Part shown: positions 1 to 64,000 of the stretch, piece after piece
How positions within the stretch are numbered: position 1 is the stretch's first letter
How the letters are laid out: the number at the start of each line of letters is the position of its first letter
Assembly: GCA_964561045.1 (NCBI GenBank)
Contig: CAZLOL010000001.1
Coordinates: 23,450-87,449, forward strand
Direction: 5' to 3'
DNA from: an uncultured Ignavibacteriaceae bacterium
Lineage (GTDB): Bacteria; Bacteroidota; Ignavibacteria; Tepidaquicellales; Tepidaquicellaceae
Length of the DNA stretch: 64,000 nucleotides
Notes under the pieces: model-generated
What the model was told of the DNA's origin: nothing
What the model saw: only the letters and a program-made list of their open reading frames with translations
Databases searched by the model: none
Position numbers and translations under genes: made by a program

Positions 1-797
1 TCAAATCACCTGAAGAACTTGAAAGTAAAGGTGCGAGTGTACTTTCCTGGATCCCCAAAATTGAAGCAATAGGTAAAAACGGTCAGAGCACTCCTGAATT
101 TATCGTAGGTAATAAATCAAATTCAGCTGCTTCAGAAGCATTTAAGGCATTAAGAACGAGAATACAATTCTCAAAGCTTGAATCTGAACAATTGAAGACA
201 ATTCTTGTAACAAGTTCCATTCCGTTTGAAGGAAAGACAATTGTAGCTTCGAATCTTGCAGGGTCATTTGCACAGGCTGGTAAAAAAGTATTAATAGTTG
301 ATTGTGATTTAAGAAAACCAAGAATTCATAATGTATTTGAAACTGATAAATTTCCGGGACTGAGTGATTATTTGTTCACCAATGTTACTCTTGAAGATAT
401 TACCAAACGAACACCGATGGATAATTTATATTTTATCACAAGCGGAACCATACCTCCGAATCCGTCAGAGCTTCTGGGTTCGGTACAGATGAAGCAGTTT
501 ATTCATAAGCTTAAGGAAATTTATGACATAATCATAATTGACTCTCCTCCGTTTATTACAGTTACTGATTCGGAAATTCTTTATAACATAACTGATGGTA
601 CTGTGCTCGTTTGTCAGGCTAATAAAACTCCTGCTGATGCTTTCTGGAAAACCTATGACAGACTGAGCAAGAAGTATCCGCATCATCTCCTTGGTTGCGT
701 ACTGAATAACTTCAACTTTAAGAGCTCTTACGGCTATTATTATAATTACTATTATTATTATTCTCAGCCGGAAGCAAATAAAAAAATATTAAAGTAA
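1..797 (+). CDS. wzc: Tyrosine-protein kinase (BY-kinase, fused Wzc/Etk type), C-terminal part; 5' end outside window
   Basis: Frame +3 is open from base 3 with no stop, so the ORF-track TTG at 192 is internal. The upstream translation KSPEELESKGASVLSWIP...SEAFKALRTRIQF matches the Wzc linker and kinase entry. Walker A PFEGKT, Walker A' VLIVDCDLRKP and Walker B IIIIDSPP are present. The C-terminal Tyr cluster reads SSYGYYYNYYYYYS. Confidence 0.85.
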   Translation, partial: KSPEELESKGASVLSWIPKIEAIGKNGQSTPEFIVGNKSNSAASEAFKALRTRIQFSKLESEQLKTILVTSSIPFEGKTIVASNLAGSFAQAGKKVLIVDCDLRKPRIHNVFETDKFPGLSDYLFTNVTLEDITKRTPMDNLYFITSGTIPPNPSELLGSVQMKQFIHKLKEIYDIIIIDSPPFITVTDSEILYNITDGTVLVCQANKTPADAFWKTYDRLSKKYPHHLLGCVLNNFNFKSSYGYYYNYYYYYSQPEANKKILK

Positions 798-935
798 ATA
801 ATGTTTAGCTTTAGTATTCTAATCAAACATTTAAAAATTTTTTTCTAAAATTTTTTTATATCTTTTTTTCACAGAATTTCTGAATAACGGATAATTATTT
901 TATGCAAAGCCTGAATATAAATTTATGATAAGTAA

Positions 936-1793
936 ATGAGTAAAATTACTTCTGAATCCGACTGGACTTTAGAAATAAAACCTGTTTCAGGTTGGTTCAA
1001 CTTTCATCTCAAGGACGTATGGAGATACCGCGATCTGCTTTTTATGTTTGTAAGAAGAGATTTTGTTTCAGTATATAAACAGACAATTCTTGGACCATTC
1101 TGGTTTTTCCTTCAGCCAATCTTAACTACCATCACTTTTACGATTGTTTTCGGAAACATAGCAAAAATACCGACGGATGGAATTCCTCCTATACTTTTTT
1201 ATATGTCAGGAATTGTATGCTGGGGTTATTTTGCGGATTGCCTGACAAGAACGTCTTCAACTTTTATTGCCAATGCAAATATTTTCGGTAAAGTTTATTT
1301 TCCTAGGCTAGTAAGCCCTCTGTCTAATATAATTTCATTGCTGATGAAATTTGGAATTCAGATGTTACTTTTGATTGGATTCCTTATATATTTTAAATTA
1401 AACGGTTCTGATGTAAATCCAAATATATACATACTTTTAACACCTTATCTGATCTTTCTAATGGCAGGACTCGGGCTTGGATTTGGAATCATTGTATCTT
1501 CTCTTACAACAAAATACAGAGATTTGTCTTTTCTTGTAGGATTTGGAGTGCAGCTTCTAATGTACGCCACGCCGGTTATATATCCTTTATCGGCAGCACC
1601 GGAAAAATACCGATGGATAATTCTGGCAAATCCAATGACTGCAATAATTGATACATTCAGGTTTGCTTATCTTGGTGCAGGTACATTTAATGCCGGAAAT
1701 TTAATTTACAGCTCTGTTTTTATGCTGATAGTGATGGCAATAGGAATAGTGATATTTAACAGAGTTGAGAAAACATTTATGGATACTGTATAA
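936..1793 (+). CDS. wzm: ABC-2 type polysaccharide exporter permease (Wzm/TagG/KpsM family)
   Basis: 285 aa with about 6 hydrophobic helices. The N-terminal WRYRDLLFMFVRRDFVSVYKQTILGPFWFFLQP is the typical ABC-2 permease signature region. It lies directly upstream of a Wzt-type ATPase. Confidence 0.85.
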   Translation: MSKITSESDWTLEIKPVSGWFNFHLKDVWRYRDLLFMFVRRDFVSVYKQTILGPFWFFLQPILTTITFTIVFGNIAKIPTDGIPPILFYMSGIVCWGYFADCLTRTSSTFIANANIFGKVYFPRLVSPLSNIISLLMKFGIQMLLLIGFLIYFKLNGSDVNPNIYILLTPYLIFLMAGLGLGFGIIVSSLTTKYRDLSFLVGFGVQLLMYATPVIYPLSAAPEKYRWIILANPMTAIIDTFRFAYLGAGTFNAGNLIYSSVFMLIVMAIGIVIFNRVEKTFMDTV

Positions 1794-1803
1794 AAAATAT
1801 ACT

Positions 1804-2524
1804 ATGAGTGAAGTCATCAGAGTAGACGGTCTTTCCAAGTTATACAGGCTAGGACTTGTCGGTACAAGAACTATAGCTGAAGACCTTAACAGGTTATGGG
1901 CTAGATTTACCGGCAAAGAAGATCCGTATTTGAAAATAGGTGAAACAAACAACAGAATAGTAAAAGGTAAAACTGAATTTGTATGGGCTTTAAATGATAT
2001 TAATTTCGGGGTTAATCACGGCGAAAGATTCGGCATAATCGGAAAAAACGGTGCCGGAAAATCTACTTTATTGAAAATTCTTTCAAGAGTAGCTAGTCCT
2101 ACTAAAGGTTCTGTCAAAGTGAAAGGAAGAGTAGCAAGTCTTCTTGAAGTCGGTACCGGATTTCATCCTGAACTTACGGGAAGAGATAATATTTTTCTAA
2201 ACGGTTCAATTCTTGGTATGTCCCAAACTGAAATAAAAGGTAAGTTTGACAGTATAGTGGATTTCTCGGGAGTGGAAAGATATATAGACACACCGGTCAA
2301 AAGATATTCATCAGGAATGTATGTAAGACTGGCATTTGCAGTAGCAGCACATCTGGAACCGGAGATACTGATAGTAGATGAAGTGCTTGCAGTAGGGGAT
2401 GCGGAATTTCAAAAAAAATGTCTTGGCAAAATGCATGATGTATCCGAAAATGAAGGCAGAACAGTTCTTTTTGTAAGTCATAATTTACAGGCAATTAAGA
2501 ACCTGTGTCAGAAAACAATTATTT
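1804..2524 (+). repeat. Paralogous ~0.7-kb wzt NBD-coding segment, copy 1 of 3 (end approximate)
   Basis: It shares long nucleotide-identical runs with copy 2, e.g. aaaagatattcatcaggaatgtatgtaag and tttcaaaaaaaatgtcttgg. Its protein is colinear with copies 2 and 3. Confidence 0.7.
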
Positions 2525-3135
2525 TAAACAACGGGGAATTGTTTGCAAGCGGTCCGACTGCAGAGACATTAAATTCCTACAATGAACTTGTAAGGGATAT
2601 AAAAATAGATTCAAAAACTGAAGTAAATAATATTCTCAACAGAAGAGGAAACGGCAATATAAGATTTTCGGGGATTGATGTAATTGACAGACAGGGGAAG
2701 AGAAGATTTCAATATGATATAGGTGAGAGCATAAGATTTAAAATTTCCTATGAAGTATTTAAGGAGATGAAGGGTATCAGGATTATTGTTGCGCTTTTAT
2801 CGGGATTGTCAAGAGAATGTCTGACAGCAGCAAATTTTGAATTAACAAACAAAAGGATCTATCCGGGTTCAAAAGGAGAAATAGAACTGGAGTTTCCGGA
2901 CATATACATCAAACCCGGTGAGTATCCGTTATATTTTGAATTAATAGATTCAGAATTCAACTCATATTCAAAGGATGTTCTGGATGACTTAACAGCTCCG
3001 CTTGTCATTAAAGGCGGATCAAATGTCCGAAACACAGATTTTCATCCGGACATTCCATCGGGATTTTTTGCCATACCTTCCAGGATACTGGCAAATGAAG
3101 TAATATCTCACAGTATATTAAACGAGTCTGCTTAG
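1804..3135 (+). CDS. wzt: Polysaccharide ABC exporter ATP-binding protein with C-terminal extension (Wzt/TagH type), copy 1
   Basis: The ORF-track start 1765 overlaps wzm. The ATG at 1804 gives MSEVIRVDGLSKLYRLG, colinear with the two paralogs. Walker A GKNGAGKST, signature YSSGM, Walker B ILIVDEVLAVGD and H-loop FVSHN are present. About 190 aa of extra C-terminal domain follow the NBD. Confidence 0.9.
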   Translation: MSEVIRVDGLSKLYRLGLVGTRTIAEDLNRLWARFTGKEDPYLKIGETNNRIVKGKTEFVWALNDINFGVNHGERFGIIGKNGAGKSTLLKILSRVASPTKGSVKVKGRVASLLEVGTGFHPELTGRDNIFLNGSILGMSQTEIKGKFDSIVDFSGVERYIDTPVKRYSSGMYVRLAFAVAAHLEPEILIVDEVLAVGDAEFQKKCLGKMHDVSENEGRTVLFVSHNLQAIKNLCQKTIILNNGELFASGPTAETLNSYNELVRDIKIDSKTEVNNILNRRGNGNIRFSGIDVIDRQGKRRFQYDIGESIRFKISYEVFKEMKGIRIIVALLSGLSRECLTAANFELTNKRIYPGSKGEIELEFPDIYIKPGEYPLYFELIDSEFNSYSKDVLDDLTAPLVIKGGSNVRNTDFHPDIPSGFFAIPSRILANEVISHSILNESA

Positions 3136-3220
3136 TTCTGATTTTAAAGTACGGTATTGAATAATATTATATTTAAAAAAGTTTTCTTTTTTTAAAATAT
3201 TAAATAATACAAGTTAAATT

Positions 3221-4210
3221 ATGAGAACATTATTAAGTGATGATTTTTTAGACAAATCACCACCTCTTTATTCGGGAGGGGTCATATCAAATGTGCTTGG
3301 TCTTCATATTTTAAGAACAGTTTATTTAAATATCTGGAGAATGAAACCCAGAAAAGTCAGAAAGGAGATCAGACATTATGTTAATACTCTTGAAAAGGAA
3401 GGGATACTTATCATTCCGGATTTTTTCCCGAAAGAGCAATTCGATGAGATAAAAAAAGAATTTGATCAGACTTATTCAGGCTGGTCACCGTTTGACTTTA
3501 AGAAGGAAGAATTCTCAAAGAGACAAAATGATTTTCCTGAATATTTCCAGACGATAGCAGAAAAAATTACATCGCCAAATACACCTGCTTTCACAAAGTA
3601 TTTTGTCAACAATCCTTTAATAGATGAAATTACTTCTGCAGTTGTGCACAGGAAAAACCGTTTAACTCCGCATTATCATTTCTGGTATCTTCAGCGCAGG
3701 ACACTTGAGAACGAAAATGCAGATCACCTTCATTCAGCTGCTTTTCCTCATGCAGATGTACCTTACCCTACAATAAAAGTTTTTATGTATCTAAATGATG
3801 TGGATGAATCCAATGCTGCATACATTTACGCCAAAGGTTCACACAAGCTTACACTGAAAAGACTGCTGTTTGAATATAAGCTAAGCGTCAGATATGCAAA
3901 GACAAAAAATGACATTGTTACCAATGAGGATATTGCTTCGCTCGGATATTATCCTGAGAATATATGCGGAAAAGCAAACACATTATTTATTTCAAATAAC
4001 ATGGGCTATCACAACAGAGGAGAGTTTAAAACACTTGAGCCCAGACTTACAGCCCAGCTGGATTACAGGCATCTTGAAACATGGAGAAACAAATTAGCAA
4101 GGAAAGATTCATCTCTGATTTCAAAAATATCCAGAAGAATAGTAAAATCCATAGACAAAGCTAAAAAAGAAAAACTGCGTGCAAGTCTCAGTCATAATAA
4201 CATGTCATAA
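3221..4210 (+). CDS. PhyH-like Fe(II)/2-oxoglutarate dioxygenase family protein (motif-level call)
   Basis: 329 aa. It has an HxD motif (AAFPHADVPY) and a distal His/Arg region (NNMGYHNRGEF), with the spacing expected for the PhyH double-stranded beta-helix fold. Confidence 0.45.
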   Translation: MRTLLSDDFLDKSPPLYSGGVISNVLGLHILRTVYLNIWRMKPRKVRKEIRHYVNTLEKEGILIIPDFFPKEQFDEIKKEFDQTYSGWSPFDFKKEEFSKRQNDFPEYFQTIAEKITSPNTPAFTKYFVNNPLIDEITSAVVHRKNRLTPHYHFWYLQRRTLENENADHLHSAAFPHADVPYPTIKVFMYLNDVDESNAAYIYAKGSHKLTLKRLLFEYKLSVRYAKTKNDIVTNEDIASLGYYPENICGKANTLFISNNMGYHNRGEFKTLEPRLTAQLDYRHLETWRNKLARKDSSLISKISRRIVKSIDKAKKEKLRASLSHNNMS

Positions 4211-4823
4211 TTACGCCCGTTATCTTTCAAGGGCAATAAGAAGTGTTATCAATCAAACGCTTGACAGGGATGATTATGAGATCATAGTGGTAAACGATGC
4301 GAGCACAGATGAAACCGAAAAAGTAATGAAAACTTATTCGGGGAGGATCAAGCCTTTAACTTTAACAAAAAATGCCGGGCTTGCCGCCGCTCGAAATGAG
4401 GGCATTAAATCTGCTCTCGGAAGATATGTAGTAAATCTGGATGCTGACGATTATGTTGATGAAAATTTATTGCTGGTTGAAATGTTATTCCTCAATTTTA
4501 ATTCAACATGGGATGCTGTATCATGTGACTATTATTTAGTAGATGAAAATGAAAAGCATATAGGCAGGATCAGCGGTTCAGAAAAGCCGATTGCCTGCGG
4601 TGTAATGTTCAGAACGGATCTTCTATTTGGAATTGGTTTGTACGATGAAAATTTTAAAATGAGGGAAGATGAGGATCTGCGTTTAAGATTTGAAAAGAAT
4701 CATAATATAAAAAATTTAGAACTACCGCTTTACAGATACAGGAAGCATGACAATAACATGACAAATAATAAGGAAGGCATGGCTAAATACAAAAAAATAC
4801 TTAAGTCCAAACACAAAGATTAA
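4179..4823 (+). CDS. Glycosyltransferase family 2 (short, GT-A domain only)
   Basis: GTG start with a 32-nt overlap on the upstream gene. Motifs: VSVIITCHNYARYLSRAIRSVINQT, YEIIVVNDASTDET, NLDADD. Confidence 0.8.
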   Translation: MQVSVIITCHNYARYLSRAIRSVINQTLDRDDYEIIVVNDASTDETEKVMKTYSGRIKPLTLTKNAGLAAARNEGIKSALGRYVVNLDADDYVDENLLLVEMLFLNFNSTWDAVSCDYYLVDENEKHIGRISGSEKPIACGVMFRTDLLFGIGLYDENFKMREDEDLRLRFEKNHNIKNLELPLYRYRKHDNNMTNNKEGMAKYKKILKSKHKD

Positions 4824-4844
4824 CAACAATCCCCTTCTTTAAAT

Positions 4845-5585
4845 TTGAGTAACATTGCCTTCATAGCTGCAAGGATGGGTTCAGAAAGACTGCCCGGTAA
4901 AGTAATCAAAAAACTCTGCGGAATTCCTTCTTTAGTTCATATTTTTAATATATTAAAAGATTGCAGGAAGCTTGATGATTTTGCAGTTGTCACAACTGTG
5001 CTTGCAGAAGATGATATTATTGAAAAGATCTGCAGAGACAATTCCGTAAAAATAATAAGAGGTTCAGTTCATGATGTGCTGGACAGATTCAGGTTAGCAG
5101 CAGAAATATTGAAACCGGACAGGATCGTCAGGGTTACGGGTGATGATCCGTTAATGGATCCTGAAATCATTGATCATGTAATAGAAGAGCACTGCAAGGG
5201 AAACTTTGATTATACATCAAACATTGTTGATCGGACATATCCCAGAGGGATGGATACGGAAGTGATCGAGCTCGAAGCGCTTAAAAGATGCTGGAGGAGT
5301 TCTTCGGATAAAGATGATCATGAACACGTAACTCTTTATATAAGAAGACACCCTGAACTTTTCAGGATTCATAGTGTCAGAAAAGAAGGAAAATCCATTG
5401 ATGATCTCAGATTATGTCTTGATACCGAGGAGGATTACAATTTAATTTCAGAAATTTACAATAGTCTTTATAAGAACGAACCTATAAGGCTGAAAGACAT
5501 TAATGAATTTCTTGAAAAAAATCCTGAGCTCAGTGAATTAAATTCCTGTATAGAACAAAAAGCAGTTAAGGGAAAAATTTTTTAA
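4845..5585 (+). CDS. Cytidylyltransferase, CMP-KDO/CMP-nonulosonate synthetase family (SpsF/PseF-like), copy 1
   Basis: TTG start is forced, because the conserved IAFIAARMGSERLPGKV begins at residue 4. Further motifs: VTGDDPLMDP, PRGMDTEV, DHEHVTLY, LRLCLDTEEDY. Confidence 0.8.
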   Translation: MSNIAFIAARMGSERLPGKVIKKLCGIPSLVHIFNILKDCRKLDDFAVVTTVLAEDDIIEKICRDNSVKIIRGSVHDVLDRFRLAAEILKPDRIVRVTGDDPLMDPEIIDHVIEEHCKGNFDYTSNIVDRTYPRGMDTEVIELEALKRCWRSSSDKDDHEHVTLYIRRHPELFRIHSVRKEGKSIDDLRLCLDTEEDYNLISEIYNSLYKNEPIRLKDINEFLEKNPELSELNSCIEQKAVKGKIF

Positions 5586-5616
5586 TTAAAAAATATACTA
5601 ATCTACATAAATCTTA

Positions 5617-6279
5617 ATGATTAAACTTCCGGATTTCAGCAGGGCTTACGAGTATGAGAATGAATTTTATCTCTCCTGCGACAAGCAGAGAATTGGCAAA
5701 CTAATAGCTCATTATGAACTTTTTAAAATGTCACAGAACACAGAGGGTGAAATTATTGAATGCGGCGTATTTAAAGGAGCATCACTCGTGAGGTTTGCAA
5801 TGTTCAGAAAATTATTTCAAAGTAAATTTGAAAAGAAGATTATAGGTTTTGATTCATTTGCAGAATTTCCGCATACTGATTTTGAAGCTGATAAAAAGTT
5901 AAGGGATCACATTGTAAAGGAAGCAGGCGAGCAAAGCATATCGACCGATCAGCTGATGGAAGTTCTGAAAAATAAGAGCTGTGATTATTCAGTTGAACTG
6001 ATAGCAGGAGACATTACATTAACTTTACCTGAATATGTTAAAAAGAATCCTGACCTGAAAATATCACTTCTGAATCTTGATACTGATATTTACGAACCAT
6101 CCGTTACGATCCTTGAAAACTTATACCCGAGGCTGCAGAAAGGCGGAATACTTATTCTTGATGATTACAATGTCTTTCCGGGAGAGACAAAAGCAGCGGA
6201 TGATTATTTCAAAGGAAAGAATGTAAGCATAAAAAATTTTCCATTCAGCAATACTCCATATTATCTTATAAAAGAATAA
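5617..6279 (+). CDS. TylF/MycF-family (macrocin-type) SAM-dependent O-methyltransferase
   Basis: Motifs: ECGVFKGASLVRF ... LNLDTDIYEPSVTILENLYPRLQKGGILILDDY. Confidence 0.7.
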   Translation: MIKLPDFSRAYEYENEFYLSCDKQRIGKLIAHYELFKMSQNTEGEIIECGVFKGASLVRFAMFRKLFQSKFEKKIIGFDSFAEFPHTDFEADKKLRDHIVKEAGEQSISTDQLMEVLKNKSCDYSVELIAGDITLTLPEYVKKNPDLKISLLNLDTDIYEPSVTILENLYPRLQKGGILILDDYNVFPGETKAADDYFKGKNVSIKNFPFSNTPYYLIKE

Positions 6280-6306
6280 TAATTATTAAAAAATTTTTAA
6301 ATTAGT

Positions 6307-7281
6307 TTGACAATTCTTTTCATCGGTCTTGGTTCGATAGGTCAGAGACATCTGAGAATATTAAAAAATATTGGAGAGCATAGTATTTTAGCAATTCGTT
6401 CCGGAAAAGGAAAGAATGCTGCCTCTGCGTTGGTTGAAACTGAATATGCTGACATTAAAGAACTCGCCGGTACAGATATTGACGGGGCAGTGATATCCAA
6501 TCCTACGTCATTACATATTGAAACAGCCATAGAAATTGCAAAGCTTGGGATACCACTATTCATAGAAAAACCTCTTGGAAAAAACCTTGACAGGATAAAT
6601 GAATTAGAGAAAATTGTAAAAGAGAAAAATGTTCCTGTTCTAATGGGTTATAATCTGTTGCATCATCCGTGTATTGAGGCCATAAAAAAATTTACGGACG
6701 AAGGAAGAATCGGAAAAGTCATTGCAGCAAGATCTCAATTCGGAACATTTATGCCTGACTGGCATAAAGATGAAGATTTTAAAAATTCTTATGCTGCAAA
6801 AGTATCTCTGGGCGGAGGCGTTATTTTAACATCTATTCACGAGCAGAACTATTTGACCGACTTATTCGGGAAAGCAGAGCATGTGAAGGCAATGGAGGTC
6901 GGCGGAAAAAATATTGGCATAGAAGCGGAAGAAGGTGTTGAGATTTTAATGAAACATACAAGCGGAGTTGTTTCCAACATTCATCTGAATTTTTTTCAAA
7001 AGCCGTATTACAGAAATTGCCAGGTTATAGGAACAGAGGGAACTTTGTTCTGGGATTTTATGATTCCCGAATTAAAAATAATGTATAAAGATAAAACGGA
7101 AATAATTAAATTTGGAAACGGTCCTATGGAATTATTAGAAGCAAGTTATATAAAACAAATGCAGCATTTTCTGGATATCATCGAAAATAGATCTGAACCA
7201 AGAATGAATCTGACAAGCGGAATAGAAGATTTGAAAGTTGCTTTAAAAATATTATCGGAAACAGGAAGAAATTATAATTAA
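6307..7281 (+). CDS. Gfo/Idh/MocA family NAD(P)-dependent oxidoreductase, copy 1
   Basis: TTG start. The N-terminal Rossmann motif ILFIGLGSIGQRHL begins at residue 3, and FIEKP is present. Confidence 0.8.
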   Translation: MTILFIGLGSIGQRHLRILKNIGEHSILAIRSGKGKNAASALVETEYADIKELAGTDIDGAVISNPTSLHIETAIEIAKLGIPLFIEKPLGKNLDRINELEKIVKEKNVPVLMGYNLLHHPCIEAIKKFTDEGRIGKVIAARSQFGTFMPDWHKDEDFKNSYAAKVSLGGGVILTSIHEQNYLTDLFGKAEHVKAMEVGGKNIGIEAEEGVEILMKHTSGVVSNIHLNFFQKPYYRNCQVIGTEGTLFWDFMIPELKIMYKDKTEIIKFGNGPMELLEASYIKQMQHFLDIIENRSEPRMNLTSGIEDLKVALKILSETGRNYN

Positions 7282-7287
7282 AAAAAT

Positions 7288-8109
7288 ATGGAATTAAGAA
7301 CAACAAATCCCGAAGAAATAGATTTCAGGAAAAAATTTGATCTGAAAGATAAAGTTATTATAGTAACAGGCGGAATGGGGTTGATAGGCAGGGCATTTGC
7401 CGAAGGATGCGCTCAGTACGGAGCAAATGTTGTAATAGCAGACAGAAAAGGTGCAGGATCAGAAGAGCATGCAGGCAATATGGCAAAAAGATTTAACAGA
7501 GAGATGCTCGGAGTTACTTTTGATGTTGGTAAAAGAGAGGATGTCGAAAAGTTGAAGTCTTATGTACTTGATAAATTCGGAAGGATAGACGGACTTGTGA
7601 ACTGTCATCAGAATAAGACAGCAAAATTTTTTGCAAAGTATGAAGAATATAAGGATGAGGACTGGGATGCTGTGATCGAAACAAATCTGAAAGGCACATA
7701 TCTTACCTGTCAGGTTATCGGCTGTTATATGGCAGAGATAGGAAGAGGATCCATAATAAATATGCCGTCAACATATTCAGTAGTTGCGCCAAATCAGAAT
7801 TTATACAAAGGAACAAGCATAGGTTGTCCTGCTGCATATTCGGCATCTAAAGGAGGTGTAATGGCACTGTCGCAGTATCTGTCTACATACTGGGCAGATA
7901 AAGGAGTGCGTGTAAATCAAATCACGCCTCACGGAGTATGGAACAATCATGAGGAACAGTTTGAAAAGAATTTTGCCAACTTCTCTCCATTGAAAAGAAT
8001 GAGTTACAATCATGAAGTAGCCGGAGCGGCTATTTTTTTATTGTCGGATGCTTCGAGTTATGTGACGGGACATAACCTTGTAGTTGACGGCGGATGGACG
8101 GCGTGGTAA
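7288..8109 (+). CDS. Classical short-chain dehydrogenase/reductase (SDR)
   Basis: Glycine-rich loop VTGGMGLIGRAF and active site YSASKGG (YxxxK). Confidence 0.85.
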   Translation: MELRTTNPEEIDFRKKFDLKDKVIIVTGGMGLIGRAFAEGCAQYGANVVIADRKGAGSEEHAGNMAKRFNREMLGVTFDVGKREDVEKLKSYVLDKFGRIDGLVNCHQNKTAKFFAKYEEYKDEDWDAVIETNLKGTYLTCQVIGCYMAEIGRGSIINMPSTYSVVAPNQNLYKGTSIGCPAAYSASKGGVMALSQYLSTYWADKGVRVNQITPHGVWNNHEEQFEKNFANFSPLKRMSYNHEVAGAAIFLLSDASSYVTGHNLVVDGGWTAW

Positions 8110-8151
8110 AACATAATTTCAAATTACAAATTACTAATAGATAAAATAAAA

Positions 8152-8460
8152 TTGGTAAGATATACTTTTCTGATATGTATTACGCTGGTCAATTACTTAT
8201 TAATTTTAAATTTTATTTTTGATAACAATAAATATTACAACAAAGAGTTGTTTGTAGATTCATTATGGGTATTTGTTTCTCCTGTTATATTTTTTATTCT
8301 GATGTTAATACTTTTTGTTGAAACATTTTTTAATATAAATAAATTGAAAAATAATAATATTTGCAAATTGTCTTATTCTTATAACTTAATACTTTCTATT
8401 ATTCATACTTTTAATTCCTTCAGGTATATTAATGCAATGGTTGACGGAGGATTGATTTGA
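8152..8460 (+). CDS. Doubtful small hydrophobic ORF in a very AT-rich gap (may be non-coding)
   Basis: TTG start, 102 aa, rich in Asn/Ile/Leu/Phe, with 2-3 hydrophobic stretches and no recognisable motif. It sits in the only ~400-bp gap of this gene block. Confidence 0.2.
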   Translation: MVRYTFLICITLVNYLLILNFIFDNNKYYNKELFVDSLWVFVSPVIFFILMLILFVETFFNINKLKNNNICKLSYSYNLILSIIHTFNSFRYINAMVDGGLI

Positions 8461-8511
8461 AAAAAACTAAGTCTATTTATTTTTTATGATTACAGAAATT
8501 TAAAAATATTT

Positions 8512-9564
8512 ATGAATCTTTTAGAGATATTTAAAAATTACGATCCTGATATCATAAGCAGACCTTATGTGATAGCTGAAGCAGGTGTGAATCATGAAGG
8601 CAGCATGGATCTTGCAAAGAGGCTGATAGATGAAGCTGCTCACGGCGGAGCTGCTGCAATAAAATTTCAAACCTATAAAGCTGAATCATTAGCATCAAAA
8701 GAAAGTCCTTCTTACTGGGATCTGAATAAAGAACCAACGAGAAATCAGGTAGAGCTCTTTAAGAAGTATGATAAATTCTGGAAGAAAGAATACGAACAAT
8801 TAAAGGTAGAATGTGACAATGCCGGAATAGAGTTTCTTTCAACTCCATTCGATATCGATGCAGCGGATTTTTTAAACGATCTGATGCCGGCTTTTAAGAT
8901 ATCTTCATCTGACATTACGAATCTTCCTTTTATTAATTATATGTGTAAATTCGGCAAGCCGGTTATTTTATCTACGGGTGCGTCTGCGGTATGGGAAATT
9001 CAGCAGGCAGTAGAGCTGATAGAAGGATGCGGAAATCCGTTATCTTTGCTGCATTGTGTTTTGAACTATCCTACACTGGATGAGAATGCAAATCTGGGAA
9101 TGATACTCGATCAGAAGATCAAATTTCCGAAAGCTGTACCCGGATATTCGGATCATACACTGCCCGGAACAATGGAAGTTCTGAAGATAGCAAATCTGCT
9201 TGGAGCAGTAATACTTGAGAAGCATTTTACTTTTGACAAATCACTACCCGGAAATGATCATTATCATGCCATGGACATAAATGACCTTAAATATTTTTAT
9301 AAAGATATGGACAGGGTATTTATGTTAATAGGTGAATTTAAAAAGAAGCCTTTGTTAACCGAAGAAGATTCCATTAAAAATGCAAGAAGAAGTCTGGTCT
9401 CTAAAAGAAATATCCAGGCAGGTGAGACAGTAAGATTTGAGGATCTTACATGGAAGCGTCCCGGATCCGGTATAAGCCCAAGGCATATTGAAAGTGTTAT
9501 TGGAAAGAGAGCAGTTACTGACATAGCAGAAGATTCAGTCCTTAAGTGGAATATGTTTGAATAA
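8512..9564 (+). CDS. Nonulosonic acid synthase, NeuB/PseI/LegI/SpsE family
   Basis: The N-terminal YVIAEAGVNHEGSMDLAKRLIDEAAHGGAAAIKFQTYK is the NeuB TIM-barrel N-terminus. The C-terminal RRSLVSKRNIQAGETVRFEDLTWKRPGSG is a SAF-like domain. Confidence 0.9.
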   Translation: MNLLEIFKNYDPDIISRPYVIAEAGVNHEGSMDLAKRLIDEAAHGGAAAIKFQTYKAESLASKESPSYWDLNKEPTRNQVELFKKYDKFWKKEYEQLKVECDNAGIEFLSTPFDIDAADFLNDLMPAFKISSSDITNLPFINYMCKFGKPVILSTGASAVWEIQQAVELIEGCGNPLSLLHCVLNYPTLDENANLGMILDQKIKFPKAVPGYSDHTLPGTMEVLKIANLLGAVILEKHFTFDKSLPGNDHYHAMDINDLKYFYKDMDRVFMLIGEFKKKPLLTEEDSIKNARRSLVSKRNIQAGETVRFEDLTWKRPGSGISPRHIESVIGKRAVTDIAEDSVLKWNMFE

Positions 9565-9611
9565 GAAATTATAAATATAAATTAAAAAAAATTAATTAGG
9601 AGAATTATAAA

Positions 9612-10250
9612 ATGAAGCAAACATCACAGGAAGAAGTATGGAAAACAAAATTCGGAGAAGAGTATAATAACAGAAACATATTTGATAATAAAGCACTTGA
9701 TGAAGTTTATATAAGCGACATAAATATTTCCAGAACAGCGATGAACGAAAAATTCATTGGAGAACTTGACCGTGAATTGAAAATTCTTGAAGTCGGCTGT
9801 AACATAGGATTGCAGCTGACGAATCTTCAGGAGATGGGATTCAGAAATTTATACGGAATAGAACTGCAGCCCCACGCAGTTGAGCTGGCAAAGCAGAGAA
9901 CAAAAGGGATGAACATCATACAGGCAACCGCTTATGACATTCCCTTCAAGGATAAATATTTTGATCTGGTTTTTACCAGCAGGGTATTGATTCATCTGAA
10001 CCCTGAAGAAATAAACAAAGCAATAAAAGAAATCGTACGCTGTTCAAGTAATTATATTTACGGAAATGAATACTATGCCGATGAGCTTACTGAAATAAAA
10101 AATTATCATGGTCAGAACAATATTGCCTGGAAGAGAAATTTTCCACAGCTGTACCTGGATCTTTTTCCAAACCTGAAGCTTCTGAAAGAGGAAAAATATA
10201 AGTATACATTTAATGATGATCTTGATACAACATATTTGTTACAGAAATAG
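9612..10250 (+). CDS. Class I SAM-dependent methyltransferase, resembling the pseudaminic-acid-biosynthesis-associated methylase family
   Basis: Motif I is ILEVGCNIGLQL. The N-terminal VWKTKFGEEYNNRN resembles that family's N-terminus (from memory, not searched). An AGGAG sits about 10 nt upstream of the ATG. Confidence 0.65.
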   Translation: MKQTSQEEVWKTKFGEEYNNRNIFDNKALDEVYISDINISRTAMNEKFIGELDRELKILEVGCNIGLQLTNLQEMGFRNLYGIELQPHAVELAKQRTKGMNIIQATAYDIPFKDKYFDLVFTSRVLIHLNPEEINKAIKEIVRCSSNYIYGNEYYADELTEIKNYHGQNNIAWKRNFPQLYLDLFPNLKLLKEEKYKYTFNDDLDTTYLLQK

Positions 10251-10252
10251 TA

Positions 10253-11041
10253 ATGAGCAGGAAACCGAAAATAGTCGCGTGCATTGAAGCAAGGATGGGT
10301 TCAAGCAGACTTCCGGGAAAGGTATTAATGGATATCGGGGGAAAGCCGGCTTTGCAGATATTAACGGAACGGCTTTCTCAATCTAAATATATTGATGAAG
10401 TAATCATAGCAACAACAGTAAGTCCCGCGGATGAAAAGATCGAAGAGTTCGGAAAAAGATCAGGCATACATGTTTACAGAGGAAGTGAAGAAGATGTGCT
10501 TGGAAGAGTTGTCGGAGCTGTGGAATCAGTCAATGGCGAGATCATAGTGGAGATAACAGGTGATTGTCCGCTTATGGATCCCGGCGTTCTTGATAGTGTT
10601 CTCGATGAGTATTTCAGTAATTTTCCTGAATATGATTATGTGACCAATATCGGCTATGTAAAAGATCATAAAAGGGAAATTCCTTTAGGTATGGATGTCC
10701 GTGTATTTACATATAAAGATCTGAAGTACATCAGTGAAATAACAAATGATCCTGAAGACAGGGAGCATGTTTCTTTGTATTTCTTCAGAACAGGCAAAGA
10801 TAAATACAGGCTATTCAATATAAAGACGCCTGAGAAGTGGAAAAGAGATTACAATCCGAGATTATGCCTTGATACAAAAGAAGACCTTGAAGTAATAAGA
10901 AAAATTTATGAGTCATTAATCAAAGATAAAAAAGATTTTAATCTTGAGGATATTTTAAATTTTACAGACAAGAACAGAGACATAACCAGAATCAATTCTG
11001 AAGTAAAACAGAAGACAGTAAGCAATCTTGAGCAGATATAA
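10253..11041 (+). CDS. Cytidylyltransferase, CMP-KDO/CMP-nonulosonate synthetase family (SpsF/PseF-like), copy 2
   Basis: Motifs IVACIEARMGSSRLPGKV, ITGDCPLMDP, PLGMDVRV, DREHVSLY and PRLCLDTKEDL are motif-for-motif colinear with 4845..5585. Confidence 0.8.
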   Translation: MSRKPKIVACIEARMGSSRLPGKVLMDIGGKPALQILTERLSQSKYIDEVIIATTVSPADEKIEEFGKRSGIHVYRGSEEDVLGRVVGAVESVNGEIIVEITGDCPLMDPGVLDSVLDEYFSNFPEYDYVTNIGYVKDHKREIPLGMDVRVFTYKDLKYISEITNDPEDREHVSLYFFRTGKDKYRLFNIKTPEKWKRDYNPRLCLDTKEDLEVIRKIYESLIKDKKDFNLEDILNFTDKNRDITRINSEVKQKTVSNLEQI

Positions 11042-11987
11042 AGTAAGTATAATCGGTTGCGGGGACATTGGATTTCTGTTTGATCACAAAAAGGATATCA
11101 AAGGAGCTTTGACACATTTCAAAGCATTCAACGATTCGGATAAGTTTGAAATAGTTTCTGTTTGTGATTTTAAGGAAGAGGTAAGGCAAATCATAAAAAG
11201 TGAACATAAGATTAAAGTATATGATGATTATCCAAAAATGTTTGAAGAAACATATCCTGAAGTAATCATAATTGCATCGAATGATGAATCACATTTTGAG
11301 ATTTTAAAAAAGATAACTGTTTACAAACCAAAGCTTGTTTTTTGCGAGAAGCCTGTAACGCTTGATTACAATGAAACAAAGGAAATTGTAAAACTATATG
11401 AAGATAATAATATTCCGCTTCAGGTAAATTACACGAGGAGATTTCTTAATGAATTTTATGAAATAGGGAATATGATCAGGCAAAAAGATATCGGAGAGCT
11501 GGAGTCGGTTACTTTTTATTATTCACGCGGGCTTACGCATAATGCTTCACATTATCTTGACCTTATAGACTGGTATATAGGGGAAACGGAAAAAAATCTA
11601 ATCAATATTTCAATTAAAGATGGAATAAGCAAAACAGATGGGACATACAGCTTTGATATGATATACGAAAACGGACTTGAGATCAGATTCATAGGTTTGA
11701 ATCCAACTAAACTTTCATTTGCTGAAGTTGATTTTATCGGAACAAAAGGGAGAGTCAGGATAAACTATAAAAATGAAATTGAGAAATATGATATAAAAGA
11801 AAATAGAATGTTCAAGGGTTATTCAGCATATAATTTATATGAAAGCAAGCCTATCAGATTTGAAGAAGCACTGCCGAATGCAGTGGAGAATATATACAAT
11901 ACATTAAGAAGCAGAGAGGATTTAAAATCACCTGCTTCTAATTCGATTAAAATTTTTGAATTAATAAACAGAATCAAGGAGAAATAA
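11028..11987 (+). CDS. Gfo/Idh/MocA family oxidoreductase, copy 2
   Basis: TTG start with a 14-nt overlap on the upstream gene. Rossmann motif KVSIIGCGDIG and FCEKP. Confidence 0.75.
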   Translation: MSRYKVSIIGCGDIGFLFDHKKDIKGALTHFKAFNDSDKFEIVSVCDFKEEVRQIIKSEHKIKVYDDYPKMFEETYPEVIIIASNDESHFEILKKITVYKPKLVFCEKPVTLDYNETKEIVKLYEDNNIPLQVNYTRRFLNEFYEIGNMIRQKDIGELESVTFYYSRGLTHNASHYLDLIDWYIGETEKNLINISIKDGISKTDGTYSFDMIYENGLEIRFIGLNPTKLSFAEVDFIGTKGRVRINYKNEIEKYDIKENRMFKGYSAYNLYESKPIRFEEALPNAVENIYNTLRSREDLKSPASNSIKIFELINRIKEK

Positions 11988-11989
11988 CT

Positions 11990-13309
11990 ATGTCAAGATT
12001 AGCCTTACTCGGGGGAGATCCCGTACGTACAAAAATATTTCCGCAGAGCAATACAATTGGGGAAGAAGAGAAAAAAGCAGTAATGAAAGTTCTTGATTCC
12101 GGAAATCTTTCTCAGTATGTAGGTTCTTGGAACAAGGATTTCAAAGGCGGTCCGACTGTTCAGCAGTTTGAAAATGACTGGGCGGAAGCATTCGGAGTAA
12201 AATACTGCCATGCCGTTAACTCAAACACTTCGGGTTTATATGCCTGTATCGGGGCATGTGATATAGGTCCCGGAGATGAAGTAATAGTATCTCCATATAC
12301 AATGACAGCAGGAGCAATTGCTCCTTTGATATACGGAGCCGTTCCTGTTTTTGCAGATATAGATGAAGATATATTCTGTCTTGATCCAAAAAGCATTGAA
12401 GCGAACATTACCTCAAGGACTAAAGCAATATTAGTAGTCCATATATGCGGTCATCCGACGGATATGGATGAAGTTATGGCAATTGCAAAAAAATATAATT
12501 TAAAGGTAATTGAGGACTGCGCTCAGTCACCAATGTCAACATACAAAGGCAGGTTTGTCGGAACGATCGGTGATGTAGGGATTTTCAGTCTGAATTACCA
12601 TAAGCACATTCACACAGGAGAGGGGGGAATGATAGTTACGAATGATCCTGTGATTGCCGAGAAAGTAGAATTGATAAGGAATCACGGAGAGGCAGTAGTT
12701 GAAGGAAAGAAAACGAAGGATTTATGGAATACATTCGGATTTAATTACAGAATGACAGAGATGGAAGCAGCAGTTGGAATAGAGCAGTTAAAAAAGCTGC
12801 CTGATCTGATCAACAGGAGAATAGCAAATGCAAATTATCTTTCAAAGATACTTGGAGAACTTCCGGGAATAATTCCGCCTATGGTTAAAGAAAACTGCAA
12901 GCATGTATTTTATCAGCAGACATTCAAATTCAAAAGAGATATTATCGGGATTCACAGAAATACATTCATAGATGCGATGAAAGCAGAACTGCCTACAATG
13001 GTTTTGAGGGAATCAACTCCTATAATCGGATGTGGATTTGCTCCGCCTCTTTATTTGCAGCCGATTTATCAGCAGAGACTTCATAAGTGTTCATTTAACT
13101 GTCCGAGATATGACGGTTCAGTCTCTTATGAAAAAGGGCTTTGTCCTGTCACAGAGAAGATGTTCTATGAGGAAGTTTTTACACATGAGTATATGAGACC
13201 GAGTTTTTCACAGAGAGATCTCGAAGATGTAGTTAAAGCTTATGAGAAAGTTTATGAGCATGTATCTGATCTGAAAGAATATGAAATGAAAAACACAGTC
13301 ACGGCTTAA
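11990..13309 (+). CDS. DegT/DnrJ/EryC1/StrS family PLP-dependent sugar aminotransferase (long form, 439 aa)
   Basis: LNYHKHIHTGEGGMIVTND contains the Schiff-base Lys motif. NSNTSGLYACIGA is also present, and AGGAG lies upstream of the ATG. Confidence 0.85.
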   Translation: MSRLALLGGDPVRTKIFPQSNTIGEEEKKAVMKVLDSGNLSQYVGSWNKDFKGGPTVQQFENDWAEAFGVKYCHAVNSNTSGLYACIGACDIGPGDEVIVSPYTMTAGAIAPLIYGAVPVFADIDEDIFCLDPKSIEANITSRTKAILVVHICGHPTDMDEVMAIAKKYNLKVIEDCAQSPMSTYKGRFVGTIGDVGIFSLNYHKHIHTGEGGMIVTNDPVIAEKVELIRNHGEAVVEGKKTKDLWNTFGFNYRMTEMEAAVGIEQLKKLPDLINRRIANANYLSKILGELPGIIPPMVKENCKHVFYQQTFKFKRDIIGIHRNTFIDAMKAELPTMVLRESTPIIGCGFAPPLYLQPIYQQRLHKCSFNCPRYDGSVSYEKGLCPVTEKMFYEEVFTHEYMRPSFSQRDLEDVVKAYEKVYEHVSDLKEYEMKNTVTA

Positions 13310-14356
13310 ATGCAGAAGAAAATTCTGATGGCATTTGATGATCCCGGCGGCGGGCTCGCAGTAAGTTCGCTTATAGAAAGATTACAGCATGAAGAAATTG
13401 ATCTTGAAATATATTCAGGGAAACTCAGCGAAAAATTTTTAGAAAAAGATAAAACGGTTTACAATAAAATTGATTCTAAGATAACAAGGGAAGATGCAGC
13501 GGTTATAATTGATAATGTTCAGCCTGATCTACTGATTACGGGCACAGGCGGGGGCAATGCAGAGCAGGAGCTTAGAAATGCGGCCTATAAAAAGAACATA
13601 AAGAGCATAGTAATACTTGATTTCTGGAAAGACTATTCGAGACGCTGGCTTTATGCTGCTTATTCACTGGCTGAAATGAAGGATAAGATTTGTGTAATGG
13701 ATGAATTTACAAAAGAAGAAATGACCGGTGAAAATTTTCCCTGTGAAAATATTGTAGTTACGGGTCATCCTTACCTGGATGAAATATTCAACCATAGAAA
13801 GAACAATTCTGAGCAAATTAATTTCAGGAAAAATCATATATTATTTCTTTCACAGCCATTGCAAATAATTGGTTTAAAAGATTACAAAATTCATCCGCTT
13901 AAAACCCTTCTTGAAAGTTTAATAAGGCTGACTTCTGAAAATAATTCTGAATACACTTTGAAAATTAAGCTTCATCCTTCTGAAGAAATGACAACTGAGA
14001 TTGAAGACTTAAAAAGATCTTATGATTCGAAATATCTCCGGATTAATTTTGCTGACAAATCCTCGTCACTGGAAGAGCAGATACTTGAATCAGAAATAAT
14101 TGCAGGTTATAATACAATTGCTATGTTTGAAAGCAGGGCAATGAACAGGAGAACGGTAAGTTTAAAAGTCGCTCCTGTCAGAAAGTCGCTTTCAATAGCT
14201 ATGGAAACAGCCGGAATAGAGATCATAAATGCTGATGAGGAAAGTATAATTGAATGTCTTAAAAATTCAAAGTCCGGATCATACAGGAAAGGAATTTTCA
14301 AAGGCGGAATTGACAATTGTGTTAAATTAATATTAAGTGAATTAAATCTGAATTAA
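13310..14356 (+). CDS. Uncharacterised two-Rossmann (GT-B-like) protein; candidate for the missing nucleotide-sugar hydrolase/epimerase or a transferase
   Basis: The ATG abuts the upstream stop. Motifs ILMAFDDPGGG, ITGTGGGNAEQE, VVTGHPYLDEI and IKLHPSEE suggest a GT-B-type fold. No family was recognised with certainty. Confidence 0.3.
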   Translation: MQKKILMAFDDPGGGLAVSSLIERLQHEEIDLEIYSGKLSEKFLEKDKTVYNKIDSKITREDAAVIIDNVQPDLLITGTGGGNAEQELRNAAYKKNIKSIVILDFWKDYSRRWLYAAYSLAEMKDKICVMDEFTKEEMTGENFPCENIVVTGHPYLDEIFNHRKNNSEQINFRKNHILFLSQPLQIIGLKDYKIHPLKTLLESLIRLTSENNSEYTLKIKLHPSEEMTTEIEDLKRSYDSKYLRINFADKSSSLEEQILESEIIAGYNTIAMFESRAMNRRTVSLKVAPVRKSLSIAMETAGIEIINADEESIIECLKNSKSGSYRKGIFKGGIDNCVKLILSELNLN

Positions 14357-14367
14357 CAATAAATTTA

Positions 14368-14943
14368 ATGTCCATGAAAAATCCATTCTTAACAGGCGAA
14401 AAAATTTATTTATCTCCATTGACAAAAGAAGACATTTCTGCAGATTATATCGGCTGGCTTAATGACAGTGAAGTCTGTAAAGACAATTCACATGCAACAT
14501 TTCCTAATACTTATTCTAAAACTTTGTCCTATGTAGAATCTGTTGAGAAGAGCGGAAATGAAATTGTATTTGCAATCAGATGGAAAAAAAATGATATTCA
14601 CATCGGGAATATTTCATTGCAAAATATAAACTGGATAAACAGATCTGCGGAGATTGCCATAATAATCGGGAATAAGAAATACTGGAATAAAGGTGTTGGC
14701 AGTGAGGCATACAAACTTGTTATAGGATACGGATTCCGGACACTTAATTTAAACAGACTTTCTTCAGGGCAGACTGTAACTAACAGAGGAATGATAAGTG
14801 TCTGTGAAAAAAACGGATTGAAAAAGGAAGGAACTTTAAGAGAAGTATTATTCAAAAACGGAGAATACAATGACGCAGTGATATACTCAATTTTATTTAA
14901 AGATTTCAGGAAAAAAGCAAACATAAAACAAAATGAAGGATAA
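14368..14943 (+). CDS. GNAT family N-acetyltransferase (RimJ/RimL-like; PseH-like by context)
   Basis: Motifs IAIIIGNKKYWNKGVGSEAYKL and LNLNRLSSGQTVTNRGMISVCEKNGLKKEGTLRE. Confidence 0.8.
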   Translation: MSMKNPFLTGEKIYLSPLTKEDISADYIGWLNDSEVCKDNSHATFPNTYSKTLSYVESVEKSGNEIVFAIRWKKNDIHIGNISLQNINWINRSAEIAIIIGNKKYWNKGVGSEAYKLVIGYGFRTLNLNRLSSGQTVTNRGMISVCEKNGLKKEGTLREVLFKNGEYNDAVIYSILFKDFRKKANIKQNEG

Positions 14944-16132
14944 AGATTACGGAAAGCCTCAGATGGAAGGTGTACAGTATTGTATAAGATGCTGTATCCC
15001 TTCAACACAGGAGCTGGTAATGTTCGATGAAATGGGAATTTGTCAGGCATGTCAGTCATCCGAGCAGAAGATACACATCAACTGGGTTGAAAAGGAAAAG
15101 AAGTTAAGAGAGATATTAGAGAATGCAAAAGCTAAAGCAGGAAGCAACTATGACTGCATTGTTCCTATCAGCGGCGGCAAGGACAGTACTTTTCAACTTT
15201 ATGTATTGACTCAGATATACGGAATGAAACCTCTCGCAGTAACATTCAGCCATAACTGGTACAGTGAAACAGGGTGGTATAATCTTTTAAATTCTCTTGA
15301 AAAATTTAATGTTGATCACATCATGTTTACACCTAACAGGGATCTTGTAAACAGAATAGCAAAGCGGTCACTTGAGGCAATAGGAGATACTTGCTGGCAT
15401 TGTCATGCAGGAGTAGGTGCATTTCCTCTTCAGGTAGCTGTAAGATTCAATATTCCCCTTTTGATTTACGGAGAATCAATAGCTGAATCATCAGGAAGAT
15501 CTTCTTATAAAAATCCTCTGATGGAATTCAATGTAGATTATTTCATGAAGGTCTCTACAAAGCGGAATCCAAGAGAGATGGTATGCAGCTATATTTCGGA
15601 AAAAGACATGAAGCCTTTCTTTTTTCCGACAATTGAAGAACTGGAAACAGCGGGTGTCAGACTAATGCATCTCGGAGATTACATTTTCTGGGATGATGAG
15701 AGACAGATGGAATTTGTAAGAGATAATTACGGATGGAAGGAGACAGAAGTTGAAGGTACTTATAAAGGATATAAAAGTGCAGAGTGCATTATGCCGGGAA
15801 TGCATGATTTTACAAACTATCTTAAGCGCGGATACGGGAGGTCAACATATCAGGCAAGTGTGGATGTCAGGAATGGTTTGCTTTCGAGGGATGAAGGTTT
15901 CGAATTATCAAGAAAATATGACAGTGAGATCCCCGAGTCACTTGAATATTATCTTAAAATAACCGGCATGACAAAGGAGGAATTTTATGAAATGATGTTG
16001 GAAAAAAGATTACCTGAGATCAAGCATTTACAGCTGCCTGTGACAGTCAAATCAAGAAAGAACAAAGAGAGAATTTTACCATATCCGGAACAATTAATAG
16101 AAAAAGAGGAAAACAGAAGAAGCAATGAATGA
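14933..16132 (+). CDS. N-acetyl sugar amidotransferase (PP-loop; WbuX/WbpG/PseA family)
   Basis: A Cys-rich N-terminus (CIRCCIPS...GICQACQ) is followed by the PP-loop PISGGKDST. There is an 11-nt overlap with the upstream GNAT gene. Confidence 0.8.
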   Translation: MKDKDYGKPQMEGVQYCIRCCIPSTQELVMFDEMGICQACQSSEQKIHINWVEKEKKLREILENAKAKAGSNYDCIVPISGGKDSTFQLYVLTQIYGMKPLAVTFSHNWYSETGWYNLLNSLEKFNVDHIMFTPNRDLVNRIAKRSLEAIGDTCWHCHAGVGAFPLQVAVRFNIPLLIYGESIAESSGRSSYKNPLMEFNVDYFMKVSTKRNPREMVCSYISEKDMKPFFFPTIEELETAGVRLMHLGDYIFWDDERQMEFVRDNYGWKETEVEGTYKGYKSAECIMPGMHDFTNYLKRGYGRSTYQASVDVRNGLLSRDEGFELSRKYDSEIPESLEYYLKITGMTKEEFYEMMLEKRLPEIKHLQLPVTVKSRKNKERILPYPEQLIEKEENRRSNE

Positions 16133-17516
16133 TACACTTAGTAAGATAGAAAAAAATATTTTTCTGGAACAAAGCATTAAGGAAATTACTGAAAAAATTT
16201 CTTCCGGGGAAATTACTCCTCTTGACATTGCACTTGAAAGCATAGAGCGGATCGAGAAGTATAACGAGAGATACAAAGTATGGGTTTGTTATGACAGAGA
16301 AATTCTTTTTAAGCAGGCAATGAAAATTTCAGAGAGACTGAATGAGGGCGGTAAGATTAGAGCATTGGAAGGAATACCTGCTGGTATAAAAGATATTTTC
16401 AATACATATGATTTTCCGACACAGATGGGAAGTCCTTTATGGCAGGGATTTACGTCGGGAAATGACTCAAGGGTTGTATATTATCTGAAACAGGCAGGAG
16501 CAGTAGTGCCGGGAAAGACAGACACCGCAGAATTTGCAGTACATGCAATCGGAAACTGTCTGAATCCTCATGATATAACAAAAACACCCGGAACCTCATC
16601 AAGCGGATCTTCCGTAGCAGTTTCACTAGGAATGGTACCTGTCTCAATAGGAACACAAACAGCAGGCTCGATAGTGAGACCAGCAAGTTTCTGCGGAGTT
16701 TACGGTTGCAAGCCTTCATTCGGACTTATTCCAAGGACCGGAATGCTGAAGACAACTGACAGTTTGGATACAATTGGATTTTTTACTTCTAAATATGAAG
16801 ACCTTGAAAGAGTATTTGAAATTGTAAGAGTACACGGATCAAATTATCCGATAAGCAATGATGCATTGAGCGATAAAAAGCGGCAGAACAAGGCTGCGGA
16901 CAGAACATGGAAAATTGCCTTTGTGAAAACTCATACTTGGGATCATGCATTTGATTATGCTAAGGATGCTATTTTAAAATTTGTAAAAAAATTATCAGAA
17001 ACAGATGGCATAGAAATAACTGAGGCAGAATTACCTGAAGATATTCAGTCAGCACACAAAGTACATGAAAGAATTTATGACAAAACATTAGCATATTATT
17101 TTCAGGAAGAATTCAAAAAACCCGAGCATGTTTCATCTATAATGAACGAGATCATAAACAGAGGAAATCTGATCTCAGTAAGTGAATATCATCAGGCATT
17201 AAAAGATCAGGAAAAAATAGTATCCTGCATGGATGATTTCTTTGATGATCATGATATAATTGTTTCTTTGAGTACAGCAGGAGAAGCACCGGACAGAAAT
17301 GAAACAGAAAGACCTGATCCGTCCCTGATTTGGACATTATCGCATTTACCTGTAGTAAGTTCACCGGCATTTATTTCACCGGACGGATTACCATTTGGAG
17401 TACAATTTGCAGCCAGAAAATACAACGACCTGTTGTTATTCAGATTTTTAGACAGATTACGTGAATCTTGTCTTATACCTGATGGAGCAAACCCTCTTCC
17501 AAACGTACATCACTAA
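16125..17516 (+). CDS. Amidase-signature family enzyme (GatA-like amidase/glutaminase)
   Basis: The Ser-cisSer-Lys elements are intact: PAGIKDIF, GTSSSGSSVAV, GTQTAGSIVRPASFCG. The 8-nt ATGAATGA start/stop overlap with the amidotransferase gene indicates translational coupling. Confidence 0.85.
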   Translation: MNDTLSKIEKNIFLEQSIKEITEKISSGEITPLDIALESIERIEKYNERYKVWVCYDREILFKQAMKISERLNEGGKIRALEGIPAGIKDIFNTYDFPTQMGSPLWQGFTSGNDSRVVYYLKQAGAVVPGKTDTAEFAVHAIGNCLNPHDITKTPGTSSSGSSVAVSLGMVPVSIGTQTAGSIVRPASFCGVYGCKPSFGLIPRTGMLKTTDSLDTIGFFTSKYEDLERVFEIVRVHGSNYPISNDALSDKKRQNKAADRTWKIAFVKTHTWDHAFDYAKDAILKFVKKLSETDGIEITEAELPEDIQSAHKVHERIYDKTLAYYFQEEFKKPEHVSSIMNEIINRGNLISVSEYHQALKDQEKIVSCMDDFFDDHDIIVSLSTAGEAPDRNETERPDPSLIWTLSHLPVVSSPAFISPDGLPFGVQFAARKYNDLLLFRFLDRLRESCLIPDGANPLPNVHH

Positions 17517-17550
17517 TAAATTTCGAAACTCATTGAGTATAAAAGATCAA

Positions 17551-19197
17551 ATGAAAAGATTACTGCTTAGAAATAAATATGTCAAAAAATTAAACATTAG
17601 TCTCAAGCTTAAAAAATTTTATAGTAACGGATTAAAGGGGGATGAAAATTCATCCCGAGTATTATTCTGGTCTACTGGAGGAATGATAATTCAGACAAAT
17701 CTGGAAGCCGCTATTGCAGTTTCTTTAAAACTCAGGGGGCATAAAGTAAAAATGATTCTTTGTGACGGAGTATATAAAGCCTGTGCAAAGAGAGTGGATT
17801 TTCCTGATGTGCCAATAAATGACTGGGGTAAATTTTGCCGAAGCTGTATTCATCAGAATTCAAAACTGCTGGAAAGATTAGGAGTTGATATCGGCTATAT
17901 AGGTGAATATGTTTCTGAAGAGAAAGCTTTATTATTAAGGGAGAAAGCAGGAAAAGTAAATTTTGATAATTACAGAAATCTATCTTATGATGGAATTGAA
18001 CTGGGAAGTCATCTGGAATCCGCAATGACAAGACATACAAGAGGAGGTTCATTTGAAGGTCTGGAATATTTACTTAAAGAGTATGCATTTGCAGTTTTAG
18101 TAAATGCTGAAGCGGCAAAAAATGCAATGAATGAATTCAAACCTGAAAGAGTATATATGTCACACGGAATTTATGCCGACTGGGGTCCTGCTTTAAGCGT
18201 ATTCCTGCACAATAAGATTCCGATTGTCTCATACATTTGCTGTTATCTGGCAGCGCATTTTTTCTTCGGAACTGTCAGGGAGCTCAAGGAGACTTTTTTA
18301 ACGATAAGCGAAAGCTCCTGGAATAAAAATAAGGAAGCAGAGCTTACAGAATTAAAATTAAAGAGGTTAAGTAATTTTCTTGACAGAAGATATTTAAGCA
18401 ATGTAACTCATGACATGAAAGGACTTCTTAAAGATTTCACCGGAGACAAAGAAATTTATTATAAAAAATACGGGCTTAACAGGAACAAAAAAGTCTGGGG
18501 AATTATGACTCATATTAACTGGGATGCAGCCTCAGATTATTTCGGAATGATACATAAAAATTTTGATGAATGGCTTTATGATACGATAAAAGTAATTTAC
18601 AACATAACAGATGTTCAATGGTTAATAAAAATACATCCATCGGAGCTTAATGATAACCCCGAAACCGGATGCCAGAAATTCATTGAGAATAATTTTCCTG
18701 ATCTGCCGTCTCATATAAAAGTAGTAAAAATGGATGATGACATAAGCCCTCTAGATTTTTATAATCTGTTAGACGGAGGAGTGACAGTAATGGGAACGGG
18801 CGGTCTGGAGTTAAGTTTAAAAGGGAAACCTGTTATACTTGCCGGCGATGCACATTATTCGGGCAAAGGTTTTACCAATGATGCAACAGACAAAACGAAT
18901 TACAGAAAATTGTTATATGAAACATTGAGCATGGAAAAATTAGATCCGGAGAAAATTTTATTAGCATCAAAGTATGCATATATATATTTTATACAGAAGC
19001 AGATACCCTTGCTGCCAACAATTTCTGAAGAACTTCTGATTGATTTCAGTAAATTAAATTATCTGATCCCTGGGCACAACAAATTCATGGATTTTGTATG
19101 TGAAAAATTAATAAGCGGTGAAGATTTCATTCTTCCCGAAGAACTGGTTGAACTGACACATATAACAGACCTTGATCAGATTAGACAATCCGCATAA
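17551..19197 (+). CDS. Capsule_synth-like (KpsC/KpsS-type) putative keto-sugar-acid transferase
   Basis: The ORF-track start 17461 overlaps the amidase gene, whereas ATG 17551 (MKRLLLRNKY) follows its stop. The C-terminal half, WLIKIHPSE...TVMGTGGLELSLKGKPVILAGDAHYSGKGFT, resembles the KpsC/KpsS pattern. Confidence 0.45.
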   Translation: MKRLLLRNKYVKKLNISLKLKKFYSNGLKGDENSSRVLFWSTGGMIIQTNLEAAIAVSLKLRGHKVKMILCDGVYKACAKRVDFPDVPINDWGKFCRSCIHQNSKLLERLGVDIGYIGEYVSEEKALLLREKAGKVNFDNYRNLSYDGIELGSHLESAMTRHTRGGSFEGLEYLLKEYAFAVLVNAEAAKNAMNEFKPERVYMSHGIYADWGPALSVFLHNKIPIVSYICCYLAAHFFFGTVRELKETFLTISESSWNKNKEAELTELKLKRLSNFLDRRYLSNVTHDMKGLLKDFTGDKEIYYKKYGLNRNKKVWGIMTHINWDAASDYFGMIHKNFDEWLYDTIKVIYNITDVQWLIKIHPSELNDNPETGCQKFIENNFPDLPSHIKVVKMDDDISPLDFYNLLDGGVTVMGTGGLELSLKGKPVILAGDAHYSGKGFTNDATDKTNYRKLLYETLSMEKLDPEKILLASKYAYIYFIQKQIPLLPTISEELLIDFSKLNYLIPGHNKFMDFVCEKLISGEDFILPEELVELTHITDLDQIRQSA

Positions 19198-19227
19198 ATA
19201 TTCCAAAAAAAATATTAATCCAAAATT

Positions 19228-19911
19228 ATGATTTTAATCACAGGAGCTTCCAGGGGAATCGGAAAATTCCTATTTGGTGAGTTTATTAAGGCAGGAGAAG
19301 AAGTGTACGGTACATATTATTCTGAGAACAAAGAGTTTGAAAATAATGACAGATATTTCCGGCTGGATGTTTCAGACTATGAGCAGGCGGAAAAGACAGT
19401 CAGCAGACTGGAAGAAAAAATAAATAAATTTAAATTAATAAACTGCGCCGGGAATAATTACAGTTGTTTCACACATAAGTCTTCTCCTCAAAAATGGAAT
19501 GACGTGATTGTTACAAATCTTATCGGAACATACAACATGATCCGTGCTTCATTACCAATTATGAGGGAGCAAGGTTACGGAAGGATAATAAATTTCTCAT
19601 CAATTGTTGCAGAAACCGGAATACCGGGAACAAGCGCATATGCAGCATCCAAAGCAGGGTTGTGGGGAATGACAAGAAGCATAGCCGTGGAGAATGCAAT
19701 GAAAGGAATCACAATTAATAATTTGAATTTAGGATATTTTGATATCGGAATGATAGAAGAAGTAAGTGAGGAATATCAGAAGATAGTAAAGAGTAAAATC
19801 CCGACCGGTAAATTCGGTGATCCAAAAAATATTTACAATGCTGTGAAATTCATTATAGACTCTGAATATATTAACGGAACTTCAGTGGATATAAACGGAG
19901 CAATATATTAA
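19228..19911 (+). CDS. Classical SDR (FabG-like reductase)
   Basis: Motifs ILITGASRGIGK, NCAGN and YAASKAG. Confidence 0.85.
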   Translation: MILITGASRGIGKFLFGEFIKAGEEVYGTYYSENKEFENNDRYFRLDVSDYEQAEKTVSRLEEKINKFKLINCAGNNYSCFTHKSSPQKWNDVIVTNLIGTYNMIRASLPIMREQGYGRIINFSSIVAETGIPGTSAYAASKAGLWGMTRSIAVENAMKGITINNLNLGYFDIGMIEEVSEEYQKIVKSKIPTGKFGDPKNIYNAVKFIIDSEYINGTSVDINGAIY

Positions 19912-19936
19912 GGAATTTGAATTTGAAGAAACGGAA

Positions 19937-20926
19937 ATGAAAGTCTCAGTCATCATAACAACTTATAACAGAGCAGGAATAATACCAATGTGCATGGATT
20001 CACTGATCAAACAGAATTTTCCTAAATCAGATTATGAAATTATAATAGTAAATAATAATTCATCTGATAATACTGAAGAAGTAATTGAAAATTATATTGA
20101 GAAATATCCTGATACAAATATAAAATATTACTATATACCAAAACCAGGACAGGTATATGCCAGGCAGATAGGAATTCTTGCTTCGCAATATGAGATACTT
20201 AGTTTTACTGATGATGACGGAATCCTTTCACCTGACTGGATTCGGGAAATAGTAAATGCATTTGAACTTAACAAGAATGCTGTTGGTGTAGCAGGAAAGA
20301 TAAATATCAAGTGGGATGAGCCGCCTCCCGAATGGATTTATGAATACGAAAACTATCTCGGCAAACTTGATTACGGTGATGAAATAAAATTTGAAAAAGG
20401 AATGTATATGAATGCCGGAAATTTAAGCATTAAAAAAGATGTGCTTATAGAAGTAGGCGGATTCAATCCTGAAATGATCGGCGACTGGCTTGTTGGTGAT
20501 GGGGAAACGGGACTTTGGATAAAATTAAAAAAGAAAGGGTACATCATTGGATGGGCACCAAAAGCATTAATGGAGCATTACCAGATAGCTAAAAAAAATG
20601 CAACGGTTGAGGATATAAAAAGAAGATTTATTAATAACGGGATATGCATTCCTTATAATATATATGCTATTGATAAGGAAGGAAATATGGCATTGTTAAA
20701 AAACATGTTTTTTTCTTTTAAGCATAAACTTAAGTGGTATTTAAGAATACTGAAATTCAGAGTTAAAGGGGATGAGAAAAACAAAAATTATTCGATTTTC
20801 AGAGAAGCCTTTTATTCTGCTCAGATAAATTACACTTTAAAATTAATTTTTGACAAAGAATTCAGATCAGCGTTAACAAAAGGTGACTGGTTAATTACAA
20901 AACAAAAGGAGAATGTCATAGCATGA
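19937..20926 (+). CDS. Glycosyltransferase family 2
   Basis: Motifs [42 protein letters not shown] and FTDDDG. Confidence 0.85.
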
Positions 20927-22224
20927 GTAAAACAGTATATGTAGGAATGAGCGCAGACCTTATTCACCCCGGTCATCTGAATATAATAAATGAAGCCAGG
21001 AAGTTAGGTGAAGTCACGATCGGCTTGCTGACAGACAGGGCAATTGCGAGTTATAAGAGACTTCCTTTTCTGACTTATGAACAGAGAAAGCTGATCATAG
21101 AGAACATCAAAGGTGTTCATATAGTAATACCACAGGAAACTTTAGATTATGTTCCCAATTTGAAATTAACAAAGCCGGATTATGTTGTTCATGGTGACGA
21201 CTGGAAAACCGGAGTTCAGAAACAGACCAGGGATAAAGTAATTGAGGCTCTGAAGGAATGGGGAGGAAAATTAGTTGAAGTAGAGTATACGAGAGGAATC
21301 TCATCTACACAAATGATAAACAGTCTGAAAGAAATAGGGACTACACCGGAGATAAGAATGAAAAGATTAAGAAGGTTACTTGAAGTAAAGCCTATAGTTA
21401 GATTAATAGAAGCTCACAACGGATTAACAGGGCTGATCGCAGAAAACATTCAGACAATAAAAGACAATCAGCCAAGAGAGTTTGACGGAATGTGGCTGAG
21501 CAGTCTTACAGATTCGACAGCAAAAGGCAAGCCTGATATTGAGGCAGTTGATGTAACGGCAAGGATGCAGACGCTGAATGATATAGTAGAAGTAACAACC
21601 AAGCCGATCATATATGACGGAGATACAGGCGGCCGAGCCGAGCATTTTGTTTTTACCGTAAAGACGCTTGAGCGTCTTGGAGTGTCAGCAGTGATAATTG
21701 AAGATAAGATCGGTTTAAAAAAGAACTCTCTTTTTGGAACAGACGTGGATCAAACGCAGGACAGTATTGAGGATTTCAGCCATAAACTATCAATGGGAAA
21801 GAAGTCTCAGATCACAAAAGAATTTATGATCATCGCAAGAGTAGAAAGTCTGATTTTAAAAAAGGGAGCAGATGATGCGCTGACTAGATCCAAAGCTTAT
21901 ATTGAGGCAGGTGCAGACGGCATAATGATACACAGCAAAGAAAAGAAACCGGACGAGATACTAGAATTCTGTAAAGGATATAAGAGCTTTGAAAAGAAAG
22001 TACCGCTGGTAGCCGTTCCTTCTTCATATAATACTATTTATGAAAAAGAACTTATTGAAGCCGGTGTAAATATTGTAATTTATGCGAATCAGTTATTACG
22101 AAGTGCATATCCTGCAATGGTTGATACTGCAAAATCTATTCTTGAAAATGAAAGATCTTACGAAGCTGACAGCAGTATGATGCCGATAAATGAGATACTA
22201 AACTTAATTCCGGGCGGAAAATAA
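20923..22224 (+). CDS. ppm: Bifunctional HIGH-type cytidylyltransferase / phosphoenolpyruvate phosphomutase
   Basis: The N-terminal ~130 aa, [23 protein letters not shown], are TagD/ECT-like with an HxGH motif. The C-terminal domain carries [13 protein letters not shown] and [13 protein letters not shown], the EDKxxxxxNS PEP mutase discriminator. There is a 4-nt overlap with the upstream GT2 gene. Confidence 0.85.
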
Positions 22225-22227
22225 TTC

Positions 22228-23355
22228 ATGATTAGTCCCAAGAGATTTTTTGAGATATTAAACAGCAACGGCATAAATTTTTTTACTGGTGTTCCTGATT
22301 CTCTGTTAAAAGATTTTTGTGGATACGTGACGGATAATGTTTCAGAGAAAGATCATATAATAAATTCAAATGAAGGTGCTGCAATAGCATTAGCTAGCGG
22401 ACATTACATTGCAACCGGAAAACCTGGACTGGTCTATATGCAGAATTCCGGATTAGGGAATGCAGTCAACCCATTGCTTTCTTTAGCTGATTCCGAAGTT
22501 TACAGCATCCCTATTCTTTTGGTAATTGGCTGGAGAGGTGAGCCGGGAAAGAAAGATGAACCACAGCATATAAAACAGGGAAAGGTCATGCTGGATTTGC
22601 TGAAAGCTATGAATATCAGTTATGATATAATTAACAGTTCGACCTGCAACATAGAAGAGATATTAAGAAAAGCATATTCAGCGATGACAGAACTATCATG
22701 TCCGTATGCATTGATAATTTCAGAAGGATCATTTGAAGAATACAAGATGGTCCATGATATGCAATCAGATTATCAGTTTAACAGAGAAGAAGCCATTAAG
22801 TTAATACTGGATGATCTCAGCAATAATGAAATTATAGTTTCCACAACCGGTAAAACATCAAGGGAAGTATTTGAGTACAGGAAAAAGAATAATCAGGGAC
22901 ATCAGAATGATTTTCTGACTGTCGGATCAATGGGACATTGTTCACAGATCGCGCTTGGTATTGCCCTTGAGAAAAACAGAAAACAAGTTTACGTATTAGA
23001 CGGTGACGGAGCTGTAATCATGCAGATGGGATCACTTGCAATATTAGGAAGCGAAGCTCCGGAAAACTTCAGGCATATATTACTTAATAATGGTGCTCAT
23101 GACTCGGTAGGCGGACAGCCGACTGCCGGGTTCAAAACTGATTTTTCTGCAATAGCTAATGCCTGCGGATATAATCTTGCGATCAGAGCAGAGACCGAAA
23201 AGGAGATAAAGGACGGATTATCAAAGATGAAAGAAATACCGGGACCGGCATTCCTTGAGATCAGAGTTAATAAAGGAGCACGAAAAGAACTGGGAAGACC
23301 TACATCAACTCCTTTGGAGAATAAATTAACTTTAATGGATAATCTTTTAAAATGA
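22228..23355 (+). CDS. ppd: Phosphonopyruvate decarboxylase (ThDP-dependent)
   Basis: The N-terminus reads INFFTGVPDSLLKDFCGYV. The ThDP motif is LDGDGAVIMQMGSL...LLNNGAHDSVGGQPT. It follows ppm directly. Confidence 0.85.
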   Translation: MISPKRFFEILNSNGINFFTGVPDSLLKDFCGYVTDNVSEKDHIINSNEGAAIALASGHYIATGKPGLVYMQNSGLGNAVNPLLSLADSEVYSIPILLVIGWRGEPGKKDEPQHIKQGKVMLDLLKAMNISYDIINSSTCNIEEILRKAYSAMTELSCPYALIISEGSFEEYKMVHDMQSDYQFNREEAIKLILDDLSNNEIIVSTTGKTSREVFEYRKKNNQGHQNDFLTVGSMGHCSQIALGIALEKNRKQVYVLDGDGAVIMQMGSLAILGSEAPENFRHILLNNGAHDSVGGQPTAGFKTDFSAIANACGYNLAIRAETEKEIKDGLSKMKEIPGPAFLEIRVNKGARKELGRPTSTPLENKLTLMDNLLK

Positions 23356-24488
23356 TTCAGGCTGAATATTCCGGAACAGGCTGCATAAAAAATCTTACAG
23401 AAATATTATCAAACATAAAACCCCGGAATATATTTCTAGTTGCAGGGAAAAATTCATACAAAACATCCGGAGCTGAAGGAATACTTGGTGAATTATTAAA
23501 TGAATATACAGTAACACTCTTTAATGAAGTCAGCGGTGATCCTTTAATCGAAAACATTATTAAAGGGATGGATATTTTTTTAGAATCAGATTGTGACATA
23601 GTTATAGCTATCGGCGGCGGAAGTGTAATAGATACGGCAAAATCAATAAATGTTTTAAGCAGTCAGGAAATAAATCCTAGGCATATTATAGAAGGCAAGG
23701 AGAAGATAGTAAATAAAGGCAAACCATTGATTGCAATACCAACTACATCCGGAGCCGGCAGCGAGTCTACACATTTTGCAGTTATTTATATGGAGAAAGA
23801 GAAGTATTCTTTGGCACATGAATATATTTTACCTCAATATTCAATTGTTGATCCGCAGCTTACTTTTGATCTGCCTTCAGGAATTACGGCAACATCAGGA
23901 ATAGATGCATTCTCACAGGCTATAGAATCTTTCTGGAATGTAAATGCGAATGATGAATCAAGAGAATATTCTGAAAAGGCAATCAAGCTTATCCTTGAAA
24001 ATATTAAGTCTGCTGTAAATGAACCAACGGAATACAGCAGGGAAAATATGTCAAAAGCCGCACATCTTGCCGGGAAAGCAATCAACATTACAAAGACAAC
24101 CGGTCCGCATGCAGTATCATACGCAATGACTTCATATTACGGGATACCTCACGGGCAGGCGGTTAGCGTCACACTTGCGGAATTTCTGGAATTTAATTTT
24201 AATGTAACGGAATCAGATCTAATGCCCGGGTTAAATTTAAATGAAGTCAGAGCTAGCCATGAAAAACTTCTGAGGATACTTAAATGCAGAGATATTAGTG
24301 AAGGAAAAAATCTAATCAATGAACTGATTAAATGTATCGGATTAAAAACAAAATTATCCGAGCTCAACATCAGGTCACAGGAAGATCTAAAGATAATTAT
24401 TGAAAGTGTAAACTTAGAAAGATTAATGAACAATCCGAGATCAGTTTCTAAAGAAGACCTTGGCAGAATATTAGAAAAAATTTTATAG
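23352..24488 (+). CDS. Group III iron-containing alcohol dehydrogenase; phosphonoacetaldehyde reductase by context (2-hydroxyethylphosphonate-forming)
   Basis: Motifs IAIGGGSVIDTAKS, IAIPTTSGAGSESTHF and IPHGQAVS. A 4-nt overlap links it to ppd. The family call is firm, but the substrate is inferred from position. Confidence 0.65.
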   Translation: MIQAEYSGTGCIKNLTEILSNIKPRNIFLVAGKNSYKTSGAEGILGELLNEYTVTLFNEVSGDPLIENIIKGMDIFLESDCDIVIAIGGGSVIDTAKSINVLSSQEINPRHIIEGKEKIVNKGKPLIAIPTTSGAGSESTHFAVIYMEKEKYSLAHEYILPQYSIVDPQLTFDLPSGITATSGIDAFSQAIESFWNVNANDESREYSEKAIKLILENIKSAVNEPTEYSRENMSKAAHLAGKAINITKTTGPHAVSYAMTSYYGIPHGQAVSVTLAEFLEFNFNVTESDLMPGLNLNEVRASHEKLLRILKCRDISEGKNLINELIKCIGLKTKLSELNIRSQEDLKIIIESVNLERLMNNPRSVSKEDLGRILEKIL

Positions 24489-25685
24489 TTGAGTCCGAAG
24501 AAGAATTCCTTATCAAAAATCCTTGAAATGAAACTAAGGATGCTCATTGACAGAATAAAAGGAAAAAAAATTATAATTCTGGATATTGAGGAAACATCTT
24601 TCATTCCTTACATACTTCCGATATACAATGCTTTGATTAAAAAGACAAACAGAATTTCTTATTACATTGCAACTCACTATGAAGGAAATGAGCAGCTGAA
24701 GGAATTCAACATCCCTCTGAAAAAACAGTTCAATGTAAATCTTAGCAGGGAATTCGGCAGTGCTGATATATTCTTATCACCACATATATATGGTATAGGG
24801 AACATCAGATCAAAAAAAATTCACATTAATCATAATCAGCCGGTAAAATATGAATCCTATCAGAAAAATGATTTCGTCAATTTTGACGTTCACTTTCTCA
24901 CGAGTCCTTTACACCGCGATCAGACAGAGAATACAATTAAAAAATATAATCTTGAGGACAGGGATATTAAATTATATAATATCGGTTATTCAAAATCCGA
25001 TGCTCTTTTACAGGGTAAATATAGCAGGGAAGATGTAATAAATCAATTAAAGCTAAATCCTTTATTTAAAACTGTTTTATATGCTCCTTCCTGGGATGAG
25101 GGGCTTTCATTAAGAACATTCGGAGAAGATGTGATTAATAATATTTTAGAAATTCAAAATATTAATTTGATTGTTAAGCTTCATCCAATAAGCTATTGTC
25201 CGGCTGACGGACCTAATTATTTATTTTATACCGGCGGAATTGACTGGGTAAAAAGTTTTTCAAAATATAATTCATATCCGAACTTCAGACATATTCCTTC
25301 AAATAATATTGATCCTTTGCTAACTGCTGCTGATGTAATGGTTACAGATCTCAGCAGTGTTGCTCTTGAGTTCATAATGCTGGACAAACCTGTTATATAT
25401 ATTGACTGCCCGGAATTTTTTGAGAAGACACTGAAGAAAACTTATTCAAACTTTGGAGATACAACGGAAGAATTTGTAAGAAACGATCCGAAAGCAAATG
25501 CAGGAAGACATGTAGGATATGTAATTTCCGGTCCGGATAAATTGCCTGAAGCAATAAGAAAATGTCTCGATAATCCGGAAGAGTTATCCGGCAAAAGAAA
25601 GGAGTTTGCGGGGCAGCTTAGTTACAATCCCGGCAATGCTTCAAATATTGCAGCGCAAAAAATTTTAGAAATTCTCGGTATATGA
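24489..25685 (+). CDS. CDP-glycerol glycerophosphotransferase family (TagB/TagF-like) transferase
   Basis: The TTG start lies on the base after the upstream stop; an alternative ATG is at 24528. Motifs IVKLHP and ADVMVTDLSSVALEFIMLDKPVIYIDCPEFF form the Glyphos_transf C-terminal pattern. Confidence 0.6.
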   Translation: MSPKKNSLSKILEMKLRMLIDRIKGKKIIILDIEETSFIPYILPIYNALIKKTNRISYYIATHYEGNEQLKEFNIPLKKQFNVNLSREFGSADIFLSPHIYGIGNIRSKKIHINHNQPVKYESYQKNDFVNFDVHFLTSPLHRDQTENTIKKYNLEDRDIKLYNIGYSKSDALLQGKYSREDVINQLKLNPLFKTVLYAPSWDEGLSLRTFGEDVINNILEIQNINLIVKLHPISYCPADGPNYLFYTGGIDWVKSFSKYNSYPNFRHIPSNNIDPLLTAADVMVTDLSSVALEFIMLDKPVIYIDCPEFFEKTLKKTYSNFGDTTEEFVRNDPKANAGRHVGYVISGPDKLPEAIRKCLDNPEELSGKRKEFAGQLSYNPGNASNIAAQKILEILGI

Positions 25686-26500
25686 CAGACACTATTAATC
25701 CGGCAGATATAATTCAAAAAGCAGTAACTGATCTTGCAGCTTCATGGAAAGAGAGCGGAATTGAAGAGGGAGATACGGTTCTGCTGCACAGTTCACTTTC
25801 CGGATTTATAAAAAAATACAGAACAGAGGGGATTCCAATCTTACCCAATGATATTCTGAAGTCATTCATGATTTCTGCAGGAGAAAAAGGGACACTGATC
25901 TTTCCGACATATAATTTTGATTTTACAAAGGGCAGGACATTCGATATTCTGAATACAAGATCAGAAACCGGAGCATTGTCCGAAGCAGCAAGACTTCATC
26001 CTGAGTCTGTAAGAACAGGTCATCCTCTTTTTTCATTTGCCGTAATCGGATATCACAGGAATATTTTTGAGGATCTCAGCAATTACAGCGCATTCGGGAA
26101 GGATTCGCCTTTTGCAAAACTGCTTGAGCTAAAGGGGAAAATAGCTGCGCTTGATGTTGCAGGGGAAAACTGCATGACATTTTATCATCATGTGGAAGAG
26201 ATGGAAAATGCACCAAACAGATACCATAAGATATTCAGAGGAAATTACATAGATAAGCACGGAGTCCAAAGTGAAAAAGAATTTAATGTTTACTCACGAA
26301 AAATTGATGAGGGAGTTGAGACGGATGTCAAGCCAATGGAAGAATATCTTTGGTCAAAGAGAATGTATTCTGGAAACCGGCCAGGAGAAGGAAACTGTCT
26401 TCATGTGATCAAAGCTGAAAGGGTTTATGAAGAAGCATCCGCAGTCATAAGAGGAGGAAGATCACTTGGTATGCTTTATAAAATCACTAAAGACAATTGA
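25682..26500 (+). CDS. AAC(3)-family (aminoglycoside 3-N-acetyltransferase-like) N-acyltransferase
   Basis: Motifs VLLHSSLSGF, GTLIFPTYNFDF and TGALSEAARLHPESVRTGHPLFSFAVIG. There is a 4-nt overlap with the upstream gene. Confidence 0.6.
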   Translation: MTDTINPADIIQKAVTDLAASWKESGIEEGDTVLLHSSLSGFIKKYRTEGIPILPNDILKSFMISAGEKGTLIFPTYNFDFTKGRTFDILNTRSETGALSEAARLHPESVRTGHPLFSFAVIGYHRNIFEDLSNYSAFGKDSPFAKLLELKGKIAALDVAGENCMTFYHHVEEMENAPNRYHKIFRGNYIDKHGVQSEKEFNVYSRKIDEGVETDVKPMEEYLWSKRMYSGNRPGEGNCLHVIKAERVYEEASAVIRGGRSLGMLYKITKDN

Positions 26501-27780
26501 AGGAACAGATCGAAAAATATTTTGACAGATTATGGCCGCTGAACAGAAGCCTGACGGGCAATGGAAACCGTGAGACACTAAAAATATTATCAGAGTTAGC
26601 AGATATAAAGATCACAGAAGTCCCGTCAGGAACTGAATGCTTTGACTGGACAGTTCCTCCTGAATGGAATGTAAAAGAAGCCTGGATAAAGGACAGCAAT
26701 GGAAATATAATAGCAGATTTCAGTGCTAACAATTTGCAACTGCTTGGATATTCTGAAAAATTCTCAGGACATTTAAGTTTGAATGAGTTAAAAGAGCATC
26801 TGTATTCTTTGCCGGAACAGCCCGAAGTAATTCCATATCTTACCTCTTATTATAAAAAGCGATGGGGATTTTGCATTAGTCATAATCAGCTTATTAAATT
26901 AAAGGAAGGAACTTATGAAGTATTAATCGATTCTGAATTAGATCAGGATGGATCTATGACAATTGGTGAAGCAATTCTGGATGGAGACACAGACAAAGAA
27001 ATTTTATTATCCACTTATATATGCCATCCATCAATGGCAAACAATGAACTCTCCGGACCATTGACCGCTTCATTTATTTACAAAAAATTAAAAGAAAAGA
27101 AAAACAGAAGATATACTTACAGAATACTTTATGTTCCTGAAACCATCGGCAGCATTTATTATTTATCCAGGCACGGAGATCATTTGAAAAAAAAATTAGC
27201 AGCAGGATTTGTAATAACTTGTGCGGGTGACAAAGGTAATTTCACTTACAAGAAGAGCAGATCCGGAAATACAGTAACAGACAGAGCTTCAGAGCTGATC
27301 TTGAAAGAGACGGAAAGAAATTATAACATTGAAGATTTTTTTCCTACCGGCAGTGATGAAAGGCAGTATTGTTCACCAGGATTTAATCTCCCTGTCGGGT
27401 CATTAATGAGAACAAGATACGGAAAGTATAAAGAATATCACACTTCTGCCGATAATAAAGAATTTATTTCTTTCAAAGCAATGGAGGAATCAGTTTATAA
27501 GTATCTTGAAATATTAGATTTAATTGAAAATAATTTTACATACATCAACAGACTGCCTCACTGTGAACCTCAGCTTGGGAAGCGAGGACTTTATCCTACA
27601 TTAGGTTCGCAAAAAGATACTGCTGAATTTGTAAATGCCTTAATGTGGGTATTGAATTTAACAGACGGTTCAAATGATCTTATAGATATTTCAAACAGAA
27701 GCAGCATACCAGTTAAAGTTATGATCAAAGCTGCGGAAGGGCTGCTGAGTAGCGGACTAATTGAAATCAAATCTGAATAA
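26497..27780 (+). CDS. Aminopeptidase-like (M28-related) domain protein, DUF4910/COG4310-like
   Basis: TTGA start/stop overlap. Motifs YFDRLWPLNRSLTGNGNRETL, EVPSGTECFDWTVPPEWN and ICHPSMANNELSGP. Confidence 0.5.
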   Translation: MKEQIEKYFDRLWPLNRSLTGNGNRETLKILSELADIKITEVPSGTECFDWTVPPEWNVKEAWIKDSNGNIIADFSANNLQLLGYSEKFSGHLSLNELKEHLYSLPEQPEVIPYLTSYYKKRWGFCISHNQLIKLKEGTYEVLIDSELDQDGSMTIGEAILDGDTDKEILLSTYICHPSMANNELSGPLTASFIYKKLKEKKNRRYTYRILYVPETIGSIYYLSRHGDHLKKKLAAGFVITCAGDKGNFTYKKSRSGNTVTDRASELILKETERNYNIEDFFPTGSDERQYCSPGFNLPVGSLMRTRYGKYKEYHTSADNKEFISFKAMEESVYKYLEILDLIENNFTYINRLPHCEPQLGKRGLYPTLGSQKDTAEFVNALMWVLNLTDGSNDLIDISNRSSIPVKVMIKAAEGLLSSGLIEIKSE

Positions 27781-27791
27781 ATGAAATTGCA

Positions 27792-28781
27792 GTGGTAAAA
27801 TATTTAATCACAGGATCATCGGGATTTGTAGGGAAGAATTTTTTAGAATATCTGAATGATAATACATCAGATACTTCCGTACTTGGAATTGACATTGCTG
27901 AAACTGAGTACAATACGAAGGAATACAGTAATCTTAAGTTTAAATTTGTAAGAGCTGATTTAAGAGAGAGGGACAAGGTCAGCAAGCTTATTTATGATTT
28001 CAATCCGAAATATATACTTCATCTTGCTTCATACAGCAGTGTAGCAGGAAGCTGGAGAAATCCAAACAATTGTTTCCAGAATAATGTGAATATCTTTTTA
28101 AATCTACTTGAAGATATAAGAAAGACCGGTACTGACTGCAGAATTATTTCTGTAGGTTCTTCGGATGTATACGGGATCGTAAAATTTTCAGAACTGCCGA
28201 TAAGGGAAGAGCAGTGTTTGAATCCATTGAGTCCTTTTGGAATCGCCAGACAAAGCCAGGAATTACTTTCACAACTGTATTCTAATATATACGGAATGGA
28301 CATAGTAATTACAAGATCATTTAATCATATAGGTCCCGGTCAGAATGAGAGTTTTGCAATATCATCTTTTGCAAAACAGATAATGGATTTAAAAAGAAAT
28401 AACGGAAATGAATTCATAGTAACAGGAGATGTATCCGTAGTAAGGGATTTCATTGATGTCAGGGATGTGGTTAGGGCATATCATCAGTTATTTTTAAAAG
28501 GTAAAAGAGGTGAGATCTATAATGTATGCAGCGGTTGTGGAATTTCCCTGCACAATATAATACAGATGCTTTGTGAAATTATGGACATCAGATTCAGCAT
28601 CAGGGAAGATAAAAAATTAAGAAGACCGGCGGATATACCTGTGATTGTGGGATGCAATGACAAGTTAAAGAAACAGACAAGCTGGACAAACGAAATAATG
28701 CTTGAGGACAGCCTGAGAGATATTCTGAAATATTATTTAAACCGTGATATTAAAGTCAAGAAGCCAGTGTACAGAAATTAA
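27792..28781 (+). CDS. Extended SDR (NAD-dependent epimerase/dehydratase fold) with non-canonical active-site residues
   Basis: GTG start. The fold motifs ITGSSGFVGKNF, VGSSDVYG and RSFNHIGPGQ are present. However, the YxxxK position reads SPFGIARQ (cct ttt gga atc gcc aga). Confidence 0.75.
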   Translation: MVKYLITGSSGFVGKNFLEYLNDNTSDTSVLGIDIAETEYNTKEYSNLKFKFVRADLRERDKVSKLIYDFNPKYILHLASYSSVAGSWRNPNNCFQNNVNIFLNLLEDIRKTGTDCRIISVGSSDVYGIVKFSELPIREEQCLNPLSPFGIARQSQELLSQLYSNIYGMDIVITRSFNHIGPGQNESFAISSFAKQIMDLKRNNGNEFIVTGDVSVVRDFIDVRDVVRAYHQLFLKGKRGEIYNVCSGCGISLHNIIQMLCEIMDIRFSIREDKKLRRPADIPVIVGCNDKLKKQTSWTNEIMLEDSLRDILKYYLNRDIKVKKPVYRN

Positions 28782-28816
28782 TTTTCAAATTTTATATTTA
28801 GATTAGGATCGACTTT

Positions 28817-29537
28817 ATGAGCGTCGTTATAAAAGCAGAAAATATATCAAAACTTTACAGACTTGGGATTCTTTCTTCAAGAACCATTGCTCAGGATGTT
28901 AATCGTTTTATTGCGAGGATTAGAGGTAAGGAAGATCCTTATTTGAAAGTTGGTGAAATAAATAACAGAGAAAAAAAAAGCAGCGGTCAGTTTATATGGG
29001 CATTAAAGGACATTAATTTTAAAATTAATTCAGGTGAAATAATCGGTATAATCGGAAAAAACGGAGCTGGTAAATCAACATTATTAAAGATCTTATCTAG
29101 AGTTACAACACCGACAACAGGTAATGTCAGAATCAAAGGAAGAGTTGCAAGTCTACTGGAAGTTGGAACCGGCTTTCATCAGGACCTTAGCGGAAAAGAA
29201 AATATATTTCTGAACGGTTCAATACTTGGCATGACAAAAAATGAAATAAAGTCAAAGTATGATGAGATAGTTGAGTTCTCCGGTGTGGAAAAATTTATTG
29301 ATACACCTGTAAAAAGATATTCATCAGGAATGTATGTAAGGCTTGCATTTGCAGTTGCAGCATATTTAGAACCGGAGATATTAATAGTTGATGAAGTATT
29401 AGCCGTAGGCGATGCAGAGTTTCAAAAAAAATGTCTTGGGAAAATGCACGATGTGTCAGCTAAGGAAGGAAGGACGGTAATTTTTGTAAGCCATAATATG
29501 GGAGCAGTCAGGAGTCTTTGCACTTCATCAATTTTAC
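28817..29537 (+). repeat. Paralogous wzt NBD-coding segment, copy 2 of 3 (end approximate)
   Basis: Nucleotide-identical runs with copy 1, and a protein colinear with copies 1 and 3. Confidence 0.7.
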
Positions 29538-30109
29538 TTGAAAGAGGGATGATAAAGAACATCGGGAATACAGAAAGTATAATAACTGAATATCTTAATA
29601 TAAGTTCGGAAAACTTTGAAGCATACAGAGAATTCAATGATCAGAATTCAGAGACTTACTTTAAAAAAATATCAGTGAAACCTGAAAATTCAAACTTTGC
29701 ATGCAGTGAAATAGAAGTATTGAAATCATTTAATGTTGAATTTAATTATTTTCTGAAAAAAAATATTCCCGGTCTAAGTCTTGGATTTTCAATTTATTCA
29801 AAGAACGGAATGAAAATACTTTACGACTCACAGGCAGTTAAAAAGCTTTCAGGAGATGCGGAAAACAGATCCGGATATTTCACAGCGGAAGTAACAATTC
29901 CGGGCATGTTTCTTGCACCCGGCAGTTATTTCATTAATGCAGCACTTCATATAGAAAATGTGCAGCTTCTTGATTTTAAAGAAAATGTAATAAGTTTCAA
30001 CATTATTGAAAGCGGCTCACAGCTTCAAAAATTCAGCGGAAAAGATATGGGTGTAATCATAGCTGATTTCAAATGGAGAAGTATAAATGAAAACATTACA
30101 ACTAACTAA
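28817..30109 (+). CDS. wzt: Wzt/TagH-type ABC exporter ATP-binding protein with distinct C-terminal domain, copy 2 (no adjacent permease)
   Basis: Motifs MSVVIKAENISKLYRLG, GKNGAGKST, YSSGMYVRLAFAVAA, ILIVDEVLAVGDAEFQKKCLGK and FVSHN. The C-terminal ~180 aa are unlike those of copies 1 and 3. Confidence 0.9.
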   Translation: MSVVIKAENISKLYRLGILSSRTIAQDVNRFIARIRGKEDPYLKVGEINNREKKSSGQFIWALKDINFKINSGEIIGIIGKNGAGKSTLLKILSRVTTPTTGNVRIKGRVASLLEVGTGFHQDLSGKENIFLNGSILGMTKNEIKSKYDEIVEFSGVEKFIDTPVKRYSSGMYVRLAFAVAAYLEPEILIVDEVLAVGDAEFQKKCLGKMHDVSAKEGRTVIFVSHNMGAVRSLCTSSILLERGMIKNIGNTESIITEYLNISSENFEAYREFNDQNSETYFKKISVKPENSNFACSEIEVLKSFNVEFNYFLKKNIPGLSLGFSIYSKNGMKILYDSQAVKKLSGDAENRSGYFTAEVTIPGMFLAPGSYFINAALHIENVQLLDFKENVISFNIIESGSQLQKFSGKDMGVIIADFKWRSINENITTN

Positions 30110-31180
30110 GTGATAAAGATATTCATAAGTTTTGATTATTACGGAGCAGGAAATATTGGAGATGATCTGATGCTGGACGGATTTTTGAAAGAAATGAAAT
30201 CTTCTAATTTTGAATTTTACTGTTCACTTCCAAGAGATCCATATTCGCAGAAAATAAGGTTTCCTGAAATAAATTTCGTAAGCAGTGAAGACCGGGTTGA
30301 AGCAGCTAATCTTTGCAATATCTGGATCGGGATCGGAGATACTCCAATTCAGGTCAAATCAGGAAACTGGTTTCTGGATCATTTGCTAAAAGATTCAGAG
30401 CTTAAAAAGGGAAAGAAAATAAAATATTATTTTATCGGAATAGGTGCTGAATCTGAAGCCGTTTCGGAAAAAGCAAATTACAAAATCGTTCTGGATGAAA
30501 TAGATCACATATGGACAAGAGATAAAGCAACGACTGATACTTTAATAAATGGGATCGGCATAAGTGCTGAAAGAATTACAACTTCATCTGATTTGGCAAA
30601 TATATCTTTAAGTAATATATACCTAAGCAGAGCAAGAAATGAAAAAAACAAATATGATATTGGAATGTGTTATTTTGATGAAAATGCTGAATCCGTAAAT
30701 TTGGATGCAGTAAAGATATTTTTAAAAAATGCTGTTAGGAATAGCAAAAGAGTTCTTGCTTTCGGAAATGAAGTCAGAGAAAAAGGAAAGTATGAATACA
30801 GAATCTATATGAATATGTTTACAAGGCTTGAAAGATTATTTGGAGGTGTAAAATATTATCAGCCTGATTATTACAACCTGAATAATGTTTCAGATCTTGT
30901 CCGGCATTACTCAACATGTGAAGTAATAATGACATCAAGATTTCATTCATTATTAACTGCAGCTTGGGCTGGCTGTAAAGTAGTTGCTCTTGAGCGCTCT
31001 TCAAAAGTAACTGCATTGGCGGAAGACTTAGGCATTAAAGAAGTTAAAAAACCATTTACTGCTGAAAAATTAATGCAGTCTTATAATGAATCTGCCGTAA
31101 TAGATATAAACATTCTCAAAAGATTTCATGAGCAGGCTGTGCGCAGTACAGAAAGTTTGAAAAAACATATATTCAGTTAA
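30110..31180 (+). CDS. Polysaccharide pyruvyl transferase family protein (CsaB/WcaK-like)
   Basis: The GTG start abuts the wzt copy 2 stop. Motifs FDYYGAGNIGDDLMLDGF and IMTSRFHSLLTAAWAGCKVVAL. Confidence 0.6.
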   Translation: MIKIFISFDYYGAGNIGDDLMLDGFLKEMKSSNFEFYCSLPRDPYSQKIRFPEINFVSSEDRVEAANLCNIWIGIGDTPIQVKSGNWFLDHLLKDSELKKGKKIKYYFIGIGAESEAVSEKANYKIVLDEIDHIWTRDKATTDTLINGIGISAERITTSSDLANISLSNIYLSRARNEKNKYDIGMCYFDENAESVNLDAVKIFLKNAVRNSKRVLAFGNEVREKGKYEYRIYMNMFTRLERLFGGVKYYQPDYYNLNNVSDLVRHYSTCEVIMTSRFHSLLTAAWAGCKVVALERSSKVTALAEDLGIKEVKKPFTAEKLMQSYNESAVIDINILKRFHEQAVRSTESLKKHIFS

Positions 31181-31219
31181 AATACATCCAGAGAAAAAAT
31201 TAATTTATTTATTTATACA

Positions 31220-32401
31220 TTGATCAGAGATGTAAAAATATTCATCAGGGAATTTCTTAAAGATATTTTAAATAAATATTTTAGGAGAAAATCAATTTTT
31301 ACAAAAAAGAATACTTTACTGATAGTAAGAATAGATGCCATTGGCGATTATATATTGTTCAGGAATTTCATAAAAGTTATTAAAGAATCTGAAAGATTCA
31401 AAAATTACAGTATAACATTATTAGGTAATAAAATCTGGAAAGATCTTGCTGAAGAACTTGACAAAAAATATATAGATAAATTTATCTGGATTGATGTTAA
31501 TAATTTTTTTAAAAATTCAGAATGGGCACAAACTTATTCTGTCTTATTTAAATTACATTATTTCGGTTTTGAAACAATATTGATCCCTAAAGATACGCGG
31601 AACTGGAGAAGTGAATTTATTGCTGATCATGCAGGAGCTAAGAATATACTTATGGATGAAAATAATTCATTCATTCCCGAAAACGAATCCGGTAATGTAT
31701 TAGATAATTCCCATAAAGGATCATTAAGTAATCATCAATCTTTATTATTTCAGTTTAACAGAAATAAGTATTTTACTGAGAAATTGATCAGAAGCAGTGT
31801 TCACATTCAAAAGCCATTTATTGAGGATGTAAGACCGGAAAAATTAAATGGTAATTTAAGGAGAGATTATATAGTAGTATTTCCGGGAGCGAGTGATATA
31901 AAAAAAATGTGGTCAGCGGAAAATTTCGGAATTCTTTGTAAAAAAATTAATGAAGTTTATAATATAAGTATATTGATCTGCGGAAGTGAATCTGATAAAG
32001 CTGCGGCAAAAAAAATAATGGAAATAGCAGGAATTCAAAACATAGAAGATAAAACAAGAGACGGAAGCTTATCTGAACTTGTAACCTTAATATCAAATGC
32101 AAAATTATTAATAACAAATGATACTTGTGCCCTTCATATAGGAGCAGCATTAAATACAAAAACAATCTGTATAACCAACGGTCTACATTTCGGAAGATTT
32201 CATCCTTATCCTGAAGATATGTCGGATTTTGTAAGGACATTGTATCCCGATAAAGATCTTATCATAAACGGGAACTTTGAATATCTTGCGAGAAAATTTC
32301 ATTTAAGCTCTGATCTTGATATAAATCTAATTTCCCCTGACGAGGTTTTTTATTCTGTCAGAGAATTCTTACAAACAGAAAGCGCAATTCAATTTGGATA
32401 A
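31220..32401 (+). CDS. Glycosyltransferase family 9 (heptosyltransferase-like)
   Basis: TTG start. Motifs LLIVRIDAIGDYILF, VVFPGASDIKKMWSAENF and LISNAKLLITNDTCALHIGAALNTKTICI. Confidence 0.7.
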   Translation: MIRDVKIFIREFLKDILNKYFRRKSIFTKKNTLLIVRIDAIGDYILFRNFIKVIKESERFKNYSITLLGNKIWKDLAEELDKKYIDKFIWIDVNNFFKNSEWAQTYSVLFKLHYFGFETILIPKDTRNWRSEFIADHAGAKNILMDENNSFIPENESGNVLDNSHKGSLSNHQSLLFQFNRNKYFTEKLIRSSVHIQKPFIEDVRPEKLNGNLRRDYIVVFPGASDIKKMWSAENFGILCKKINEVYNISILICGSESDKAAAKKIMEIAGIQNIEDKTRDGSLSELVTLISNAKLLITNDTCALHIGAALNTKTICITNGLHFGRFHPYPEDMSDFVRTLYPDKDLIINGNFEYLARKFHLSSDLDINLISPDEVFYSVREFLQTESAIQFG

Positions 32402-32425
32402 AATGAAAAAAGTACAGAAAAAGAA

Positions 32426-33146
32426 ATGAGCGTAGTTATAAGAGCAGAGAACATTTCTAAACTTTACAGGTTAGGGATAATAACCTCAAAGTCCATAGCA
32501 CAGGATCTAAACCGGTTTATTGCCAGGATAAGAGGAAAAGAAGATCCTTATTTAAAAGTTGGACAGTTAAATGAAAGAGATAAGAAAACCGAAGGTCAGT
32601 TTGTCTGGGCGCTGAAAGATATAAATTTCGAAGTTCTGGACGGTGAGATTCTTGGGATCATAGGAAATAACGGAGCAGGTAAATCGACATTATTAAAAAT
32701 ATTATCACGAGTTTCATCGCCTACTACAGGTGATATTAAAATAAAAGGGAGAGTAGCAAGCCTTCTGGAAGTTGGCACGGGATTTCATCCTGAGCTTACC
32801 GGTACAGAGAATATATTCCTTAACGGATCAATCCTTGGAATGACAAGAAATGAAATAAAAAAAAAATTCGATGAGATAGTGGACTTTTCTGGAGTTGAGA
32901 AATTTATAGACACACCCGTAAAAAGATATTCATCGGGAATGCATGTACGGCTGGCGTTTGCTGTTGCAGCTCATCTTGATCCTGAAATACTTATTGTAGA
33001 TGAAGTGCTTGCCGTCGGTGATGCGGAATTTCAGAAGAAATGTCTTGGAAAGATTCAGGATGTTTCGAGTAAAGACGGGAGAACAGTTTTGTTTGTGAGT
33101 CATAATATGGCTGTATTGTCAAATTTATGTTCATCTGTAATCGTAC
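32426..33146 (+). repeat. Paralogous wzt NBD-coding segment, copy 3 of 3 (end approximate; most diverged at third codon positions)
   Basis: The protein is colinear with copies 1 and 2, but the nucleotide similarity is visibly lower. Confidence 0.6.
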
Positions 33147-33715
33147 TTAAAAACGGGATGATTGATTTTCCAAAAGGACAGGCTAAAGAAGGGATTCAGT
33201 TTTATTTAACTGACAGAAAAGAAAAAACTAAAATATCGCTGAGAGACAGAAAAGACAGGAAGGGGGATGGAAAGATAAGGCTTACACATTTTGAAATATT
33301 GAACTCCGATAATATAAATCTAGAAACAACGATCTCAGGGCAGCATATAAAGTTCAGGATCATGTATGAATGTGTAGATAATCCAAACCCGAAAAATATT
33401 AGTACTGCACTTTCAATTACACGTTCAGATGGATTTCTTGTAACTGTCTTAAGCAATGAAATTTCCTCTGCTCAATTCCCATCAATTCCACAGAAGGGAA
33501 GTTTTATTTGTACTCTCGATAAGCTGCCGTTAACTTCAGGTAATTATTTAATTAATTTAATAGTACATCAGAATAACATAATACAGGACTGGATACAGGA
33601 AGCGGCATTTTTCAATGTTGAGGACGGAGATTTTTATAATACCGGAAAGATAGTTCCTTCAACTCATAGAAGTATTTTACTGGAACAGCAATGGCAAACG
33701 GAGGCAATAAATTAA
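32426..33715 (+). CDS. wzt: Wzt/TagH-type ABC exporter ATP-binding protein with distinct C-terminal domain, copy 3 (no adjacent permease)
   Basis: Motifs MSVVIRAENISKLYRLG, GNNGAGKST, YSSGMHVRLAFAVAA, ILIVDEVLAVGDAEFQKKCLGK and FVSHN. The C-terminal domain is divergent (RKGDGKIRLTHFEILNSD...). Confidence 0.9.
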   Translation: MSVVIRAENISKLYRLGIITSKSIAQDLNRFIARIRGKEDPYLKVGQLNERDKKTEGQFVWALKDINFEVLDGEILGIIGNNGAGKSTLLKILSRVSSPTTGDIKIKGRVASLLEVGTGFHPELTGTENIFLNGSILGMTRNEIKKKFDEIVDFSGVEKFIDTPVKRYSSGMHVRLAFAVAAHLDPEILIVDEVLAVGDAEFQKKCLGKIQDVSSKDGRTVLFVSHNMAVLSNLCSSVIVLKNGMIDFPKGQAKEGIQFYLTDRKEKTKISLRDRKDRKGDGKIRLTHFEILNSDNINLETTISGQHIKFRIMYECVDNPNPKNISTALSITRSDGFLVTVLSNEISSAQFPSIPQKGSFICTLDKLPLTSGNYLINLIVHQNNIIQDWIQEAAFFNVEDGDFYNTGKIVPSTHRSILLEQQWQTEAIN

Positions 33716-33718
33716 TTT

Positions 33719-34471
33719 ATGATCAAAAAAAAAATAAATGATTTCCTTTCGCTGTTCGGAGTTGGCATTTTCCGTCTGAAGAAACCCGAACTTGGGAAAA
33801 ACGGGAATTTGTCTAAGAAAGCGAAGTGGAGTGATTTTGAGATTAAATCTCCGTTAGATCATAATACATCTGAGAGAATGAATGATTTTTTTTCAGATTC
33901 AAGGATGCTGGAACAATATCTGGGAGAGGAAAGGATTGATTTTTACCTAGAGATAGTCGGAATAGTAAAAGAATTTAATATTGATCTGAATAATAAGGAT
34001 GCAATAGATGTCGGAACCGGTACGGGACATTTGTTATCTTTTTTCCATGAGAATTATAATTTTAGAAGTATAACAGGAGTTGATTTTTCTGAATCTGCCA
34101 TTGAAGTAGCAAAAAAAACCCTTCCGGAAGGTAAGTTTTTTGTACATGATCTCTATCAGAAATTAGAAAAAAAATATGATCTGATATTATGCACGGAGGT
34201 CATTGAGCATTTACTTTACCCGGATCTTGCTTTAAGAAATATCATTGATATGATGAGCAAGGATTCAATATGTCTGATAACTGTACCAAACGGCAGGACT
34301 GATCAGTATGAAGGACATATTAATTTCTGGAGTCCGGAAAGCTGGGAGGTTTTTATCAGAAATAACTGCAAGGGACTTTCAGTCAGGACGGGTACCATAA
34401 AAGATGGGAAAAATAATTATGCTATAATCTGCAACAGAGAAATAAGTAAGACAACCAATAAAGATATATGA
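33719..34471 (+). CDS. Class I SAM-dependent methyltransferase
   Basis: Motif I is AIDVGTGTGHLL, followed by DLILCTEVIEHL. It starts 3 nt after the wzt copy 3 stop. Confidence 0.8.
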   Translation: MIKKKINDFLSLFGVGIFRLKKPELGKNGNLSKKAKWSDFEIKSPLDHNTSERMNDFFSDSRMLEQYLGEERIDFYLEIVGIVKEFNIDLNNKDAIDVGTGTGHLLSFFHENYNFRSITGVDFSESAIEVAKKTLPEGKFFVHDLYQKLEKKYDLILCTEVIEHLLYPDLALRNIIDMMSKDSICLITVPNGRTDQYEGHINFWSPESWEVFIRNNCKGLSVRTGTIKDGKNNYAIICNREISKTTNKDI

Positions 34472-34544
34472 TAAAATTTATTACAATAATTATTCACATT
34501 AATACACTTAAAATTTTTAAAACAATTCATATTTCCGGAGAAAC

Positions 34545-35699
34545 TTGAAACTAAGATTATTAAAATTCGACACAATAAATCCCCAAATTTATTTAGACAA
34601 AAAAATAGAAGAGCACAAAGAACTTATCGGAAAGATGAGCAGAAAGGATTTGCTGGAATGGATCATTTCAACAAGGGGTAATTTTTCGGATTTTTATACA
34701 TACAATTTGAAAAAGCTGGGCTGGGAGACTGAAGAATTTTTTACAAATGATCATTACATTGACAAGGTTGCAGATGAAGTTTACGGCTCAGGAAAAAAAT
34801 ACAGGTATTTTGTTCAGTCTATCAGAAATAAAATAAAACCGGTCAAAGACAGAATAAAACTAAACGTGATACATGCTTATGTTGAAAAGTATAAACCGGA
34901 TGTGATACTTGTCAGAGAGCAGACAGGAATTCCAAGTTACTTCTGGAAAAGTTTCGACAGCAGTACTTTACTGGTGTCCAGACTTGCCGCACCGGTACCC
35001 AGGCACTGGTATCCATCTGACTGGGATCTCATACTTTCATCAACAGAAGCTTACAAAACTTTCTTTGAGCTCAATGGAGTTCCTACTTATATAAATCAAA
35101 ATGGATTTGATGAAAGAGTATTAGCTGAATTAAAAGATGAAGGAAAAAAATATGAAGTAACATTTGCTGGAGGATTAGGAGACAGATACTGGATTAAAAG
35201 GACAAAATGTTTTGAATTTGTTGCTGAAAATCTTGACTTCAAATGGTGGGGATACAATTACAATAAGAAATCCGCTGAAAATCATTTGAATAAAACATGG
35301 CAGGGACTTACATCAGGACTTGAAATGCTGCAGATCTATAAGAACTCAAAGATAGTTCTGAATGATTACGGACAAATAGCCGGCGGTGTAGGAGTTAATC
35401 AAAGATTATTTGAAACCTTAGGTGTAGGTACATTCCTGCTTACTCGGTATTCAGAAAATTTAGTTAAGCAATATCCTGCGAATATTTTTATGACCTTTAA
35501 AGATGAAAAAGATTGTGTGGACAAGGCAAAGTACTTTCTGAGCAACGGAGAAGAAAGAGAAGAGATAGCACTGGCAGGTCAGAAATTTGTACTGGAAAAT
35601 TTTAATTATGATATTCTGATGAAAGATCTCAATGAAGTTTTAAAAGAATCATATGAAAAAAAATTCAAACTAAATGGTAGAGCACATAAAAAACAATGA
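34545..35699 (+). CDS. CgeB-like glycosyltransferase (Glyco_trans_1_2-type C-terminal domain)
   Basis: TTG start with GGAG about 5 nt upstream. The C-terminus reads IVLNDYG...NQRLFETLGVGTFLLT...FKDEKDCVDKAKYFLSNGEEREEIALAGQKFVLENFNY. Confidence 0.5.
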   Translation: MKLRLLKFDTINPQIYLDKKIEEHKELIGKMSRKDLLEWIISTRGNFSDFYTYNLKKLGWETEEFFTNDHYIDKVADEVYGSGKKYRYFVQSIRNKIKPVKDRIKLNVIHAYVEKYKPDVILVREQTGIPSYFWKSFDSSTLLVSRLAAPVPRHWYPSDWDLILSSTEAYKTFFELNGVPTYINQNGFDERVLAELKDEGKKYEVTFAGGLGDRYWIKRTKCFEFVAENLDFKWWGYNYNKKSAENHLNKTWQGLTSGLEMLQIYKNSKIVLNDYGQIAGGVGVNQRLFETLGVGTFLLTRYSENLVKQYPANIFMTFKDEKDCVDKAKYFLSNGEEREEIALAGQKFVLENFNYDILMKDLNEVLKESYEKKFKLNGRAHKKQ

Positions 35700-36102
35700 C
35701 AGGCTTTTAGCTTTGATCATAAAAAATGATTTTAATAAGGAAGGAATTCATTTCTTTACTCCGAATGATCTGTCACAGCAGCTGGCTTACATGCACCACC
35801 CCGCAGGAAAAGTCATTGATCCGCATGTTCATAATCCTTTGCCCAGAGAAGTTCAATATACACAGGAAGTACTTTTTATAAAAAAAGGAAAACTTAGAGT
35901 TGATTTTTATGATGATAAGAAAATATATCTTGAAAGCAGGATCCTTGAAAAAGGCGATGTTATCCTGCTTGCAACAGGCGGTCATGGATTTGAAGTACTA
36001 GAAGAAATAGAAATGATAGAAGTAAAGCAGGGACCATATGCCGGTGATGAAGATAAGACAAGGTTTACAGGAATAAATAAGGATAAAACAATTGTAAAAT
36101 AG
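35674..36102 (+). CDS. Small cupin-fold protein (sugar isomerase/WbuC-like by context)
   Basis: 142 aa. Motifs HHPAGKVIDPHVHN ... EVLFIKKGKLRVDFYDD ... GDVILLATGGHGFEV. There is a 26-nt overlap with the upstream gene. Confidence 0.45.
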   Translation: MVEHIKNNDRLLALIIKNDFNKEGIHFFTPNDLSQQLAYMHHPAGKVIDPHVHNPLPREVQYTQEVLFIKKGKLRVDFYDDKKIYLESRILEKGDVILLATGGHGFEVLEEIEMIEVKQGPYAGDEDKTRFTGINKDKTIVK

Positions 36103-37218
36103 ATGAATGATTTTATACCGGTGAATGAGCCACTGCTGAACGGAAATGAAAAAAAATATCTTTCCGAATGTATTGATACGGGATGGATATCTTCAGAGGG
36201 TCCGTTTGTAAATAGACTCGAAGAAAGTTTCGCAAAACGGGTCGGCAGGAAATACGGGATAGCAGTCTGTAACGGAACAGCAGCACTGGAAGCTGCTGTG
36301 ATTGCAGTTGGGATAAAGAAAGGAGATGAAGTGATCATGCCTTCATTTACAATTATTTCCTGTGCATCTGCTGTAATCAGAGCAGGCGGTGTACCAGTGC
36401 TTGTTGATTCAGAACCGGAAACATGGAACATGAATACAGAACAGATTGAAAGCAAAATAACATCAAGAACAAAGGCGATAATGGCTGTTCATATTTACGG
36501 TATGCCGGTCGATATGAATCCTTTAATTCAGATAGCGGAAAAATATGAACTTAAGATAATTGAAGATGCAGCTGAACTGATAGGGCAGACTTATTTCGGC
36601 AAACAATGCGGAAGTTTTGGCGATGTAAGTACTTTCAGCTTTTATCCCAACAAGCATATTACAACAGGAGAAGGAGGAATGATCGTAACTGACAGTGAGG
36701 AGATAGCTGAAAGATGCAGGTCACTTCGCAATTTGTGTTTCAAGCCGGAGAAGAGATTTGTACATGATGAATTAGGATTTAATTTCAGAATGACAAATTT
36801 ACAGGCAGCATTGGGAGTTGCACAGATGGAAAGGCTGGATGAATTCATTGATATAAAAAGGAGAAACGGCGAATTGTATTATGAAGGGCTTAAAGATGTT
36901 CCGTACATTGAACTTCCTTTAAGGAAAAATGAATACTCAGAAAACATATACTGGGTGTATGGGATTGTTTTAAAAGGGGATGCCGGCATAAATGCTGAAC
37001 AGGCGATGAGGAAATTAAACGGGAAAAAAATCGGAACCCGTCCGTTCTTTTATCCAATGCATCTTCAGCCGGTTTTTATGAAAATGGGATTCTTTAAGAA
37101 TGAATCTTATCAGGTGTCTGAAAAAATATCCGAATACGGATTTTATATACCAAGCGGTCTGGCACTTTCGAAAGAGCAGATAGAAATTACAATAGATGCT
37201 GTAAAAAAATTATTATAA
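36103..37218 (+). CDS. DegT/DnrJ/EryC1/StrS family sugar aminotransferase
   Basis: Motifs CNGTAALEAAV and FSFYPNKHITTGEGGMIVTD. The ATG abuts the upstream stop. Confidence 0.9.
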   Translation: MNDFIPVNEPLLNGNEKKYLSECIDTGWISSEGPFVNRLEESFAKRVGRKYGIAVCNGTAALEAAVIAVGIKKGDEVIMPSFTIISCASAVIRAGGVPVLVDSEPETWNMNTEQIESKITSRTKAIMAVHIYGMPVDMNPLIQIAEKYELKIIEDAAELIGQTYFGKQCGSFGDVSTFSFYPNKHITTGEGGMIVTDSEEIAERCRSLRNLCFKPEKRFVHDELGFNFRMTNLQAALGVAQMERLDEFIDIKRRNGELYYEGLKDVPYIELPLRKNEYSENIYWVYGIVLKGDAGINAEQAMRKLNGKKIGTRPFFYPMHLQPVFMKMGFFKNESYQVSEKISEYGFYIPSGLALSKEQIEITIDAVKKLL

Positions 37219-37241
37219 AATATATTAATTTAAAAATAAAA

Positions 37242-38246
37242 ATGAATATAGGGATAATCGGATTTGGATACTGGGGAACAAATCTTGTAAGGAATTTTGC
37301 CAGTCTAAAAAATGTAAATTTAAAAATGGTTGTTGATTCCAGAAAAGAACGTGAAGCTGCATTATCGAAACTATGTCCGGCTGCAGCATTTTCAGCTTCA
37401 GCAGATGACATTATTAACAATCCTGAAATTGATGCATTGGTAATTGCTACTCCTGTATTTTCACACTTTGATCTAGCATTAAAAGCTCTTCAAAACGACA
37501 AGCACGTTTTGATAGAAAAGCCGATGGTATCTAGTACGGATCAGGCAAAGAAATTAATTGATCTTGCTGATAAAAAAAATAAAGTCCTGATGGTAGATCA
37601 TACGTTCCTTTATACAGGAGCAGTTCAGAAAATGAAATCATTGATAGACAGCGGTGACATAGGTATTATAAAATATTTTGATTCTACAAGGATTAATTTA
37701 GGGCTCTTTCAGCCAGATGTAAATGTTCTCTGGGATCTTGCGCCTCATGACATTTCAATACTCAATTATCTAGTTAATGAAAAGCCTTACAGTGTAAATG
37801 CAAACGGAGTATCACATACAAACAACGGTATAGAGAATATTGCATACATTAATGTAAATTATAACTCAGGATTTATTGCACACTTCAGCTGTTCATGGAG
37901 CTCGCCTGTAAAGATCAGAATGATGCTGATCGGAGGTGACAAAAAAATGATAGTATTCAATGACATAGAGCCGACCGAAAAAATAAAAGTTTATGATACA
38001 GGCTACGATCACAAGACAGACGAAGATAAAAAGAAAGTGCTTGTAGATTACAGGACAGGAGACATCTACACGCCTAAGTTAGATCCTAAAGAAGCTCTAT
38101 CAGGGATGGCATCAGATTTTGTTTCAGCAATTGTTAACGGGCATAAGCCAATTTCCGATTTTGATTCCGGTCTTGAGGTAATAAAGATCCTTGAAGCATC
38201 ACAGGAATCAATAAAGAATTCCGGCAGAGAAGTGCTGATCAAATAA
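37242..38246 (+). CDS. Gfo/Idh/MocA family oxidoreductase, copy 3 (WbpB-like nucleotide-sugar dehydrogenase by context)
   Basis: Motifs MNIGIIGFGYWGTNLVRNF and LIEKPM. It lies next to an aminotransferase. Confidence 0.8.
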   Translation: MNIGIIGFGYWGTNLVRNFASLKNVNLKMVVDSRKEREAALSKLCPAAAFSASADDIINNPEIDALVIATPVFSHFDLALKALQNDKHVLIEKPMVSSTDQAKKLIDLADKKNKVLMVDHTFLYTGAVQKMKSLIDSGDIGIIKYFDSTRINLGLFQPDVNVLWDLAPHDISILNYLVNEKPYSVNANGVSHTNNGIENIAYINVNYNSGFIAHFSCSWSSPVKIRMMLIGGDKKMIVFNDIEPTEKIKVYDTGYDHKTDEDKKKVLVDYRTGDIYTPKLDPKEALSGMASDFVSAIVNGHKPISDFDSGLEVIKILEASQESIKNSGREVLIK

Positions 38247-38320
38247 ATATTCAGACATATATCCGGATTGTTATATGTATATGCCGGAATAAATTAAATA
38301 ATAATCCAAAAATATTCTGT

Positions 38321-39841
38321 ATGATTGAAAAAAGGAAGAATATATTTCATTATTTCTGGGAGTATCCTCAGTACAGCATGCTGGCACTTATAGCAGTCTG
38401 GTCGTTTTTTTATTTTTTTTACGGATATGTTTTATCTGTAAATGACGGGTTCGGATATGACGGAAACTATTACGGGACAACTGCTAAAAAATTCTATCAG
38501 CAGGTATTCGGAGGGGAGCTGACATTTTACAGGATACAGAGAATATTTCCGTCCTTTATAATGAGCTGTCTGCTGACAATTCTTAACTTACCAAAGGAAA
38601 ACTATTATGTCGTTAAACTCTGGCAGATTTATCACATGGTTCTGCTTCAGGTTTGCGTGCTAATATGGATAAGGATCGCAAACATGTACAAACTGGATCT
38701 GAGATATATCTGGCTGGGATTTTTTCTTGGTTTTGTAAATTTTGCAAATGTAATGGTAACATTCTGGTATCCGGTATTAACAGATCTGACAGCTTTTACT
38801 TTAGGTTTTTTATTATTGTATTTTCATCTTAAAAATAATTTAACAGGAAAAATAATTATATCGATCTTAGGAGCATTGACCTGGCCAAGTTTTATGTATT
38901 ACGGGATATTAATGATTATTTTTCCAATGAATTCTAATGTAGTCTTTTCTGAAAAATATGAGAAACATAAAATTAACATGTTAGCTTTCCTGATCCCGCT
39001 GCCGTTCCTTGCTTTGAGCTCATATTACATCTATAAGTATATGGCGTTTGGCCAGTTGTTTCCATATGTGAAAAAAGCTGTACCGTTTATAGATTCATTA
39101 TTATTCATTGCCTCTGTTTTGAATTATATACTCATGGTATATATATTCAGAATATTCCTGCCATCATTTAATATTTCAAAATATTTTCAGTTTGTAAAGA
39201 ATTTAATTTCAGGAATTAAACTTAAGCATGTATTAATCAGTGCGGTGATGTATGCCATTGTATTCATACCTTTAAAATATCTGAGTAATCCAGAAGCCGG
39301 GGGACAGAGTTCTTCTTTTATGAAAGTATTCTATTGCATTTCACTGTACAGTACTCTCAAACCTTTAGGGTATATTATTGTAGCAATAACCTGCTATGGT
39401 CCGCTATTTATAATGATGTATTTTTTCATGAGCAGATACAAAGAAATAATAGAGAGTTTTGGATTCGGTGTACTGGTTTCATTTATAATTACTGTTTTGC
39501 TGATGTTTACATCTGAGACCAGATTAGTTTCAAATTTTATTCCATTCATTTTATTGTTCACTATACTGGTATTAAAGGAAATGAACATGAGTAATAGACT
39601 CTTCGGCGTACTTATTGTGTTCTCGTTTATACTTTCAAAAATGTACATTTCTCTGGACGGAATACCGATCGAAAGTCAGTCAGCATATGATTTTCCGAAC
39701 CAGCTTGCTTTTATGAACACATTTACTTTCTCAAACCTTGCTTATTACATTCAGCTTCCGGTCATCGCATTAATGTCAGTAATAGTAATTTACTTAGGAA
39801 AAAAAGATATTCAGGCAAGTATGAATACAGAAAGCAAATAA
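38321..39841 (+). CDS. Polytopic integral membrane protein, GT-C-like (ArnT/PMT_2-like) or polymerase-like
   Basis: 506 aa with at least 10 hydrophobic segments and no soluble domain. The first loop after TM1 is acidic (SVNDGFGYDGNYYG), as in GT-C enzymes. Confidence 0.4.
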   Translation: MIEKRKNIFHYFWEYPQYSMLALIAVWSFFYFFYGYVLSVNDGFGYDGNYYGTTAKKFYQQVFGGELTFYRIQRIFPSFIMSCLLTILNLPKENYYVVKLWQIYHMVLLQVCVLIWIRIANMYKLDLRYIWLGFFLGFVNFANVMVTFWYPVLTDLTAFTLGFLLLYFHLKNNLTGKIIISILGALTWPSFMYYGILMIIFPMNSNVVFSEKYEKHKINMLAFLIPLPFLALSSYYIYKYMAFGQLFPYVKKAVPFIDSLLFIASVLNYILMVYIFRIFLPSFNISKYFQFVKNLISGIKLKHVLISAVMYAIVFIPLKYLSNPEAGGQSSSFMKVFYCISLYSTLKPLGYIIVAITCYGPLFIMMYFFMSRYKEIIESFGFGVLVSFIITVLLMFTSETRLVSNFIPFILLFTILVLKEMNMSNRLFGVLIVFSFILSKMYISLDGIPIESQSAYDFPNQLAFMNTFTFSNLAYYIQLPVIALMSVIVIYLGKKDIQASMNTESK

Positions 39842-39888
39842 ATGAATACCCGAAATAATTTTCTTTCTTTTTATTAAAATAAGAAACT

Positions 39889-40821
39889 ATGAGCAGGTTT
39901 TCATTTATCGGAGGAACAAAAAGGGGATATAAACTTCTGAGTGCTTTAATCGAAAAAAAATACTTTCCTGTTTTTGCAGTCATATTAAAAGAAGACGAGC
40001 ACGAAAAAGAAAAATTTTCTGTGAAAATCTCAGAGCTTCTTAAAGACAGAGGCATTCCATTTCAGATCAGAAAAAAGCTGTCAGAATCAGATTACAAAGA
40101 AATCGAGAATTCAAACTCCGATTTTGTAATTGTGTTTGGATGGCGAACACTTATAGACACTAAAGTAAATTCATATTTGAAAACGGGGCTTATAGCTTCG
40201 CATTTTTCACTTCTGCCAAAGTACAGAGGTTTTGCTCCGGTACAGTGGGCTATGATAAATGGAGAGACCGAGTCCGGTGTTACACTGTTTTTGATCAATG
40301 ACGGAGAAATTGATTCCGGGAAGATAATTTCTCAGATAAAAGTATCTATAGCATCCGGTGATTATTCGGCTGATGTGGATTTAAAAATGACAGAGGGAGC
40401 AATTGAATTATTCCTGAAGCTCTTTAATGAAATAGAGTCCAACTGTATTACGTACAAAGAACAAAATGAAGCGGATGCAACATACACATGTCGACGAATT
40501 CCTGAAGACGGCAAAATATTTTGGAATAAATCATCGGCTGATATTTTTAATCTGATAAGAGCTGTTGCTCATCCAAACCCCGGAGCTTTCTGTTTTTTCG
40601 ATGGAAATAAGTATATAATTAACAAAGCCAGAACAGGGGATATGAATGATAAAGTATTTTCAGGATGCATTCCCGGAAGAGTAATTAAAATTGATAATGA
40701 AGGAGTGGAAATTTTATGCAGCTCCGGGACAATAAAAATTACAGAATGGGAAGACACAGTTACAGGTTTAGTTTCAAATCCAAATGTTGTAATAAAGTCT
40801 ATTACAGTTACAATAAAATAA
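39889..40821 (+). CDS. Formyltransferase (Fmt/ArnA-N-like, with C-terminal Fmt-type domain)
   Basis: The core motif SHFSLLPKYRGFAPVQWAMINGETESGVTLFLINDGEIDSGKII is HxSLLPxxRG...D. About 100 aa of C-terminal domain follow. Confidence 0.75.
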   Translation: MSRFSFIGGTKRGYKLLSALIEKKYFPVFAVILKEDEHEKEKFSVKISELLKDRGIPFQIRKKLSESDYKEIENSNSDFVIVFGWRTLIDTKVNSYLKTGLIASHFSLLPKYRGFAPVQWAMINGETESGVTLFLINDGEIDSGKIISQIKVSIASGDYSADVDLKMTEGAIELFLKLFNEIESNCITYKEQNEADATYTCRRIPEDGKIFWNKSSADIFNLIRAVAHPNPGAFCFFDGNKYIINKARTGDMNDKVFSGCIPGRVIKIDNEGVEILCSSGTIKITEWEDTVTGLVSNPNVVIKSITVTIK

Positions 40822-40852
40822 TGTTTTCATTATGAATAAAGTGAGATAACAG

Positions 40853-41890
40853 TTGAGAAAGGTTTTATATAAAATAAAAAAGCAGATAGATGAACTTGCT
40901 TTGAATTTATCAGATAAAGTTCTTTTAACTGAAGCTGCATCGGGACCATATATTGTTACATCAATTTTCGGTGCCTTAGCAGGAGCAAAAGTATTTGCTT
41001 TTGCAAAAGATTCAAGATATGGATCTGCAAGCAAAGTTTTTGATACTAACAGAAAAATACTAAAAGATCTGAAGCTTGAATTAGATATTATCTACATAGA
41101 CAGACTTGACAGCAGCATTATTTCAGAAGCAGACATCATAACTAATTCAGGGCATCTCAGACCACTCAACAGGAATATACTTCAGCATGTAAAAAAAGGA
41201 TGTGTAATTCCTTTAATGTATGAATCCTGGGAGCTTCGGGAATCTGATCTGGATATTGAATACTGCAAGGAAAATAGTATTCCTGTTGGAGCTACTAATG
41301 AACGGCATCCGGATATAAATGTTTTCAGCTATCTTGGTGATATGGCAATAAAGCAGATATTAGATTCCGGAGTCTGTCTTTATGAAAACAGTTTTGTTCT
41401 GATCAGCAACAATCAATTTGGTCCATACATTGCAAAGACACTGAGTAAAGTCTGTAAAAATCTCGGAGTAATTGATTTGCAAGAGAGAAGAGGAGCTTAT
41501 GAAGACAACATTGACTGGCTATCGGATTTTCCGGAGATAAAAATATCAGATAAGTACAAAGACTGTGAAGCAATAATATTCACTGCATATCCTTTTGACA
41601 TAAGCTGGATCGGCGAAGAACGAAGCGTAATTCCGGTATCAAGGCTGTTCACAGAATTCAATGATCCGTATCTTCTGAGATTTGCGGGTGATATTGATTC
41701 TGTAATATCTGATGACAAAGGTTTGAAGTATTTCCCCGGGAAAGTACAGAGCGGTCATATGGGAGTTCTTCCTTCTGACATCGGATTTGATCCTGTAATA
41801 AAACTTCAGTCAGGAGGATTAAAAGCGGGTGAATTAATGCTTCAGGGAAAAACGGAATATAAAGATGAAATACTTGTGGATTTATTATAA
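40853..41890 (+). CDS. Hypothetical protein (no family recognised)
   Basis: TTG start, 345 aa, soluble-looking. Possible nucleotide-binding-like stretch LLTEAASGPYIVTSIFGALAGAKVFAF. Confidence 0.3.
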   Translation: MRKVLYKIKKQIDELALNLSDKVLLTEAASGPYIVTSIFGALAGAKVFAFAKDSRYGSASKVFDTNRKILKDLKLELDIIYIDRLDSSIISEADIITNSGHLRPLNRNILQHVKKGCVIPLMYESWELRESDLDIEYCKENSIPVGATNERHPDINVFSYLGDMAIKQILDSGVCLYENSFVLISNNQFGPYIAKTLSKVCKNLGVIDLQERRGAYEDNIDWLSDFPEIKISDKYKDCEAIIFTAYPFDISWIGEERSVIPVSRLFTEFNDPYLLRFAGDIDSVISDDKGLKYFPGKVQSGHMGVLPSDIGFDPVIKLQSGGLKAGELMLQGKTEYKDEILVDLL

Positions 41891-41896
41891 TTATTA

Positions 41897-42898
41897 ATGG
41901 CAGATTTTAAAGTTGAAATATTAAGAGAGAATACTGAGGATAAGGAGCTTGAATCATTTTTGAGTAATTCACAGAACTGTACGATCTTCCACAGACCTTT
42001 GTTTTTAGCTTACCATGATAAATCTAAGTTCACCTCTATGAAAGAATTCTCTTTTCGTCACTTTGTTTTCAGGAATGAAAAAAATAATATTACAGCTTTT
42101 ATTCCAGGGGCTGAATATCTGTCCGGGGAAAACAAGAAGATATTCAAGACACCATTCTATTCTTCATACGGAGGAATGGTATATGATACAAAACTTAAGT
42201 TTGATGTTTTTGAAAAAATCATAGATCTGTTTCTTGACAATCTCAGAGCAGATAACATTAGCGAGATATTTTTTGCTCAGACTGCTGACTGCTATTGCGG
42301 TGATCAAAGTGAAAAGAATAATTACATAAGCTATATACTGAAATTAAAAGGATTCGATCTGATAAATATTGAATTGATTCTGGTAAAAAAGACTGAGGGG
42401 GATCTTACGGGAAATTTTCACAGTACTATTCAAAGGCAGATTAAACAGGCATTGAAGAATGATCTTGTTTTTAAAGCTGAAAAAGAAATCCTGTACGAAT
42501 CATACAAACTTCTGGAAAAAAGTCAGGCCAGACTAGGAGGTAAGCCGACACACAGTTTTGAGGAACTAAAAATAATTCAGGATTTATTTCCGGAAAACAT
42601 TATAACCTTTTCAACTTTACGAAAAGATAAAGTCATATCGGGCATAATAGGAATACTGGGAAATCAAAATACTTTAAACACATTTTACATCTATGATGAT
42701 GAAGAACAGAGAGAGCTCAAAGGTATGCAGTTCACTTACTATAATGTATTGAACTGGGCAAAGGACAGAAATATTAAGTACGTTGATTTCGGTCCGGCTA
42801 CTTTCGGACTCAAACCTCATTACTCTCTTATAAATTATAAAGAAAAGTATGGCAGCATTCCTATGCTGAGAAATACATATTTTGTAAAGTATGAGTAA
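41897..42898 (+). CDS. FemAB-like / Acetyltransf_6 (CelD/BioF2-like) GNAT-fold acyl- or aminoacyl-transferase
   Basis: The N-terminal NCTIFHRPLFLAYH and the C-terminal TFYIYDDEEQRELKGMQFTYYNVLNWAKDRNIKYVDFGPAT match that family's pattern. Confidence 0.5.
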   Translation: MADFKVEILRENTEDKELESFLSNSQNCTIFHRPLFLAYHDKSKFTSMKEFSFRHFVFRNEKNNITAFIPGAEYLSGENKKIFKTPFYSSYGGMVYDTKLKFDVFEKIIDLFLDNLRADNISEIFFAQTADCYCGDQSEKNNYISYILKLKGFDLINIELILVKKTEGDLTGNFHSTIQRQIKQALKNDLVFKAEKEILYESYKLLEKSQARLGGKPTHSFEELKIIQDLFPENIITFSTLRKDKVISGIIGILGNQNTLNTFYIYDDEEQRELKGMQFTYYNVLNWAKDRNIKYVDFGPATFGLKPHYSLINYKEKYGSIPMLRNTYFVKYE

Positions 42899-43799
42899 AA
42901 AGAGCATAATTATATTAGGCGGAAGCACACTGGCATTGGAGATAGGAAAGCAGATTTATGATTCCAAAAAACTGGACCTGACAGGTTTTATAAAAGAGAA
43001 AAATGAGGATGTGCTTGACGGTTTTACTCAATTTGATCTGGGAGCAGAAATTGACATTTTAAACAAATTGAAACCTGATCTGTGTCTAGCTCTTGATTAT
43101 CACAAAATTATTCCAGCCAGAATAATTAGTTCTTTCAGAATTATAAATTCACACGGAGGAATACTTCCTGATAACAGAGGCTATCACACGCTTGGCTGGG
43201 GTTTCATTAATGGTTACAAAGAGTTAGGCTATACTCTTCATTTAATGGATGAAGGATTAGACAGCGGGGATATAATATATACATTCAGGTACACTGTTAA
43301 AAAGAAAACGACATTTACAGATGTCAAAAACGCAATTGATCTGGATCAGAAAAAAAATATTGTCAGAGTTATTGGTGACTATGTTAACGGTAAAATTAAA
43401 ACCACCAGACAGAAAACAAAATATCCGAAATATTTTTCCAAACGAAATATTTCGGACTGCATGATCGACTGGAATAATGAAGCCGTATTCATTGAAAGAT
43501 TCATAAGAGCTTTATCAATACCTGCAGGACCCGGTGCATTTACATTGTATAATAATAAACTCCTGACCGTTCTTACTTCTGAAATATATCCATGTGAAGA
43601 TTATATCGAAGTTCCGGGACATGTTGTTTATAAAACAAATGAACGAATTCTGGTAAAGACAAAAGACAAATGCATCTGGATAGAAGATGTTATTTACAAC
43701 AATGTAAAATCCAAGGCAGGCAGTGTGATCAGAAAAAACGGAGTTCGTCTGGGGTTAAACATTACCGAAGAAATACTCAAAGAAAGGAAGATCATTTAA
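42891..43799 (+). CDS. Formyltransferase family protein, second copy
   Basis: Core motif IINSHGGILPDNRGYHTLGWGFINGYKELGYTLHLMDEGLDSGDII. There is an 8-nt overlap with the upstream gene. Confidence 0.7.
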   Translation: MSKKSIIILGGSTLALEIGKQIYDSKKLDLTGFIKEKNEDVLDGFTQFDLGAEIDILNKLKPDLCLALDYHKIIPARIISSFRIINSHGGILPDNRGYHTLGWGFINGYKELGYTLHLMDEGLDSGDIIYTFRYTVKKKTTFTDVKNAIDLDQKKNIVRVIGDYVNGKIKTTRQKTKYPKYFSKRNISDCMIDWNNEAVFIERFIRALSIPAGPGAFTLYNNKLLTVLTSEIYPCEDYIEVPGHVVYKTNERILVKTKDKCIWIEDVIYNNVKSKAGSVIRKNGVRLGLNITEEILKERKII

Positions 43800-44767
43800 T
43801 GGAAAAGATAACTGTAATAATACCCTTTCTGAATGAGGAGGAGAATTTAAGACTGGCTGAAGAGCTTTTGTATAAACCCTTGTCTGTAAATAATTTTAAA
43901 TATGAGATAATATTTGTTAATGACGGCGGCACGGATGATTCCGAAAATGTGCTGAGAGCAATTGATCCTGATAAATATCCGAACATAAGTTCGAAGATAA
44001 TAAGGTTTTCAAAGAATTTCGGATCACATGCAGCGATATTTTCAGGGATAAAAAATTCAACCGGGGATTATGTAACGGTTTTGTCCGGAGATTTTCAGGA
44101 CAATGCATCAGTCATAAATAAAATGTATGATGAATCCAAAAAGGGATTTGACATTGTATTTCCATTAAGGGAGATATCCGGTCAGAACATCTTAGTCCGG
44201 ATGTTTTCAAACATGTATGCAACTTTAATAAGAAAGATTGCAATCAAGAACTATCCCAATAAGAATTTCGATTTGTTTTTTATAAACAGGAAAGCAGCAG
44301 ATCATGTAATAGAGACCTATGAAATCAACACCTCTCTTTTTCTTGATATTATGAACATAGGATTCAGACAGTCTTTTATTCATTACGAGAGAGAAAACCG
44401 GAAAAGCGGAAAATCCAAATGGACATTTTCAAAGAAAGTAAAATTGATGATAGACTCAGTTATAGGCTTTTCATATACACCTATAAGGCTTGTTACATTA
44501 GTTGGTCTCATTTTTCTGATGACAGGAATCATATGGTCTTTAATAATAGTACTCAGGAAAATACTTTTTAATGATATAGCTCAGGGGTGGACACTAATGT
44601 CATCGATATTATTTCTCGGATTCGGAATCACAAATCTGTCTTTGGGGATAATAGCTGAGTATCTGTGGCGTACACTGGATGCAAGCAGGAACAGGCCATT
44701 ATATATCATAGATGAAATTATTGATCTCAACGGGGTCAAAAATAAATTAATTAAAAGTCAGGAATAA
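43799..44767 (+). CDS. GT2 polyprenyl-phosphate glycosyltransferase (ArnC/GtrB/DPM1-like), copy 1
   Basis: The ORF-track N-terminal extension (43670) overlaps the upstream gene. ATG 43799, within a TAATG overlap, gives MEKITVIIPFLNEEENL. Motifs VNDGGTDDS, RFSKNFGSHAAIFSG and SGDFQD are present. There are two C-terminal TM helices and an RPLYIIDE tail. Confidence 0.8.
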   Translation: MEKITVIIPFLNEEENLRLAEELLYKPLSVNNFKYEIIFVNDGGTDDSENVLRAIDPDKYPNISSKIIRFSKNFGSHAAIFSGIKNSTGDYVTVLSGDFQDNASVINKMYDESKKGFDIVFPLREISGQNILVRMFSNMYATLIRKIAIKNYPNKNFDLFFINRKAADHVIETYEINTSLFLDIMNIGFRQSFIHYERENRKSGKSKWTFSKKVKLMIDSVIGFSYTPIRLVTLVGLIFLMTGIIWSLIIVLRKILFNDIAQGWTLMSSILFLGFGITNLSLGIIAEYLWRTLDASRNRPLYIIDEIIDLNGVKNKLIKSQE

Positions 44768-44786
44768 ACAATTATAAAATAATAAT

Positions 44787-45764
44787 TTGGAAAAGAACAA
44801 AATAAGCGGCAGTACAATACTAGTTACAGGCGGGGCAGGATTTATCGGCTCATATTTAACAGAGGAAATTTTAAAGTACTCACCTGCAAAGGTCATTATA
44901 GTTGACAATCTTATCAGGGGAAATTTCGAAAACATGAAAGAATTCATTGACAACCCGGCAGTAGAATTTATAGAAGGGGACATAAAGAATGAATCCTTGA
45001 TTGAAAAATGTATTTCACAGAGTGATTATATCTTTCATATGGCGGCATTACGGATTAACGCCTGCGCAGCGGATCCTACCGACGGATTTGAAACAATGGT
45101 AAGAGCGCCGTTCATAATAGCAGAGCTTGCAAGAAAATATAAAATTAAAAAAATAATATACAGCTCAAGCGCTTCTGTATATGGACTTGCTCAGCATTTT
45201 CCAACACCTGAATCTGATAATCCTTATGACAATCAGACATTCTACGGAGCTGCAAAATTATTCGGAGAGCAGCTTTTCAGAAGCTACAAATTCATGTTCG
45301 GTATGGATTATGTTGCACTAAGATATTTCAACGTTTATGGTCCGAGAATGGACACTGACGGTAAGTATACTGAAGTTATGATAAAATGGCTGGACTGTAT
45401 CAGAGACAACAAAGCTCCTGTGATTCACGGGGACGGCAGTACATCAATGGATTTTATATATGTGAAAGATGTAGCAGAAGCAAATGTAATGGCACTATTA
45501 TCAGAAGTAACAGATGAAAACTTTAACATCGGCTACAGCCGTGAGACAAGCTTAAAAGAGCTGCTTGAGCTGATGATCAAAATAAATGAAAGTAAGATCA
45601 AACCAGTGTTTACGGAAAGCAATGCTGTCAACCCTGTAAGCAGAAGACTTTCCGACAACAAAAAAGCCGGAAAACTTTTAAAATTTTATCCCAAGACAAA
45701 ACTTGAGCAAGGGTTAAAAGAATTAAGCGAGTGGTATTTTGAGAAAACAAAAATAACAAATTAG
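44787..45764 (+). CDS. Extended SDR, NAD-dependent nucleotide-sugar epimerase/dehydratase/decarboxylase family (canonical active site)
   Basis: TTG start is forced by ILVTGGAGFIGSYL at residue 10. Motifs SSSASVYG and YGAAKLFGE (YxxxK). Confidence 0.85.
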   Translation: MEKNKISGSTILVTGGAGFIGSYLTEEILKYSPAKVIIVDNLIRGNFENMKEFIDNPAVEFIEGDIKNESLIEKCISQSDYIFHMAALRINACAADPTDGFETMVRAPFIIAELARKYKIKKIIYSSSASVYGLAQHFPTPESDNPYDNQTFYGAAKLFGEQLFRSYKFMFGMDYVALRYFNVYGPRMDTDGKYTEVMIKWLDCIRDNKAPVIHGDGSTSMDFIYVKDVAEANVMALLSEVTDENFNIGYSRETSLKELLELMIKINESKIKPVFTESNAVNPVSRRLSDNKKAGKLLKFYPKTKLEQGLKELSEWYFEKTKITN

Positions 45765-45765
45765 C

Positions 45766-46896
45766 ATGATCCCAATAGCAAAACCGTATTTAACTAAAGA
45801 TGAAGCACAAAGTGCATATGATACTATATTATCAGGCTGGGTAACACAAGGACCCAGGGTAGAAGAGTTTGAGAGAAAATTCTGTGAATACACAGGGGCA
45901 GAATTTGCAGTCGCTGTATCAAACTGCACAACAGCGCTTCATCTCGCGATGATCGCAGCAGGAATAGGCAAAGATGATGAAGTGATCTGTCCATCCATGA
46001 GCTATATTGCTACAGCCAACTGTATAAAGTATGTAGGTGCGAAGCCTGTATTTGCTGAAGTAGAAAAAGATACATATAACATAAGCGTAAATCATACAGA
46101 AGAATTAATTACTGAAAAAACAAAAGCAGTCCTAATTGTACATCAGATCGGAATGCCGGCTGACATTGATTCTTTCAAATCTTTGTGTGATAAATATAAA
46201 ATTAAACTTATAGAGGATGCAGCTTGTGCTATCGGGTCTTCATATAAGGGAAAGAAGATAGGCTCACATTCCGAACTTGTTTGCTTTTCATTTCATCCAA
46301 GAAAAGTAATTACAACAGGTGAAGGCGGTATGATCGCCACTTCAAATGAGAAATATTACAGCAGATTAAAACTTCTGAGACAGCATGCAATGTCAGTCAA
46401 TGACAGAGTGAGACATCAGTCCGATAAGATAATATTTGAAGACCATCTGGAACTGGGATACAATTACCGCATGACGGATTTCCAGGCAGCAGTAGGATTA
46501 AGGCAGCTGGAAAAACTTGACTGGATAGTGAATGAAAGAAGAAAGATAGCATTGAAATATATAAGTGAATTAAAATACATTGACTGCATAAGATTACCGG
46601 AAGAAAAGGAAGGCTATTTCTCAAATTATCAGTCTTTCAGTATTTATCTGAAAGAAAACTGTCCGGTAAACAGAAATGATCTGATGCAGAAATTACTGGA
46701 TGGAGGTATTTCCTCAAGACGGGGAATTATGACCAGCCACAGAGAAACTGCTTTCAGGGATGAGTACAAGTCAGTGAAATTACCGGATTCTGAAGATGCA
46801 AGTGACAGGAGCATCATGATACCTATTTACATACCTATGGATAATAATGAAGTTGATCAGGTAATTGGTAATCTTAAAAAAATAATTTCTTCTTAA
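45766..46896 (+). CDS. DegT/DnrJ/EryC1/StrS family sugar aminotransferase (ArnB-like by context)
   Basis: Motifs SNCTTALHLAM and FSFHPRKVITTGEGGMIATS. Confidence 0.9.
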   Translation: MIPIAKPYLTKDEAQSAYDTILSGWVTQGPRVEEFERKFCEYTGAEFAVAVSNCTTALHLAMIAAGIGKDDEVICPSMSYIATANCIKYVGAKPVFAEVEKDTYNISVNHTEELITEKTKAVLIVHQIGMPADIDSFKSLCDKYKIKLIEDAACAIGSSYKGKKIGSHSELVCFSFHPRKVITTGEGGMIATSNEKYYSRLKLLRQHAMSVNDRVRHQSDKIIFEDHLELGYNYRMTDFQAAVGLRQLEKLDWIVNERRKIALKYISELKYIDCIRLPEEKEGYFSNYQSFSIYLKENCPVNRNDLMQKLLDGGISSRRGIMTSHRETAFRDEYKSVKLPDSEDASDRSIMIPIYIPMDNNEVDQVIGNLKKIISS

Positions 46897-46912
46897 AATA
46901 TCAGTAAAAGTC

Positions 46913-47698
46913 ATGAATAAGTATCTGGAAAAGCATATCTGGAAGAATAAATACAAAAATCTTTTGAGCTACAAAATCCCTTTTCCGGAAAATAAATTTG
47001 TAATTTACACCAGAGGAAGAACAGGAAGCACAGTACTTACTGATTTGCTGAATTGTCATCCGGACATTTTCTGCGATGTAGAAATATTTAATTTCATGTA
47101 TTCAAAAGGTGTAGTAGCATTTCCAATATCATACATAAAAAGCTGCAGTAAAAGAGCGGCTTTATATAAAAGATCAACTTATGGTTTTAAGGTTAAGATA
47201 GCCCAGTTAAGATATGAACATAAGTACAGTAATTATGAAAAGATACTGAGAGATCTGAATTCTGACGGATGGAAATTCATTTATCTGAAAAGAGAGAATT
47301 TTCTCAGACATAAGTTATCAAATATAGTATCATCAGAATCTAAAATATTTCATTTAAAGAATTCAGATAAAGTTAAGCCGCTGAAGATCAGAATAGACTG
47401 CAATTCATTACTGGATGGAATAAAATTCAGTGAAGAAGTAGAAAAGACAGAAAAAGAAAATCTAAGAAACATTCCTCATTTGACACTAATATACGAAAAT
47501 GACATTATAGATAATTCAAAACATCAGGAGACAGCTGACAGTGTTTTTAGTTATTTAGGTCTGAAATCCTGCAGAGTATCAACAAATTATAAGAGGATAA
47601 TTCCTGATAATCTTGATGAGACCATACAGAACTATGATGAAGTATATGGCTTTTTTAAAGATACGGAATACTCAAAGTATCTAAATAAACATTTCTGA
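46913..47698 (+). CDS. Putative PAPS-dependent sulfotransferase (Stf0-like)
   Basis: IYTRGRTGSTVLTDLL is a 5'-PSB-like loop, and FIYLKRENFLRHKLSNIVS is 3'-PB-like (RxxxxxxxS). This is a motif-level call only. Confidence 0.45.
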   Translation: MNKYLEKHIWKNKYKNLLSYKIPFPENKFVIYTRGRTGSTVLTDLLNCHPDIFCDVEIFNFMYSKGVVAFPISYIKSCSKRAALYKRSTYGFKVKIAQLRYEHKYSNYEKILRDLNSDGWKFIYLKRENFLRHKLSNIVSSESKIFHLKNSDKVKPLKIRIDCNSLLDGIKFSEEVEKTEKENLRNIPHLTLIYENDIIDNSKHQETADSVFSYLGLKSCRVSTNYKRIIPDNLDETIQNYDEVYGFFKDTEYSKYLNKHF

Positions 47699-48465
47699 TG
47701 AAAGTATTTGACGGATATGCGAAATATTACGATCTGCTTTATAAAGAAAAGGATTACAGATCAGAAGCTGAATATATAATTAAGATTATAAAAGATTGTG
47801 TTCCGGAAGCAAGGAATATATTGGACCTGGGTTGTGGAACAGGAAAACACGATCTTATTTTTGTAAAAAACAATTACCAGGTTACGGGTGTTGAACTATC
47901 ACAAAAAATGACAGATCTTGCCAATAGTAATATTCTTTCTGAGACAGGGGGAAGTCAGGAAATAAAATTCATAAACGGAGATTTAAGAAGTATAAGGCTT
48001 AATCAAAAATTTGATATAATTACATCTTTGTTTCATGTGATCAACTACCAGACAACCAATGAAGATCTGAGAGCAGCATTCAGAACAGTAAAAGAACATC
48101 TCAGTCCAAATGGCAAGTTTATTTTTGATTTCTGGTACGGACCCGCAGTCTTGAGTGACAGACCGGTATCAAGGATCAGGAAAATGGAAGATGAAGAATG
48201 CATTATTGAAAGGCATACAGAACCGGTCATTAATGTAAATGAGAATTATGTTGATGTAAATTTTAGGATATCGATAACTGAAAAACAAAGGACTACGAAA
48301 CAGGAATTAAATGAAACTCACAGGATGAGATATTTATTTTTACCGGAGATAATTTTATTTCTGGAAGAGCAAAACATGAAGATTGAACACTGTGAAGAGT
48401 GGATGAAAGATAATTGCTTATCAGATAGAAGCTGGTACGGAATAGCTGTAGCCGGTAATATGTAA
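47698..48465 (+). CDS. Class I SAM-dependent methyltransferase
   Basis: Motif I is ILDLGCGTGKHDL, with FDIITSLFHVINY. There is a TGATG start/stop overlap. Confidence 0.85.
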   Translation: MKVFDGYAKYYDLLYKEKDYRSEAEYIIKIIKDCVPEARNILDLGCGTGKHDLIFVKNNYQVTGVELSQKMTDLANSNILSETGGSQEIKFINGDLRSIRLNQKFDIITSLFHVINYQTTNEDLRAAFRTVKEHLSPNGKFIFDFWYGPAVLSDRPVSRIRKMEDEECIIERHTEPVINVNENYVDVNFRISITEKQRTTKQELNETHRMRYLFLPEIILFLEEQNMKIEHCEEWMKDNCLSDRSWYGIAVAGNM

Positions 48466-48487
48466 TAATAATAACAAATTCCCCAAA

Positions 48488-49696
48488 ATGAAATCAATAG
48501 CAATTATAACTCCAAAAACCGACACGTTCAGTAATCCTTCTCTTATTCTTTTGTTTGAAAGATTAATAAAAGAAAATTATAAAATACTTTTTTTTGCATT
48601 TGATCAGCTTTTTATTCCCCGTGAAATCAGGGAAAAGATTGAGATCCATGAAATTCCGTTCAATTACTTTTCATTTTTTAAAAGACCCAAGCTTTACAGA
48701 AGACCTTATGATCTGATGAAAATGATAAAGCAATACAGGGAAATTCACAGATTGTTTAAAGTAAAAAATAAAGTTGATACAATGATTTGCATAGACCCTA
48801 TGGGTATGGTTTATGGCGGACGAATAAAGAAATTTATTGATGTTAATATCATTTATTTTTCTTTCGAAATATTCTTTGAAGATGAATTCTATGATGAAGA
48901 AAAAAAGCTGATTAAAACACTAGAAAAAAAATATTCCCGCAAAGCAGATTCTGTCATCGTGCAGGATAAAACAAGGGAGAAATTACTCAGGGAGGAAAAC
49001 AATTTTAAAGAAGGCGTTAAATATTTTCATGTACCTGTTTCCCCTGAATATTCCTCAATAAATAAGGCTGAATATGATATTTACAGCGAGTTAAATATTC
49101 CCCGGAATAAAACAATTGTTGTATATTCCGGAAATCTGCAGAGATGGAGCGGTATAAATGAGATCATAGATCTTTTTCCTGAAAAATGGAATAATGACTT
49201 TTGGTTTGTTATTCACTCTCATTTTATTATGAATAAGGACAGTGTTTTAAGAATAAGATTAGAGGATATGATTAAGGATAACATGAATATTTCTTTTCAT
49301 AATAAGCCTTTCTATCATACTAAAGATTACTATGAATTTTTATCCTGCTGTCATATAGGGGTGGCAATATACATTCCTAATACAATCGATTTCTTTGCAG
49401 GCAGGAATATTTCAGAAATCGGACTTTCATCAGGAAAATTTTCAACATATATGATGCTTGGTCTTCCTACAGTTACAACCTCAAACAGCATATATAAGGA
49501 GCTTAATGGAGTTTACAATTTTGGGGAGACCATAAATGATATAGAAGAGATTCCCGCTAAACTTACAGAGATCAAAAATAATTATGATCAAAAGAAGAAG
49601 GGATGCAGGGATGTTTTCGAAAAGGAGCTTGATCCTTTAGCAAAGATAGATTTATTAATGGATCAGATAGAAGAGTATTCAGAGTCATTAAAATGA
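48488..49696 (+). CDS. Divergent GT-B-fold glycosyltransferase (GT4-like)
   Basis: Motifs IVVYSGNLQRWSGINEIIDLF and GLSSGKFSTYMMLGLPTVTTSNSIY. The canonical EX7E motif is not obvious. Confidence 0.4.
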   Translation: MKSIAIITPKTDTFSNPSLILLFERLIKENYKILFFAFDQLFIPREIREKIEIHEIPFNYFSFFKRPKLYRRPYDLMKMIKQYREIHRLFKVKNKVDTMICIDPMGMVYGGRIKKFIDVNIIYFSFEIFFEDEFYDEEKKLIKTLEKKYSRKADSVIVQDKTREKLLREENNFKEGVKYFHVPVSPEYSSINKAEYDIYSELNIPRNKTIVVYSGNLQRWSGINEIIDLFPEKWNNDFWFVIHSHFIMNKDSVLRIRLEDMIKDNMNISFHNKPFYHTKDYYEFLSCCHIGVAIYIPNTIDFFAGRNISEIGLSSGKFSTYMMLGLPTVTTSNSIYKELNGVYNFGETINDIEEIPAKLTEIKNNYDQKKKGCRDVFEKELDPLAKIDLLMDQIEEYSESLK

Positions 49697-50862
49697 GACC
49701 AGAGGAAAAATATTTCAGCGAAAGCATGTTAAGCGCTCTTCCGGATCCACCTGAAGGAAATAAAGGATGGCCGTGGACAGAAGAAACTGACAGGAAAATT
49801 TACAAAGGCATAAGTTCTTTTCCAAGAATATCCATTGTTACTCCCAGTTATAATCAGGGAATGTATATAGAACAGACAATAAGATCAGTACTTCTCCAGA
49901 ATTATCCGGATCTTGAATACATAATCATTGATGGGGGAAGCAATGACAATACTATTGATATAATTAAAAAATATGAACCATGGTTAAAATATTGGGTAAG
50001 TGAAAAAGATCACGGGCAGACTAATGCAATAAACAAGGGAATTTTAAAATGTGATGGAGAAATATTCAACTGGCTAAACAGTGATGATTATTACAGCAAA
50101 GGATGCTTTAAATATCTGGCGGAAAATTTCGAAGATAAAAATACAGATATCGTTGCCGGCAAATACAGGTTCTTTTTTGAAAATGAGAATAAAGAGAAAG
50201 TCATAGAACTAAAACTGAGAAGTACGATTGAAGAATCCATAGCGTTAGTTGCTATGAATCAACCATCTACTTTTTTCAGGTTGCCTGTATTACGGTCTCT
50301 GGGAAAATTAGATGAGAACCTGAATTATCTGATGGATCAGGATATATGGAAAAAATATCTGTTTAAATTCGGACAGGACAAAATAAAGATAATAAATAAT
50401 ATCCTTGTATCATTCAGATACCATCCGGATTCCAAGACATCTCAATTTAATTTCATTAATGAATATTTCGGAATATTTTATTCAATTGCTGAGAAAGCGG
50501 GAATGCCAAAGCACCAGGAAGTTTTGAAAACAATCTACGGCGGAGATATTATTTCCGGATACAGTATCAGGTTCAGTTTTTCAAAAGATAAGTTAAAACT
50601 GGCCAGGAAAGTAATAAACAGTTTGTTTCTTTTTAATGCAAGAACTGCATATACGGAAAAAAACATTTCTCAGCTTAATTTGTGGCTTTCTGTAATTGAA
50701 AATAAGTGGTTAAATGAAAAGCAAAGAAATGATCTGTTAATATTAAAAGTAAAAGCAAATCTTATAAAATTTAAACTGGGTCCGGTGATAAGTATGATAA
50801 ACAGAAGAAACAACAGTTCAAAATCAAAACTAAAGCCGGCTGACTCTGTTAAAAGTATATAA
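49693..50862 (+). CDS. Glycosyltransferase family 2
   Basis: Motifs FPRISIVTPSYNQGMYIEQTIRSVLLQNYPDLEYIIIDGGSNDNT and LNSDDYY. Confidence 0.85.
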   Translation: MRPEEKYFSESMLSALPDPPEGNKGWPWTEETDRKIYKGISSFPRISIVTPSYNQGMYIEQTIRSVLLQNYPDLEYIIIDGGSNDNTIDIIKKYEPWLKYWVSEKDHGQTNAINKGILKCDGEIFNWLNSDDYYSKGCFKYLAENFEDKNTDIVAGKYRFFFENENKEKVIELKLRSTIEESIALVAMNQPSTFFRLPVLRSLGKLDENLNYLMDQDIWKKYLFKFGQDKIKIINNILVSFRYHPDSKTSQFNFINEYFGIFYSIAEKAGMPKHQEVLKTIYGGDIISGYSIRFSFSKDKLKLARKVINSLFLFNARTAYTEKNISQLNLWLSVIENKWLNEKQRNDLLILKVKANLIKFKLGPVISMINRRNNSSKSKLKPADSVKSI

Positions 50863-50898
50863 CTGACATCAGGGCTGCATTAAATAAATCCCAATATT

Positions 50899-52026
50899 TT
50901 GAATAAAATAGCATTTGTTTCCACAAACAAGTCTTCCTGGGGAGGAAGTGAGTATTTATGGTACCTGACAGCATTAAGACTAAAGGATTCAGGGAAAACA
51001 ATTATTGCAAGTGTTCCCCGGTGGAAGAATATTCCTGAGAACATAGATGAACTAAAAAGCAAAAACATTACTGTTCTATACAATACAGATTATCCGAAAT
51101 ATAAAAAATTAATTAACAGGATTGTCCCCAAATCTATTCAGCTAAATCATGAAGAAGACGGGTATAAATTTTTACTTGATTTCAAACCTGATATTGTAAT
51201 AGTATGCCAGGGAGGTAATACAGGCGGGATCGATCTTATGGAATACTGCATTAGGCATGATATGAAATTCGTAACAATTTCAAATGCAGCAAACGAAGCA
51301 AAATGGCCTTCAGATGAACTCAATAAGAGATTGTCCGCTGCGCTGCCAAGAGCTATAAAAAATTATTATGTCAGCAGGGCAAACTTAGAGCTTACGGAAA
51401 TACAAATAGGTCAAAGAATAACGAATTCAGGAATATTATTTAATCCATTCAATGTTGATTACAATAATGATATTCAGTATCCTGATGTTAAAGACAATTA
51501 CATCCTTGCAAATGTAGCCAGACATGAATTTTATGCAAAAGGCCAGGATATTTTATTTCAGGTACTGAATGAAAAAAAATGGAAGGAAAGAAATTTAATA
51601 GTAAACCTTTACGGCAAAGGAGAGAACACATATTCATTAAGAAAGCTTAAGAATTTTTATGACCTGAAAAATGTAAGCATTGAAGGTCATATTGATCCCA
51701 AGGAAATATGGAAACGCTGTCATGCTTTAATTTTGACTTCAAGATATGAAGGTCTTCCTCTTGCTCTTGTAGAAGCAATGTTATGCGGAAGATTCGGAAT
51801 AGTTACAAAAGTCAGCGGAAATCCCGAAGTAATCATTGATAATGAAAATGGTTTCCTTGCCAGAGCTGCCTCAGCAGAATTTGCAGATGAAGCCATGGAA
51901 AGAGCATGGCAGAAAAGAAAAGGGTGGGATATGATCGGAACCAAGTCGAAAGAATACATAAGATCACTCATTCCGGAAGATCCTGTCAAATATTTCTGCA
52001 ATGAACTTAATCAACTCAAATTATAA
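50899..52026 (+). CDS. Glycosyltransferase family 4 (GT-B)
   Basis: TTG start. Motif SRYEGLPLALVEAMLCGRFGIVTKVSGNPEVIIDNENGFL (EX7E region). Confidence 0.8.
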   Translation: MNKIAFVSTNKSSWGGSEYLWYLTALRLKDSGKTIIASVPRWKNIPENIDELKSKNITVLYNTDYPKYKKLINRIVPKSIQLNHEEDGYKFLLDFKPDIVIVCQGGNTGGIDLMEYCIRHDMKFVTISNAANEAKWPSDELNKRLSAALPRAIKNYYVSRANLELTEIQIGQRITNSGILFNPFNVDYNNDIQYPDVKDNYILANVARHEFYAKGQDILFQVLNEKKWKERNLIVNLYGKGENTYSLRKLKNFYDLKNVSIEGHIDPKEIWKRCHALILTSRYEGLPLALVEAMLCGRFGIVTKVSGNPEVIIDNENGFLARAASAEFADEAMERAWQKRKGWDMIGTKSKEYIRSLIPEDPVKYFCNELNQLKL

Positions 52027-52091
52027 AACAGAAAAATATTTCCGAATTAATTGTATTAAAATAAACTTTAAAAAACATCTGATAATTCTTA

Positions 52092-53327
52092 TTGAATTCC
52101 GAAAAGAAAAAATATAAAATCTGCATAGTTTCGGCGATACTACCTCCTGCATACGGAGGCGCTGAAGTTGCAGCATTTAAATATGCTAACAGGCTGAATA
52201 AAGATCCTGAATCTGAGGTAATAATCATAGGATGGGACAGAACCGGCGCATATAAACAGAGTGAGATAAAATATGATTTTGTTTATTCTGTAACTTTTCC
52301 GGAGAATCCAAAAGATGCAGATGGAATTCTTATATATTTTCAGCAGATGTATCACATGTGGAACTGTTTCTGGGCATTACTTAAACCAATGTACAAACTT
52401 AAAGACAATTATGAATATATACACAATTTTAATTCAGGATTTGCATTCAACCGGGTATCAATATTCATTGCAAAGATGTTAGGGAAAAAAGTTATAACTG
52501 AAACTTCATTAGTTGGAGATGATGATCCACTGTCTCTTGGCAGATTTCCTGACTGGAAAGATTATTTCAAACCAAAATATATAAGATATAGATTTTACAA
52601 AATGGCTGACAGGTATGTGAGTAAATCTGAAGTGATAACTGAAATTTTCGAGAAGTCTGAAATACCAATGAATAAAGTAGTAGAGATCCCTTATTCGGTA
52701 GATACAAATCTATATAAACCATTAAGCAGAGAAAGCAAATCAGAAATGAGAAAAAAGCTGGGATTATGGCCTGACGGAAAAATAATCCTTTTTGTTGGAG
52801 GAATAAACGTACGTAAAGGAGTTCATATTCTGCTAGATGCATTTATCTCACTTGAAAAAAAATATCCGGATATAAAACTATTGATAGTTGGTCCAACATA
52901 TAAATACGACAAGAAATATATTTCCGATATTAAGGAAAAGATAATAAATTTAAATTTATCCGGAAAAGTGATTCTTACTGAAAACAATATTTCGAATGTT
53001 CATGAATATATGCAGAGTTCGGATATATTCACGCTTCCATCCAGGCAGGAAGGATTCCCGATATCAATCCTTGAGGCAATGTCGAGCGGACTTATTGTTA
53101 TCGGTTCGGACATACCTGAAATAGCGCGTGCACAGATCACAAACGGAAAGGATGGTTTTGTATTTCCTGTCGGCAACTCACAAAATCTGGCAGAAGTCTT
53201 TGAAATAGTTTTAAATAATGATAGCTCTAATAAAAAGATTTCAGAAGAAGCACGTAATAAAGTGATCAGTAAATGGTCAACGGAAATTGTTGACAAATCA
53301 TATAAAGATCTCTACAGTTCTATTTAA
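52092..53327 (+). CDS. Glycosyltransferase family 4 (GT-B)
   Basis: TTG start. Motifs ILPPAYGGAEV and PSRQEGFPISILEAMSSGLIVIGSDIPEI...GKDGFVF. Confidence 0.85.
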   Translation: MNSEKKKYKICIVSAILPPAYGGAEVAAFKYANRLNKDPESEVIIIGWDRTGAYKQSEIKYDFVYSVTFPENPKDADGILIYFQQMYHMWNCFWALLKPMYKLKDNYEYIHNFNSGFAFNRVSIFIAKMLGKKVITETSLVGDDDPLSLGRFPDWKDYFKPKYIRYRFYKMADRYVSKSEVITEIFEKSEIPMNKVVEIPYSVDTNLYKPLSRESKSEMRKKLGLWPDGKIILFVGGINVRKGVHILLDAFISLEKKYPDIKLLIVGPTYKYDKKYISDIKEKIINLNLSGKVILTENNISNVHEYMQSSDIFTLPSRQEGFPISILEAMSSGLIVIGSDIPEIARAQITNGKDGFVFPVGNSQNLAEVFEIVLNNDSSNKKISEEARNKVISKWSTEIVDKSYKDLYSSI

Positions 53328-53365
53328 ATTAAATAATGAAACAGATTGATATAGCATAGAGTTGA

Positions 53366-54526
53366 ATGAAGAAAGAAATTCGAAAAAAAATCAGAATATT
53401 ATATACAATACCTAATTTTAATACGGCAGGAAGCGGCAAGGCTCTTATTAATGTCATATCAAGAATTGATAAAAATATTTTTGAACCTTATATATGCTGC
53501 CGACATGAAAGAGGAGATCTTTTTAACACCGCAAAATCACTCAACATTCCGATTTATATTTCAGAATTCTCCGCTCCTATGAAGCCAAGATTAAAAGGAA
53601 TGGAAAGTGTATATAAATTAACCAGGTTTTTTAAAGAAATTAATCCCGATATAATACATTCATATAACTATTCGGACGATTATTCAGAAGCACTAGCTGC
53701 AAAGCTGTCCGGTATAAAGTGGGTATATACAAAAAAGAATATGGGATGGGGAAGTAATGCATGGAAGATCAGAACAAAATTAGCGGATGCAATCATCCCT
53801 CAAAATCAGGAAATGGTAGAGGTATTTTTTAAAGGTATCAGAAAGTATTCACTTATCCCGATAGGAATTGATCTGGATGAATTTTCAGATATAAAAAAAG
53901 ATAAAGGTCTGGCTGAAAAGTACGGGCTGGAGAGTTCGTATCCTGTTGTTCTTACAATTGCAAATATTATTCCGATAAAAGGGATCGATTATTTAATAAA
54001 AGGTTTCAGCTTAATAAGTGAAGATTTTGAAAATCCGAAATTACTAATTGTTGGTGAAGATAAAACTGATTATGCAGACATGCTCAAAGAGAAAGTGAAG
54101 GAAATGGGATTTAATGACAGGATCATTTTTATGGGAAAACAGAGTAACATCAGATCATTTTTCAGCATAGCAGATATTTTCATATTATCTTCAATGAAGA
54201 CAGGAGAAGGCGGACCGATATCAGTACTTGAAGCTATGGCAAGCGGAGTATTAAGCTATGGCAGCAATGTGCCGGGTATAAGGGATCAGTTCAGGGAGTT
54301 TCAGGATCAGTTATTTGAATCTGAAAATCCGGGTTCAATAGCAAACAAGATCTTACATTTCTCCAAAATGAGTAAGGACGAAAAGGAAAAAAGAATAAAT
54401 GCACAAAGGGAGTTTATAAGGATCAATTATTCAATAGAGAATGAAATAATGAGACTTCAGCAGCTTTACGTAAAAGTGTACGAGTCAAAGAATAATACAA
54501 ATTTTAATTTTGAGGAATCCGTTTAA
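53366..54526 (+). CDS. Glycosyltransferase family 4 (GT-B)
   Basis: Motifs IPNFNTAGSGKAL and SSMKTGEGGPISVLEAMASGVLSYGSNVPGIRDQF. Confidence 0.85.
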   Translation: MKKEIRKKIRILYTIPNFNTAGSGKALINVISRIDKNIFEPYICCRHERGDLFNTAKSLNIPIYISEFSAPMKPRLKGMESVYKLTRFFKEINPDIIHSYNYSDDYSEALAAKLSGIKWVYTKKNMGWGSNAWKIRTKLADAIIPQNQEMVEVFFKGIRKYSLIPIGIDLDEFSDIKKDKGLAEKYGLESSYPVVLTIANIIPIKGIDYLIKGFSLISEDFENPKLLIVGEDKTDYADMLKEKVKEMGFNDRIIFMGKQSNIRSFFSIADIFILSSMKTGEGGPISVLEAMASGVLSYGSNVPGIRDQFREFQDQLFESENPGSIANKILHFSKMSKDEKEKRINAQREFIRINYSIENEIMRLQQLYVKVYESKNNTNFNFEESV

Positions 54527-55571
54527 CGCAATTAAATATCTGCCGCATTATCTGAGAAAAAAATTCAATGATAAATTAATTATAATAGAGAGCGATGACT
54601 GGGGAATGGAGAGAGCTTTAACGCAGGAATCTATTAAATGGATGGAAAAAAAATACGGCAAGGACAAACTTAGCAGATGGAGTTATGATTCTCTTGAAAC
54701 ACCTGAAGATCTCAAAGAACTATATGATGTTTTAAATAAATACAAATCTAAATTCGAATTTCCACCTGTTATCACAGCAAATTTTATAACACACAACGTA
54801 GATTATTCCTCCACAAATGAATTAAAATTTATTCCTCTTTCAGGGGGATTTAATATTGAGAACAAAAGACTGAAAGAATTATATACTGAAGGGATAAAAA
54901 ATGAAATTATTTTTCCACAGCTTCACGGATACAGTCATTTTAATCTAAATGCGTTGAAGGACTATTTTAATACAGACGAAGGCAGAGAATCATTTAAGAA
55001 TAATTTTCTTTCTGCAAAATCAACAATCAGGGGAAACCTGAGTTTTCTGCACGGAGAGCTCAGCTTAAAGAATCCGGATTCAGGGAAGCTCAGGGAAGCT
55101 GCAGAAGAATTCAAAAAGTATTTCGGATTTTATTCGAAATCTATAATCCCGCCTACATTTATTTTTGATAAGGAATTAACCAGCATTTTAAAAGAAAGCC
55201 GGATCTCACTTGTTCAATCATCAAACAGGCTTGAGTCATCTGAGAAGAAAAGACTGATTATCCCATATTTCAGGAAAAGCAAAGGATTATACTGGTCTGT
55301 AAGAAATGCAAGATTAGACCCGGATGAAAATTATAGATTCTATCACGATCAATGCTTTGCATCAATTGAAAAAGCTTTTGAAAGCAGAGTACCGGCAGTA
55401 ATAGATTTTCACAGAGTTAACTTTGCAGGGACATTCGCTCCGGAATACAGATCCAGAACTATCAGGGAATTAGATATGCTGTTTAATAAAATATATCAGA
55501 AATGGCCCGGCTCAAAATTCATACATTCACAAAAACTAAATGACATTTTATGGCAACAAGAAACCAGATAA
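54510..55571 (+). CDS. Uncharacterised protein with a CE4/NodB-like metal-site pattern (possible deacetylase/deformylase)
   Basis: TTG start with a 17-nt overlap. IIIESDDWG and later FPQLHGYSH (HxxxH) are present. Nothing else was recognised. Confidence 0.3.
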   Translation: MRNPFNAIKYLPHYLRKKFNDKLIIIESDDWGMERALTQESIKWMEKKYGKDKLSRWSYDSLETPEDLKELYDVLNKYKSKFEFPPVITANFITHNVDYSSTNELKFIPLSGGFNIENKRLKELYTEGIKNEIIFPQLHGYSHFNLNALKDYFNTDEGRESFKNNFLSAKSTIRGNLSFLHGELSLKNPDSGKLREAAEEFKKYFGFYSKSIIPPTFIFDKELTSILKESRISLVQSSNRLESSEKKRLIIPYFRKSKGLYWSVRNARLDPDENYRFYHDQCFASIEKAFESRVPAVIDFHRVNFAGTFAPEYRSRTIRELDMLFNKIYQKWPGSKFIHSQKLNDILWQQETR

Positions 55572-56206
55572 ATTTTATAGAAATGAATAAGGAGTTCATT
55601 TCAGAACCCATTCTTCTAGTAGGATCAAAGCAATACGAATATGACAGGGAAAATCTCAACACCAGTCTCATCAAAATGGGGTTTAAAAATATTACGGGTA
55701 TTGATCTGTTTGAAGGTGAGGGGGTTGATTTTGCAGTGGACATAACTGACAGCGGTTCAGATTTTGTTAATAATCACAAAGAATTTTATTCAACGGTCAT
55801 TTGTATGGAAGTACTCACAAATGTAAAAAATCCTTTCAAAGCCTCAGAAAACATAATTTCACTCCTGAAAAAAGGCGGGATATCTATAATGTCAGAATGC
55901 TATGTCAGAAAAATTTCAAAGATGCCGGTTGATCTCTGGAGATTTACATATGACGGAACTAAAGAACTCTTTTCCGGACTTGATTTCATGGATGCCAGAG
56001 CGATGATATCTCTTACCAGAGATAAAGAGGAAAGACTGCTTCCACTGAAGTATCCGCTTCCGCAGCTTCTATCAGAAAAGCACGAAGATGAAAGCTCTTT
56101 AGGATATATGATAAGAAGAATTCACAGAAAGTATTTCGGGAAGGGAATATTTAAGATCTCAAGGCTAATGCCCGAAACTACTATTTATTCAATTGCTAAA
56201 AAGTAA
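55550..56206 (+). CDS. Degenerate class I methyltransferase-like protein
   Basis: Motifs ILLVGSKQ, GIDLFEGEGVDFAVDITD and VICMEVLTNVKNP...LLKKGGISIM. The alternative start ATG 55583 lies after the upstream stop. Confidence 0.4.
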   Translation: MATRNQINFIEMNKEFISEPILLVGSKQYEYDRENLNTSLIKMGFKNITGIDLFEGEGVDFAVDITDSGSDFVNNHKEFYSTVICMEVLTNVKNPFKASENIISLLKKGGISIMSECYVRKISKMPVDLWRFTYDGTKELFSGLDFMDARAMISLTRDKEERLLPLKYPLPQLLSEKHEDESSLGYMIRRIHRKYFGKGIFKISRLMPETTIYSIAKK

Positions 56207-56213
56207 CCCTATT

Positions 56214-56927
56214 ATGTCGAAAGAAAACAGTATTTATGAAAAATTGAAAGACAATATTGCTTTCAGGATTTCCCGGAAAAATTTAAAAAAATTTTTACCG
56301 CCCGGCAATATAGATGCTGTATTAAATTCAATCGAGAATTACAGCGGAAGAGGATTTTATGACAAGATACGTTTAGCTCAGGAACGCAATGAACTTAAAA
56401 GCTTAAGCGAAAGAGTTATGTTGCATAATCCGAGAGTTATAGTAGAGATAGGAACATGGAACGGCGGAACGTTTTTTGTATGGAGCAGAATTTTTCCTAA
56501 TGCGAGTAAAATCATCAGTATAGATCTTCCGGACGGACAATACGGAGGCGGATATGATATAAAACGAATTAAATTTTTCAGGGAATTCATAAGTGACAGG
56601 ACAAATACAGCTATGCATTTTATCAGAGGAGATTCAAAATCTCCGGAATCGGTGTCCGGCTTAAAAAAAATCCTTGGAGATGATAAGATTGATTTTCTCT
56701 ATCTCGATGGTGACCATACTTATGAGGGAATAAAAAGGGATTTTGAAATTTACAAAGATTTAATGTCGGATGACGGGCTTATTGGATTTCATGATATAAA
56801 TACTTATAAGGACGGTCATGAAGTGCATAGATACTGGAATGAAATAAAAGAAGGCTATAAATATGAAGAGTTTATCAAACCCGGAAGCAAAACAATGGGT
56901 AACGGGTTATTATATATGAATAAATAG
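56214..56927 (+). CDS. Class I SAM-dependent methyltransferase (Methyltransf_24/CmcI-like)
   Basis: ATG 56214 (MSKENS) is preferred to TTG 56193, which overlaps the upstream gene. Motifs VEIGTWNGGTFFVW, IISIDLPDG, FLYLDGDHTYEGIKRDFEIY and GFHDI. Confidence 0.75.
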   Translation: MSKENSIYEKLKDNIAFRISRKNLKKFLPPGNIDAVLNSIENYSGRGFYDKIRLAQERNELKSLSERVMLHNPRVIVEIGTWNGGTFFVWSRIFPNASKIISIDLPDGQYGGGYDIKRIKFFREFISDRTNTAMHFIRGDSKSPESVSGLKKILGDDKIDFLYLDGDHTYEGIKRDFEIYKDLMSDDGLIGFHDINTYKDGHEVHRYWNEIKEGYKYEEFIKPGSKTMGNGLLYMNK

Positions 56928-56931
56928 TTAT

Positions 56932-57918
56932 ATGCCGAAGATTTCAATTATAACAACGCTTTTTAACGGATCGAAACTTTTCCTGGAGACAGCTGAAAGC
57001 GTACTGAGACAGGACTGCAAAGACTGGGAATGGATCTTATTTGATGACGGCAGCACTGACGGAACACAGGACATCGCGAAGAAACTTGCCGGAGAACATA
57101 GGGGAAATATCTTTTATTACGAACATGATGGCAACAGGAATTTCGGAACAGCTTTTACAAGAAACAGAGCCATTGAAAAATCATGCGGAGAAATAATCTC
57201 GTTCATTGATCAGGATGATATTTGGTACAGTACAAGATTGTCTCATCATTTCAATCTTTTTGACGAACTAAAAGATTGTGCGATGATATGGAGTCCGGCT
57301 TTATACTGGTATAAAGAGCGGTCATTCAAACAGCCGGTCGGAGAAAAGGGAAAAGGGCTTGAAAGTGGAATTTACGAACCACGGCAACTTATAGAAAACT
57401 TTCTCAGAGATCTCAGATGCACTCCGCTTCCGAGCGCAAGCATGGTCAGAAGAAAGCAATTCGATGAAGTAAAGGGATTTGAAGAATCTGTAAAAGGTTC
57501 TGAAGATATAGTGTTATGGATAAAACTTGCCAGCAAATACAGGATATTTTACGATGATGAAATTATTGTCAAATACAGAAAGCACTTTGATTCTACTTTG
57601 AGACAGGCGGCACAGAGCGGAAAGATGAATGAATGGAATCTGGTGTTTTACAGATGGGTGATAGAATTTCTGAAAAAAAATAATTTTGATAGAAGTCTGA
57701 CTGAAGAATATGAATTCTCTTACTATACCTGTCTCAAAAGGATCGCCGGCAAAAAAAAATATTTTGAGAGCAGAAAAGAATTGATAGACGGTTTAAATAA
57801 ATATCCTGAACTGAAAAACAGATTCAGAAAGGATTTTCTTCTGGACATTATGATGCCTTTTGATATGGCAACCAGGGTATCAGCAAAATTGAGATTTGAC
57901 TGGCTGAAAAAAAGCTGA
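56932..57918 (+). CDS. Glycosyltransferase family 2
   Basis: Motifs KISIITTLFNGSKLFLETAESVLRQD, ILFDDGSTDGT and IDQDD. Confidence 0.85.
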   Translation: MPKISIITTLFNGSKLFLETAESVLRQDCKDWEWILFDDGSTDGTQDIAKKLAGEHRGNIFYYEHDGNRNFGTAFTRNRAIEKSCGEIISFIDQDDIWYSTRLSHHFNLFDELKDCAMIWSPALYWYKERSFKQPVGEKGKGLESGIYEPRQLIENFLRDLRCTPLPSASMVRRKQFDEVKGFEESVKGSEDIVLWIKLASKYRIFYDDEIIVKYRKHFDSTLRQAAQSGKMNEWNLVFYRWVIEFLKKNNFDRSLTEEYEFSYYTCLKRIAGKKKYFESRKELIDGLNKYPELKNRFRKDFLLDIMMPFDMATRVSAKLRFDWLKKS

Positions 57919-57926
57919 ACAACATT

Positions 57927-59309
57927 TTGAAAACATCTATAATTCCTGAAAAGCAGATATTCGTAAAGAGAAAAGGTGATCCCGGTCTAAACTTAAAAGC
58001 AATATGCATATTTGCCGCAACCGGTTTCTTTTTGGAAAAGGATACATACTTTAATAATCTTGAAGCGCTGCAGCCCGCCACTGAATATCAGTTTGATGAA
58101 AATGAGCAAATCAAGATTTCAGCAGAATACTGGAAATGGCACTACTCTCCGGAAGATATTTCCTTAAAGCAGGCTACGGAAGAGTTCGCGCATTTATTTG
58201 AAAAGATCTGTAATGAAAAATTAAAAAATAAGAACATCATACTCCCCCTTTCCGGAGGTCTTGACAGCAGGACACAGGCAGCAGTTTTGAATGATGGAGC
58301 AAGTATAAGGAGTTATTCATATAAATTTGAGAACAGTTTTGATGAGACAAAGTACGGAAAGGAAATCTCAAATATAAAATCATTTCCTTTTAAAGAGTAC
58401 ATTATTCCAAAAGGATATCTGTGGAAAGTTATAGAAAAGCTTGCTAAGATAAATAAGTGTTATGCCGATTTCACAAATCCGCGTCAGATGGCAGTAATAG
58501 AAGATATTTCCTCATTAGGAAATGTTTTTTTTCTTGGACACTGGGGTGATGTTTTATTTGATGGGTCTGGAATTGAAGATAACATATCCTTTGAAAATCA
58601 GAAAAATGTTATCATTAAAAAAATACTGAAGAGAAGCGGGACAGAACTTGCAGAGTCATTATGGAAAGTCTGGGGACTGGATGGAAATTTCAAATCATAT
58701 CTTAATGATAGAATATCGAATCTTCTGGTCAATATAAAAATTGAAAATGCAAATTCAAGAATAAGGGCTTTTAAGTCCTTGTACTGGGCTCCGAGATGGA
58801 CAAGCGCTAACATGAATATTTTCGGCATCTATCATCCTATGGTTTTACCTTATTATGATGACGAGATGTGCAGGTTTATTTGCAGGATACCTGAGAATTT
58901 GCTTTCAGGAAGACAGATACAGATAAATTACATAAAAATAAAAAATCCCGGACTTGCCCGGATACCATGGCAGGATTATGCTCCGTTCAATCTTTATGAT
59001 TACATGGATTTTCACAGGAAGTCACGTTTACCTGTCAGAGCAATTAAAAAAGGTATCAGAGAAGTAAAGCAAAGAGTATTCGGAAGGAAGCTGGTACTAC
59101 GCAACTGGGAAATCCAGTTTTTAGGTGAAGATAATGAACGACATCTTAAGGAGCATCTCTTTGAAAAAAAATCTTTTTCTTCATTGATACCTGCTTCAAT
59201 TGTCAAAGAATATTATTCAAAATTCAAAACTGAAAACCCTGTTTACTATTCTCATTCTGTCAGTATTCTGTTAACTTTATCAATGTTTTCCGGAACACAG
59301 CAAAATTAA
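57927..59309 (+). CDS. Asparagine synthase-like PP-loop amidotransferase lacking a recognisable N-terminal glutaminase domain
   Basis: TTG start. The PP-loop ILPLSGGLDSRT lies only about 100 aa from the N-terminus. Residue 2 is Lys, not the Ntn Cys. Confidence 0.65.
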   Translation: MKTSIIPEKQIFVKRKGDPGLNLKAICIFAATGFFLEKDTYFNNLEALQPATEYQFDENEQIKISAEYWKWHYSPEDISLKQATEEFAHLFEKICNEKLKNKNIILPLSGGLDSRTQAAVLNDGASIRSYSYKFENSFDETKYGKEISNIKSFPFKEYIIPKGYLWKVIEKLAKINKCYADFTNPRQMAVIEDISSLGNVFFLGHWGDVLFDGSGIEDNISFENQKNVIIKKILKRSGTELAESLWKVWGLDGNFKSYLNDRISNLLVNIKIENANSRIRAFKSLYWAPRWTSANMNIFGIYHPMVLPYYDDEMCRFICRIPENLLSGRQIQINYIKIKNPGLARIPWQDYAPFNLYDYMDFHRKSRLPVRAIKKGIREVKQRVFGRKLVLRNWEIQFLGEDNERHLKEHLFEKKSFSSLIPASIVKEYYSKFKTENPVYYSHSVSILLTLSMFSGTQQN

Positions 59310-59324
59310 AAATCAATTTTATAT

Positions 59325-60506
59325 TTGAAAGTAGCAATTTATTCGGGTAATATACCGTCAACAACATTTATTGAAAATCTTATAGACGGATTATCGCAAT
59401 CCGGAATAGAGATATTGTTATTTGGTAAGCAGACAGCAGATGTCAGCTATAAGGGAAAAGTTAAAATATTTCCATTGCCGGTAAGGGGAGCAAGACTGAT
59501 CATTCATGTTATAAAGCATTCAATATCTTTGTTCTTCAAGAGTCCTGATCTATTTTTTAAATGTCATAGAATTTTAAAAGGTAAAAAAAAGAAGATTAAA
59601 AAGATCATTAAAGAAGCCGGTGTAGTTTTTCCTATGGTAAATAATCAACCGGATATATTTCATATACAATGGGCAAAGACAGTTGAGCAGCATCCTGAAC
59701 TATTTGATATGCTTGACTGTAAATTCATAGTTAGCTTAAGAGGCGCGCATATAAATTACTCTCCGATATTAGACACAAAATTAGCCGATGCATACAGAAA
59801 ACATTTTCCGGCAGTAGACGGATTCCATGCTGTTTCCGAAGAGATAGGCAGAGAAGCCATGAAATACGGAGCTGATAAAAACAAGATCAGGGTCATTCAT
59901 TCAAGTATCAAAGACGAACTGCTGAATATGAACTCCGAATTATATAAAAAAGGAAATAAGCTGAAAATTATATCGGTCGGAAGATTTCATTGGAAGAAAG
60001 GATATCATTACGCTCTTGACTCAATGAGAATTCTAGATGAGAGAAATGTGGATTTTATATATACAATTATTGCGCAGGGAAAAATCCCGGAAGAAATAAC
60101 ATTTCTTATTAATGAATATAAACTTAATGAGAAAGTAAAGATAATCCAGGGAATGAATCACAACGAACTGATCACAAAACTTCAGAACTCGCATATGCTG
60201 ATCCTACCAAGTGTAGAAGAAGGAATTGCCAATGTAGTGCTGGAAGCAATGGCTATAGGAGTTCCCGTATTGACAACTGACTGCGGAGGAATGGCTGAAG
60301 TAGTTGAAGACAAGATCAACGGATATATAGTTACCGTTAGAAATCCTGATTTGCTGGCTGAGCGGATAATGTCATTCATAAATACTGACATGGACTTTAA
60401 AAATAATTTAACAAAAAGGGCAAAGGATGTAATTGCCAAAGAATTCGGCAGGGATAAACAGATTCGTGAATTTTCAGATTTTTATCAATCAATTCTCGGT
60501 AAATAA
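59325..60506 (+). CDS. Glycosyltransferase family 4 (GT-B)
   Basis: TTG start. Motif PSVEEGIANVVLEAMAIGVPVLTTDCGGMAEVVEDKINGYIV. Confidence 0.85.
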   Translation: MKVAIYSGNIPSTTFIENLIDGLSQSGIEILLFGKQTADVSYKGKVKIFPLPVRGARLIIHVIKHSISLFFKSPDLFFKCHRILKGKKKKIKKIIKEAGVVFPMVNNQPDIFHIQWAKTVEQHPELFDMLDCKFIVSLRGAHINYSPILDTKLADAYRKHFPAVDGFHAVSEEIGREAMKYGADKNKIRVIHSSIKDELLNMNSELYKKGNKLKIISVGRFHWKKGYHYALDSMRILDERNVDFIYTIIAQGKIPEEITFLINEYKLNEKVKIIQGMNHNELITKLQNSHMLILPSVEEGIANVVLEAMAIGVPVLTTDCGGMAEVVEDKINGYIVTVRNPDLLAERIMSFINTDMDFKNNLTKRAKDVIAKEFGRDKQIREFSDFYQSILGK

Positions 60507-60508
60507 AA

Positions 60509-61684
60509 ATGAGAATTGGACTTGTATTACCTGAAGCACCGCAATATTCAGAAACATTTTTTAATCATAAGATAAAAGGTCTGAAGGAATCAGGGTTTGA
60601 GGTAATTGTATTCAGTAACAAGAAGGAAAAGAAAAAATACGGTTACGAAATCAGAAGCGCTTATCCGGTATATGAAAATGATAATTTAAAACAGATCGTT
60701 ATGTTCATCTGGGTTTTAAGTAAAACTTACATTAAAGCCCGTAGGAGATTTGTTAAATTATATAGACTTGAAAAGGAATCCGGCAGAACATTAACTGAGT
60801 CTCTCAAATCAGTTTACATTAACTCTCATATTCTTACAAATGTTACTGATCATCTACATTTTGGATTTGCTACCATGGCATTAAAGAGGGAGAATACAGC
60901 AGAAGCAGCAGGTTCAAAAATGAGTGTCAGTTTCAGAGGCTTTGATTTGAATGTATATCCTTTAAAAAATCCCGGCTGCTACGATCTATTATGGAAGAAA
61001 GTAGAAAAGGTTCATACTATTTCAGATTATCTTTATGCCAAAGCTCTCAAATCCGGTTTATCACCCGATATATTTTTCAGAAAGATCACTCCGGCAATTG
61101 ACATTTCATCATTCAGAATAAAGGAACAGCAGGGAATGATCGGGAAAAAGATAAAATTTCTTACCATTGGAAGGCTCAACTGGATCAAGGATTATGAAAC
61201 AGCAATATCTGCCATGAAGATTTTAAAGAACAAAGGATTTGATTTCATATACAATATTGTCGGTAATGGTACAGAGCTCGAACGTCTTTCTTTTGCTGTT
61301 TATCAATGCGGACTGCAGGATAATGTATTTTTTACAGGAAGGAAGGAGCACAAAGAAATAAATCAAATGATGAGAGAATCTGACATTTATATTCAGACAA
61401 GTTTACAGGAAGGATTTTGTGTGTCAGTGCTTGAAGCGCAGGCATCGGGGTTGTTATGTATTGTTAGTGATGCAGACGGTTTAAAGGAAAATGTAAAGGA
61501 CGGAGTTACTGGTTGGACCGTGAAGAGAAGGGAGCCCGGAGAGTTTGCATCAAAAATAGAATATGTTATAAATCTACCAGAAGAAAAGCGAAATGAGATT
61601 TCAATTAATGCCAGAAAAAGAGTACAGGATAATTTTACAATAGAAAAACAAAATTTATTATTTAAGGAATTTTTTAATTCATGA
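60509..61684 (+). CDS. Glycosyltransferase family 4 (GT-B)
   Basis: Motif TSLQEGFCVSVLEAQASGLLCIVSDADGLKENVKDGVTGW. Confidence 0.85.
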   Translation: MRIGLVLPEAPQYSETFFNHKIKGLKESGFEVIVFSNKKEKKKYGYEIRSAYPVYENDNLKQIVMFIWVLSKTYIKARRRFVKLYRLEKESGRTLTESLKSVYINSHILTNVTDHLHFGFATMALKRENTAEAAGSKMSVSFRGFDLNVYPLKNPGCYDLLWKKVEKVHTISDYLYAKALKSGLSPDIFFRKITPAIDISSFRIKEQQGMIGKKIKFLTIGRLNWIKDYETAISAMKILKNKGFDFIYNIVGNGTELERLSFAVYQCGLQDNVFFTGRKEHKEINQMMRESDIYIQTSLQEGFCVSVLEAQASGLLCIVSDADGLKENVKDGVTGWTVKRREPGEFASKIEYVINLPEEKRNEISINARKRVQDNFTIEKQNLLFKEFFNS

Positions 61685-62613
61685 ACCAAGCTAACAGATC
61701 AATATCCGTAGTAAGTCCTGTTTACAGATCAGAAAAAATTGTCGATGAGCTAGTAAGAAGATTATCCTCATCTCTTTCAAAGATAACGGATAATTACGAG
61801 ATTGTACTGGTAGAGGATGGAGGCGGGGATAATTCATGGAAGGAAATAGAAAAGAACTGCAGCTCGGATAAAAAAGTAAAAGGAATCAGACTCAGCAGAA
61901 ACTTTGGTCAGCATTATGCTATCACAGCCGGACTGAATGAAGCATCAGGGGATATTATAGTGATCATGGATTGTGATCTGCAGGATGACCCGGAGCATAT
62001 AGAGAAATTATTTAAAGAATTCAATAATGGATATGACGTTGTTTTTACAAAGAGGATTGGAAGGAAGCATTCTTTCTTTAAAATGATGACGGCAAAGATT
62101 TATAATTCCTTATTTAAAATATTTTCGGACAAGAATTATGATCTGGATGTTGGATCCATGACAATGATAAGCAAGAGAGTAAAGGATGAATTTATCAGGC
62201 TCAAAGATCAGGACAGATTGTACATACAGTTGCTTAAGTGGGTTGGATTCAGATCAACATATGTATCTGTAGAACACAGAGAAAGATACGAAGGTACTTC
62301 CACATATTCCCTTTCAAAACTTTTCGTGACTGCGATTCAGGGATGGACTTCATATTCTGACAAGTTGTTAAGACTGTCAATTTATTCCGGGCTTATAATT
62401 TCATTTCTTTCTTTACTTGCAGGAATGAGCATTGTATTAAGTTATTTTCTTTTAAAGTATCAGCCGGGGTGGCCAAGTCTGATAGTAGCTATTTTATTCT
62501 CAACCGGTTTGATCCTGATGAGCATCGGAATAACCGGAATATATATCGGCAAAATTTTCGAACAGACAAAAGAAAGACCGCTTTATATCATAGATGAAAA
62601 ATTAAATTTATAA
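61681..62613 (+). CDS. GT2 polyprenyl-phosphate glycosyltransferase (ArnC/GtrB/DPM1-like), copy 2
   Basis: Motifs ISVVSPVYRSEKIVDELVRRL, VEDGGGDNS, RLSRNFGQHYAITAG and DCDLQDDPE. There are two C-terminal TM helices and an RPLYIIDE tail. Confidence 0.8.
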   Translation: MNQANRSISVVSPVYRSEKIVDELVRRLSSSLSKITDNYEIVLVEDGGGDNSWKEIEKNCSSDKKVKGIRLSRNFGQHYAITAGLNEASGDIIVIMDCDLQDDPEHIEKLFKEFNNGYDVVFTKRIGRKHSFFKMMTAKIYNSLFKIFSDKNYDLDVGSMTMISKRVKDEFIRLKDQDRLYIQLLKWVGFRSTYVSVEHRERYEGTSTYSLSKLFVTAIQGWTSYSDKLLRLSIYSGLIISFLSLLAGMSIVLSYFLLKYQPGWPSLIVAILFSTGLILMSIGITGIYIGKIFEQTKERPLYIIDEKLNL

Positions 62614-62614
62614 A

Positions 62615-63304
62615 TTGAAAAAGATAATAATTACTCAATCTAATTATATTCCCTGGAAAGGATATTTCGATTCGATAAATACAGCAGATGAATTTATCCT
62701 GTACGACGACATGCAGTTTACAAGAAGGGACTGGCGAAACAGGAATCAGATAAAGACAAGAGACGGCATCAAATGGCTGACAATTCCTGTAGAAGTGAAA
62801 GGTAAATATTATCAGAAGATAAACGAAACAAAGATCAGTGAGCCTGATTGGGCAGAAAAGCACTGGAACACGATACTTCATAATTATTCCAAGGCGAAAT
62901 ATTTTAATGAATATAAAAAACTTTTCGAAGAGCTTTATATGAATAATAAAGAAGAATATCTCAGCAAAGTAAATTACAATTTCCTTAAAGCTGTGTGTGA
63001 AATACTCGGAATCAAAACAAAAATGATCTGGTCAGAAGAATTCAATCTCCTTGAAGAAAAGACTGAAAGGCTTGTTGATATCTGCAAGACAAGAGGGGCA
63101 ACTGATTATTATTCGGGTCCTGCCGCAAAAGCTTATATGAATGAAGAACTATTCGAAAAGGAAAACATTAAAGTTCATTATTTTGACTATTCCGGATATC
63201 CTGAATATTATCAGCTGCACGGTGATTTTACTCATGCAGTTAGCATTATTGATCTAATATTTAATGAAGGTCCAAATTCAACTAAATTTATGAAGTCATT
63301 TTAA
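62615..63304 (+). CDS. WbqC-family protein
   Basis: TTG start. Motif KIIITQSNYIPWKGYFD...YDDMQFTRRDWRNRNQIKTRDGIKWLTIPV. Confidence 0.7.
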   Translation: MKKIIITQSNYIPWKGYFDSINTADEFILYDDMQFTRRDWRNRNQIKTRDGIKWLTIPVEVKGKYYQKINETKISEPDWAEKHWNTILHNYSKAKYFNEYKKLFEELYMNNKEEYLSKVNYNFLKAVCEILGIKTKMIWSEEFNLLEEKTERLVDICKTRGATDYYSGPAAKAYMNEELFEKENIKVHYFDYSGYPEYYQLHGDFTHAVSIIDLIFNEGPNSTKFMKSF

Positions 63305-63307
63305 ACC

Positions 63308-63982
63308 ATGAATAATAAAAATAAAAAACTTATAATAATCGGAAATACTTCAAATGCCAGGCTGGCAAAGTATTTTTTTGAAACAGATTCAGAATATGAA
63401 GTGTCTGCGTTTTCGGTAAATGAAAAGTATATAACTTCTGAGACCTTTGAAGGATTGCCTATATCGCCGCTTGAAGATGCTGATAAAAGTCATCCTGCTT
63501 CAGAATATGATGCATTCGTTGCGGTCGGATATAATAATATGAATAAGATCAGGGAGAGTCTTTACAATGAATGCAAATCCAAAGGATACAAAATGGCAAA
63601 TTATATCAGCTCACATTGTTCATATTTGTCGCAGTTTCCGCCAGGTGATAATTGTTTTATTCTTGAAGATAATACAATTCAGCCTTATGTAAGGATCGGA
63701 AACAATGTAGTTCTCTGGAGCGGTAATCATATTGGACATGACGTAACGATAGAGGACCATAATTTTATTTCTTCCCATGTTGTTGTATCCGGATTCGTTA
63801 CAATAAAAAGAAACTGCTTTATCGGAGTAAATGCAACATTACGCGATGCAATTACAATTGCTCCTGAAACTTTGATAGCCGCTGGCGCAATAATAATGAA
63901 AGATACAGTGGAAAAAGGTGTTTACCTTCCTGCCCGATCGACACTGTTTGATAAAAAAAGTGACGAAATAAAAATATCATAG
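63308..63982 (+). CDS. NeuD/PglD-family sugar N/O-acetyltransferase (left-handed beta-helix)
   Basis: The N-terminal Rossmann-like KLIIIGNTSNARLA is followed by hexapeptide repeats IGNNVVLWSGNHIGHDVTIEDHNFISSHVVVSGFVTIKRNCFIGVNATL. Confidence 0.8.
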   Translation: MNNKNKKLIIIGNTSNARLAKYFFETDSEYEVSAFSVNEKYITSETFEGLPISPLEDADKSHPASEYDAFVAVGYNNMNKIRESLYNECKSKGYKMANYISSHCSYLSQFPPGDNCFILEDNTIQPYVRIGNNVVLWSGNHIGHDVTIEDHNFISSHVVVSGFVTIKRNCFIGVNATLRDAITIAPETLIAAGAIIMKDTVEKGVYLPARSTLFDKKSDEIKIS

Positions 63983-64000
63983 AAGTATAATGCAGAACTG

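Follow-up and report, generated by a model that had tools for sequence, protein, structure and literature searches.

We find that a single ABC-2 permease gene, wzm, shares a 64-kb stretch of DNA, referred to below as the window, with three intact wzt genes (a wzm:wzt ratio of 1:3). The window covers most of a giant single-strand surface-glycan locus of the ABC-transporter-dependent pathway in an Ignavibacteria-class bacterium. Comparative genomics supports, rather than proves, the reading towards which we lean, in which one Wzm channel would work with several Wzt readers for the export of differently capped glycans. The relevant features are the following (coordinates within the window, strand, description).

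1..797, +: Wzc-like PCP-2a tyrosine-kinase gene (~750 aa), of which only the 3' end falls in the window, with AAA_31/ParA matches
936..1793, +: wzm, the sole ABC-2 permease gene of the window (PF01061, E 1.5e-15)
1804-3135, +: wzt1, 443 aa, Wzt_C type 1 (ABC_tran and Wzt_C, 42 bits), 10 bp downstream of wzm
3221..19911, +: module following wzt1 (Pfam), its gene order kept in relatives
19937..28781, +: phosphonate and amino-sugar module (Pfam), its 3' end at the cassette hot spot
28817-30109, +: wzt2, 430 aa, Wzt_C type 2 (ABC_tran and Wzt_C, 48 bits), without an adjoining wzm
30110..31180, +: polysaccharide pyruvyltransferase (PF04230, CsaB-like NCBIfam match), candidate capping enzyme of the wzt2 cassette
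31220..32401, +: GT9-like glycosyltransferase (PF01075), present in every wzt2 cassette
32426-33715, +: wzt3, 429 aa, Wzt_C type 3 (ABC_tran and Wzt_C, 58 bits), without an adjoining wzm
33719..34471, +: class I SAM methyltransferase (Pfam methyltransferase families), candidate capping enzyme of the wzt3 cassette
34545..35699, +: Glyco_trans_1_2 glycosyltransferase (PF13524), at the end of the wzt3 cassette
38321-39841: the only polytopic membrane ORF besides wzm, with 11 predicted TM segments

A sequence-only reading of this DNA had counted one permease gene, at 936..1793, and this count was confirmed in two ways. No second copy was found in the window by tblastn with Wzm as the query, and a Wzm-family HMM, built from 108 sequences and run with filters off on the six-frame translation of the window, detected just 936-1790 (E 1e-145; runner-up, E 0.039). 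There is no further wzm within the 64 kb, nor within ~73 kb when extra upstream sequence from a relative is counted. The polytopic ORF at 38321-39841 is not similar to Wzm, contains no internal repeat and is matched by no Pfam or NCBIfam model. The permease itself matches the PDB sequences of TarG (6jbh) and A. aeolicus Wzm (6m96) at E ~1e-17, and many Ignavibacteria/Bacteroidota MAGs encode a Wzm 85-98% identical to it. In an identical short contig (L001), a full 750-aa Wzz+GNVR+AAA_31 gene lies directly upstream of wzm, and a Wzc-like gene precedes wzm in relatives as well.

The three Wzt ATPase genes are full-length, as had been read from the sequence, and each encodes ABC_tran and Wzt_C domains scoring above the Pfam cut-off (30.4 bits, curated, for Wzt_C, PF14524). 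That their C-terminal regions are Wzt-type carbohydrate-binding domains, expected in the same reading, is borne out by Pfam and by structural comparison: the best match of the AF2 models of Wzt1 (pLDDT 79) and Wzt3 (pLDDT 84) is the full-length A. aeolicus Wzt 8dku_A (419 columns, E 1.5e-34, and 431 columns, E 2e-38, respectively), NBD-only structure entries reaching just E ~1e-26, while residues 55-408 of Wzt2 align to A. aeolicus Wzt 8dku with phmmer (E 7e-68). The C-domain type of Wzt2 is rare, with 29 representatives at E<=1e-10 among 1.84 billion. All catalytic motifs and the NBD dimer interface motifs are invariant across Wzt1, Wzt2 and Wzt3. The wzt1 product is the canonical partner of Wzm, and its 443-aa orthologs are encoded next to wzm in every relative examined. 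On the same strand, wzt2 and wzt3 lie 27 and 31 kb downstream of the sole wzm, in tightly packed cassettes.

Between copies, the NBDs are 71-79% identical, and the NBD motifs quoted in the sequence-only reading are all present in an alignment that is free of gaps over its first 246 columns. Its remark that the C-termini differ almost completely is true of their identity (14-16%) but not of their profiles: the Wzt1 and Wzt3 C-domains match in a profile-profile comparison with 99% probability (E 9.5e-18), and the three C-domains are clearly homologous. Copies 1 and 2 do share the nucleotide-identical runs noticed earlier (17, 29 and 20 nt), all of which are sited in the most conserved motifs; their nucleotide identity is 73% overall and ~52% at third codon positions. 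Since NBD identity is about that of the Bacteroidota background (median between genera 67-68%, ~78 loci), it offers no evidence for recent duplication or gene conversion and argues only weakly for interchangeability. The Wzt1 NBD is 75% identical to that of a Chitinophagaceae Wzt, as against 71-72% to its own paralogs; the three NBDs are no closer to each other than to those of other genera, and their sequences thus carry no mark of having co-adapted to one Wzm. The comparison of NBD and C-domain phylogenies that had been proposed earlier yielded discordant trees, the Wzt3 C-domain grouping with those of L095 and L096 (100% bootstrap) and the Wzt3 NBD with that of Wzt2, although the grouping of the NBDs of this locus is weakly supported (46-64% bootstrap).

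The module following wzt1 encodes a PhyH-like dioxygenase, a GT2, two CMP-sugar synthetases (CTP_transf_3), a TylF-type O-methyltransferase, NeuB, a DegT aminotransferase, a GNAT, an amidase, a Capsule_synth (KpsC/S-like) transferase and SDRs, and is predicted to provide nonulosonic-acid-type sugar synthesis together with candidate capping enzymes. The next module (GT2, a PEP mutase-cytidylyltransferase fusion, a phosphonopyruvate-decarboxylase-like TPP enzyme, Fe-ADH, TagF-like Glyphos_transf, Antibiotic_NAT, DUF4910/DUF2172 and an epimerase) is syntenic in L003, L004, L005, L088 and L091 at 50-91% amino-acid identity. Its epimerase gene (27792-28781) and ORF 35674 bound a hot spot that holds two cassettes: wzt2 with the pyruvyltransferase and the GT9-like glycosyltransferase, and wzt3 with the methyltransferase and the Glyco_trans_1_2 glycosyltransferase. 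No WbdD-like or WbbB-type coiled-coil terminator was recognised in the locus. The intergenic gaps around wzt2 and wzt3 (0-39 bp), the lack of terminator-like sites between the genes there and a NusG-like gene at the head of the locus in relatives fit co-transcription.

The 1:3 layout recurs on an independent 172-kb contig (logan SRR19611632_15043; wzm at 75186, wzt1 at 76054, wzt2 at 103083 and wzt3 at 106688), so that it is not an assembly artefact, and related Ignavibacteria genomes have 1:2 layouts. In JGI Ga0119901_1000007, which carries wzm and wzt1, the hot spot holds just a wzt3-type gene. L003 has the wzt2 cassette and lacks wzt3, the methyltransferase and the glycosyltransferase despite an otherwise syntenic locus (its wzm:wzt ratio is inferred, the wzm/wzt1 region being outside the examined stretch), and L004 and L005 combine the wzt2 cassette with a second wzt that bears another C-domain. 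Orthologs of wzt2 occur in L003 (81%), L088, L004 and L005, in all four with the pyruvyltransferase directly 3', and those of wzt3 are 72-93% identical; in L088, wzt3 is followed by a 75% identical methyltransferase. The Glyco_trans_1_2 glycosyltransferase is found wherever a wzt3-type or second mid-locus wzt occurs (L004, L005, L088, L091). The cassettes are gained and lost at one position between related genomes, none of them carries wzm, and there is no wzm within 10 kb of the mid-locus wzt genes in these relatives. Such coming and going suggests that one channel is common to several differently capped polymers.

Elsewhere in Bacteroidota, wzm lies upstream of wzt by <=200 bp in 62 out of 76 informative loci and by <=5.1 kb in nine more (71/76), and three of the five exceptions belong to this locus family. 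The wzt genes of the Wzt3 and Wzt2 types outside the family adjoin their own wzm (L095, L096, L097), by which the wzm-less state appears specific to loci that already hold a same-strand wzm-wzt1 pair. The closest outside Wzt2-type gene, that of L097, is followed by a GT9-like gene (28% identity, E 2e-15), and its locus has no pyruvyltransferase. In L028, L062 and L070, wzm and wzt are a few kb apart. L028 has two tandem wzm genes and one wzt.

If Wzt2 and Wzt3 used a dedicated Wzm encoded elsewhere, the locus would be a fusion of glycan clusters with unlinked permease genes. The three loci with separated genes, the one with tandem wzm included, lend something to this alternative, as does the extent of the search, which took in ~73 kb at the locus and, in relatives, 10 kb on each side of the homologous genes. 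We nevertheless regard it as unlikely: the spacing in 71 of the 76 loci and the adjoining wzm of the outside Wzt2- and Wzt3-type genes speak against it, and because the cassettes move as permease-free units of wzt, enzyme and glycosyltransferase, an unlinked wzm would have to track their gain and loss.

Somewhat less probable again is that the extra Wzt proteins form no separate transporters and act instead in mixed dimers with Wzt1 on one Wzm, or serve mainly in the cytoplasm, binding caps or controlling the quality of a single multi-decorated glycan. All the genes lie in one apparently co-transcribed cluster, the invariant interface motifs would permit such dimers, and A. aeolicus uses one pocket (C-domain and own NBD) at a time (PMC9445017). 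However, Wzt C-domains dimerise by strand exchange (PMC9445017), which at 14-16% identity makes C-domain heterodimers seem unlikely; the relatives with one, two or three readers show that a fixed heteromer is not required, and the fully conserved ATPase motifs and low dN/dS of the NBDs argue against a purely binding role.

Purifying selection acts on all three wzt genes, dN/dS (rough values, because dS is saturated at >1) being 0.02-0.06 in the NBDs and 0.05-0.28 in the C-domains across the wzt genes (wzt2: NBD 0.03-0.06, C-domain 0.11-0.24; wzt3: 0.03-0.15), and 0.02-0.06 in wzm. It is very improbable, then, that wzt2 and wzt3 are functionless recombination leftovers on their way to decay, non-functional copies having been named in the sequence-only reading as grounds for rejecting its proposal: glycan loci are indeed mosaic, with discordant NBD and C-domain trees here, but all copies and the orthologs examined are intact and full-length, both domains have dN/dS values far below 1, and the arrangement persists across genomes whose Wzm differ by 2-15%.

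Support for the proposal of one channel with three interchangeable readers, made before these comparisons, therefore comes from the recurring wzm-less cassettes and the usual wzm-wzt adjacency, and hardly from NBD similarity. In the shared-channel reading, the conserved locus head would supply the Wzc-like protein, the sole Wzm channel subunit and the canonical ATPase Wzt1, and the hot spot would accept two plug-in cassettes, each headed by a complete wzt with its own deeply diverged carbohydrate-binding domain, with a tailoring enzyme and a glycosyltransferase behind it. Each Wzt would most likely form homodimers via strand-swapped C-domains, which would compete for the same Wzm dimer, and each C-domain would recognise the non-reducing-end cap produced by neighbouring enzymes. 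Two or three lipid-linked glycans, each with a different cap, or one glycan in several capped forms, would in this way leave through one channel. Cuthbertson et al. 2005 are said to have traced the specificity of E. coli O8 versus O9a to the C-terminal domain. By gene adjacency alone, the cap read by Wzt2 may be a pyruvate ketal on the sugar added by the GT9-like enzyme, that of Wzt3 an O-methyl group, and that of Wzt1 a nonulosonic/ulosonic acid or methyl. Against these assignments, the methyltransferase beside the Wzt3-type wzt of L095 is 22% identical to the one in this locus, downstream of the Wzt3-type gene in Ga0119901 come glycosyltransferases and no methyltransferase, and a pyruvyltransferase is missing from the outside Wzt2-type locus L097. 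Wzt carbohydrate-binding domains are known to read methyl, methyl-phosphate and Kdo caps (PMC9445017, PMC11231755), and in vitro an O antigen of the ABC pathway stops polymerising once WbbZ has added a terminal pyruvate (PMC10629545).

With the cap-dependent Wzm-Wzt exporters (E. coli O9a / K. pneumoniae O3, O12, O4, O7; A. aeolicus WzmWzt, PDB 7k2t/8dku), the locus shares an ABC-2 permease, an ATPase with a C-terminal beta-sandwich carbohydrate-binding domain and tailoring enzymes (methyltransferase, ulosonic-acid-type transferase) encoded in the same locus. Those described have one wzt per wzm, in adjacent genes, whereas this locus, in which no coiled-coil WbdD/WbbB-type terminator was recognised, has three wzt (its relatives two) per wzm, with unrelated-looking C-domains, and two of these wzt lie 27-31 kb away in exchangeable cassettes. 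We found no description of one wzm with several wzt in the literature searched, outside which the 2019 census of Mann, Kimber and Whitfield lay. In Massilia violaceinigra, a brief annotation remark places two wzt beside one wzm, one copy without a verified domain (PMC9834719); that cluster likewise has more wzt than wzm, but it belongs to an unrelated lineage (Betaproteobacteria) and was reported without analysis of C-domains, cassettes or conservation (PMC9834719).

K. pneumoniae O1/O2 sends several glycoforms through one ABC exporter (Wzm-Wzt), as this locus would, and its ABC-dependent pathway has a pyruvyltransferase acting at the non-reducing end (WbbZ; PMC10629545). In the literature searched, no Wzt domain is described as reading a pyruvate cap. 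As far as is known, a carbohydrate-binding domain is missing from the Klebsiella O1/O2 Wzt, which owes its versatility to a lack of cap reading, whereas that of the present locus would stem from multiple dedicated readers. The 'multitask' ABC ATPases MsiK/MsmK serve many importer permeases with one ATPase. Like them, this locus would break the rule of one NBD gene per permease, subunits being mixed and matched within the ABC family, but with the opposite stoichiometry: here, several ATPases, each bearing a substrate reader, would serve one exporter permease.

Pfam scans identify the window as one very large glycan-biosynthesis locus, with a G+C content of about 0.35 and about 63 open reading frames (ORFs) of more than 100 aa, tightly packed and essentially all on the + strand. 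Its main features are as follows.

1-797, +: 3' end of a Wzc-like tyrosine kinase gene (PCP-2a type; Pfam scan)
936-1793, +: wzm, the ABC-2 permease gene (PF01061)
1804-3135, +: wzt1, ATPase gene (ABC_tran + Wzt_C)
after wzt1: nonulosonic-acid-type module (Pfam) of NeuB, two CMP-sugar synthetases, TylF O-methyltransferase, aminotransferase, GNAT, amidase and KpsC/S-like Capsule_synth
20923-25685, +: phosphonate set of a PEP mutase fused to an N-terminal cytidylyltransferase-like domain, a phosphonopyruvate-decarboxylase-like TPP enzyme, an Fe-alcohol dehydrogenase and a TagF-like Glyphos_transf
28817-30109, +: wzt2, followed by a pyruvyltransferase and a GT9-like enzyme
32426-33715, +: wzt3, followed by a methyltransferase and a glycosyltransferase
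last about 28 kb: aminotransferases, formyltransferases, methyltransferases and at least 10 glycosyltransferases

The phosphonate set suggests a glycan carrying a phosphonate, e.g., 2-hydroxyethylphosphonate; the set is kept in the homologous loci L003, L004, L005, L088 and L091 of other genomes. In the downstream part of the locus, two formyltransferase-like, GNAT-like, WbqC-like and PglD-like hexapeptide acyltransferase genes (39889-43799 and 62615-63982, +) indicate N-formylated or N-acylated amino sugars. No initiating transferase, ligase or outer-membrane route was found within the 64-kb window, and the product may thus be an O antigen, a capsule or another glycoconjugate.

The permease is encoded once. 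Wzm matches PF01061 (E 1.5e-15) and, by sequence in the PDB, TarG (6jbh) and A. aeolicus Wzm (6m96). No second copy was detected by tblastn within the window, and a Wzm-family HMM (108 sequences), run with all filters off against the six-frame translation of the window, has its sole match at 936-1790 (E 1e-145), the next hit standing at E 0.039. Our searches for wzm covered the 64-kb window, about 9 kb more upstream in one relative, and 10-kb flanks in relatives. Besides Wzm, a hydropathy scan of the window revealed one polytopic membrane ORF (38321-39841, +; 506 aa, about 11 TM), for which we considered and rejected the role of a second permease, hidden or fused: even at E<=1, neither Pfam nor NCBIfam gives a match, the protein shows no internal duplication, tblastn and the HMM detect no similarity to Wzm, and the Wzm-HMM hit list does not include it. 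Possibly it belongs to an unrecognised family of Wzy/WaaL/GT-C-like enzymes, which one would not expect in an ABC-dependent locus. This 11-TM protein is kept in L003 (87%) and L088 (504 aa), and is missing from the version of the locus in contig Ga0119901_1000007.

Wzm is 85-98% identical in many metagenome-assembled genomes (MAGs) labelled Ignavibacteria or Bacteroidota. Between the window and an independent contig from SRR19611632, Wzm is 96% identical, and Wzt1, Wzt2 and Wzt3 are 86%, 77% and 89% identical, respectively. Within the lineage, Wzm is as conserved as the ATPase half (NBD) of Wzt1 and more so than the whole of Wzt2 or Wzt3; phylum-wide, the reverse holds, Wzm being about 50% identical as against about 68% for the NBD.

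The sequence-only reading had set three Wzt proteins with diverged C-terminal halves beside this one permease, as interchangeable readers of differently capped glycans. All three match PF00005, with Wzt, TarH and TagH as best PDB matches, and the NBD motifs quoted in that reading are present in each of them; across Walker A, Q-loop, signature, Walker B and H-loop, we found GxNGAGKST, YSSGM, ILIVDE and SHN to be invariant. Pairwise, the NBDs are 71-79% identical and the C-domains 14-16%. The nucleotide-identical runs reported for copies 1 and 2 were confirmed, at 17, 29 and 20 nt; they sit in the most conserved motifs of two sequences with 73% nucleotide identity and about 52% at third positions. 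Recent duplication or gene conversion was rejected as the source of the NBD similarity, given nucleotide identities of 70-75% (third-position 45-52%), the location of the identical runs in conserved motifs, and an NBD identity that equals the phylum background. Since about 68% is typical for the NBDs of Wzt from different Bacteroidota genera, the similarity is hardly informative on recent duplication or on any special interchangeability.

A C-terminal Wzt_C beta-sandwich domain is fused to the NBD in all three proteins, with PF14524 scores of 42 (Wzt1), 48 (Wzt2) and 58 bits (Wzt3) against a curated Pfam cut-off of 30.4. The earlier description of these C-terminal regions as almost completely different is borne out by their low identity and goes too far in one respect: the domains are still homologous (hhalign 99%, E 9.5e-18, for types 1 and 3). 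Residues 55-408 of Wzt2 align by sequence to the full-length A. aeolicus Wzt (8dku; E 7e-68). The isolated C-domains of Wzt1 and Wzt3 gave no PDB match in a direct sequence search. AF2 models of these two proteins, built from alignments of 46-47 sequences (pLDDT 79 and 84) and submitted to Foldseek, found their best match in full-length 8dku_A (419-431 columns, E 1e-34 to 1e-38), as against about 1e-26 for structures of the NBD only. The Wzt2 alignment and the two model matches together predict carbohydrate-binding modules in all three, as the sequence-only reading had expected, and thereby remove the lack of such a fold, which it had named as decisive against itself.

The separation of wzt2 and wzt3 from any permease gene departs from the usual arrangement. 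Searching one genome per species with the three-Wzt alignment yielded 80 loci, in each of which wzm and wzt were counted; 76 have informative upstream sequence and make up the adjacency count. In 62 of the 76, wzm lies at most 200 bp upstream of wzt, in nine it lies 0.3-5.1 kb upstream, and in five there is no wzm for at least 5 kb upstream. Three of these five (L003, L004 and L005) are orthologous copies of the window's locus. Here, the adjacency of one wzm to one wzt is kept by wzt1 (10-bp gap) and broken by wzt2 and wzt3 (27 and 31 kb downstream), near which neither tblastn nor the Wzm HMM found a wzm in the window. The loci L095 and L096, with a wzt of the Wzt3 type, and L097, nearest to the Wzt2 type, are ordinary wzm-wzt pairs outside this locus family. 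The converse case occurs in a Paludibacteraceae MAG (L028, 3185-4917 and 10001-11275), where two tandem wzm, 46% identical to the window's Wzm, lie about 5 kb upstream of a single wzt. In Bacteroidetes MAG OH_HBlB_157 (L009, 8418-11281), a wzt preceded by a Wzc-like C-terminal domain has no detectable wzm over at least 10 kb on either side, and in L043 none is detectable in about 5 kb upstream; these two wzt may be further orphan or shared readers.

The same layout recurs in relatives, all of them metagenome-assembled. The logan contig SRR19611632_15043 (171,741 bp) carries wzm (75186), wzt1 (76054), wzt2 (103083) and wzt3 (106688) at the 1:3 spacing of the window. This independent 172-kb contig, along with identical short contigs in other samples, led us to reject an assembly artefact. 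JGI contig Ga0119901_1000007 (309,097 bp; also GCA_035437265.1) has wzm, wzt1 and, in mid-locus, just one further wzt, which is of the Wzt3 type (72-73%), lies directly 3' of the epimerase gene and is followed by two glycosyltransferases; the cassette of wzt2, pyruvyltransferase and GT9 is missing from its hot spot. L003, with the closest wzt2 ortholog (81%), has wzt2, pyruvyltransferase and GT9 followed directly by the homolog of ORF 35674; its hot spot lacks wzt3, methyltransferase and glycosyltransferase, the stretch of L003 compared being one that leaves out the wzm/wzt1 region. In L004 and L005, another wzt comes after the wzt2 cassette, its C-domain different again, and then a 435-aa gene and a glycosyltransferase. 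This gain and loss of cassettes identifies the stretch between the epimerase gene (27792-28781) and ORF 35674 as a hot spot for one or two cassettes, all of which start with a complete wzt and lack a wzm. A 1:3 or related layout is conserved on independent contigs and in diverged genomes.

The locus head is likewise kept in the MAGs that share Wzm: SLBB protein, NusG-like, epimerase, a further gene, Wzc, wzm, wzt1, GT2, CMP-sugar synthetase, and TylF onwards. In relatives (L089, 1867-9859; L083, 1778-9843), the head also includes a second, divergent Wzc-like gene, a small SLBB protein and the NusG-like gene (UpxY/LoaP-like), so that export and regulation components of the Wzy-pathway type are combined there with a Wzm-Wzt exporter. 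The gaps around wzt2 and wzt3 measure 0-39 bp, no terminator-like sites occur between genes, and matches to promoters are no more frequent than expected by chance. These short gaps, the lack of terminators and the NusG-like gene at the head of relatives' loci fit one long transcription unit.

Bootstrapped, distance-based neighbour-joining trees group the Wzt3 C-domain with L095 and L096 (100%) and with the second wzt of L004/L005 (96%), and the Wzt2 C-domain with L097 (64%). The NBDs of the locus-family copies cluster weakly (46%; mid-locus copies, 64%), and with support of only 46-64% for a locus-specific NBD clade, the trees give no clear sign of co-adaptation of the three NBDs. The Wzt1 NBD is nearer to a Chitinophagaceae Wzt than to its paralogs, to which it stands no closer than to unrelated Wzt. 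The Wzt3 NBD is 78.7% identical to that of Wzt2, 80.0% to its own ortholog in Ga0119901 and 71.6% to L095; the near equality of the first two values suggests, as a modest signal, that NBD and C-domain histories are partly decoupled, either by domain swap or by homogenisation of the NBDs of wzt2 and wzt3.

In the ABC-dependent pathway, one Wzm2Wzt2 complex classically serves one glycan, and the C-domain of Wzt is the export checkpoint. In cap-dependent systems, this domain binds the cap at the non-reducing end (methyl, methyl-phosphate or Kdo), and chains that lack a cap are not exported; C-domains dimerise in a strand-swapped manner, with the binding pocket between the C-domain and its own NBD (PMC9445017, PMC11231755). 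In the window, three kinds of Wzt homodimer would compete for one Wzm dimer, each letting through the glycan capped by enzymes encoded beside it. The candidate capping genes are a TylF methyltransferase and a Capsule_synth-like gene after wzt1, the pyruvyltransferase and GT9 with wzt2, and a SAM methyltransferase with wzt3; no WbdD/WbbB-like coiled-coil terminator was recognised in the locus. From gene adjacency, the weakest part of the model, we infer as candidate caps a methyl group or a nonulosonic/ulosonic acid for Wzt1, a pyruvate ketal on the GT9-added sugar for Wzt2 and an O-methyl group for Wzt3. In vitro, an O antigen of the ABC pathway ceases to polymerise once WbbZ has added a terminal pyruvate (PMC10629545).

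Outside the family, the neighbour of the Wzt3-type wzt in L095 is a distant class I methyltransferase of 22% identity, and the tie of Wzt3 to a methyltransferase therefore stays weak. Nor is the Wzt2 type tied there to a pyruvyltransferase: L097 has in its place an unrelated 816-aa protein (9247-11697) without a Pfam match, directly 3' of the wzt and followed by a GT9-like gene. With its nucleotidyltransferase-like GS...DxD motifs, this protein is a candidate novel chain terminator. We tentatively propose, giving it a little less than even weight, that Ignavibacteria-type loci swap mobile cassettes of Wzt, capping enzyme and glycosyltransferase at a hot spot, all docking on one Wzm, and that the Wzt2 type, which within the family always comes with a pyruvyltransferase and a GT9-like enzyme, reads a pyruvylated terminal sugar.

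Mixed Wzt dimers, or a role of the extra Wzt outside transport, are possible and disfavoured, given the very low identity of the C-domains and the strict conservation of the ATPase motifs. Unlinked wzm partners for wzt2 and wzt3, outside the stretches searched, are a less likely possibility, hard to square with the strong adjacency rule and the behaviour of the cassettes. Decay of the extra copies is contradicted by purifying selection: neither the three wzt genes nor any ortholog examined is truncated, their catalytic motifs are invariant, and dN/dS by the Nei-Gojobori method lies at 0.02-0.06 in wzm and the NBDs and at 0.05-0.28 in the C-domains, rough values because synonymous sites are saturated (dS >1).

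If several readers do share one Wzm, an ABC exporter is multiplexed by alternative NBD subunits, its specificity being altered by adding an ATPase subunit and not a whole transporter; Wzm would be generic enough for several NBD-reader subunits, small cassette moves could diversify surface-glycan repertoires, and reading of a pyruvylated sugar would add a class of cap that no Wzt domain is so far known to recognise. The locus offers natural reader/cap pairs (putatively pyruvate-, methyl- and nonulosonic-acid-linked) for studies of cap recognition and for glycoengineering. Metagenomes from wastewater and sediment commonly contain this lineage.

One wzm with several wzt bearing carbohydrate-binding modules is undescribed in the full-text literature searched, a scope outside which the 2019 census of Wzt-linked modules falls. 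In Massilia violaceinigra, two wzt beside one wzm are mentioned without analysis in a paper on Oxalobacteraceae (PMC9834719). Compared with canonical cap-dependent Wzm-Wzt exporters, the parts are alike (permease, NBD motifs, fused Wzt_C), whereas the rule of one each, side by side, is broken here by wzt2 and wzt3; what appears to be new is the stoichiometry, the reader cassettes without wzm and, possibly, a pyruvate-linked reader.

Follow-up and report, generated by a model that had tools for sequence, protein, structure and literature searches.

The 64-kb window analysed here, a 64,000-nucleotide stretch of the genome of an uncultured Ignavibacteriaceae bacterium, encodes a predicted nonulosonic-acid cassette that includes two overlapping genes, one for an N-acetyl-sugar amidotransferase of the WbuX family and one for an amidase-signature enzyme (Table 1). 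The two reading frames share the 8 nucleotides ATGAATGA, in which the amidase start codon (ATG, 16125-16127) lies just ahead of the WbuX stop codon (TGA, 16130-16132). Direct reading bears out both the coordinates and the frames of this overlap, first pointed out in a preliminary description of the window. In the 66 genome loci without a fusion, the distance between the WbuX stop and the first amidase codon in the alignment is mostly no more than a few tens of nucleotides. Amidases of this kind currently carry the names 'amidase' or 'GatA family amidase', with no tie to glycan synthesis.

Table 1. Features of the cassette in the window. Occurrence refers to 80 related genome loci retrieved through the amidase.
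Feature	Position	Strand	Basis	Occurrence
NeuB-family nonulosonic acid synthase	8512..9564	+	PF03102 228.5 bits, plus SAF domain	43/80
Pseudaminic-acid-associated methylase family member	9612..10250	+	TIGR03587 175.8 bits (cut-off 112)	22/80
CMP-sugar-type cytidylyltransferase	10253..11041	+	PF02348 107 bits	38/80
Gfo/Idh/MocA oxidoreductase	11028..11987	+	PF01408 62.4 bits	58/80, usually directly before DegT
DegT/PseC-type sugar aminotransferase	11990..13309	+	PF01041 297 bits	64/80
348-aa protein, predicted UDP-GlcNAc 2-epimerase (WecB/NeuC) fold	13310..14356	+	AlphaFold2 and Foldseek	at least 35/80
GNAT N-acetyltransferase	14368..14943	+	PF13302 76.4 bits; weak PseH match	67/80
WbuX/NASAT-family PP-loop N-acetyl-sugar amidotransferase, 399 aa	14933..16132	+	TIGR03573, motifs, 8WEX, clade support	
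ATGAATGA, amidase start overlapping WbuX stop (translational coupling)	16125..16132	+	Direct sequence reading	
Amidase-signature enzyme, malonamidase-E2-like, 463 aa; proposed ammonia-generating subunit	16125..17516	+	PF01425, invariant triad, 1OBI	
548-aa protein, weak KpsC/KpsS (Capsule_synth) match	17551..19197	+	PF05159 26 bits	Lineage-specific downstream neighbour

For the DegT aminotransferase, the best NCBIfam match is PseC (220.5 bits, below the cut-off). The 348-aa protein has no Pfam match; its AlphaFold2 model (pLDDT 91.1, pTM 0.88) retrieved WecB, MnaA and NeuC in Foldseek, with TM scores of 0.6-0.73 at 11-16% identity. The GNAT gene overlaps the start of the WbuX gene by 11 nt, occurs in related loci mostly within a GNAT-WbuX-amidase triplet, and probably encodes the enzyme that installs the N-acetyl group later converted. 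In three loci (L035, L039 and L048), the methylase gene lies between GNAT and WbuX. The 548-aa neighbour is encoded in 26 of the 80 loci, nearly all of them from Ignavibacteria/Bacteroidota.

The WbuX protein matches the NCBIfam model TIGR03573 ('WbuX, N-acetyl sugar amidotransferase') with 337.5 bits over residues 15-355 (cut-off 203.2 bits), and the whole-genome profile search returned the same match. The PP-loop SGGKDS (residues 80-85) and the N-terminal cysteine knuckles (C17/C20 and C37/C40), both attributed to this protein in the preliminary description, are present and invariant in the alignment of 13 clade members; metal binding by the cysteines is only inferred. The SGGxDS motif of the NASAT family has been defined, and a zinc-binding tetracysteine motif described for LpNASAT (PMC10607449). 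The sole solved relative of WbuX is the Legionella NASAT (8WEX, E 2e-45). A C-terminal P-F-P-x-Q motif, considered as a clade-specific mark of these WbuX proteins, was discarded because the counts came from truncated alignments. Canonical members of the family are partnered by HisH-like and HisF-like proteins (WbuY/WbuZ), a criterion that the window WbuX does not meet.

Profile searches with PF00977 and PF00117 detected no HisH- or HisF-like gene in the 64-kb window, where none had been recognised before, and none in the whole assembly (4.47 Mb in 539 contigs, 91% complete), so that no dedicated wbuY/wbuZ-like paralogue was identified elsewhere in this genome. PF00977 matches just one gene in the assembly, on contig C45, which is of the HisA type (TIGR00007, 225.6 bits) and scores only 92.8 bits against the WbuZ model (cut-off 299.7). 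Of the four PF00117 matches, three were read as CarA-, GuaA- and PyrG-type from their length and domain, without individual annotation, and the fourth is of the gamma-glutamyl-hydrolase type (Peptidase C26-like).

The survey of neighbours proposed in the preliminary description gave a sharp difference between amidase-type loci and other WbuX genes. In an unselected sample of the phylum (401 genomes with 66 WbuX-family genes), HisF- and/or HisH-like genes lie within 8 kb of 57 of the 66 WbuX genes, and for 49 of those 57 both are encoded within 1.5 kb. Neither partner was found near 8 of the 66, so that some members of the family may manage with free ammonia. By contrast, when 160 amidase-type loci (80 from genomes and 80 from metagenomes) were searched with profiles as six-frame translations, HisH/HisF-like genes were detected in only two, L037 and L065, and in both they adjoin a second, distant WbuX paralogue. 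Locus L065 is a high-GC locus. The amidase and HisH/HisF-like genes show near-perfect mutual exclusion. The pair is also encoded on a 993-kb Kaiserbacteria sequence, entered in the database as chromosome 1, in which no HisH, HisF or HisA gene, and no PF00977 or HisH match at all, was detected.

Conservation of the pair was assessed from both sides. With the amidase as the query, the best 80 genome loci include 78 in which WbuX is encoded directly upstream on the same strand; in one of the two exceptions WbuX is located downstream, and in the other the locus is cut by the contig end. Conversely, among 80 metagenome loci retrieved through WbuX, the amidase is the next gene downstream in all 75 with room for it. 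The pairing looks obligate in both search directions. In total, the arrangement was identified in 153 independent genome and metagenome loci from 19 named phyla, including two archaeal ones, some of them in chromosome-level records. Two isolate records also belong to this set, namely, a plasmid of Methylosinus sporium UOS2 and Solidesulfovibrio alcoholivorans DSM 5433. A protein search of the plasmid collection with the amidase returned no match at E 1e-60.

In 15 loci (12 from genomes and 3 from metagenomes), the two genes are fused in frame into a single open reading frame of about 870 codons, with WbuX at the N-terminus and the amidase at the C-terminus. The fusion of S. alcoholivorans DSM 5433 matches TIGR03573 with 315 bits over residues 13-352, and its amidase part spans residues 422-854. 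The AlphaFold2 model of a natural fusion has a pLDDT of 90.6 and a pTM of 0.83, with disorder only in the linker (residues 391-406). This pTM may exceed what would be expected of independently placed halves, an inference from the model alone, made without interface or tunnel data. In the phylogeny of the WbuX family, a branch with an SH-aLRT support of 99 and a stem length of 0.99 separates the amidase-linked and fused proteins, as one clade, from the neighbouring HisH/HisF-linked ones. Identities of WbuX and amidase to the window pair correlate across 134 loci (r = 0.87), evidence of co-inheritance of the two genes.

The amidase matches the Pfam family Amidase (PF01425) with 238.5 bits (cut-off 27). 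The strings PAGIKDIF, GTSSSGSS and GTQTAGSIVRPAS, earlier taken to hold all the catalytic elements, are found in its translation, and K89, S158 and S182, together with R185, are invariant among 15 aligned relatives (59-84% identity). Judging from these residues, the enzyme appears built to be active, although there are no enzymatic data. The spacing of the triad is that of K62/S131/S155 in malonamidase E2, and R185 aligns with R158 of that enzyme, which binds the malonamate carboxylate. Malonamidase E2 is also the best solved full-length relative (1OBI, E 1e-51 over residues 25-436), and Foldseek aligns it with the amidase portion of a homologous fusion protein at a TM score of 0.89 and 32-33% identity. 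Similarity to GatA is lower (24% identity, TM 0.77-0.80; 3H0L, E 1e-37): the GatA model TIGR00132 covers only residues 23-307 with 202.7 bits, below the equivalog cut-off of 481.1 bits. Hence, the designation 'GatA-like' in the preliminary description stands for the N-terminal two thirds, which align, but the GatA cut-off is missed and malonamidase E2 is closer. As malonamidase E2 is free-standing and GatA channel-coupled, this relationship counts against reading the amidase as an ammonia subunit.

A separate bona fide GatA is encoded in the same genome (C91:9417-10850; PF01425 459.8 bits) and is 26% identical to the amidase. Aligned with it, the amidase has a 9-residue gap at MYLNDIYTV, which we take to be the segment with the aspartate that binds the alpha-amino group of glutamine, and lacks a conserved arginine at the KRR position, where the alignment is weak; the glutamine-recognising residues of GatA are presumably Arg358 and Asp425 in Staphylococcus aureus numbering. 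An argument for a glutamine donor from the GatA substrate-binding residues was dropped, as these are either not conserved or not alignable. Because malonamidase E2 is closer than GatA and the presumed glutamine-binding segment is missing, we refer to the protein as an amide hydrolase rather than a glutaminase and leave its amide donor unspecified.

Taken together, these observations make it likely, in our judgement, that WbuX and the amidase constitute a variant two-component, ammonia-dependent amidotransferase within a nonulosonic-acid cassette; the activity, the complex, the tunnel, the donor and the sugar all remain undemonstrated. Given its family membership, WbuX, an ATP pyrophosphatase of the PP-loop type that carries a zinc knuckle, would activate a sugar N-acetyl group at its carbonyl oxygen with ATP; ammonia would then displace this oxygen, yielding an acetamidino group. 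Comparative genomics suggests that this ammonia would come from the co-translated amidase, not from a HisH-like glutaminase via a HisF-like barrel: the Ser-cisSer-Lys triad would hydrolyse a small carboxylate-bearing amide, and the NH3 released would pass to the PP-loop site. The simplest donor would be glutamine or asparagine, neither of which is established. The target N-acetyl group, to go by the conserved gene order, is most likely supplied by the overlapping upstream GNAT of the cassette, which would also comprise the Gfo/Idh/MocA oxidoreductase, the DegT aminotransferase, the epimerase-fold protein, NeuB and the cytidylyltransferase. The preliminary description had proposed an amidase-signature glutaminase feeding the PP-loop enzyme; the feeding arrangement gains support from the pairing, the fusions, the separate clade, the mutual exclusion and the Kaiserbacteria chromosome, but the term 'glutaminase' is not supported by homology. 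Of the refuting conditions listed there, the two open to computation, dedicated HisH/HisF paralogues elsewhere in the genome and a pairing not kept in relatives, both turned out in favour of the proposal.

The alternative that fares best, which we consider improbable, is that the amidase performs a separate hydrolysis on the same pathway intermediate, either trimming an amide or acyl group on the sugar or recycling a by-product, while WbuX uses free ammonium. Trimming of the sugar was offered as an alternative in the preliminary description, and is not excluded. The closest solved relative of the amidase is free-standing, and operation without a partner seems possible given the 8 of 66 WbuX genes of the phylum sample that have none nearby. 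Fusions of consecutive enzymes are common, and fusion and tight linkage are insufficient as proof of ammonia transfer, because enzymes of consecutive steps show both. A separate step, however, leaves unexplained the loss of HisH/HisF, which are missing at 158 of the 160 amidase-type loci and present at 57 of the 66 other WbuX genes, as well as the second WbuX that accompanies each HisH/HisF pair. Nor was the amidase seen without the WbuX clade in the best 80 genome loci, or the clade without the amidase in the 75 metagenome loci. Such constant co-occurrence is more in keeping with a subunit than with a tailoring enzyme: tailoring genes usually come and go with the structure of the glycan, as is the case in the same loci for the methylase (22 of 80) and the 548-aa neighbour (26 of 80).

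We give still less credence to a product other than a plain acetamidine, whether an N-substituted amidine formed from a released amine, the outcome of transacylase activity of the amidase like that of ClbL, or a carboxylate amidated by WbuX. The structural matches to the amidase half do include ClbL (8ES6), but only at rank 49, and no evidence of transacylation was found. The co-occurring methylase, sometimes encoded between GNAT and WbuX, makes N-substituted amidines plausible products of the cassette; nevertheless, the methylase alone would explain N-methylation, for which Campylobacter Leg5AmNMe7Ac is a precedent. The long stem (0.99) sets the clade apart from other WbuX proteins, yet the window protein exceeds the family cut-off by a wide margin and retains the PP-loop and the zinc knuckle, and the strict GNAT-WbuX-amidase order indicates an N-acetyl substrate. 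Finally, fortuitous adjacency or an annotation or assembly artefact, conceivable for a window from a metagenome-assembled genome in 539 contigs, is for practical purposes refuted by recurrence in 153 independent loci of 19 named phyla, including chromosome-level and two isolate records, and by the 15 in-frame fusions.

Beyond the two-component amidotransferase formed by WbuX and the amidase, we advance only tentatively, and with more doubt than conviction, an evolutionary scenario in which the amidase replaced both HisH and HisF in one event and forms an enclosed ammonia path to the PP-loop site of WbuX, possibly with a malonamate-like carboxy-amide as the donor. An amidase-signature hydrolase joined in this way to a PP-loop synthetase would represent a further architectural class of amidotransferases. 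The pair would then have spread horizontally over about 20 phyla, CPR bacteria and methanogens among them, along with a nonulosonic-acid pathway seemingly devoid of a 4,6-dehydratase. In Methanococcus maripaludis, the HisF-like gene appeared to be needed but the HisH-like gene did not, according to unpublished data cited in PMC2952790. The role of the HisF-like protein may therefore exceed ammonia channelling; this counts against the two-component reading itself, in which replacement by a single amidase is left unexplained.

The amidotransferases are a classic example of modular enzyme evolution, a small set of glutaminase types having been paired with numerous synthetase types by way of ammonia tunnels. 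To our knowledge, amidase-signature hydrolases serve as the ammonia module only in the tRNA-dependent GatCAB. If the proposed function of the pair is correct, a second, unrelated synthetase partner would make the amidase-signature module a portable one, and the pair would offer a compact system, reduced to a single polypeptide in some organisms, in which to study ammonia hand-over. Positively charged acetamidino groups have effects on antigenicity, on recognition by phages and on charge, and the pair would explain acetamidino surface sugars in organisms that lack the genes of the histidine pathway, CPR bacteria with genomes of 1 Mb among them. No paper on the WbuX-amidase pair was found among open-access papers and bioRxiv preprints, the only literature searched, and the literature retrieved with the family and gene names WbuX, PseA, WbpG and LfnA deals with the canonical family only.

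Several known systems share parts of this arrangement. PP-loop amidotransferases with built-in glutaminase domains include GMP synthetase GuaA, NAD synthetase NadE and asparagine synthetase B, and in these, as proposed for the WbuX-amidase pair, a PP-loop ATP-pyrophosphatase site is supplied by an amide-hydrolysing module that is joined to it covalently or bound tightly. Their glutaminases, however, are of the class-I triad, nitrilase or Ntn type and N-terminal, whereas the module of the pair is of the amidase-signature type and C-terminal in the fusions, a combination that we did not find described. GatA of GatCAB shares the amidase-signature fold and the Ser-cisSer-Lys triad, aligns over the N-terminal two thirds, and sets a precedent for an amidase-signature enzyme making ammonia for the active site of a partner. 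Unlike GatA, the amidase of the pair has no alignable C-terminal third, is only 24-26% identical, lacks the presumed glutamine-binding segment, and is partnered by a PP-loop enzyme instead of GatB/GatC, in a genome that keeps a separate true GatA. With malonamidase E2 of Bradyrhizobium japonicum (1OBI and 1OCL, among other structures), it shares the active-site string GTQT-x-GS-xx-RPA, including the carboxylate-binding arginine, but malonamidase E2 is a free-standing malonamate hydrolase without a synthetase partner, whereas the amidase described here always occurs linked to WbuX or as a fusion with it.

WbuX/WbuY/WbuZ-type systems include WbuXYZ of Escherichia coli O145, WbpG with HisH2/HisF2 of Pseudomonas aeruginosa O5, PseA with Cj1315c/Cj1314c of Campylobacter jejuni, and MMP1081-1083 of M. 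maripaludis. The Sphingomonas trio RS19260-19270 is of the same type (PMC11340318). The pair has in common with these systems the PP-loop/zinc-knuckle amidotransferase family (by the TIGR03573 score above the cut-off and the match to 8WEX), the location in a glycan cluster beside the two enzymes, an aminotransferase and an acetyltransferase, that build the N-acetylamino group, and the presumed chemistry, N-acetyl + NH3 + ATP -> acetamidino. It differs in that the HisH-like class-I glutaminase and the HisF-like (WbuZ/AglZ) TIM barrel are absent, with one amidase-signature protein in their place, and in that its WbuX belongs to a separate clade and is naturally fused to its partner in some members.

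The two genes of the pair lie in a polysaccharide cluster of 64 kb, encoded entirely on a single strand, in a MAG (36% GC, 4.47 Mb, 539 contigs, 91% complete) whose closest relatives are Ignavibacteria. The WbuX-family protein contains the PP-loop SGGKDS (residues 80-85) and a CxxC...CxxC zinc knuckle (C17/C20/C37/C40), the family-defining features according to the LpNASAT structure paper (PMC10607449); LpNASAT (8WEX, E 2e-45) is its sole solved relative. The preliminary description of an amidotransferase gene overlapped by an amidase-signature gene is borne out by the ORFs, the profile scores (see the table) and the sequence ATGAATGA at 16125-16132, common to both ORFs, and every motif string quoted there is present in the pair.

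Genes of the window and gene families of related loci; positions count from the start of the window
Feature	Position	Strand	Profile match or remark	Related loci (of 80)
Wzt-type ABC transporter ATPase with Wzt_C carbohydrate-binding domain	1765-3135			
Cytidylyltransferase, pair 1	4845-5585			
Gfo/Idh/MocA oxidoreductase, pair 1	6307-7281			
Cytidylyltransferase, pair 2	10253-11041			
Gfo/Idh/MocA oxidoreductase, pair 2	11028-11987			
348-aa protein without family	13310-14356			at least 35
GNAT, upstream of WbuX	14368-14943	+	overlaps WbuX start by 11 nt	67
WbuX/NASAT-family amidotransferase, 399 aa	14933-16132	+	TIGR03573, 337.5 bits (cut-off 203.2)	
Amidase-signature enzyme, 463 aa	16125-17516	+	PF01425, 238.5 bits	
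PEP mutase fused to cytidylyltransferase-like domain	20923-22224			
Thiamine-diphosphate enzyme	22228-23355		read as phosphonopyruvate decarboxylase-type	
Iron alcohol dehydrogenase	23352-24488			
Glycerophosphotransferase-like protein	24489-25685			
Aminoglycoside 3-N-acetyltransferase-like	25682-26500			
DUF4910/DUF2172/wHTH protein	26497-27780			
Wzt-type ATPase with Wzt_C domain	28817-30109			
Wzt-type ATPase with Wzt_C domain	32426-33715			
DegT aminotransferase	36103-37218			
Formyltransferase	39889-40821		Formyl_trans_N, Formyl_trans_C	
Formyltransferase	42891-43799		Formyl_trans_N, Formyl_trans_C	
DegT aminotransferase	45766-46896			
Gfo/Idh/MocA oxidoreductase (family)				at least 58
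DegT aminotransferase (family)				at least 64
NeuB-family synthase				at least 43
Cytidylyltransferase (family)				at least 38
Pseudaminic-acid-associated methylase				at least 22

Close relatives of the amidase (60-95% identity) make up a large family whose members carry only the source names 'amidase' or 'GatA family amidase'. With one genome per species, 255 stretches encode such relatives, and the best 80 of these were analyzed; they span 19 named phyla and include CPR lineages (Saccharimonadota, Minisyncoccota, Kaiseribacteriota and Adleribacteriota) and two methanogen genomes. In 78 of these loci, the gene directly upstream of the amidase encodes, in the same orientation, a WbuX homolog (54-96% identical); the gene order is reversed in one locus (L074), and another (L042) is cut off by the contig end, 160 nt before the amidase. 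The pairing was also assessed from the WbuX side, in a separate collection of 80 metagenome contigs retrieved with an alignment of WbuX proteins of this clade (59-95% identity). Here, the amidase is the next gene after WbuX in every one of the 75 contigs that extend 300 nt or more beyond WbuX; the remaining five end too early. Across 134 loci, identity to the window protein is correlated between WbuX and the amidase (r = 0.87), as expected if the pair is inherited as a unit. The pairing, the lack of which in relatives would have refuted the preliminary proposal, is kept in both collections.

In 12 genome and 3 metagenome loci, WbuX and the amidase are joined in frame, without a stop codon between the genes. 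These fusion proteins of 865-880 aa (797 aa where the contig ends) form a subclade found mostly in Thermodesulfobacteriota and Chloroflexota. In the fusion of the isolate Solidesulfovibrio alcoholivorans DSM 5433, WbuX spans residues 13-352 (315 bits) and the amidase 422-854. This protein was modeled with AlphaFold2 from a 147-row alignment that included 15 fusions (mean pLDDT 90.6, pTM 0.83); disorder is confined to the linker (391-406) and the C-terminal end. Because such a pTM is high for halves of about 390 (WbuX) and 470 (amidase) residues, the model suggests a defined mutual arrangement, an inference made without coordinates or PAE.

In the maximum-likelihood tree of 81 WbuX-family proteins (IQ-TREE, LG+C20 PMSF, quick search), a single branch (SH-aLRT 99, stem length 0.99) has all 35 of the amidase-linked or fused proteins on the same side. 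This clade has short internal branches across many phyla and adjoins a group of HisH/HisF-linked proteins; FastTree analysis of all 140 rows agrees with this result. The tree is unrooted, so the direction of change is not shown; the pattern is consistent with what, from sequences alone, would be a single replacement event followed by horizontal spread.

For a comparison set not chosen by the amidase, we took all WbuX-family matches that scored above, or close to, the curated cut-off in 401 genomes from the phylum of the window's genome and fetched 60 loci around them, with 66 WbuX-family genes. Clustering of the neighbors yielded two large groups, HisF/WbuZ-type (representative: PF00977, 188 bits; top NCBIfam match WbuZ, 246 bits) and HisH-type (representative: TIGR01855, 223.6 bits, above the cut-off). 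Genes of both types are encoded within 1.5 kb of WbuX in 49 of the 66 cases, and at least one within 8 kb in 57; neither was found near the other 9, which include L107, the only other amidase-linked WbuX gene in this set. When all 160 amidase-type loci were searched with profiles on six-frame translations, HisF- or HisH-like sequences were detected in just two, from Methanoregula and S. alcoholivorans, where they directly adjoin a second, distant WbuX paralog. A HisH/HisF-type WbuX system is located beside the amidase-type pair in the Methanoregula chromosome (L037:133-11407) and beside the fused pair in S. alcoholivorans DSM 5433 (L065:909-11389). These loci act as natural internal controls for partner specificity because each paralog, a few kb apart in one genome, keeps its own kind of partner, and S. 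alcoholivorans is a culturable source of both systems. A Kaiserbacteria record of 993 kb that was deposited as chromosome 1 and carries the pair (L051) yielded zero PF00977 and zero HisH matches.

The two kinds of partner are therefore nearly exclusive, in agreement with the earlier claim that the amidase is found in place of HisH/HisF, and no wbuY/wbuZ-like genes were detected in the window's genome with PF00977, PF00117 or the WbuZ model. Whole-genome profile searches of this 91%-complete assembly found neither HisF nor HisH. The single gene above the PF00977 cut-off (contig C45:6455-7219, minus strand) is HisA-type (TIGR00007, 225.6 bits; WbuZ model, just 92.8 bits against a cut-off of 299.7) and stands alone among unrelated genes; this reflects either an incomplete histidine pathway or a failure to assemble the remaining genes. 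PF00117 matched four genes, three of which we read, by length and domain and without individual annotation, as CarA-, GuaA- and PyrG-type; the fourth encodes a gamma-glutamyl-hydrolase-type protein and adjoins an unannotated gene taken as lpxK-like. A typical GatA (PF01425, 459.8 bits), 26% identical to the window amidase, is encoded separately on contig C91.

K89, S158 (cis-Ser) and S182 (nucleophile), the catalytic residues of the amidase, are invariant in the 15 relatives aligned, as are many residues around them. The initial label 'GatA-like' holds only in part: GatA aligns over no more than residues 15-305 (E 1e-37), whereas the best solved relative by sequence is malonamidase E2 (residues 25-436, E 1e-51), which is also closer in fold to the amidase half of the fusion (TM 0.89, 32-33% identity, versus 0.77-0.80 and 24% for GatA). 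The active-site string GTQTAGSIVRPA agrees with the malonamidase form (GTQTGGSVIRPA), and R185 occupies the position of malonamidase E2 R158, which binds the substrate carboxylate in that enzyme and is the mutated site in 1OBK, listed among the structural matches. In the alignment with GatA of the same genome, weak in this region, a 9-residue gap in the window amidase lies opposite the GatA segment that presumably carries the Asp holding the glutamine alpha-amino group. Given the invariant triad and the likeness to malonamidase E2, including R185, we predict, in the absence of an enzyme assay, that the amidase is active and hydrolyzes a small carboxylate-bearing amide. For the amide donor, which is not established, glutamine and asparagine are the first candidates to consider.

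Conserved pairing, fusions, partner exclusion, the single clade and the type of amidase are most simply accounted for if, in this WbuX clade, the amidase replaces HisH/HisF as the subunit that generates ammonia. We consider this probable, without support from biochemistry or from interface or tunnel analysis. How one amidase stands in for both HisH and HisF is in doubt, given older unpublished data on Methanococcus suggesting that the HisF-like partner is more important than its HisH-like counterpart (PMC2952790). The main rival explanation, a separate hydrolytic step performed by the amidase with WbuX using free ammonium, would also fit the resemblance to malonamidase but leaves the mutual exclusion with HisH/HisF unexplained; we consider it unlikely. 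There is no support for a more exotic outcome, in which the pair would make, for example, an N-substituted amidine or a transacylation product; such an outcome is possible but appears very improbable.

GNAT, WbuX and the amidase form a conserved triplet, accompanied by several sugar biosynthesis families whose counts, given the many short contigs, are lower bounds; the DegT aminotransferase and the Gfo/Idh/MocA oxidoreductase are usually adjacent. The 348-aa protein, which has no Pfam family, is confidently predicted (pLDDT 91, pTM 0.88) to adopt a two-domain UDP-GlcNAc 2-epimerase-like (WecB/NeuC) fold (TM 0.6-0.73, 11-16% identity) and may be the hydrolyzing epimerase of a nonulosonic-acid pathway. 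Judging by gene content, we infer that the cassette provides candidates for each step of this pathway except the extended-SDR 4,6-dehydratase, the place of which is occupied by the oxidoreductase, and that WbuX most likely acts on the N-acetyl group that the overlapping GNAT installs. The nonulosonic-acid module of the window (4845-14943), in which two cytidylyltransferase and oxidoreductase pairs flank one NeuB, has no extended-SDR 4,6-dehydratase detected next to it; the oxidoreductase and DegT may make a second amino group without 6-deoxygenation.

Elsewhere in the window, a phosphonate module (20923-25685) suggests a phosphonate-decorated glycan. Both the aminoglycoside 3-N-acetyltransferase-like gene and the DUF4910/DUF2172/wHTH gene recur downstream of the pair among the 80 related loci (in 14-17 of them). 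The presence of three Wzt-type ATPases in one single-strand cluster suggests several ABC-transporter-dependent glycans in tandem, and the two formyltransferases near DegT aminotransferases make N-formylated amino sugars likely too.

No published description of the WbuX-amidase pair was found in the literature searched (open-access papers and bioRxiv). The canonical descriptions, for example in Sphingomonas (PMC11340318), include WbuX with HisF2/AglZ and HisH. The amidotransferase family is known; what is new is a different, previously undescribed partner for which, without biochemistry, we propose a role in ammonia supply.

Follow-up and report, generated by a model that had tools for sequence, protein, structure and literature searches.

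In the Pnt pathway, PEP mutase (Ppm), phosphonopyruvate decarboxylase (Ppd) and a 2-aminoethylphosphonate (AEP) transaminase are accompanied by PntC, a LicC-like nucleotidyltransferase of family PF12804, and a proposed LicD transferase (Rice et al. 2019, PMC6697681). The fosfomycin enzyme Fom1 makes the CMP derivative of 2-hydroxyethylphosphonate (HEP), CMP-HEP (PMC6697681), and HEP esterified to polysaccharide has been identified chemically in actinomycetes and seawater, with no assigned attaching enzyme in the work as cited in PMC8942020 and PMC13576164. Within family PF04464, the TagF-like protein Cps7A, of roughly 380 aa, acts once on beta-Kdo and adds one glycerol phosphate (PMC11666461), and glycerol phosphate is also used by TagF-like capsule polymerases that combine a glycosyltransferase (GT) with a TagF-like domain (PMC5974469, PMC11666461). 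We found no paper in the literature connecting TagF-family enzymes with phosphonates. Here we analyse a 64-kb stretch of an Ignavibacteria MAG, referred to as the window. Judging from sequence comparisons, it is probable that this window carries a four-gene 'HEP-tailoring' cassette inside a large, nonulosonic-acid (NulO)-encoding glycan locus served by Wzm/Wzt, and that the cassette delivers CMP-activated HEP to a surface glycan by means of a TagF-like enzyme.

Enzymes predicted to supply activated HEP

The original prediction described four motif-bearing open reading frames in this part of the window, and their positions and translations bear it out (Table 1). The first was described as a fusion of an HPGH cytidylyltransferase to a PEP mutase. 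Its translation contains HPGH, IEAHNGL and EDKxxxxxNS, matches PF01467 and PF13714, and scores 398 bits against the PEP mutase family TIGR02320, whose NCBIfam equivalog cut-off is 319.6. Likewise, the protein identified from its ThDP motif as a phosphonopyruvate decarboxylase has both ThDP domains, the GDG-x25-NN motif and a score of 493 bits against TIGR03297 (cut-off 312.5), and both enzymes exceed their equivalog cut-offs. The cytidylyltransferase (CT) domain aligns gaplessly, at 68% identity (E 4e-61), with the HEP-cytidylyltransferase domain of Fom1 (PDB 5X3D), and matches the glycerol-3-phosphate cytidylyltransferase TagD at only 38 bits; it is predicted to convert HEP and CTP to HEP-CMP. 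PF01467-Ppm fusions are also found in AEP-type clusters (PMC8942020), so this type of CT domain is not by itself proof of HEP.

Table 1. Features of the cassette and its surroundings in the 64-kb window
Feature	Position	Strand	Basis
Wzm permease (ABC2_membrane)	936-1793	+	Pfam
First Wzt with Wzt_C	1765-3135	+	Pfam
NulO synthesis and tailoring module: NeuB, methyltransferase, CMP-NulO synthetase, GFO/IDH/MocA oxidoreductase, DegT aminotransferase, unknown gene, GNAT, WbuX amidotransferase, amidase	8512..17516	+	Pfam, NCBIfam
KpsC-like (Capsule_synth) protein	17551..19197	+	Weak PF05159; profile match to KpsC 6MGB, E 0.004
FabG-like SDR	19228-19911	+	Pfam
GT2 glycosyltransferase	19937-20926	+	Pfam
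Bifunctional protein: N-terminal Fom1-type cytidylyltransferase (aa 4-138) and PEP mutase (aa 149-431)	20923..22224	+	PF01467, PF13714, TIGR02320, 5X3D
Phosphonopyruvate decarboxylase (phosphonopyruvate to phosphonoacetaldehyde)	22228..23355	+	TIGR03297, both ThDP domains, GDG-x25-NN
PhpC-type phosphonoacetaldehyde reductase, predicted to make HEP	23352..24488	+	PF00465/PF25137, Tyr signature
TagF-like GT-B phosphotransferase, predicted HEP-phosphonyl transferase; start maybe ATG 24540	24489..25685	+	PF04464, AF2/Foldseek, gene order
AAC(3)-like N-acyltransferase (NAT), DUF4910/DUF2172/HTH_47 protein, NDP-sugar epimerase/dehydratase	25682..28781	+	Pfam
Wzt ATPase with C-terminal carbohydrate-binding domain	28817..30109	+	ABC_tran + Wzt_C, synteny

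The third gene product belongs to the Fe-ADH families PF00465 and PF25137. Its best NCBIfam family is the phosphonate-associated Fe-ADH family TIGR03405, matched at 211 bits, which is under the cut-off of 423.7, and its best PDB match is 6JKO, a sulfoacetaldehyde reductase. Assignment of this ADH to the PhpC type finds support in Y257, the counterpart of the PhpC-specific Tyr264, which is invariant in 31/31 orthologues, as are D185, H253 and H267 among the metal ligands D185/Q189/H253/H267. [quoted passage not shown]

If a transaminase were encoded elsewhere in the genome and the Fe-ADH had another role, the decoration would be AEP, which is the commonest surface phosphonate and whose clusters are known to contain the fusions mentioned above (PMC8942020). 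We regard this as very unlikely. In every locus, a reductase with the PhpC signature stands between Ppd and the transferase in a translationally coupled position, and all six of the PF01467-Ppm contexts examined have the reductase with no nearby transaminase seen (contexts in this window's Ignavibacteria, Elusimicrobia and Chloroflexota, and in Fulvitalea and Segatella the annotated parts surrounding the cassette). An AEP-type (PhnW, class-V) transaminase was not found across the 64-kb window, where three sugar enzymes of the DegT type are the sole aminotransferases; the lack of an adjacent transaminase, as originally noted, thus holds over the whole 64 kb.

HEP-CMP could also be an intermediate to a diffusible, fosfomycin-like small-molecule phosphonate that decorates no glycan, and a Fom1-type fusion and a FomC-type reductase do catalyze the first fosfomycin steps (PMC6697681). 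However, the window contains no Fom3-like radical-SAM methyltransferase, epoxidase, FomD-like hydrolase, or resistance or kinase genes, and every lineage has the cassette lying among glycan genes and translationally coupled to them, which makes a diffusible product extremely improbable. Searches of the window also found no MpnS/HEPD-like protein, no radical-SAM enzyme and no PhnX/PhnA/PhnY.

A TagF-like enzyme as the candidate HEP transferase

The product of the fourth gene had been recognized by a TagB/TagF motif, DVMVTDLSSVALEFIMLDKPVIYID, which is present in the translation. The protein scores 46 bits against PF04464 (Glyphos_transf; gathering score 22.1), a match that covers profile positions 145-308 only, half of the model. 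Its start is not certain to be the TTG at 24489: in many orthologues translation starts at an ATG equivalent to 24540, giving a length of 381 aa. A profile of its family matches TagF, Cps3D and TarL in the PDB, and its AF2 model (pLDDT 88.8) is of the GT-B type, with TagF as the top Foldseek matches (TM about 0.6) at about 16% identity only. The family's WHG is replaced by NHN. The WHG histidine of a canonical PF04464 protein has its counterpart in H115, and the R-x-H of that protein is matched by K230-L-H232 according to hhalign, although a simple pairwise alignment gives no support for placing H232 at this second catalytic His. The protein is a bare GT-B core of 381-398 aa that carries neither additional N-terminal domains nor TPR domains. 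Public annotation lists it as a 'CDP-glycerol glycerophosphotransferase family protein'.

The best reading of these sequences is that HEP-CMP would be the donor from which the TagF-like enzyme esterifies HEP onto a glycan exported by an ABC transporter. PEP mutase would convert PEP to phosphonopyruvate, and the decarboxylase would pull this unfavourable reaction on to phosphonoacetaldehyde, as is suggested by equivalog-level family membership. Signature residues and the close identity to a characterised domain point to the following two steps, in which the PhpC-type reductase would produce HEP and the mutase-fused Fom1-type CT domain would combine HEP with CTP to form HEP-CMP, a CDP-alcohol analogue with the phosphonate as its distal phosphorus. 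We infer the final step and its acceptor from the fold, the residues that are conserved and the gene neighbourhood: H115 may act as the histidine base that activates a hydroxyl of a lipid-linked glycan, whereupon the hydroxyl would attack the phosphonate phosphorus and CMP would leave, yielding the mono-ester glycan-O-P(O)(O-)-CH2CH2OH.

Alternatively, HEP might form part of the backbone in a polymer resembling teichoic acid, either an iterative poly(HEP) or a poly(glycosyl-HEP) made in alternation with the neighbouring GT2. HEP keeps a free hydroxyl, TagF-family enzymes include polymerases, and translational coupling ties the GT2 to the cassette in this window. Moreover, Chloroflexota have a GT2 homologue right next to the TagF-like gene, and in P0276 such a homologue forms one protein with a TagF-like domain, an architecture resembling that of the GT + TagF-like capsule polymerases (PMC5974469, PMC11666461). 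Yet the bare core differs from the polymerase chains in the PDB (TagF, 729 residues; TarL, 583; Cps3D, 1149) and has the size of the single-addition Cps7A (380 aa; PMC11666461). The Segatella copri cassette lies in a Wzx/Wzy repeat-unit locus, and a GT2 homologue is also present in one NulO locus that has no phosphonate genes. We know of no natural poly(phosphonate ester), and a HEP-containing backbone seems to us rather unlikely. The oligo(phosphonate-ester) chain on which the original prediction speculated gains nothing from the bare GT-B core, the Segatella Wzx/Wzy locus or the weaker Wzm/Wzt link described below, and poly(HEP) is left without support and with a low probability.

Conservation and glycan context of the cassette

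Among the related loci with enough flank, the ADH gene is directly upstream of the TagF-like gene in 30/30, and Ppm is present in 28/28 loci. Cassette loci occur in Ignavibacteria, Gemmatimonadota, Elusimicrobia and Chloroflexota, with the same cassette in Chloroflexota and one JGI Gemmatimonadota-like contig, and they usually neighbour NulO genes. Fe-ADH::TagF-like fusion proteins also exist. In Gemmatimonadota, PF12804 nucleotidyltransferases substitute for PF01467, and Segatella copri DSM 18205 has a canonical PF04464 enzyme in the transferase slot where Fulvitalea axinellae has LicD; judged by family, these non-orthologous replacements of nucleotidyltransferase and transferase preserve the chemical type. 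What is new here is that these genes form a discrete and conserved unit. Because of the Fom1-like CT domain, the PhpC Tyr, the invariant ADH-TagF-like order and the same-chemistry replacements, the comparative evidence lends good support to the proposed succession of a HEP pathway, CMP-HEP formation by the fused cytidylyltransferase and TagF-like transfer.

Ordinary CDP-glycerol or other CDP-alcohol chemistry, with a donor made elsewhere and with phosphonate adjacency reflecting shared glycan context only, appears quite improbable. It would agree with the public annotation and with one ADH::TagF-like fusion, P0261, whose ADH domain looks degenerate and which has neither Ppm nor Ppd within 8 kb. 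However, apart from the Ppm-fused domain, which is far closer to Fom1 than to TagD, the window lacks enzymes of the TagD or IspD type. In addition, the gene order is kept across several phyla, a LicD enzyme occupies the same slot in Fulvitalea, and no TagF-like gene was seen in NulO loci that have KpsC-like, NAT and DUF4910 genes without the phosphonate cassette.

Overlaps of 4 nt join GT2/Ppm, Ppd/ADH, TagF-like/NAT and NAT/DUF4910. The NulO module is colinear with locus L041 of Candidatus Aquicultor, itself without phosphonate genes, and the NAT/DUF4910 pair also accompanies the module where phosphonate genes are absent. The SDR and GT2 genes are both syntenic in Ignavibacteria loci. The KpsC-like gene, with a mechanical ORF start at 17461, has a public call of 548 aa and a 100% identical 548-aa counterpart in NCBI. 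Its homologues come after NulO genes with or without the phosphonate cassette, and its product is a candidate ulosonic-acid transferase that may build the acceptor. A ulosonic-acid residue or an adjacent sugar would be the most likely acceptor, given that the cassette recurs beside NulO genes and a KpsC-like transferase. The Wzm/Wzt exporters noted earlier are real (ABC2_membrane, and three ABC_tran+Wzt_C proteins in the window), but their tie to the phosphonate cassette is weaker than was implied. The Wzt downstream of the cassette comes after the module in most Ignavibacteria loci, and in loci without phosphonate genes Wzt goes with the NulO module, not with the phosphonate cassette.

Comparison with known systems

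As in Fom1/FomC of Streptomyces wedmorensis, an N-terminal PF01467 cytidylyltransferase is fused to PEP mutase, and both systems add a phosphonoacetaldehyde reductase of the Fe-ADH family, so that HEP-CMP is the product to be expected. The fosfomycin pathway uses the cytidylyl group transiently, as a handle during a radical-SAM methylation, and hydrolyses it afterwards; the window has no such enzymes. Since a transferase follows CT-Ppm, Ppd and ADH in place of the fosfomycin enzymes, CMP would serve as the leaving group for glycan transfer.

The predicted transferase resembles TagF, TagB, TarF, TarL and the capsule transition transferase Cps7A (PF04464) in its modelled GT-B fold, for which TagF is the best structural match. 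It keeps the YAPxW motif, the basic-x-His and the SS...acidic motif of these CDP-polyol phosphotransferases, as well as a His where they have that of WHG. Its size is that of single-addition members, and its KpsC-like neighbour recalls Cps7A, which acts on beta-Kdo laid by KpsS/KpsC (PMC11666461). Unlike that group, it is very divergent in sequence, with a partial Pfam match, its predicted donor is a CMP-phosphonate instead of CDP-glycerol or CDP-ribitol, its predicted product is a C-P phosphonate ester, and its host is a diderm that exports the glycan by Wzm/Wzt.

Segatella (Prevotella) copri DSM 18205 (NZ_CP085933.1, 122052-127526) has, within a glycan locus, the same order of Ppm with PF01467, Ppd, 'phosphonoacetaldehyde reductase' and PF04464. 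There, however, Ppm belongs to a triple fusion (PF12804+PF01467+Ppm), the locus is of the Wzx/Wzy type in contrast to the Wzm/Wzt type here, and the canonical PF04464 protein (219 bits) is only remote kin of the TagF-like protein (hhalign 82%).

As in Pnt, a phosphonate is predicted to be made, activated with CTP and moved to a cell-surface glycan, and the nucleotidyltransferase is fused to Ppm in both. The predicted phosphonate is HEP here but AEP in Pnt, and the nucleotidyltransferase is PF01467 in place of PF12804, which the Gemmatimonadota relatives do use. The transferase is TagF-like in place of LicD-like, although Fulvitalea does use LicD, with the transfer step proposed in both systems. 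The predicted product falls in the same class as the HEP polysaccharides of actinomycetes and seawater; here it is a genetic prediction in Ignavibacteria, and it offers a testable candidate for the enzyme by which bacteria attach phosphonates to their glycans.

The cassette and its predicted phosphonate enzymes

Translation of the window yields four ORFs, all on the forward strand, at the coordinates of the original prediction (see the table), and the motifs named there are all present in the translated products, including HPGH, IEAHNGL, EDKxxxxxNS, the ThDP motif GDG-x25-NN and DVMVTDLSSVALEFIMLDKPVIYID. The TagF-like gene had been said to start on the base after the alcohol dehydrogenase (ADH) stop. 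An ORF does open at 24489; however, many orthologues are 381 aa long and begin at the Met equivalent to ATG 24540, so that the start at 24489 is uncertain. Seven consecutive genes, from the GT2 gene at 19937 to the end of the DUF4910 gene at 27780, are separated by 4-nt overlaps or 0-3 nt gaps and very probably constitute one transcription and translation unit. Promoter and terminator scans gave counts at chance level.

Features of the window and of comparison loci (window positions unless a locus, L0xx, or an accession is named)
Feature	Coordinates	Strand	Remarks
Wzm permease	936-1793	+	PF01061
Wzt with Wzt_C, first	1765-3135	+	PF00005+PF14524
Wzt with Wzt_C, second	28817-30109	+	PF00005+PF14524
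Wzt with Wzt_C, third	32426-33715	+	PF00005+PF14524
KpsC-like protein	17551-19197 (public call); 17461-19197 (ORF)	+	weak KpsC profile match
KpsC-like family elsewhere	L041 10001-11710; L042 10001-11638; L043 8185-9816		
SDR/NAT/DUF4910 set	window 19228-19911 and 25682-27780; L042 13164-17870; L045 1-3064		
CT-Ppm	20923-22224	+	433 aa
Ppd	22228-23355	+	375 aa
Fe-ADH	23352-24488	+	378 aa
TagF-like	24489-25685	+	398 aa, TTG start
Gemmatimonadota cassettes	L031 5345-8873; L045 3393-6846		
Elusimicrobia cassette	L036 8232-9890		
Fe-ADH::TagF-like fusion P0261	L048 8001-10409		
Segatella copri DSM 18205 cassette (L047)	NZ_CP085933.1 122052-127526		167-kb replicon, Wzx/Wzy locus
Fulvitalea axinellae cassette (L046)	plasmid pFA2, NZ_AP025316.1 288548-293006		CT-Ppm, Ppd, reductase and LicD-family gene

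In Pfam profile searches, the first protein combines a cytidylyltransferase (CT) domain (PF01467, aa 10-132) with PF13714. It scores 398 bits against the PEP mutase (Ppm) equivalog TIGR02320, whose cut-off is 319.6, and carries the EDKxxxxxNS motif in its translation, as was predicted for a PEP mutase. Residues 4-138 of the CT domain align without gaps to 5X3D, the crystal construct of the Fom1 CT domain, with 92 identities in 135 positions (68%; E 4e-61, 210 bits), and the domain reaches only 38 bits against the glycerol-3-phosphate cytidylyltransferase TagD (1COZ). The HPGH sequence (an HxGH motif), the fusion to Ppm and this closeness to Fom1 mark the domain as Fom1-type. Fom1 is the one PF01467-Ppm fusion whose activity has been demonstrated, namely the conversion of CTP and 2-hydroxyethylphosphonate (HEP) to CMP-HEP (Cho et al. 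2017, as described in PMC6697681). The likeness argues strongly, at the level of sequence, against an enzyme that accepts only glycerol-3-phosphate, the outcome that the original prediction had regarded as fatal to it. Since PF01467-Ppm fusions are found in clusters of the 2-aminoethylphosphonate (AEP) type too (PMC8942020), AEP may also be a substrate of the domain.

The second protein contains the N- and C-terminal ThDP domains PF02776 and PF02775 and a GDG...NN motif, and its 493 bits against TIGR03297 (cut-off 312.5) identify it as the predicted phosphonopyruvate decarboxylase (Ppd). For the Fe-ADH, the predicted phosphonoacetaldehyde reductase, the profile result is divided: among the NCBIfam families it matches the phosphonate-associated TIGR03405 best, a model now named for PsrA of Burkholderia, but the score of 211 bits lies under the cut-off of 423.7. 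PhpC enzymes are reportedly very divergent, at 27-39% identity (PMC13576164). The nearest solved relative in a PDB search is 6JKO/6JKP; 6JKO is a Bifidobacterium sulfoacetaldehyde reductase that served as the structural reference for PhpC in a 2026 study of HEP dehydrogenases (PMC13576164). [quoted passage not shown] Alignment with 6JKO places D185, Q189, H253 and H267 of the window Fe-ADH, which has the PF00465 fold, at the metal-ligand positions, and Y257 at F265 of 6JKO, so that the window enzyme has the PhpC residue at the Tyr/Phe position. The 31 orthologues, which come from three phyla, all keep D185, H253, Y257 and H267. Position 189 varies among them, with Gln in the Ignavibacteria enzymes and His in those of Gemmatimonadota and Elusimicrobia. 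The same residue pattern as in the window enzyme occurs in the NCBI-annotated 'phosphonoacetaldehyde reductase' of Segatella copri and of Fulvitalea axinellae. The gene overlaps ppd by 4 nt, and the same placement beside ppm and ppd recurs in 30 of 30 loci. Because the signature Tyr and the metal ligands are present and invariant across the orthologues, we accept the Fe-ADH, on these residues, as a putative PhpC-type phosphonoacetaldehyde reductase, the TIGR03405 cut-off notwithstanding.

The TagF-like protein and its distribution

The TagF-like protein passes the gathering score of Glyphos_transf (PF04464), as predicted, with 46.2 bits against 22.1 in a match that covers about half of the model. 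A PDB search with the single sequence returned nothing relevant; a profile built from 17 family members recovered TagF (E 3e-8), the TagF-like capsule polymerase Cps3D (5e-8) and TarL (2e-3). An AlphaFold (AF2) model computed from the family alignment (pLDDT 88.8, pTM 0.88) has a two-Rossmann GT-B fold, for which the top Foldseek matches are the TagF structures 3L7J/K/L (E 4e-12, TM about 0.6), with UDP-GlcNAc 2-epimerases, TarL, Bcs3 and Cps3D coming next. The PF04464 score and the predicted fold, nearest to TagF, both place the protein in the TagF family.

Invariant positions in the family alignment are H115 in N-H-N-Q-P-x-K, Y198-A-P-x-W202, K230-L-H232-P and D287-x-S289-S290...E294. In TagF, H444 in the WHG motif is the likely base and H584 binds diphosphate (PMC11666461). 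In an alignment with the canonical PF04464 protein of S. copri, H115 pairs with the His of WHG (H-N-Q-P-V-K against H-G-N-P-I-K), the residues around H115 being N-H-N and not WHG. K230-L-H232 falls on R-V-H of the S. copri protein in hhalign but not in a plain pairwise alignment, and H232 is therefore only the probable second catalytic His. Profile searches of the window found no gene for CDP-glycerol or CDP-ribitol synthesis in the locus except the Fom1-like domain; this context predicts HEP-CMP, and not CDP-glycerol or CDP-ribitol, as the donor.

A profile search of 1.84 billion representatives returned 257 members of the family at E <= 1e-30, counted as representatives at 50% clustering, and 1033 at E <= 1e-10. 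Several metagenomic proteins are fusions, namely Fe-ADH::TagF-like (P0261, P0262), TagF-like::GT2 (P0276) and a number of TagF-like::SAM methyltransferase proteins (P0291, P0307, P0322). The last recall the WbdD-type enzymes, which are capping enzymes of ABC-transporter O-antigen systems. The ADH fusions were considered as Rosetta stones. P0261, the one with readable context, lies beside a Wzx-like flippase, and no Ppm was found within 8 kb of it; the ADH domain of P0261, without the GGGS and Asp ligand motifs, looks degenerate. For these reasons we give the ADH fusions little weight, and P0261 lends weak support to a link between ADH and TagF-like protein while also urging caution.

Our scan of one genome per species gave 38 loci with TagF-like relatives, and the Fe-ADH gene lies directly upstream of the TagF-like gene in all 30 that have at least 1.2 kb of upstream sequence; likewise, a PEP mutase is present in 28 of the 28 with at least 3.8 kb. 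Identity to the window TagF-like protein is 62-80% in Ignavibacteria, 47-49% in Gemmatimonadota and 53% in Elusimicrobia, and the four-gene cassette also occurs in a Chloroflexota MAG and a JGI contig. The Gemmatimonadota cassettes have no PF01467; their Ppm is extended at its C-terminus by a PF12804 nucleotidyltransferase of the LicC/PntC type, and Ppd and ADH are separated by a further PF12804 gene. By domain content, we take the exchange of PF01467 for PF12804 to be a non-orthologous replacement that would keep the chemistry. With two such nucleotidyltransferases, one fused to Ppm and one free-standing, these cassettes may make two different CMP-activated species. In the Elusimicrobia locus L036, small ORFs take the place of an intact Ppd and the Fe-ADH has only 290 aa, which points either to decay of the cassette or to faulty assembly.

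Two cultured organisms carry other enzymes in the transferase position. S. copri encodes, in order, a PF12804+PF01467+Ppm triple fusion, Ppd, the annotated reductase, a full-length canonical PF04464 protein (219 bits), and then Wzy and Wzx genes. Its PF04464 protein is only remotely related to that of the window (hhalign 82%), and our literature search found no paper on phosphonate in this species. Fulvitalea, whose CT-Ppm is 67% identical to that of the window, has a LicD-family gene on the opposite strand in place of the TagF-like gene; this cassette adjoins plasmid replication genes and lies outside any glycan locus. What LicD and TagF enzymes have in common is the transfer of the distal phospho-group of a CDP-alcohol, so that HEP-CMP as the donor for the transferase slot is the simplest reading to cover both.

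The surrounding glycan locus

The entire 64 kb is one forward-strand glycan locus of about 35% G+C, and the relatives of its proteins are almost entirely from Ignavibacteria MAGs. Its nonulosonic acid (NulO) module comprises NeuB, two CMP-ulosonic-acid synthetase-like genes, a GFO/IDH/MocA oxidoreductase, a DegT aminotransferase, a GNAT, a WbuX amidotransferase and an amidase, and the window also holds many glycosyltransferases, methyltransferases and formyltransferases. The absence of a transaminase beside the cassette, on which the choice of HEP over AEP had in part been based, extends over the whole 64 kb: the sole aminotransferases are three DegT-type sugar enzymes, and profile searches of the window found no class-V (PhnW/AepZ-type) transaminase. 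MpnS/HEPD-like, radical-SAM and phosphonate-catabolic genes are likewise absent from the 64-kb window.

We asked which neighbours belong with the four genes. The KpsC-like, SDR, AAC(3)-like NAT, DUF4910 and adjacent Wzt genes show conserved synteny among the Ignavibacteria loci and are found again in Gemmatimonadota; they were rejected as parts of a phosphonate module. Homologues of the KpsC-like protein at 41-49% identity follow NeuB, CMP-synthetase, GFO, DegT, GNAT and amidase genes in loci without Ppm; one of these, L041 of Candidatus Aquicultor, is colinear with window positions 8512-19197, and another Ppm-less locus carries SDR, AMP-ligase, NAT, DUF4910 and Wzt_C. Because these neighbours occur with NulO genes in loci without Ppm, we assign them, on gene content, to the NulO glycan module, and the four genes stand within that module as a discrete, inserted cassette. 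The idea that the module forms a terminal cap recognised by the binding domain of Wzt was dropped, since the genes concerned occur without Ppm, and is kept as a possibility only.

The predicted Wzm/Wzt-type exporters are identified by Pfam as an ABC-2 permease and Wzt_C ATPases. Three Wzt proteins, each with its own Wzt_C carbohydrate-binding domain, stand against only one Wzm in the window; the second Wzt gene is followed by a polysaccharide pyruvyl transferase gene and the third by a SAM methyltransferase gene. Several differently terminated glycans may share one export channel.

Other features of the locus deserve mention in their own right. The KpsC-like family (roughly 550 aa, profile E 0.004 to 6MGB, four invariant N-terminal cysteines) always follows NulO biosynthesis genes, in several phyla, and is a candidate new family of ulosonic-acid transferases. 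A FabG-like SDR, an AAC(3)-like acyltransferase and a DUF4910/DUF2172/HTH_47 protein form a recurring NulO-linked set, with or without phosphonate genes and sometimes with an added AMP-ligase and an ORF of roughly 95 aa; by its families it looks like an N-acylation system (e.g. hydroxybutyryl) for an amino sugar acid. A 348-aa protein of the NulO module (13310-14356) has no Pfam match, shares with the TagF-like protein a weak NCBIfam match (BFO_1060 family glycosyltransferase, 30 bits) and may be another divergent GT-B transferase. At 39889-43799, two formyltransferase-like genes flank an ORF of no family (40853-41890) and a FemAB-like gene (41897-42898), an arrangement that suggests that an amino sugar elsewhere in the locus may be modified with N-formyl or aminoacyl groups.

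Proposed pathway and comparison with known systems

In the pathway that we propose, Ppm would convert PEP to phosphonopyruvate, Ppd would convert this to phosphonoacetaldehyde, the PhpC-type reductase would produce HEP, and the Fom1-type domain would activate it to HEP-CMP. An acceptor hydroxyl, assisted by His, would then attack the phosphonate phosphorus in the TagF-like enzyme, giving a glycan-O-phosphonate ester with release of CMP, and the finished glycan would leave through Wzm/Wzt. The assignments for the first two steps come from equivalog membership, those for the reductase and the activation from signature residues and closeness to a characterised domain, and that for the transfer from modelled fold, conserved residues and gene context. 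Taken as a whole, the route from PEP to an exported, HEP-decorated glycan is in our estimation likely.

The original prediction had also speculated that iterative transfer might build a poly(HEP) chain, for which we found no support. In a broader form of the idea, the TagF-like enzyme would build a phosphonate-ester backbone, poly(HEP) by itself or poly(glycosyl-HEP) in turn with the GT2, for export by Wzm/Wzt in diderms. The GT2 gene is coupled to the cassette in the window and abuts the TagF-like gene in Chloroflexota, and in P0276 the fusion of GT2 to a TagF-like domain recalls the capsule polymerases of poly(glycosyl-polyol phosphate). However, the TagF-like protein consists of no more than a GT-B core, at 381-398 aa the size of single-addition members, whereas polymerases carry extra domains (PDB chains of 729 residues for TagF, 583 for TarL and 1149 for Cps3D), and the S. 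copri cassette serves a Wzx/Wzy repeat-unit pathway. We regard such a backbone as improbable, and equally so the C-P analogue of teichoic acids and teichoic-acid-like capsules that it would represent. Decoration of a glycan with HEP is the reading that we prefer.

Most bacterial phosphonate genes are thought to serve cell-surface decoration, and to our knowledge the attachment of phosphonate to glycan has never been assigned to an enzyme. Surveys from 2019 and 2022 called the attachment steps 'enigmatic' and offered LicD-like proteins as the only suggestion. HEP biosynthesis, CMP-HEP and the principle of activation with CTP followed by transfer are already known, and the PhpC type accounts for about 8.5% of ppm neighbourhoods (PMC6697681, PMC8942020); HEP-bearing polysaccharides are known as well, as related in these later papers. 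Full-text searches, with most subscription journals outside their coverage, found no paper tying TagF/PF04464 enzymes to phosphonate clusters. What is new is a TagF-family enzyme with a predicted CMP-phosphonate donor, and the sequence comparisons point to a well-defined subfamily as candidate phosphonyl transferases, a proposal that specialists would find plausible and not startling. If true, it would extend teichoic-acid-type chemistry to C-P compounds and provide a genetic marker of glycans that carry HEP, compounds relevant to the marine phosphorus and methane cycles. The locus makes the acknowledged open step of attachment directly testable, since the cassette is also present in S. copri DSM 18205, which is in culture and belongs to the abundant bacteria of the human gut; there, if the proposal is right, it may bear on surface antigenicity.

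Because the cassette repeatedly sits beside NulO genes in four phyla, the acceptor is most likely, by context and analogy, a ulosonic acid or a sugar adjoining one. A parallel is found in the TagF-like enzyme Cps7A, which has 380 aa and places one glycerol phosphate on beta-Kdo that KpsS/KpsC have made (PMC11666461).
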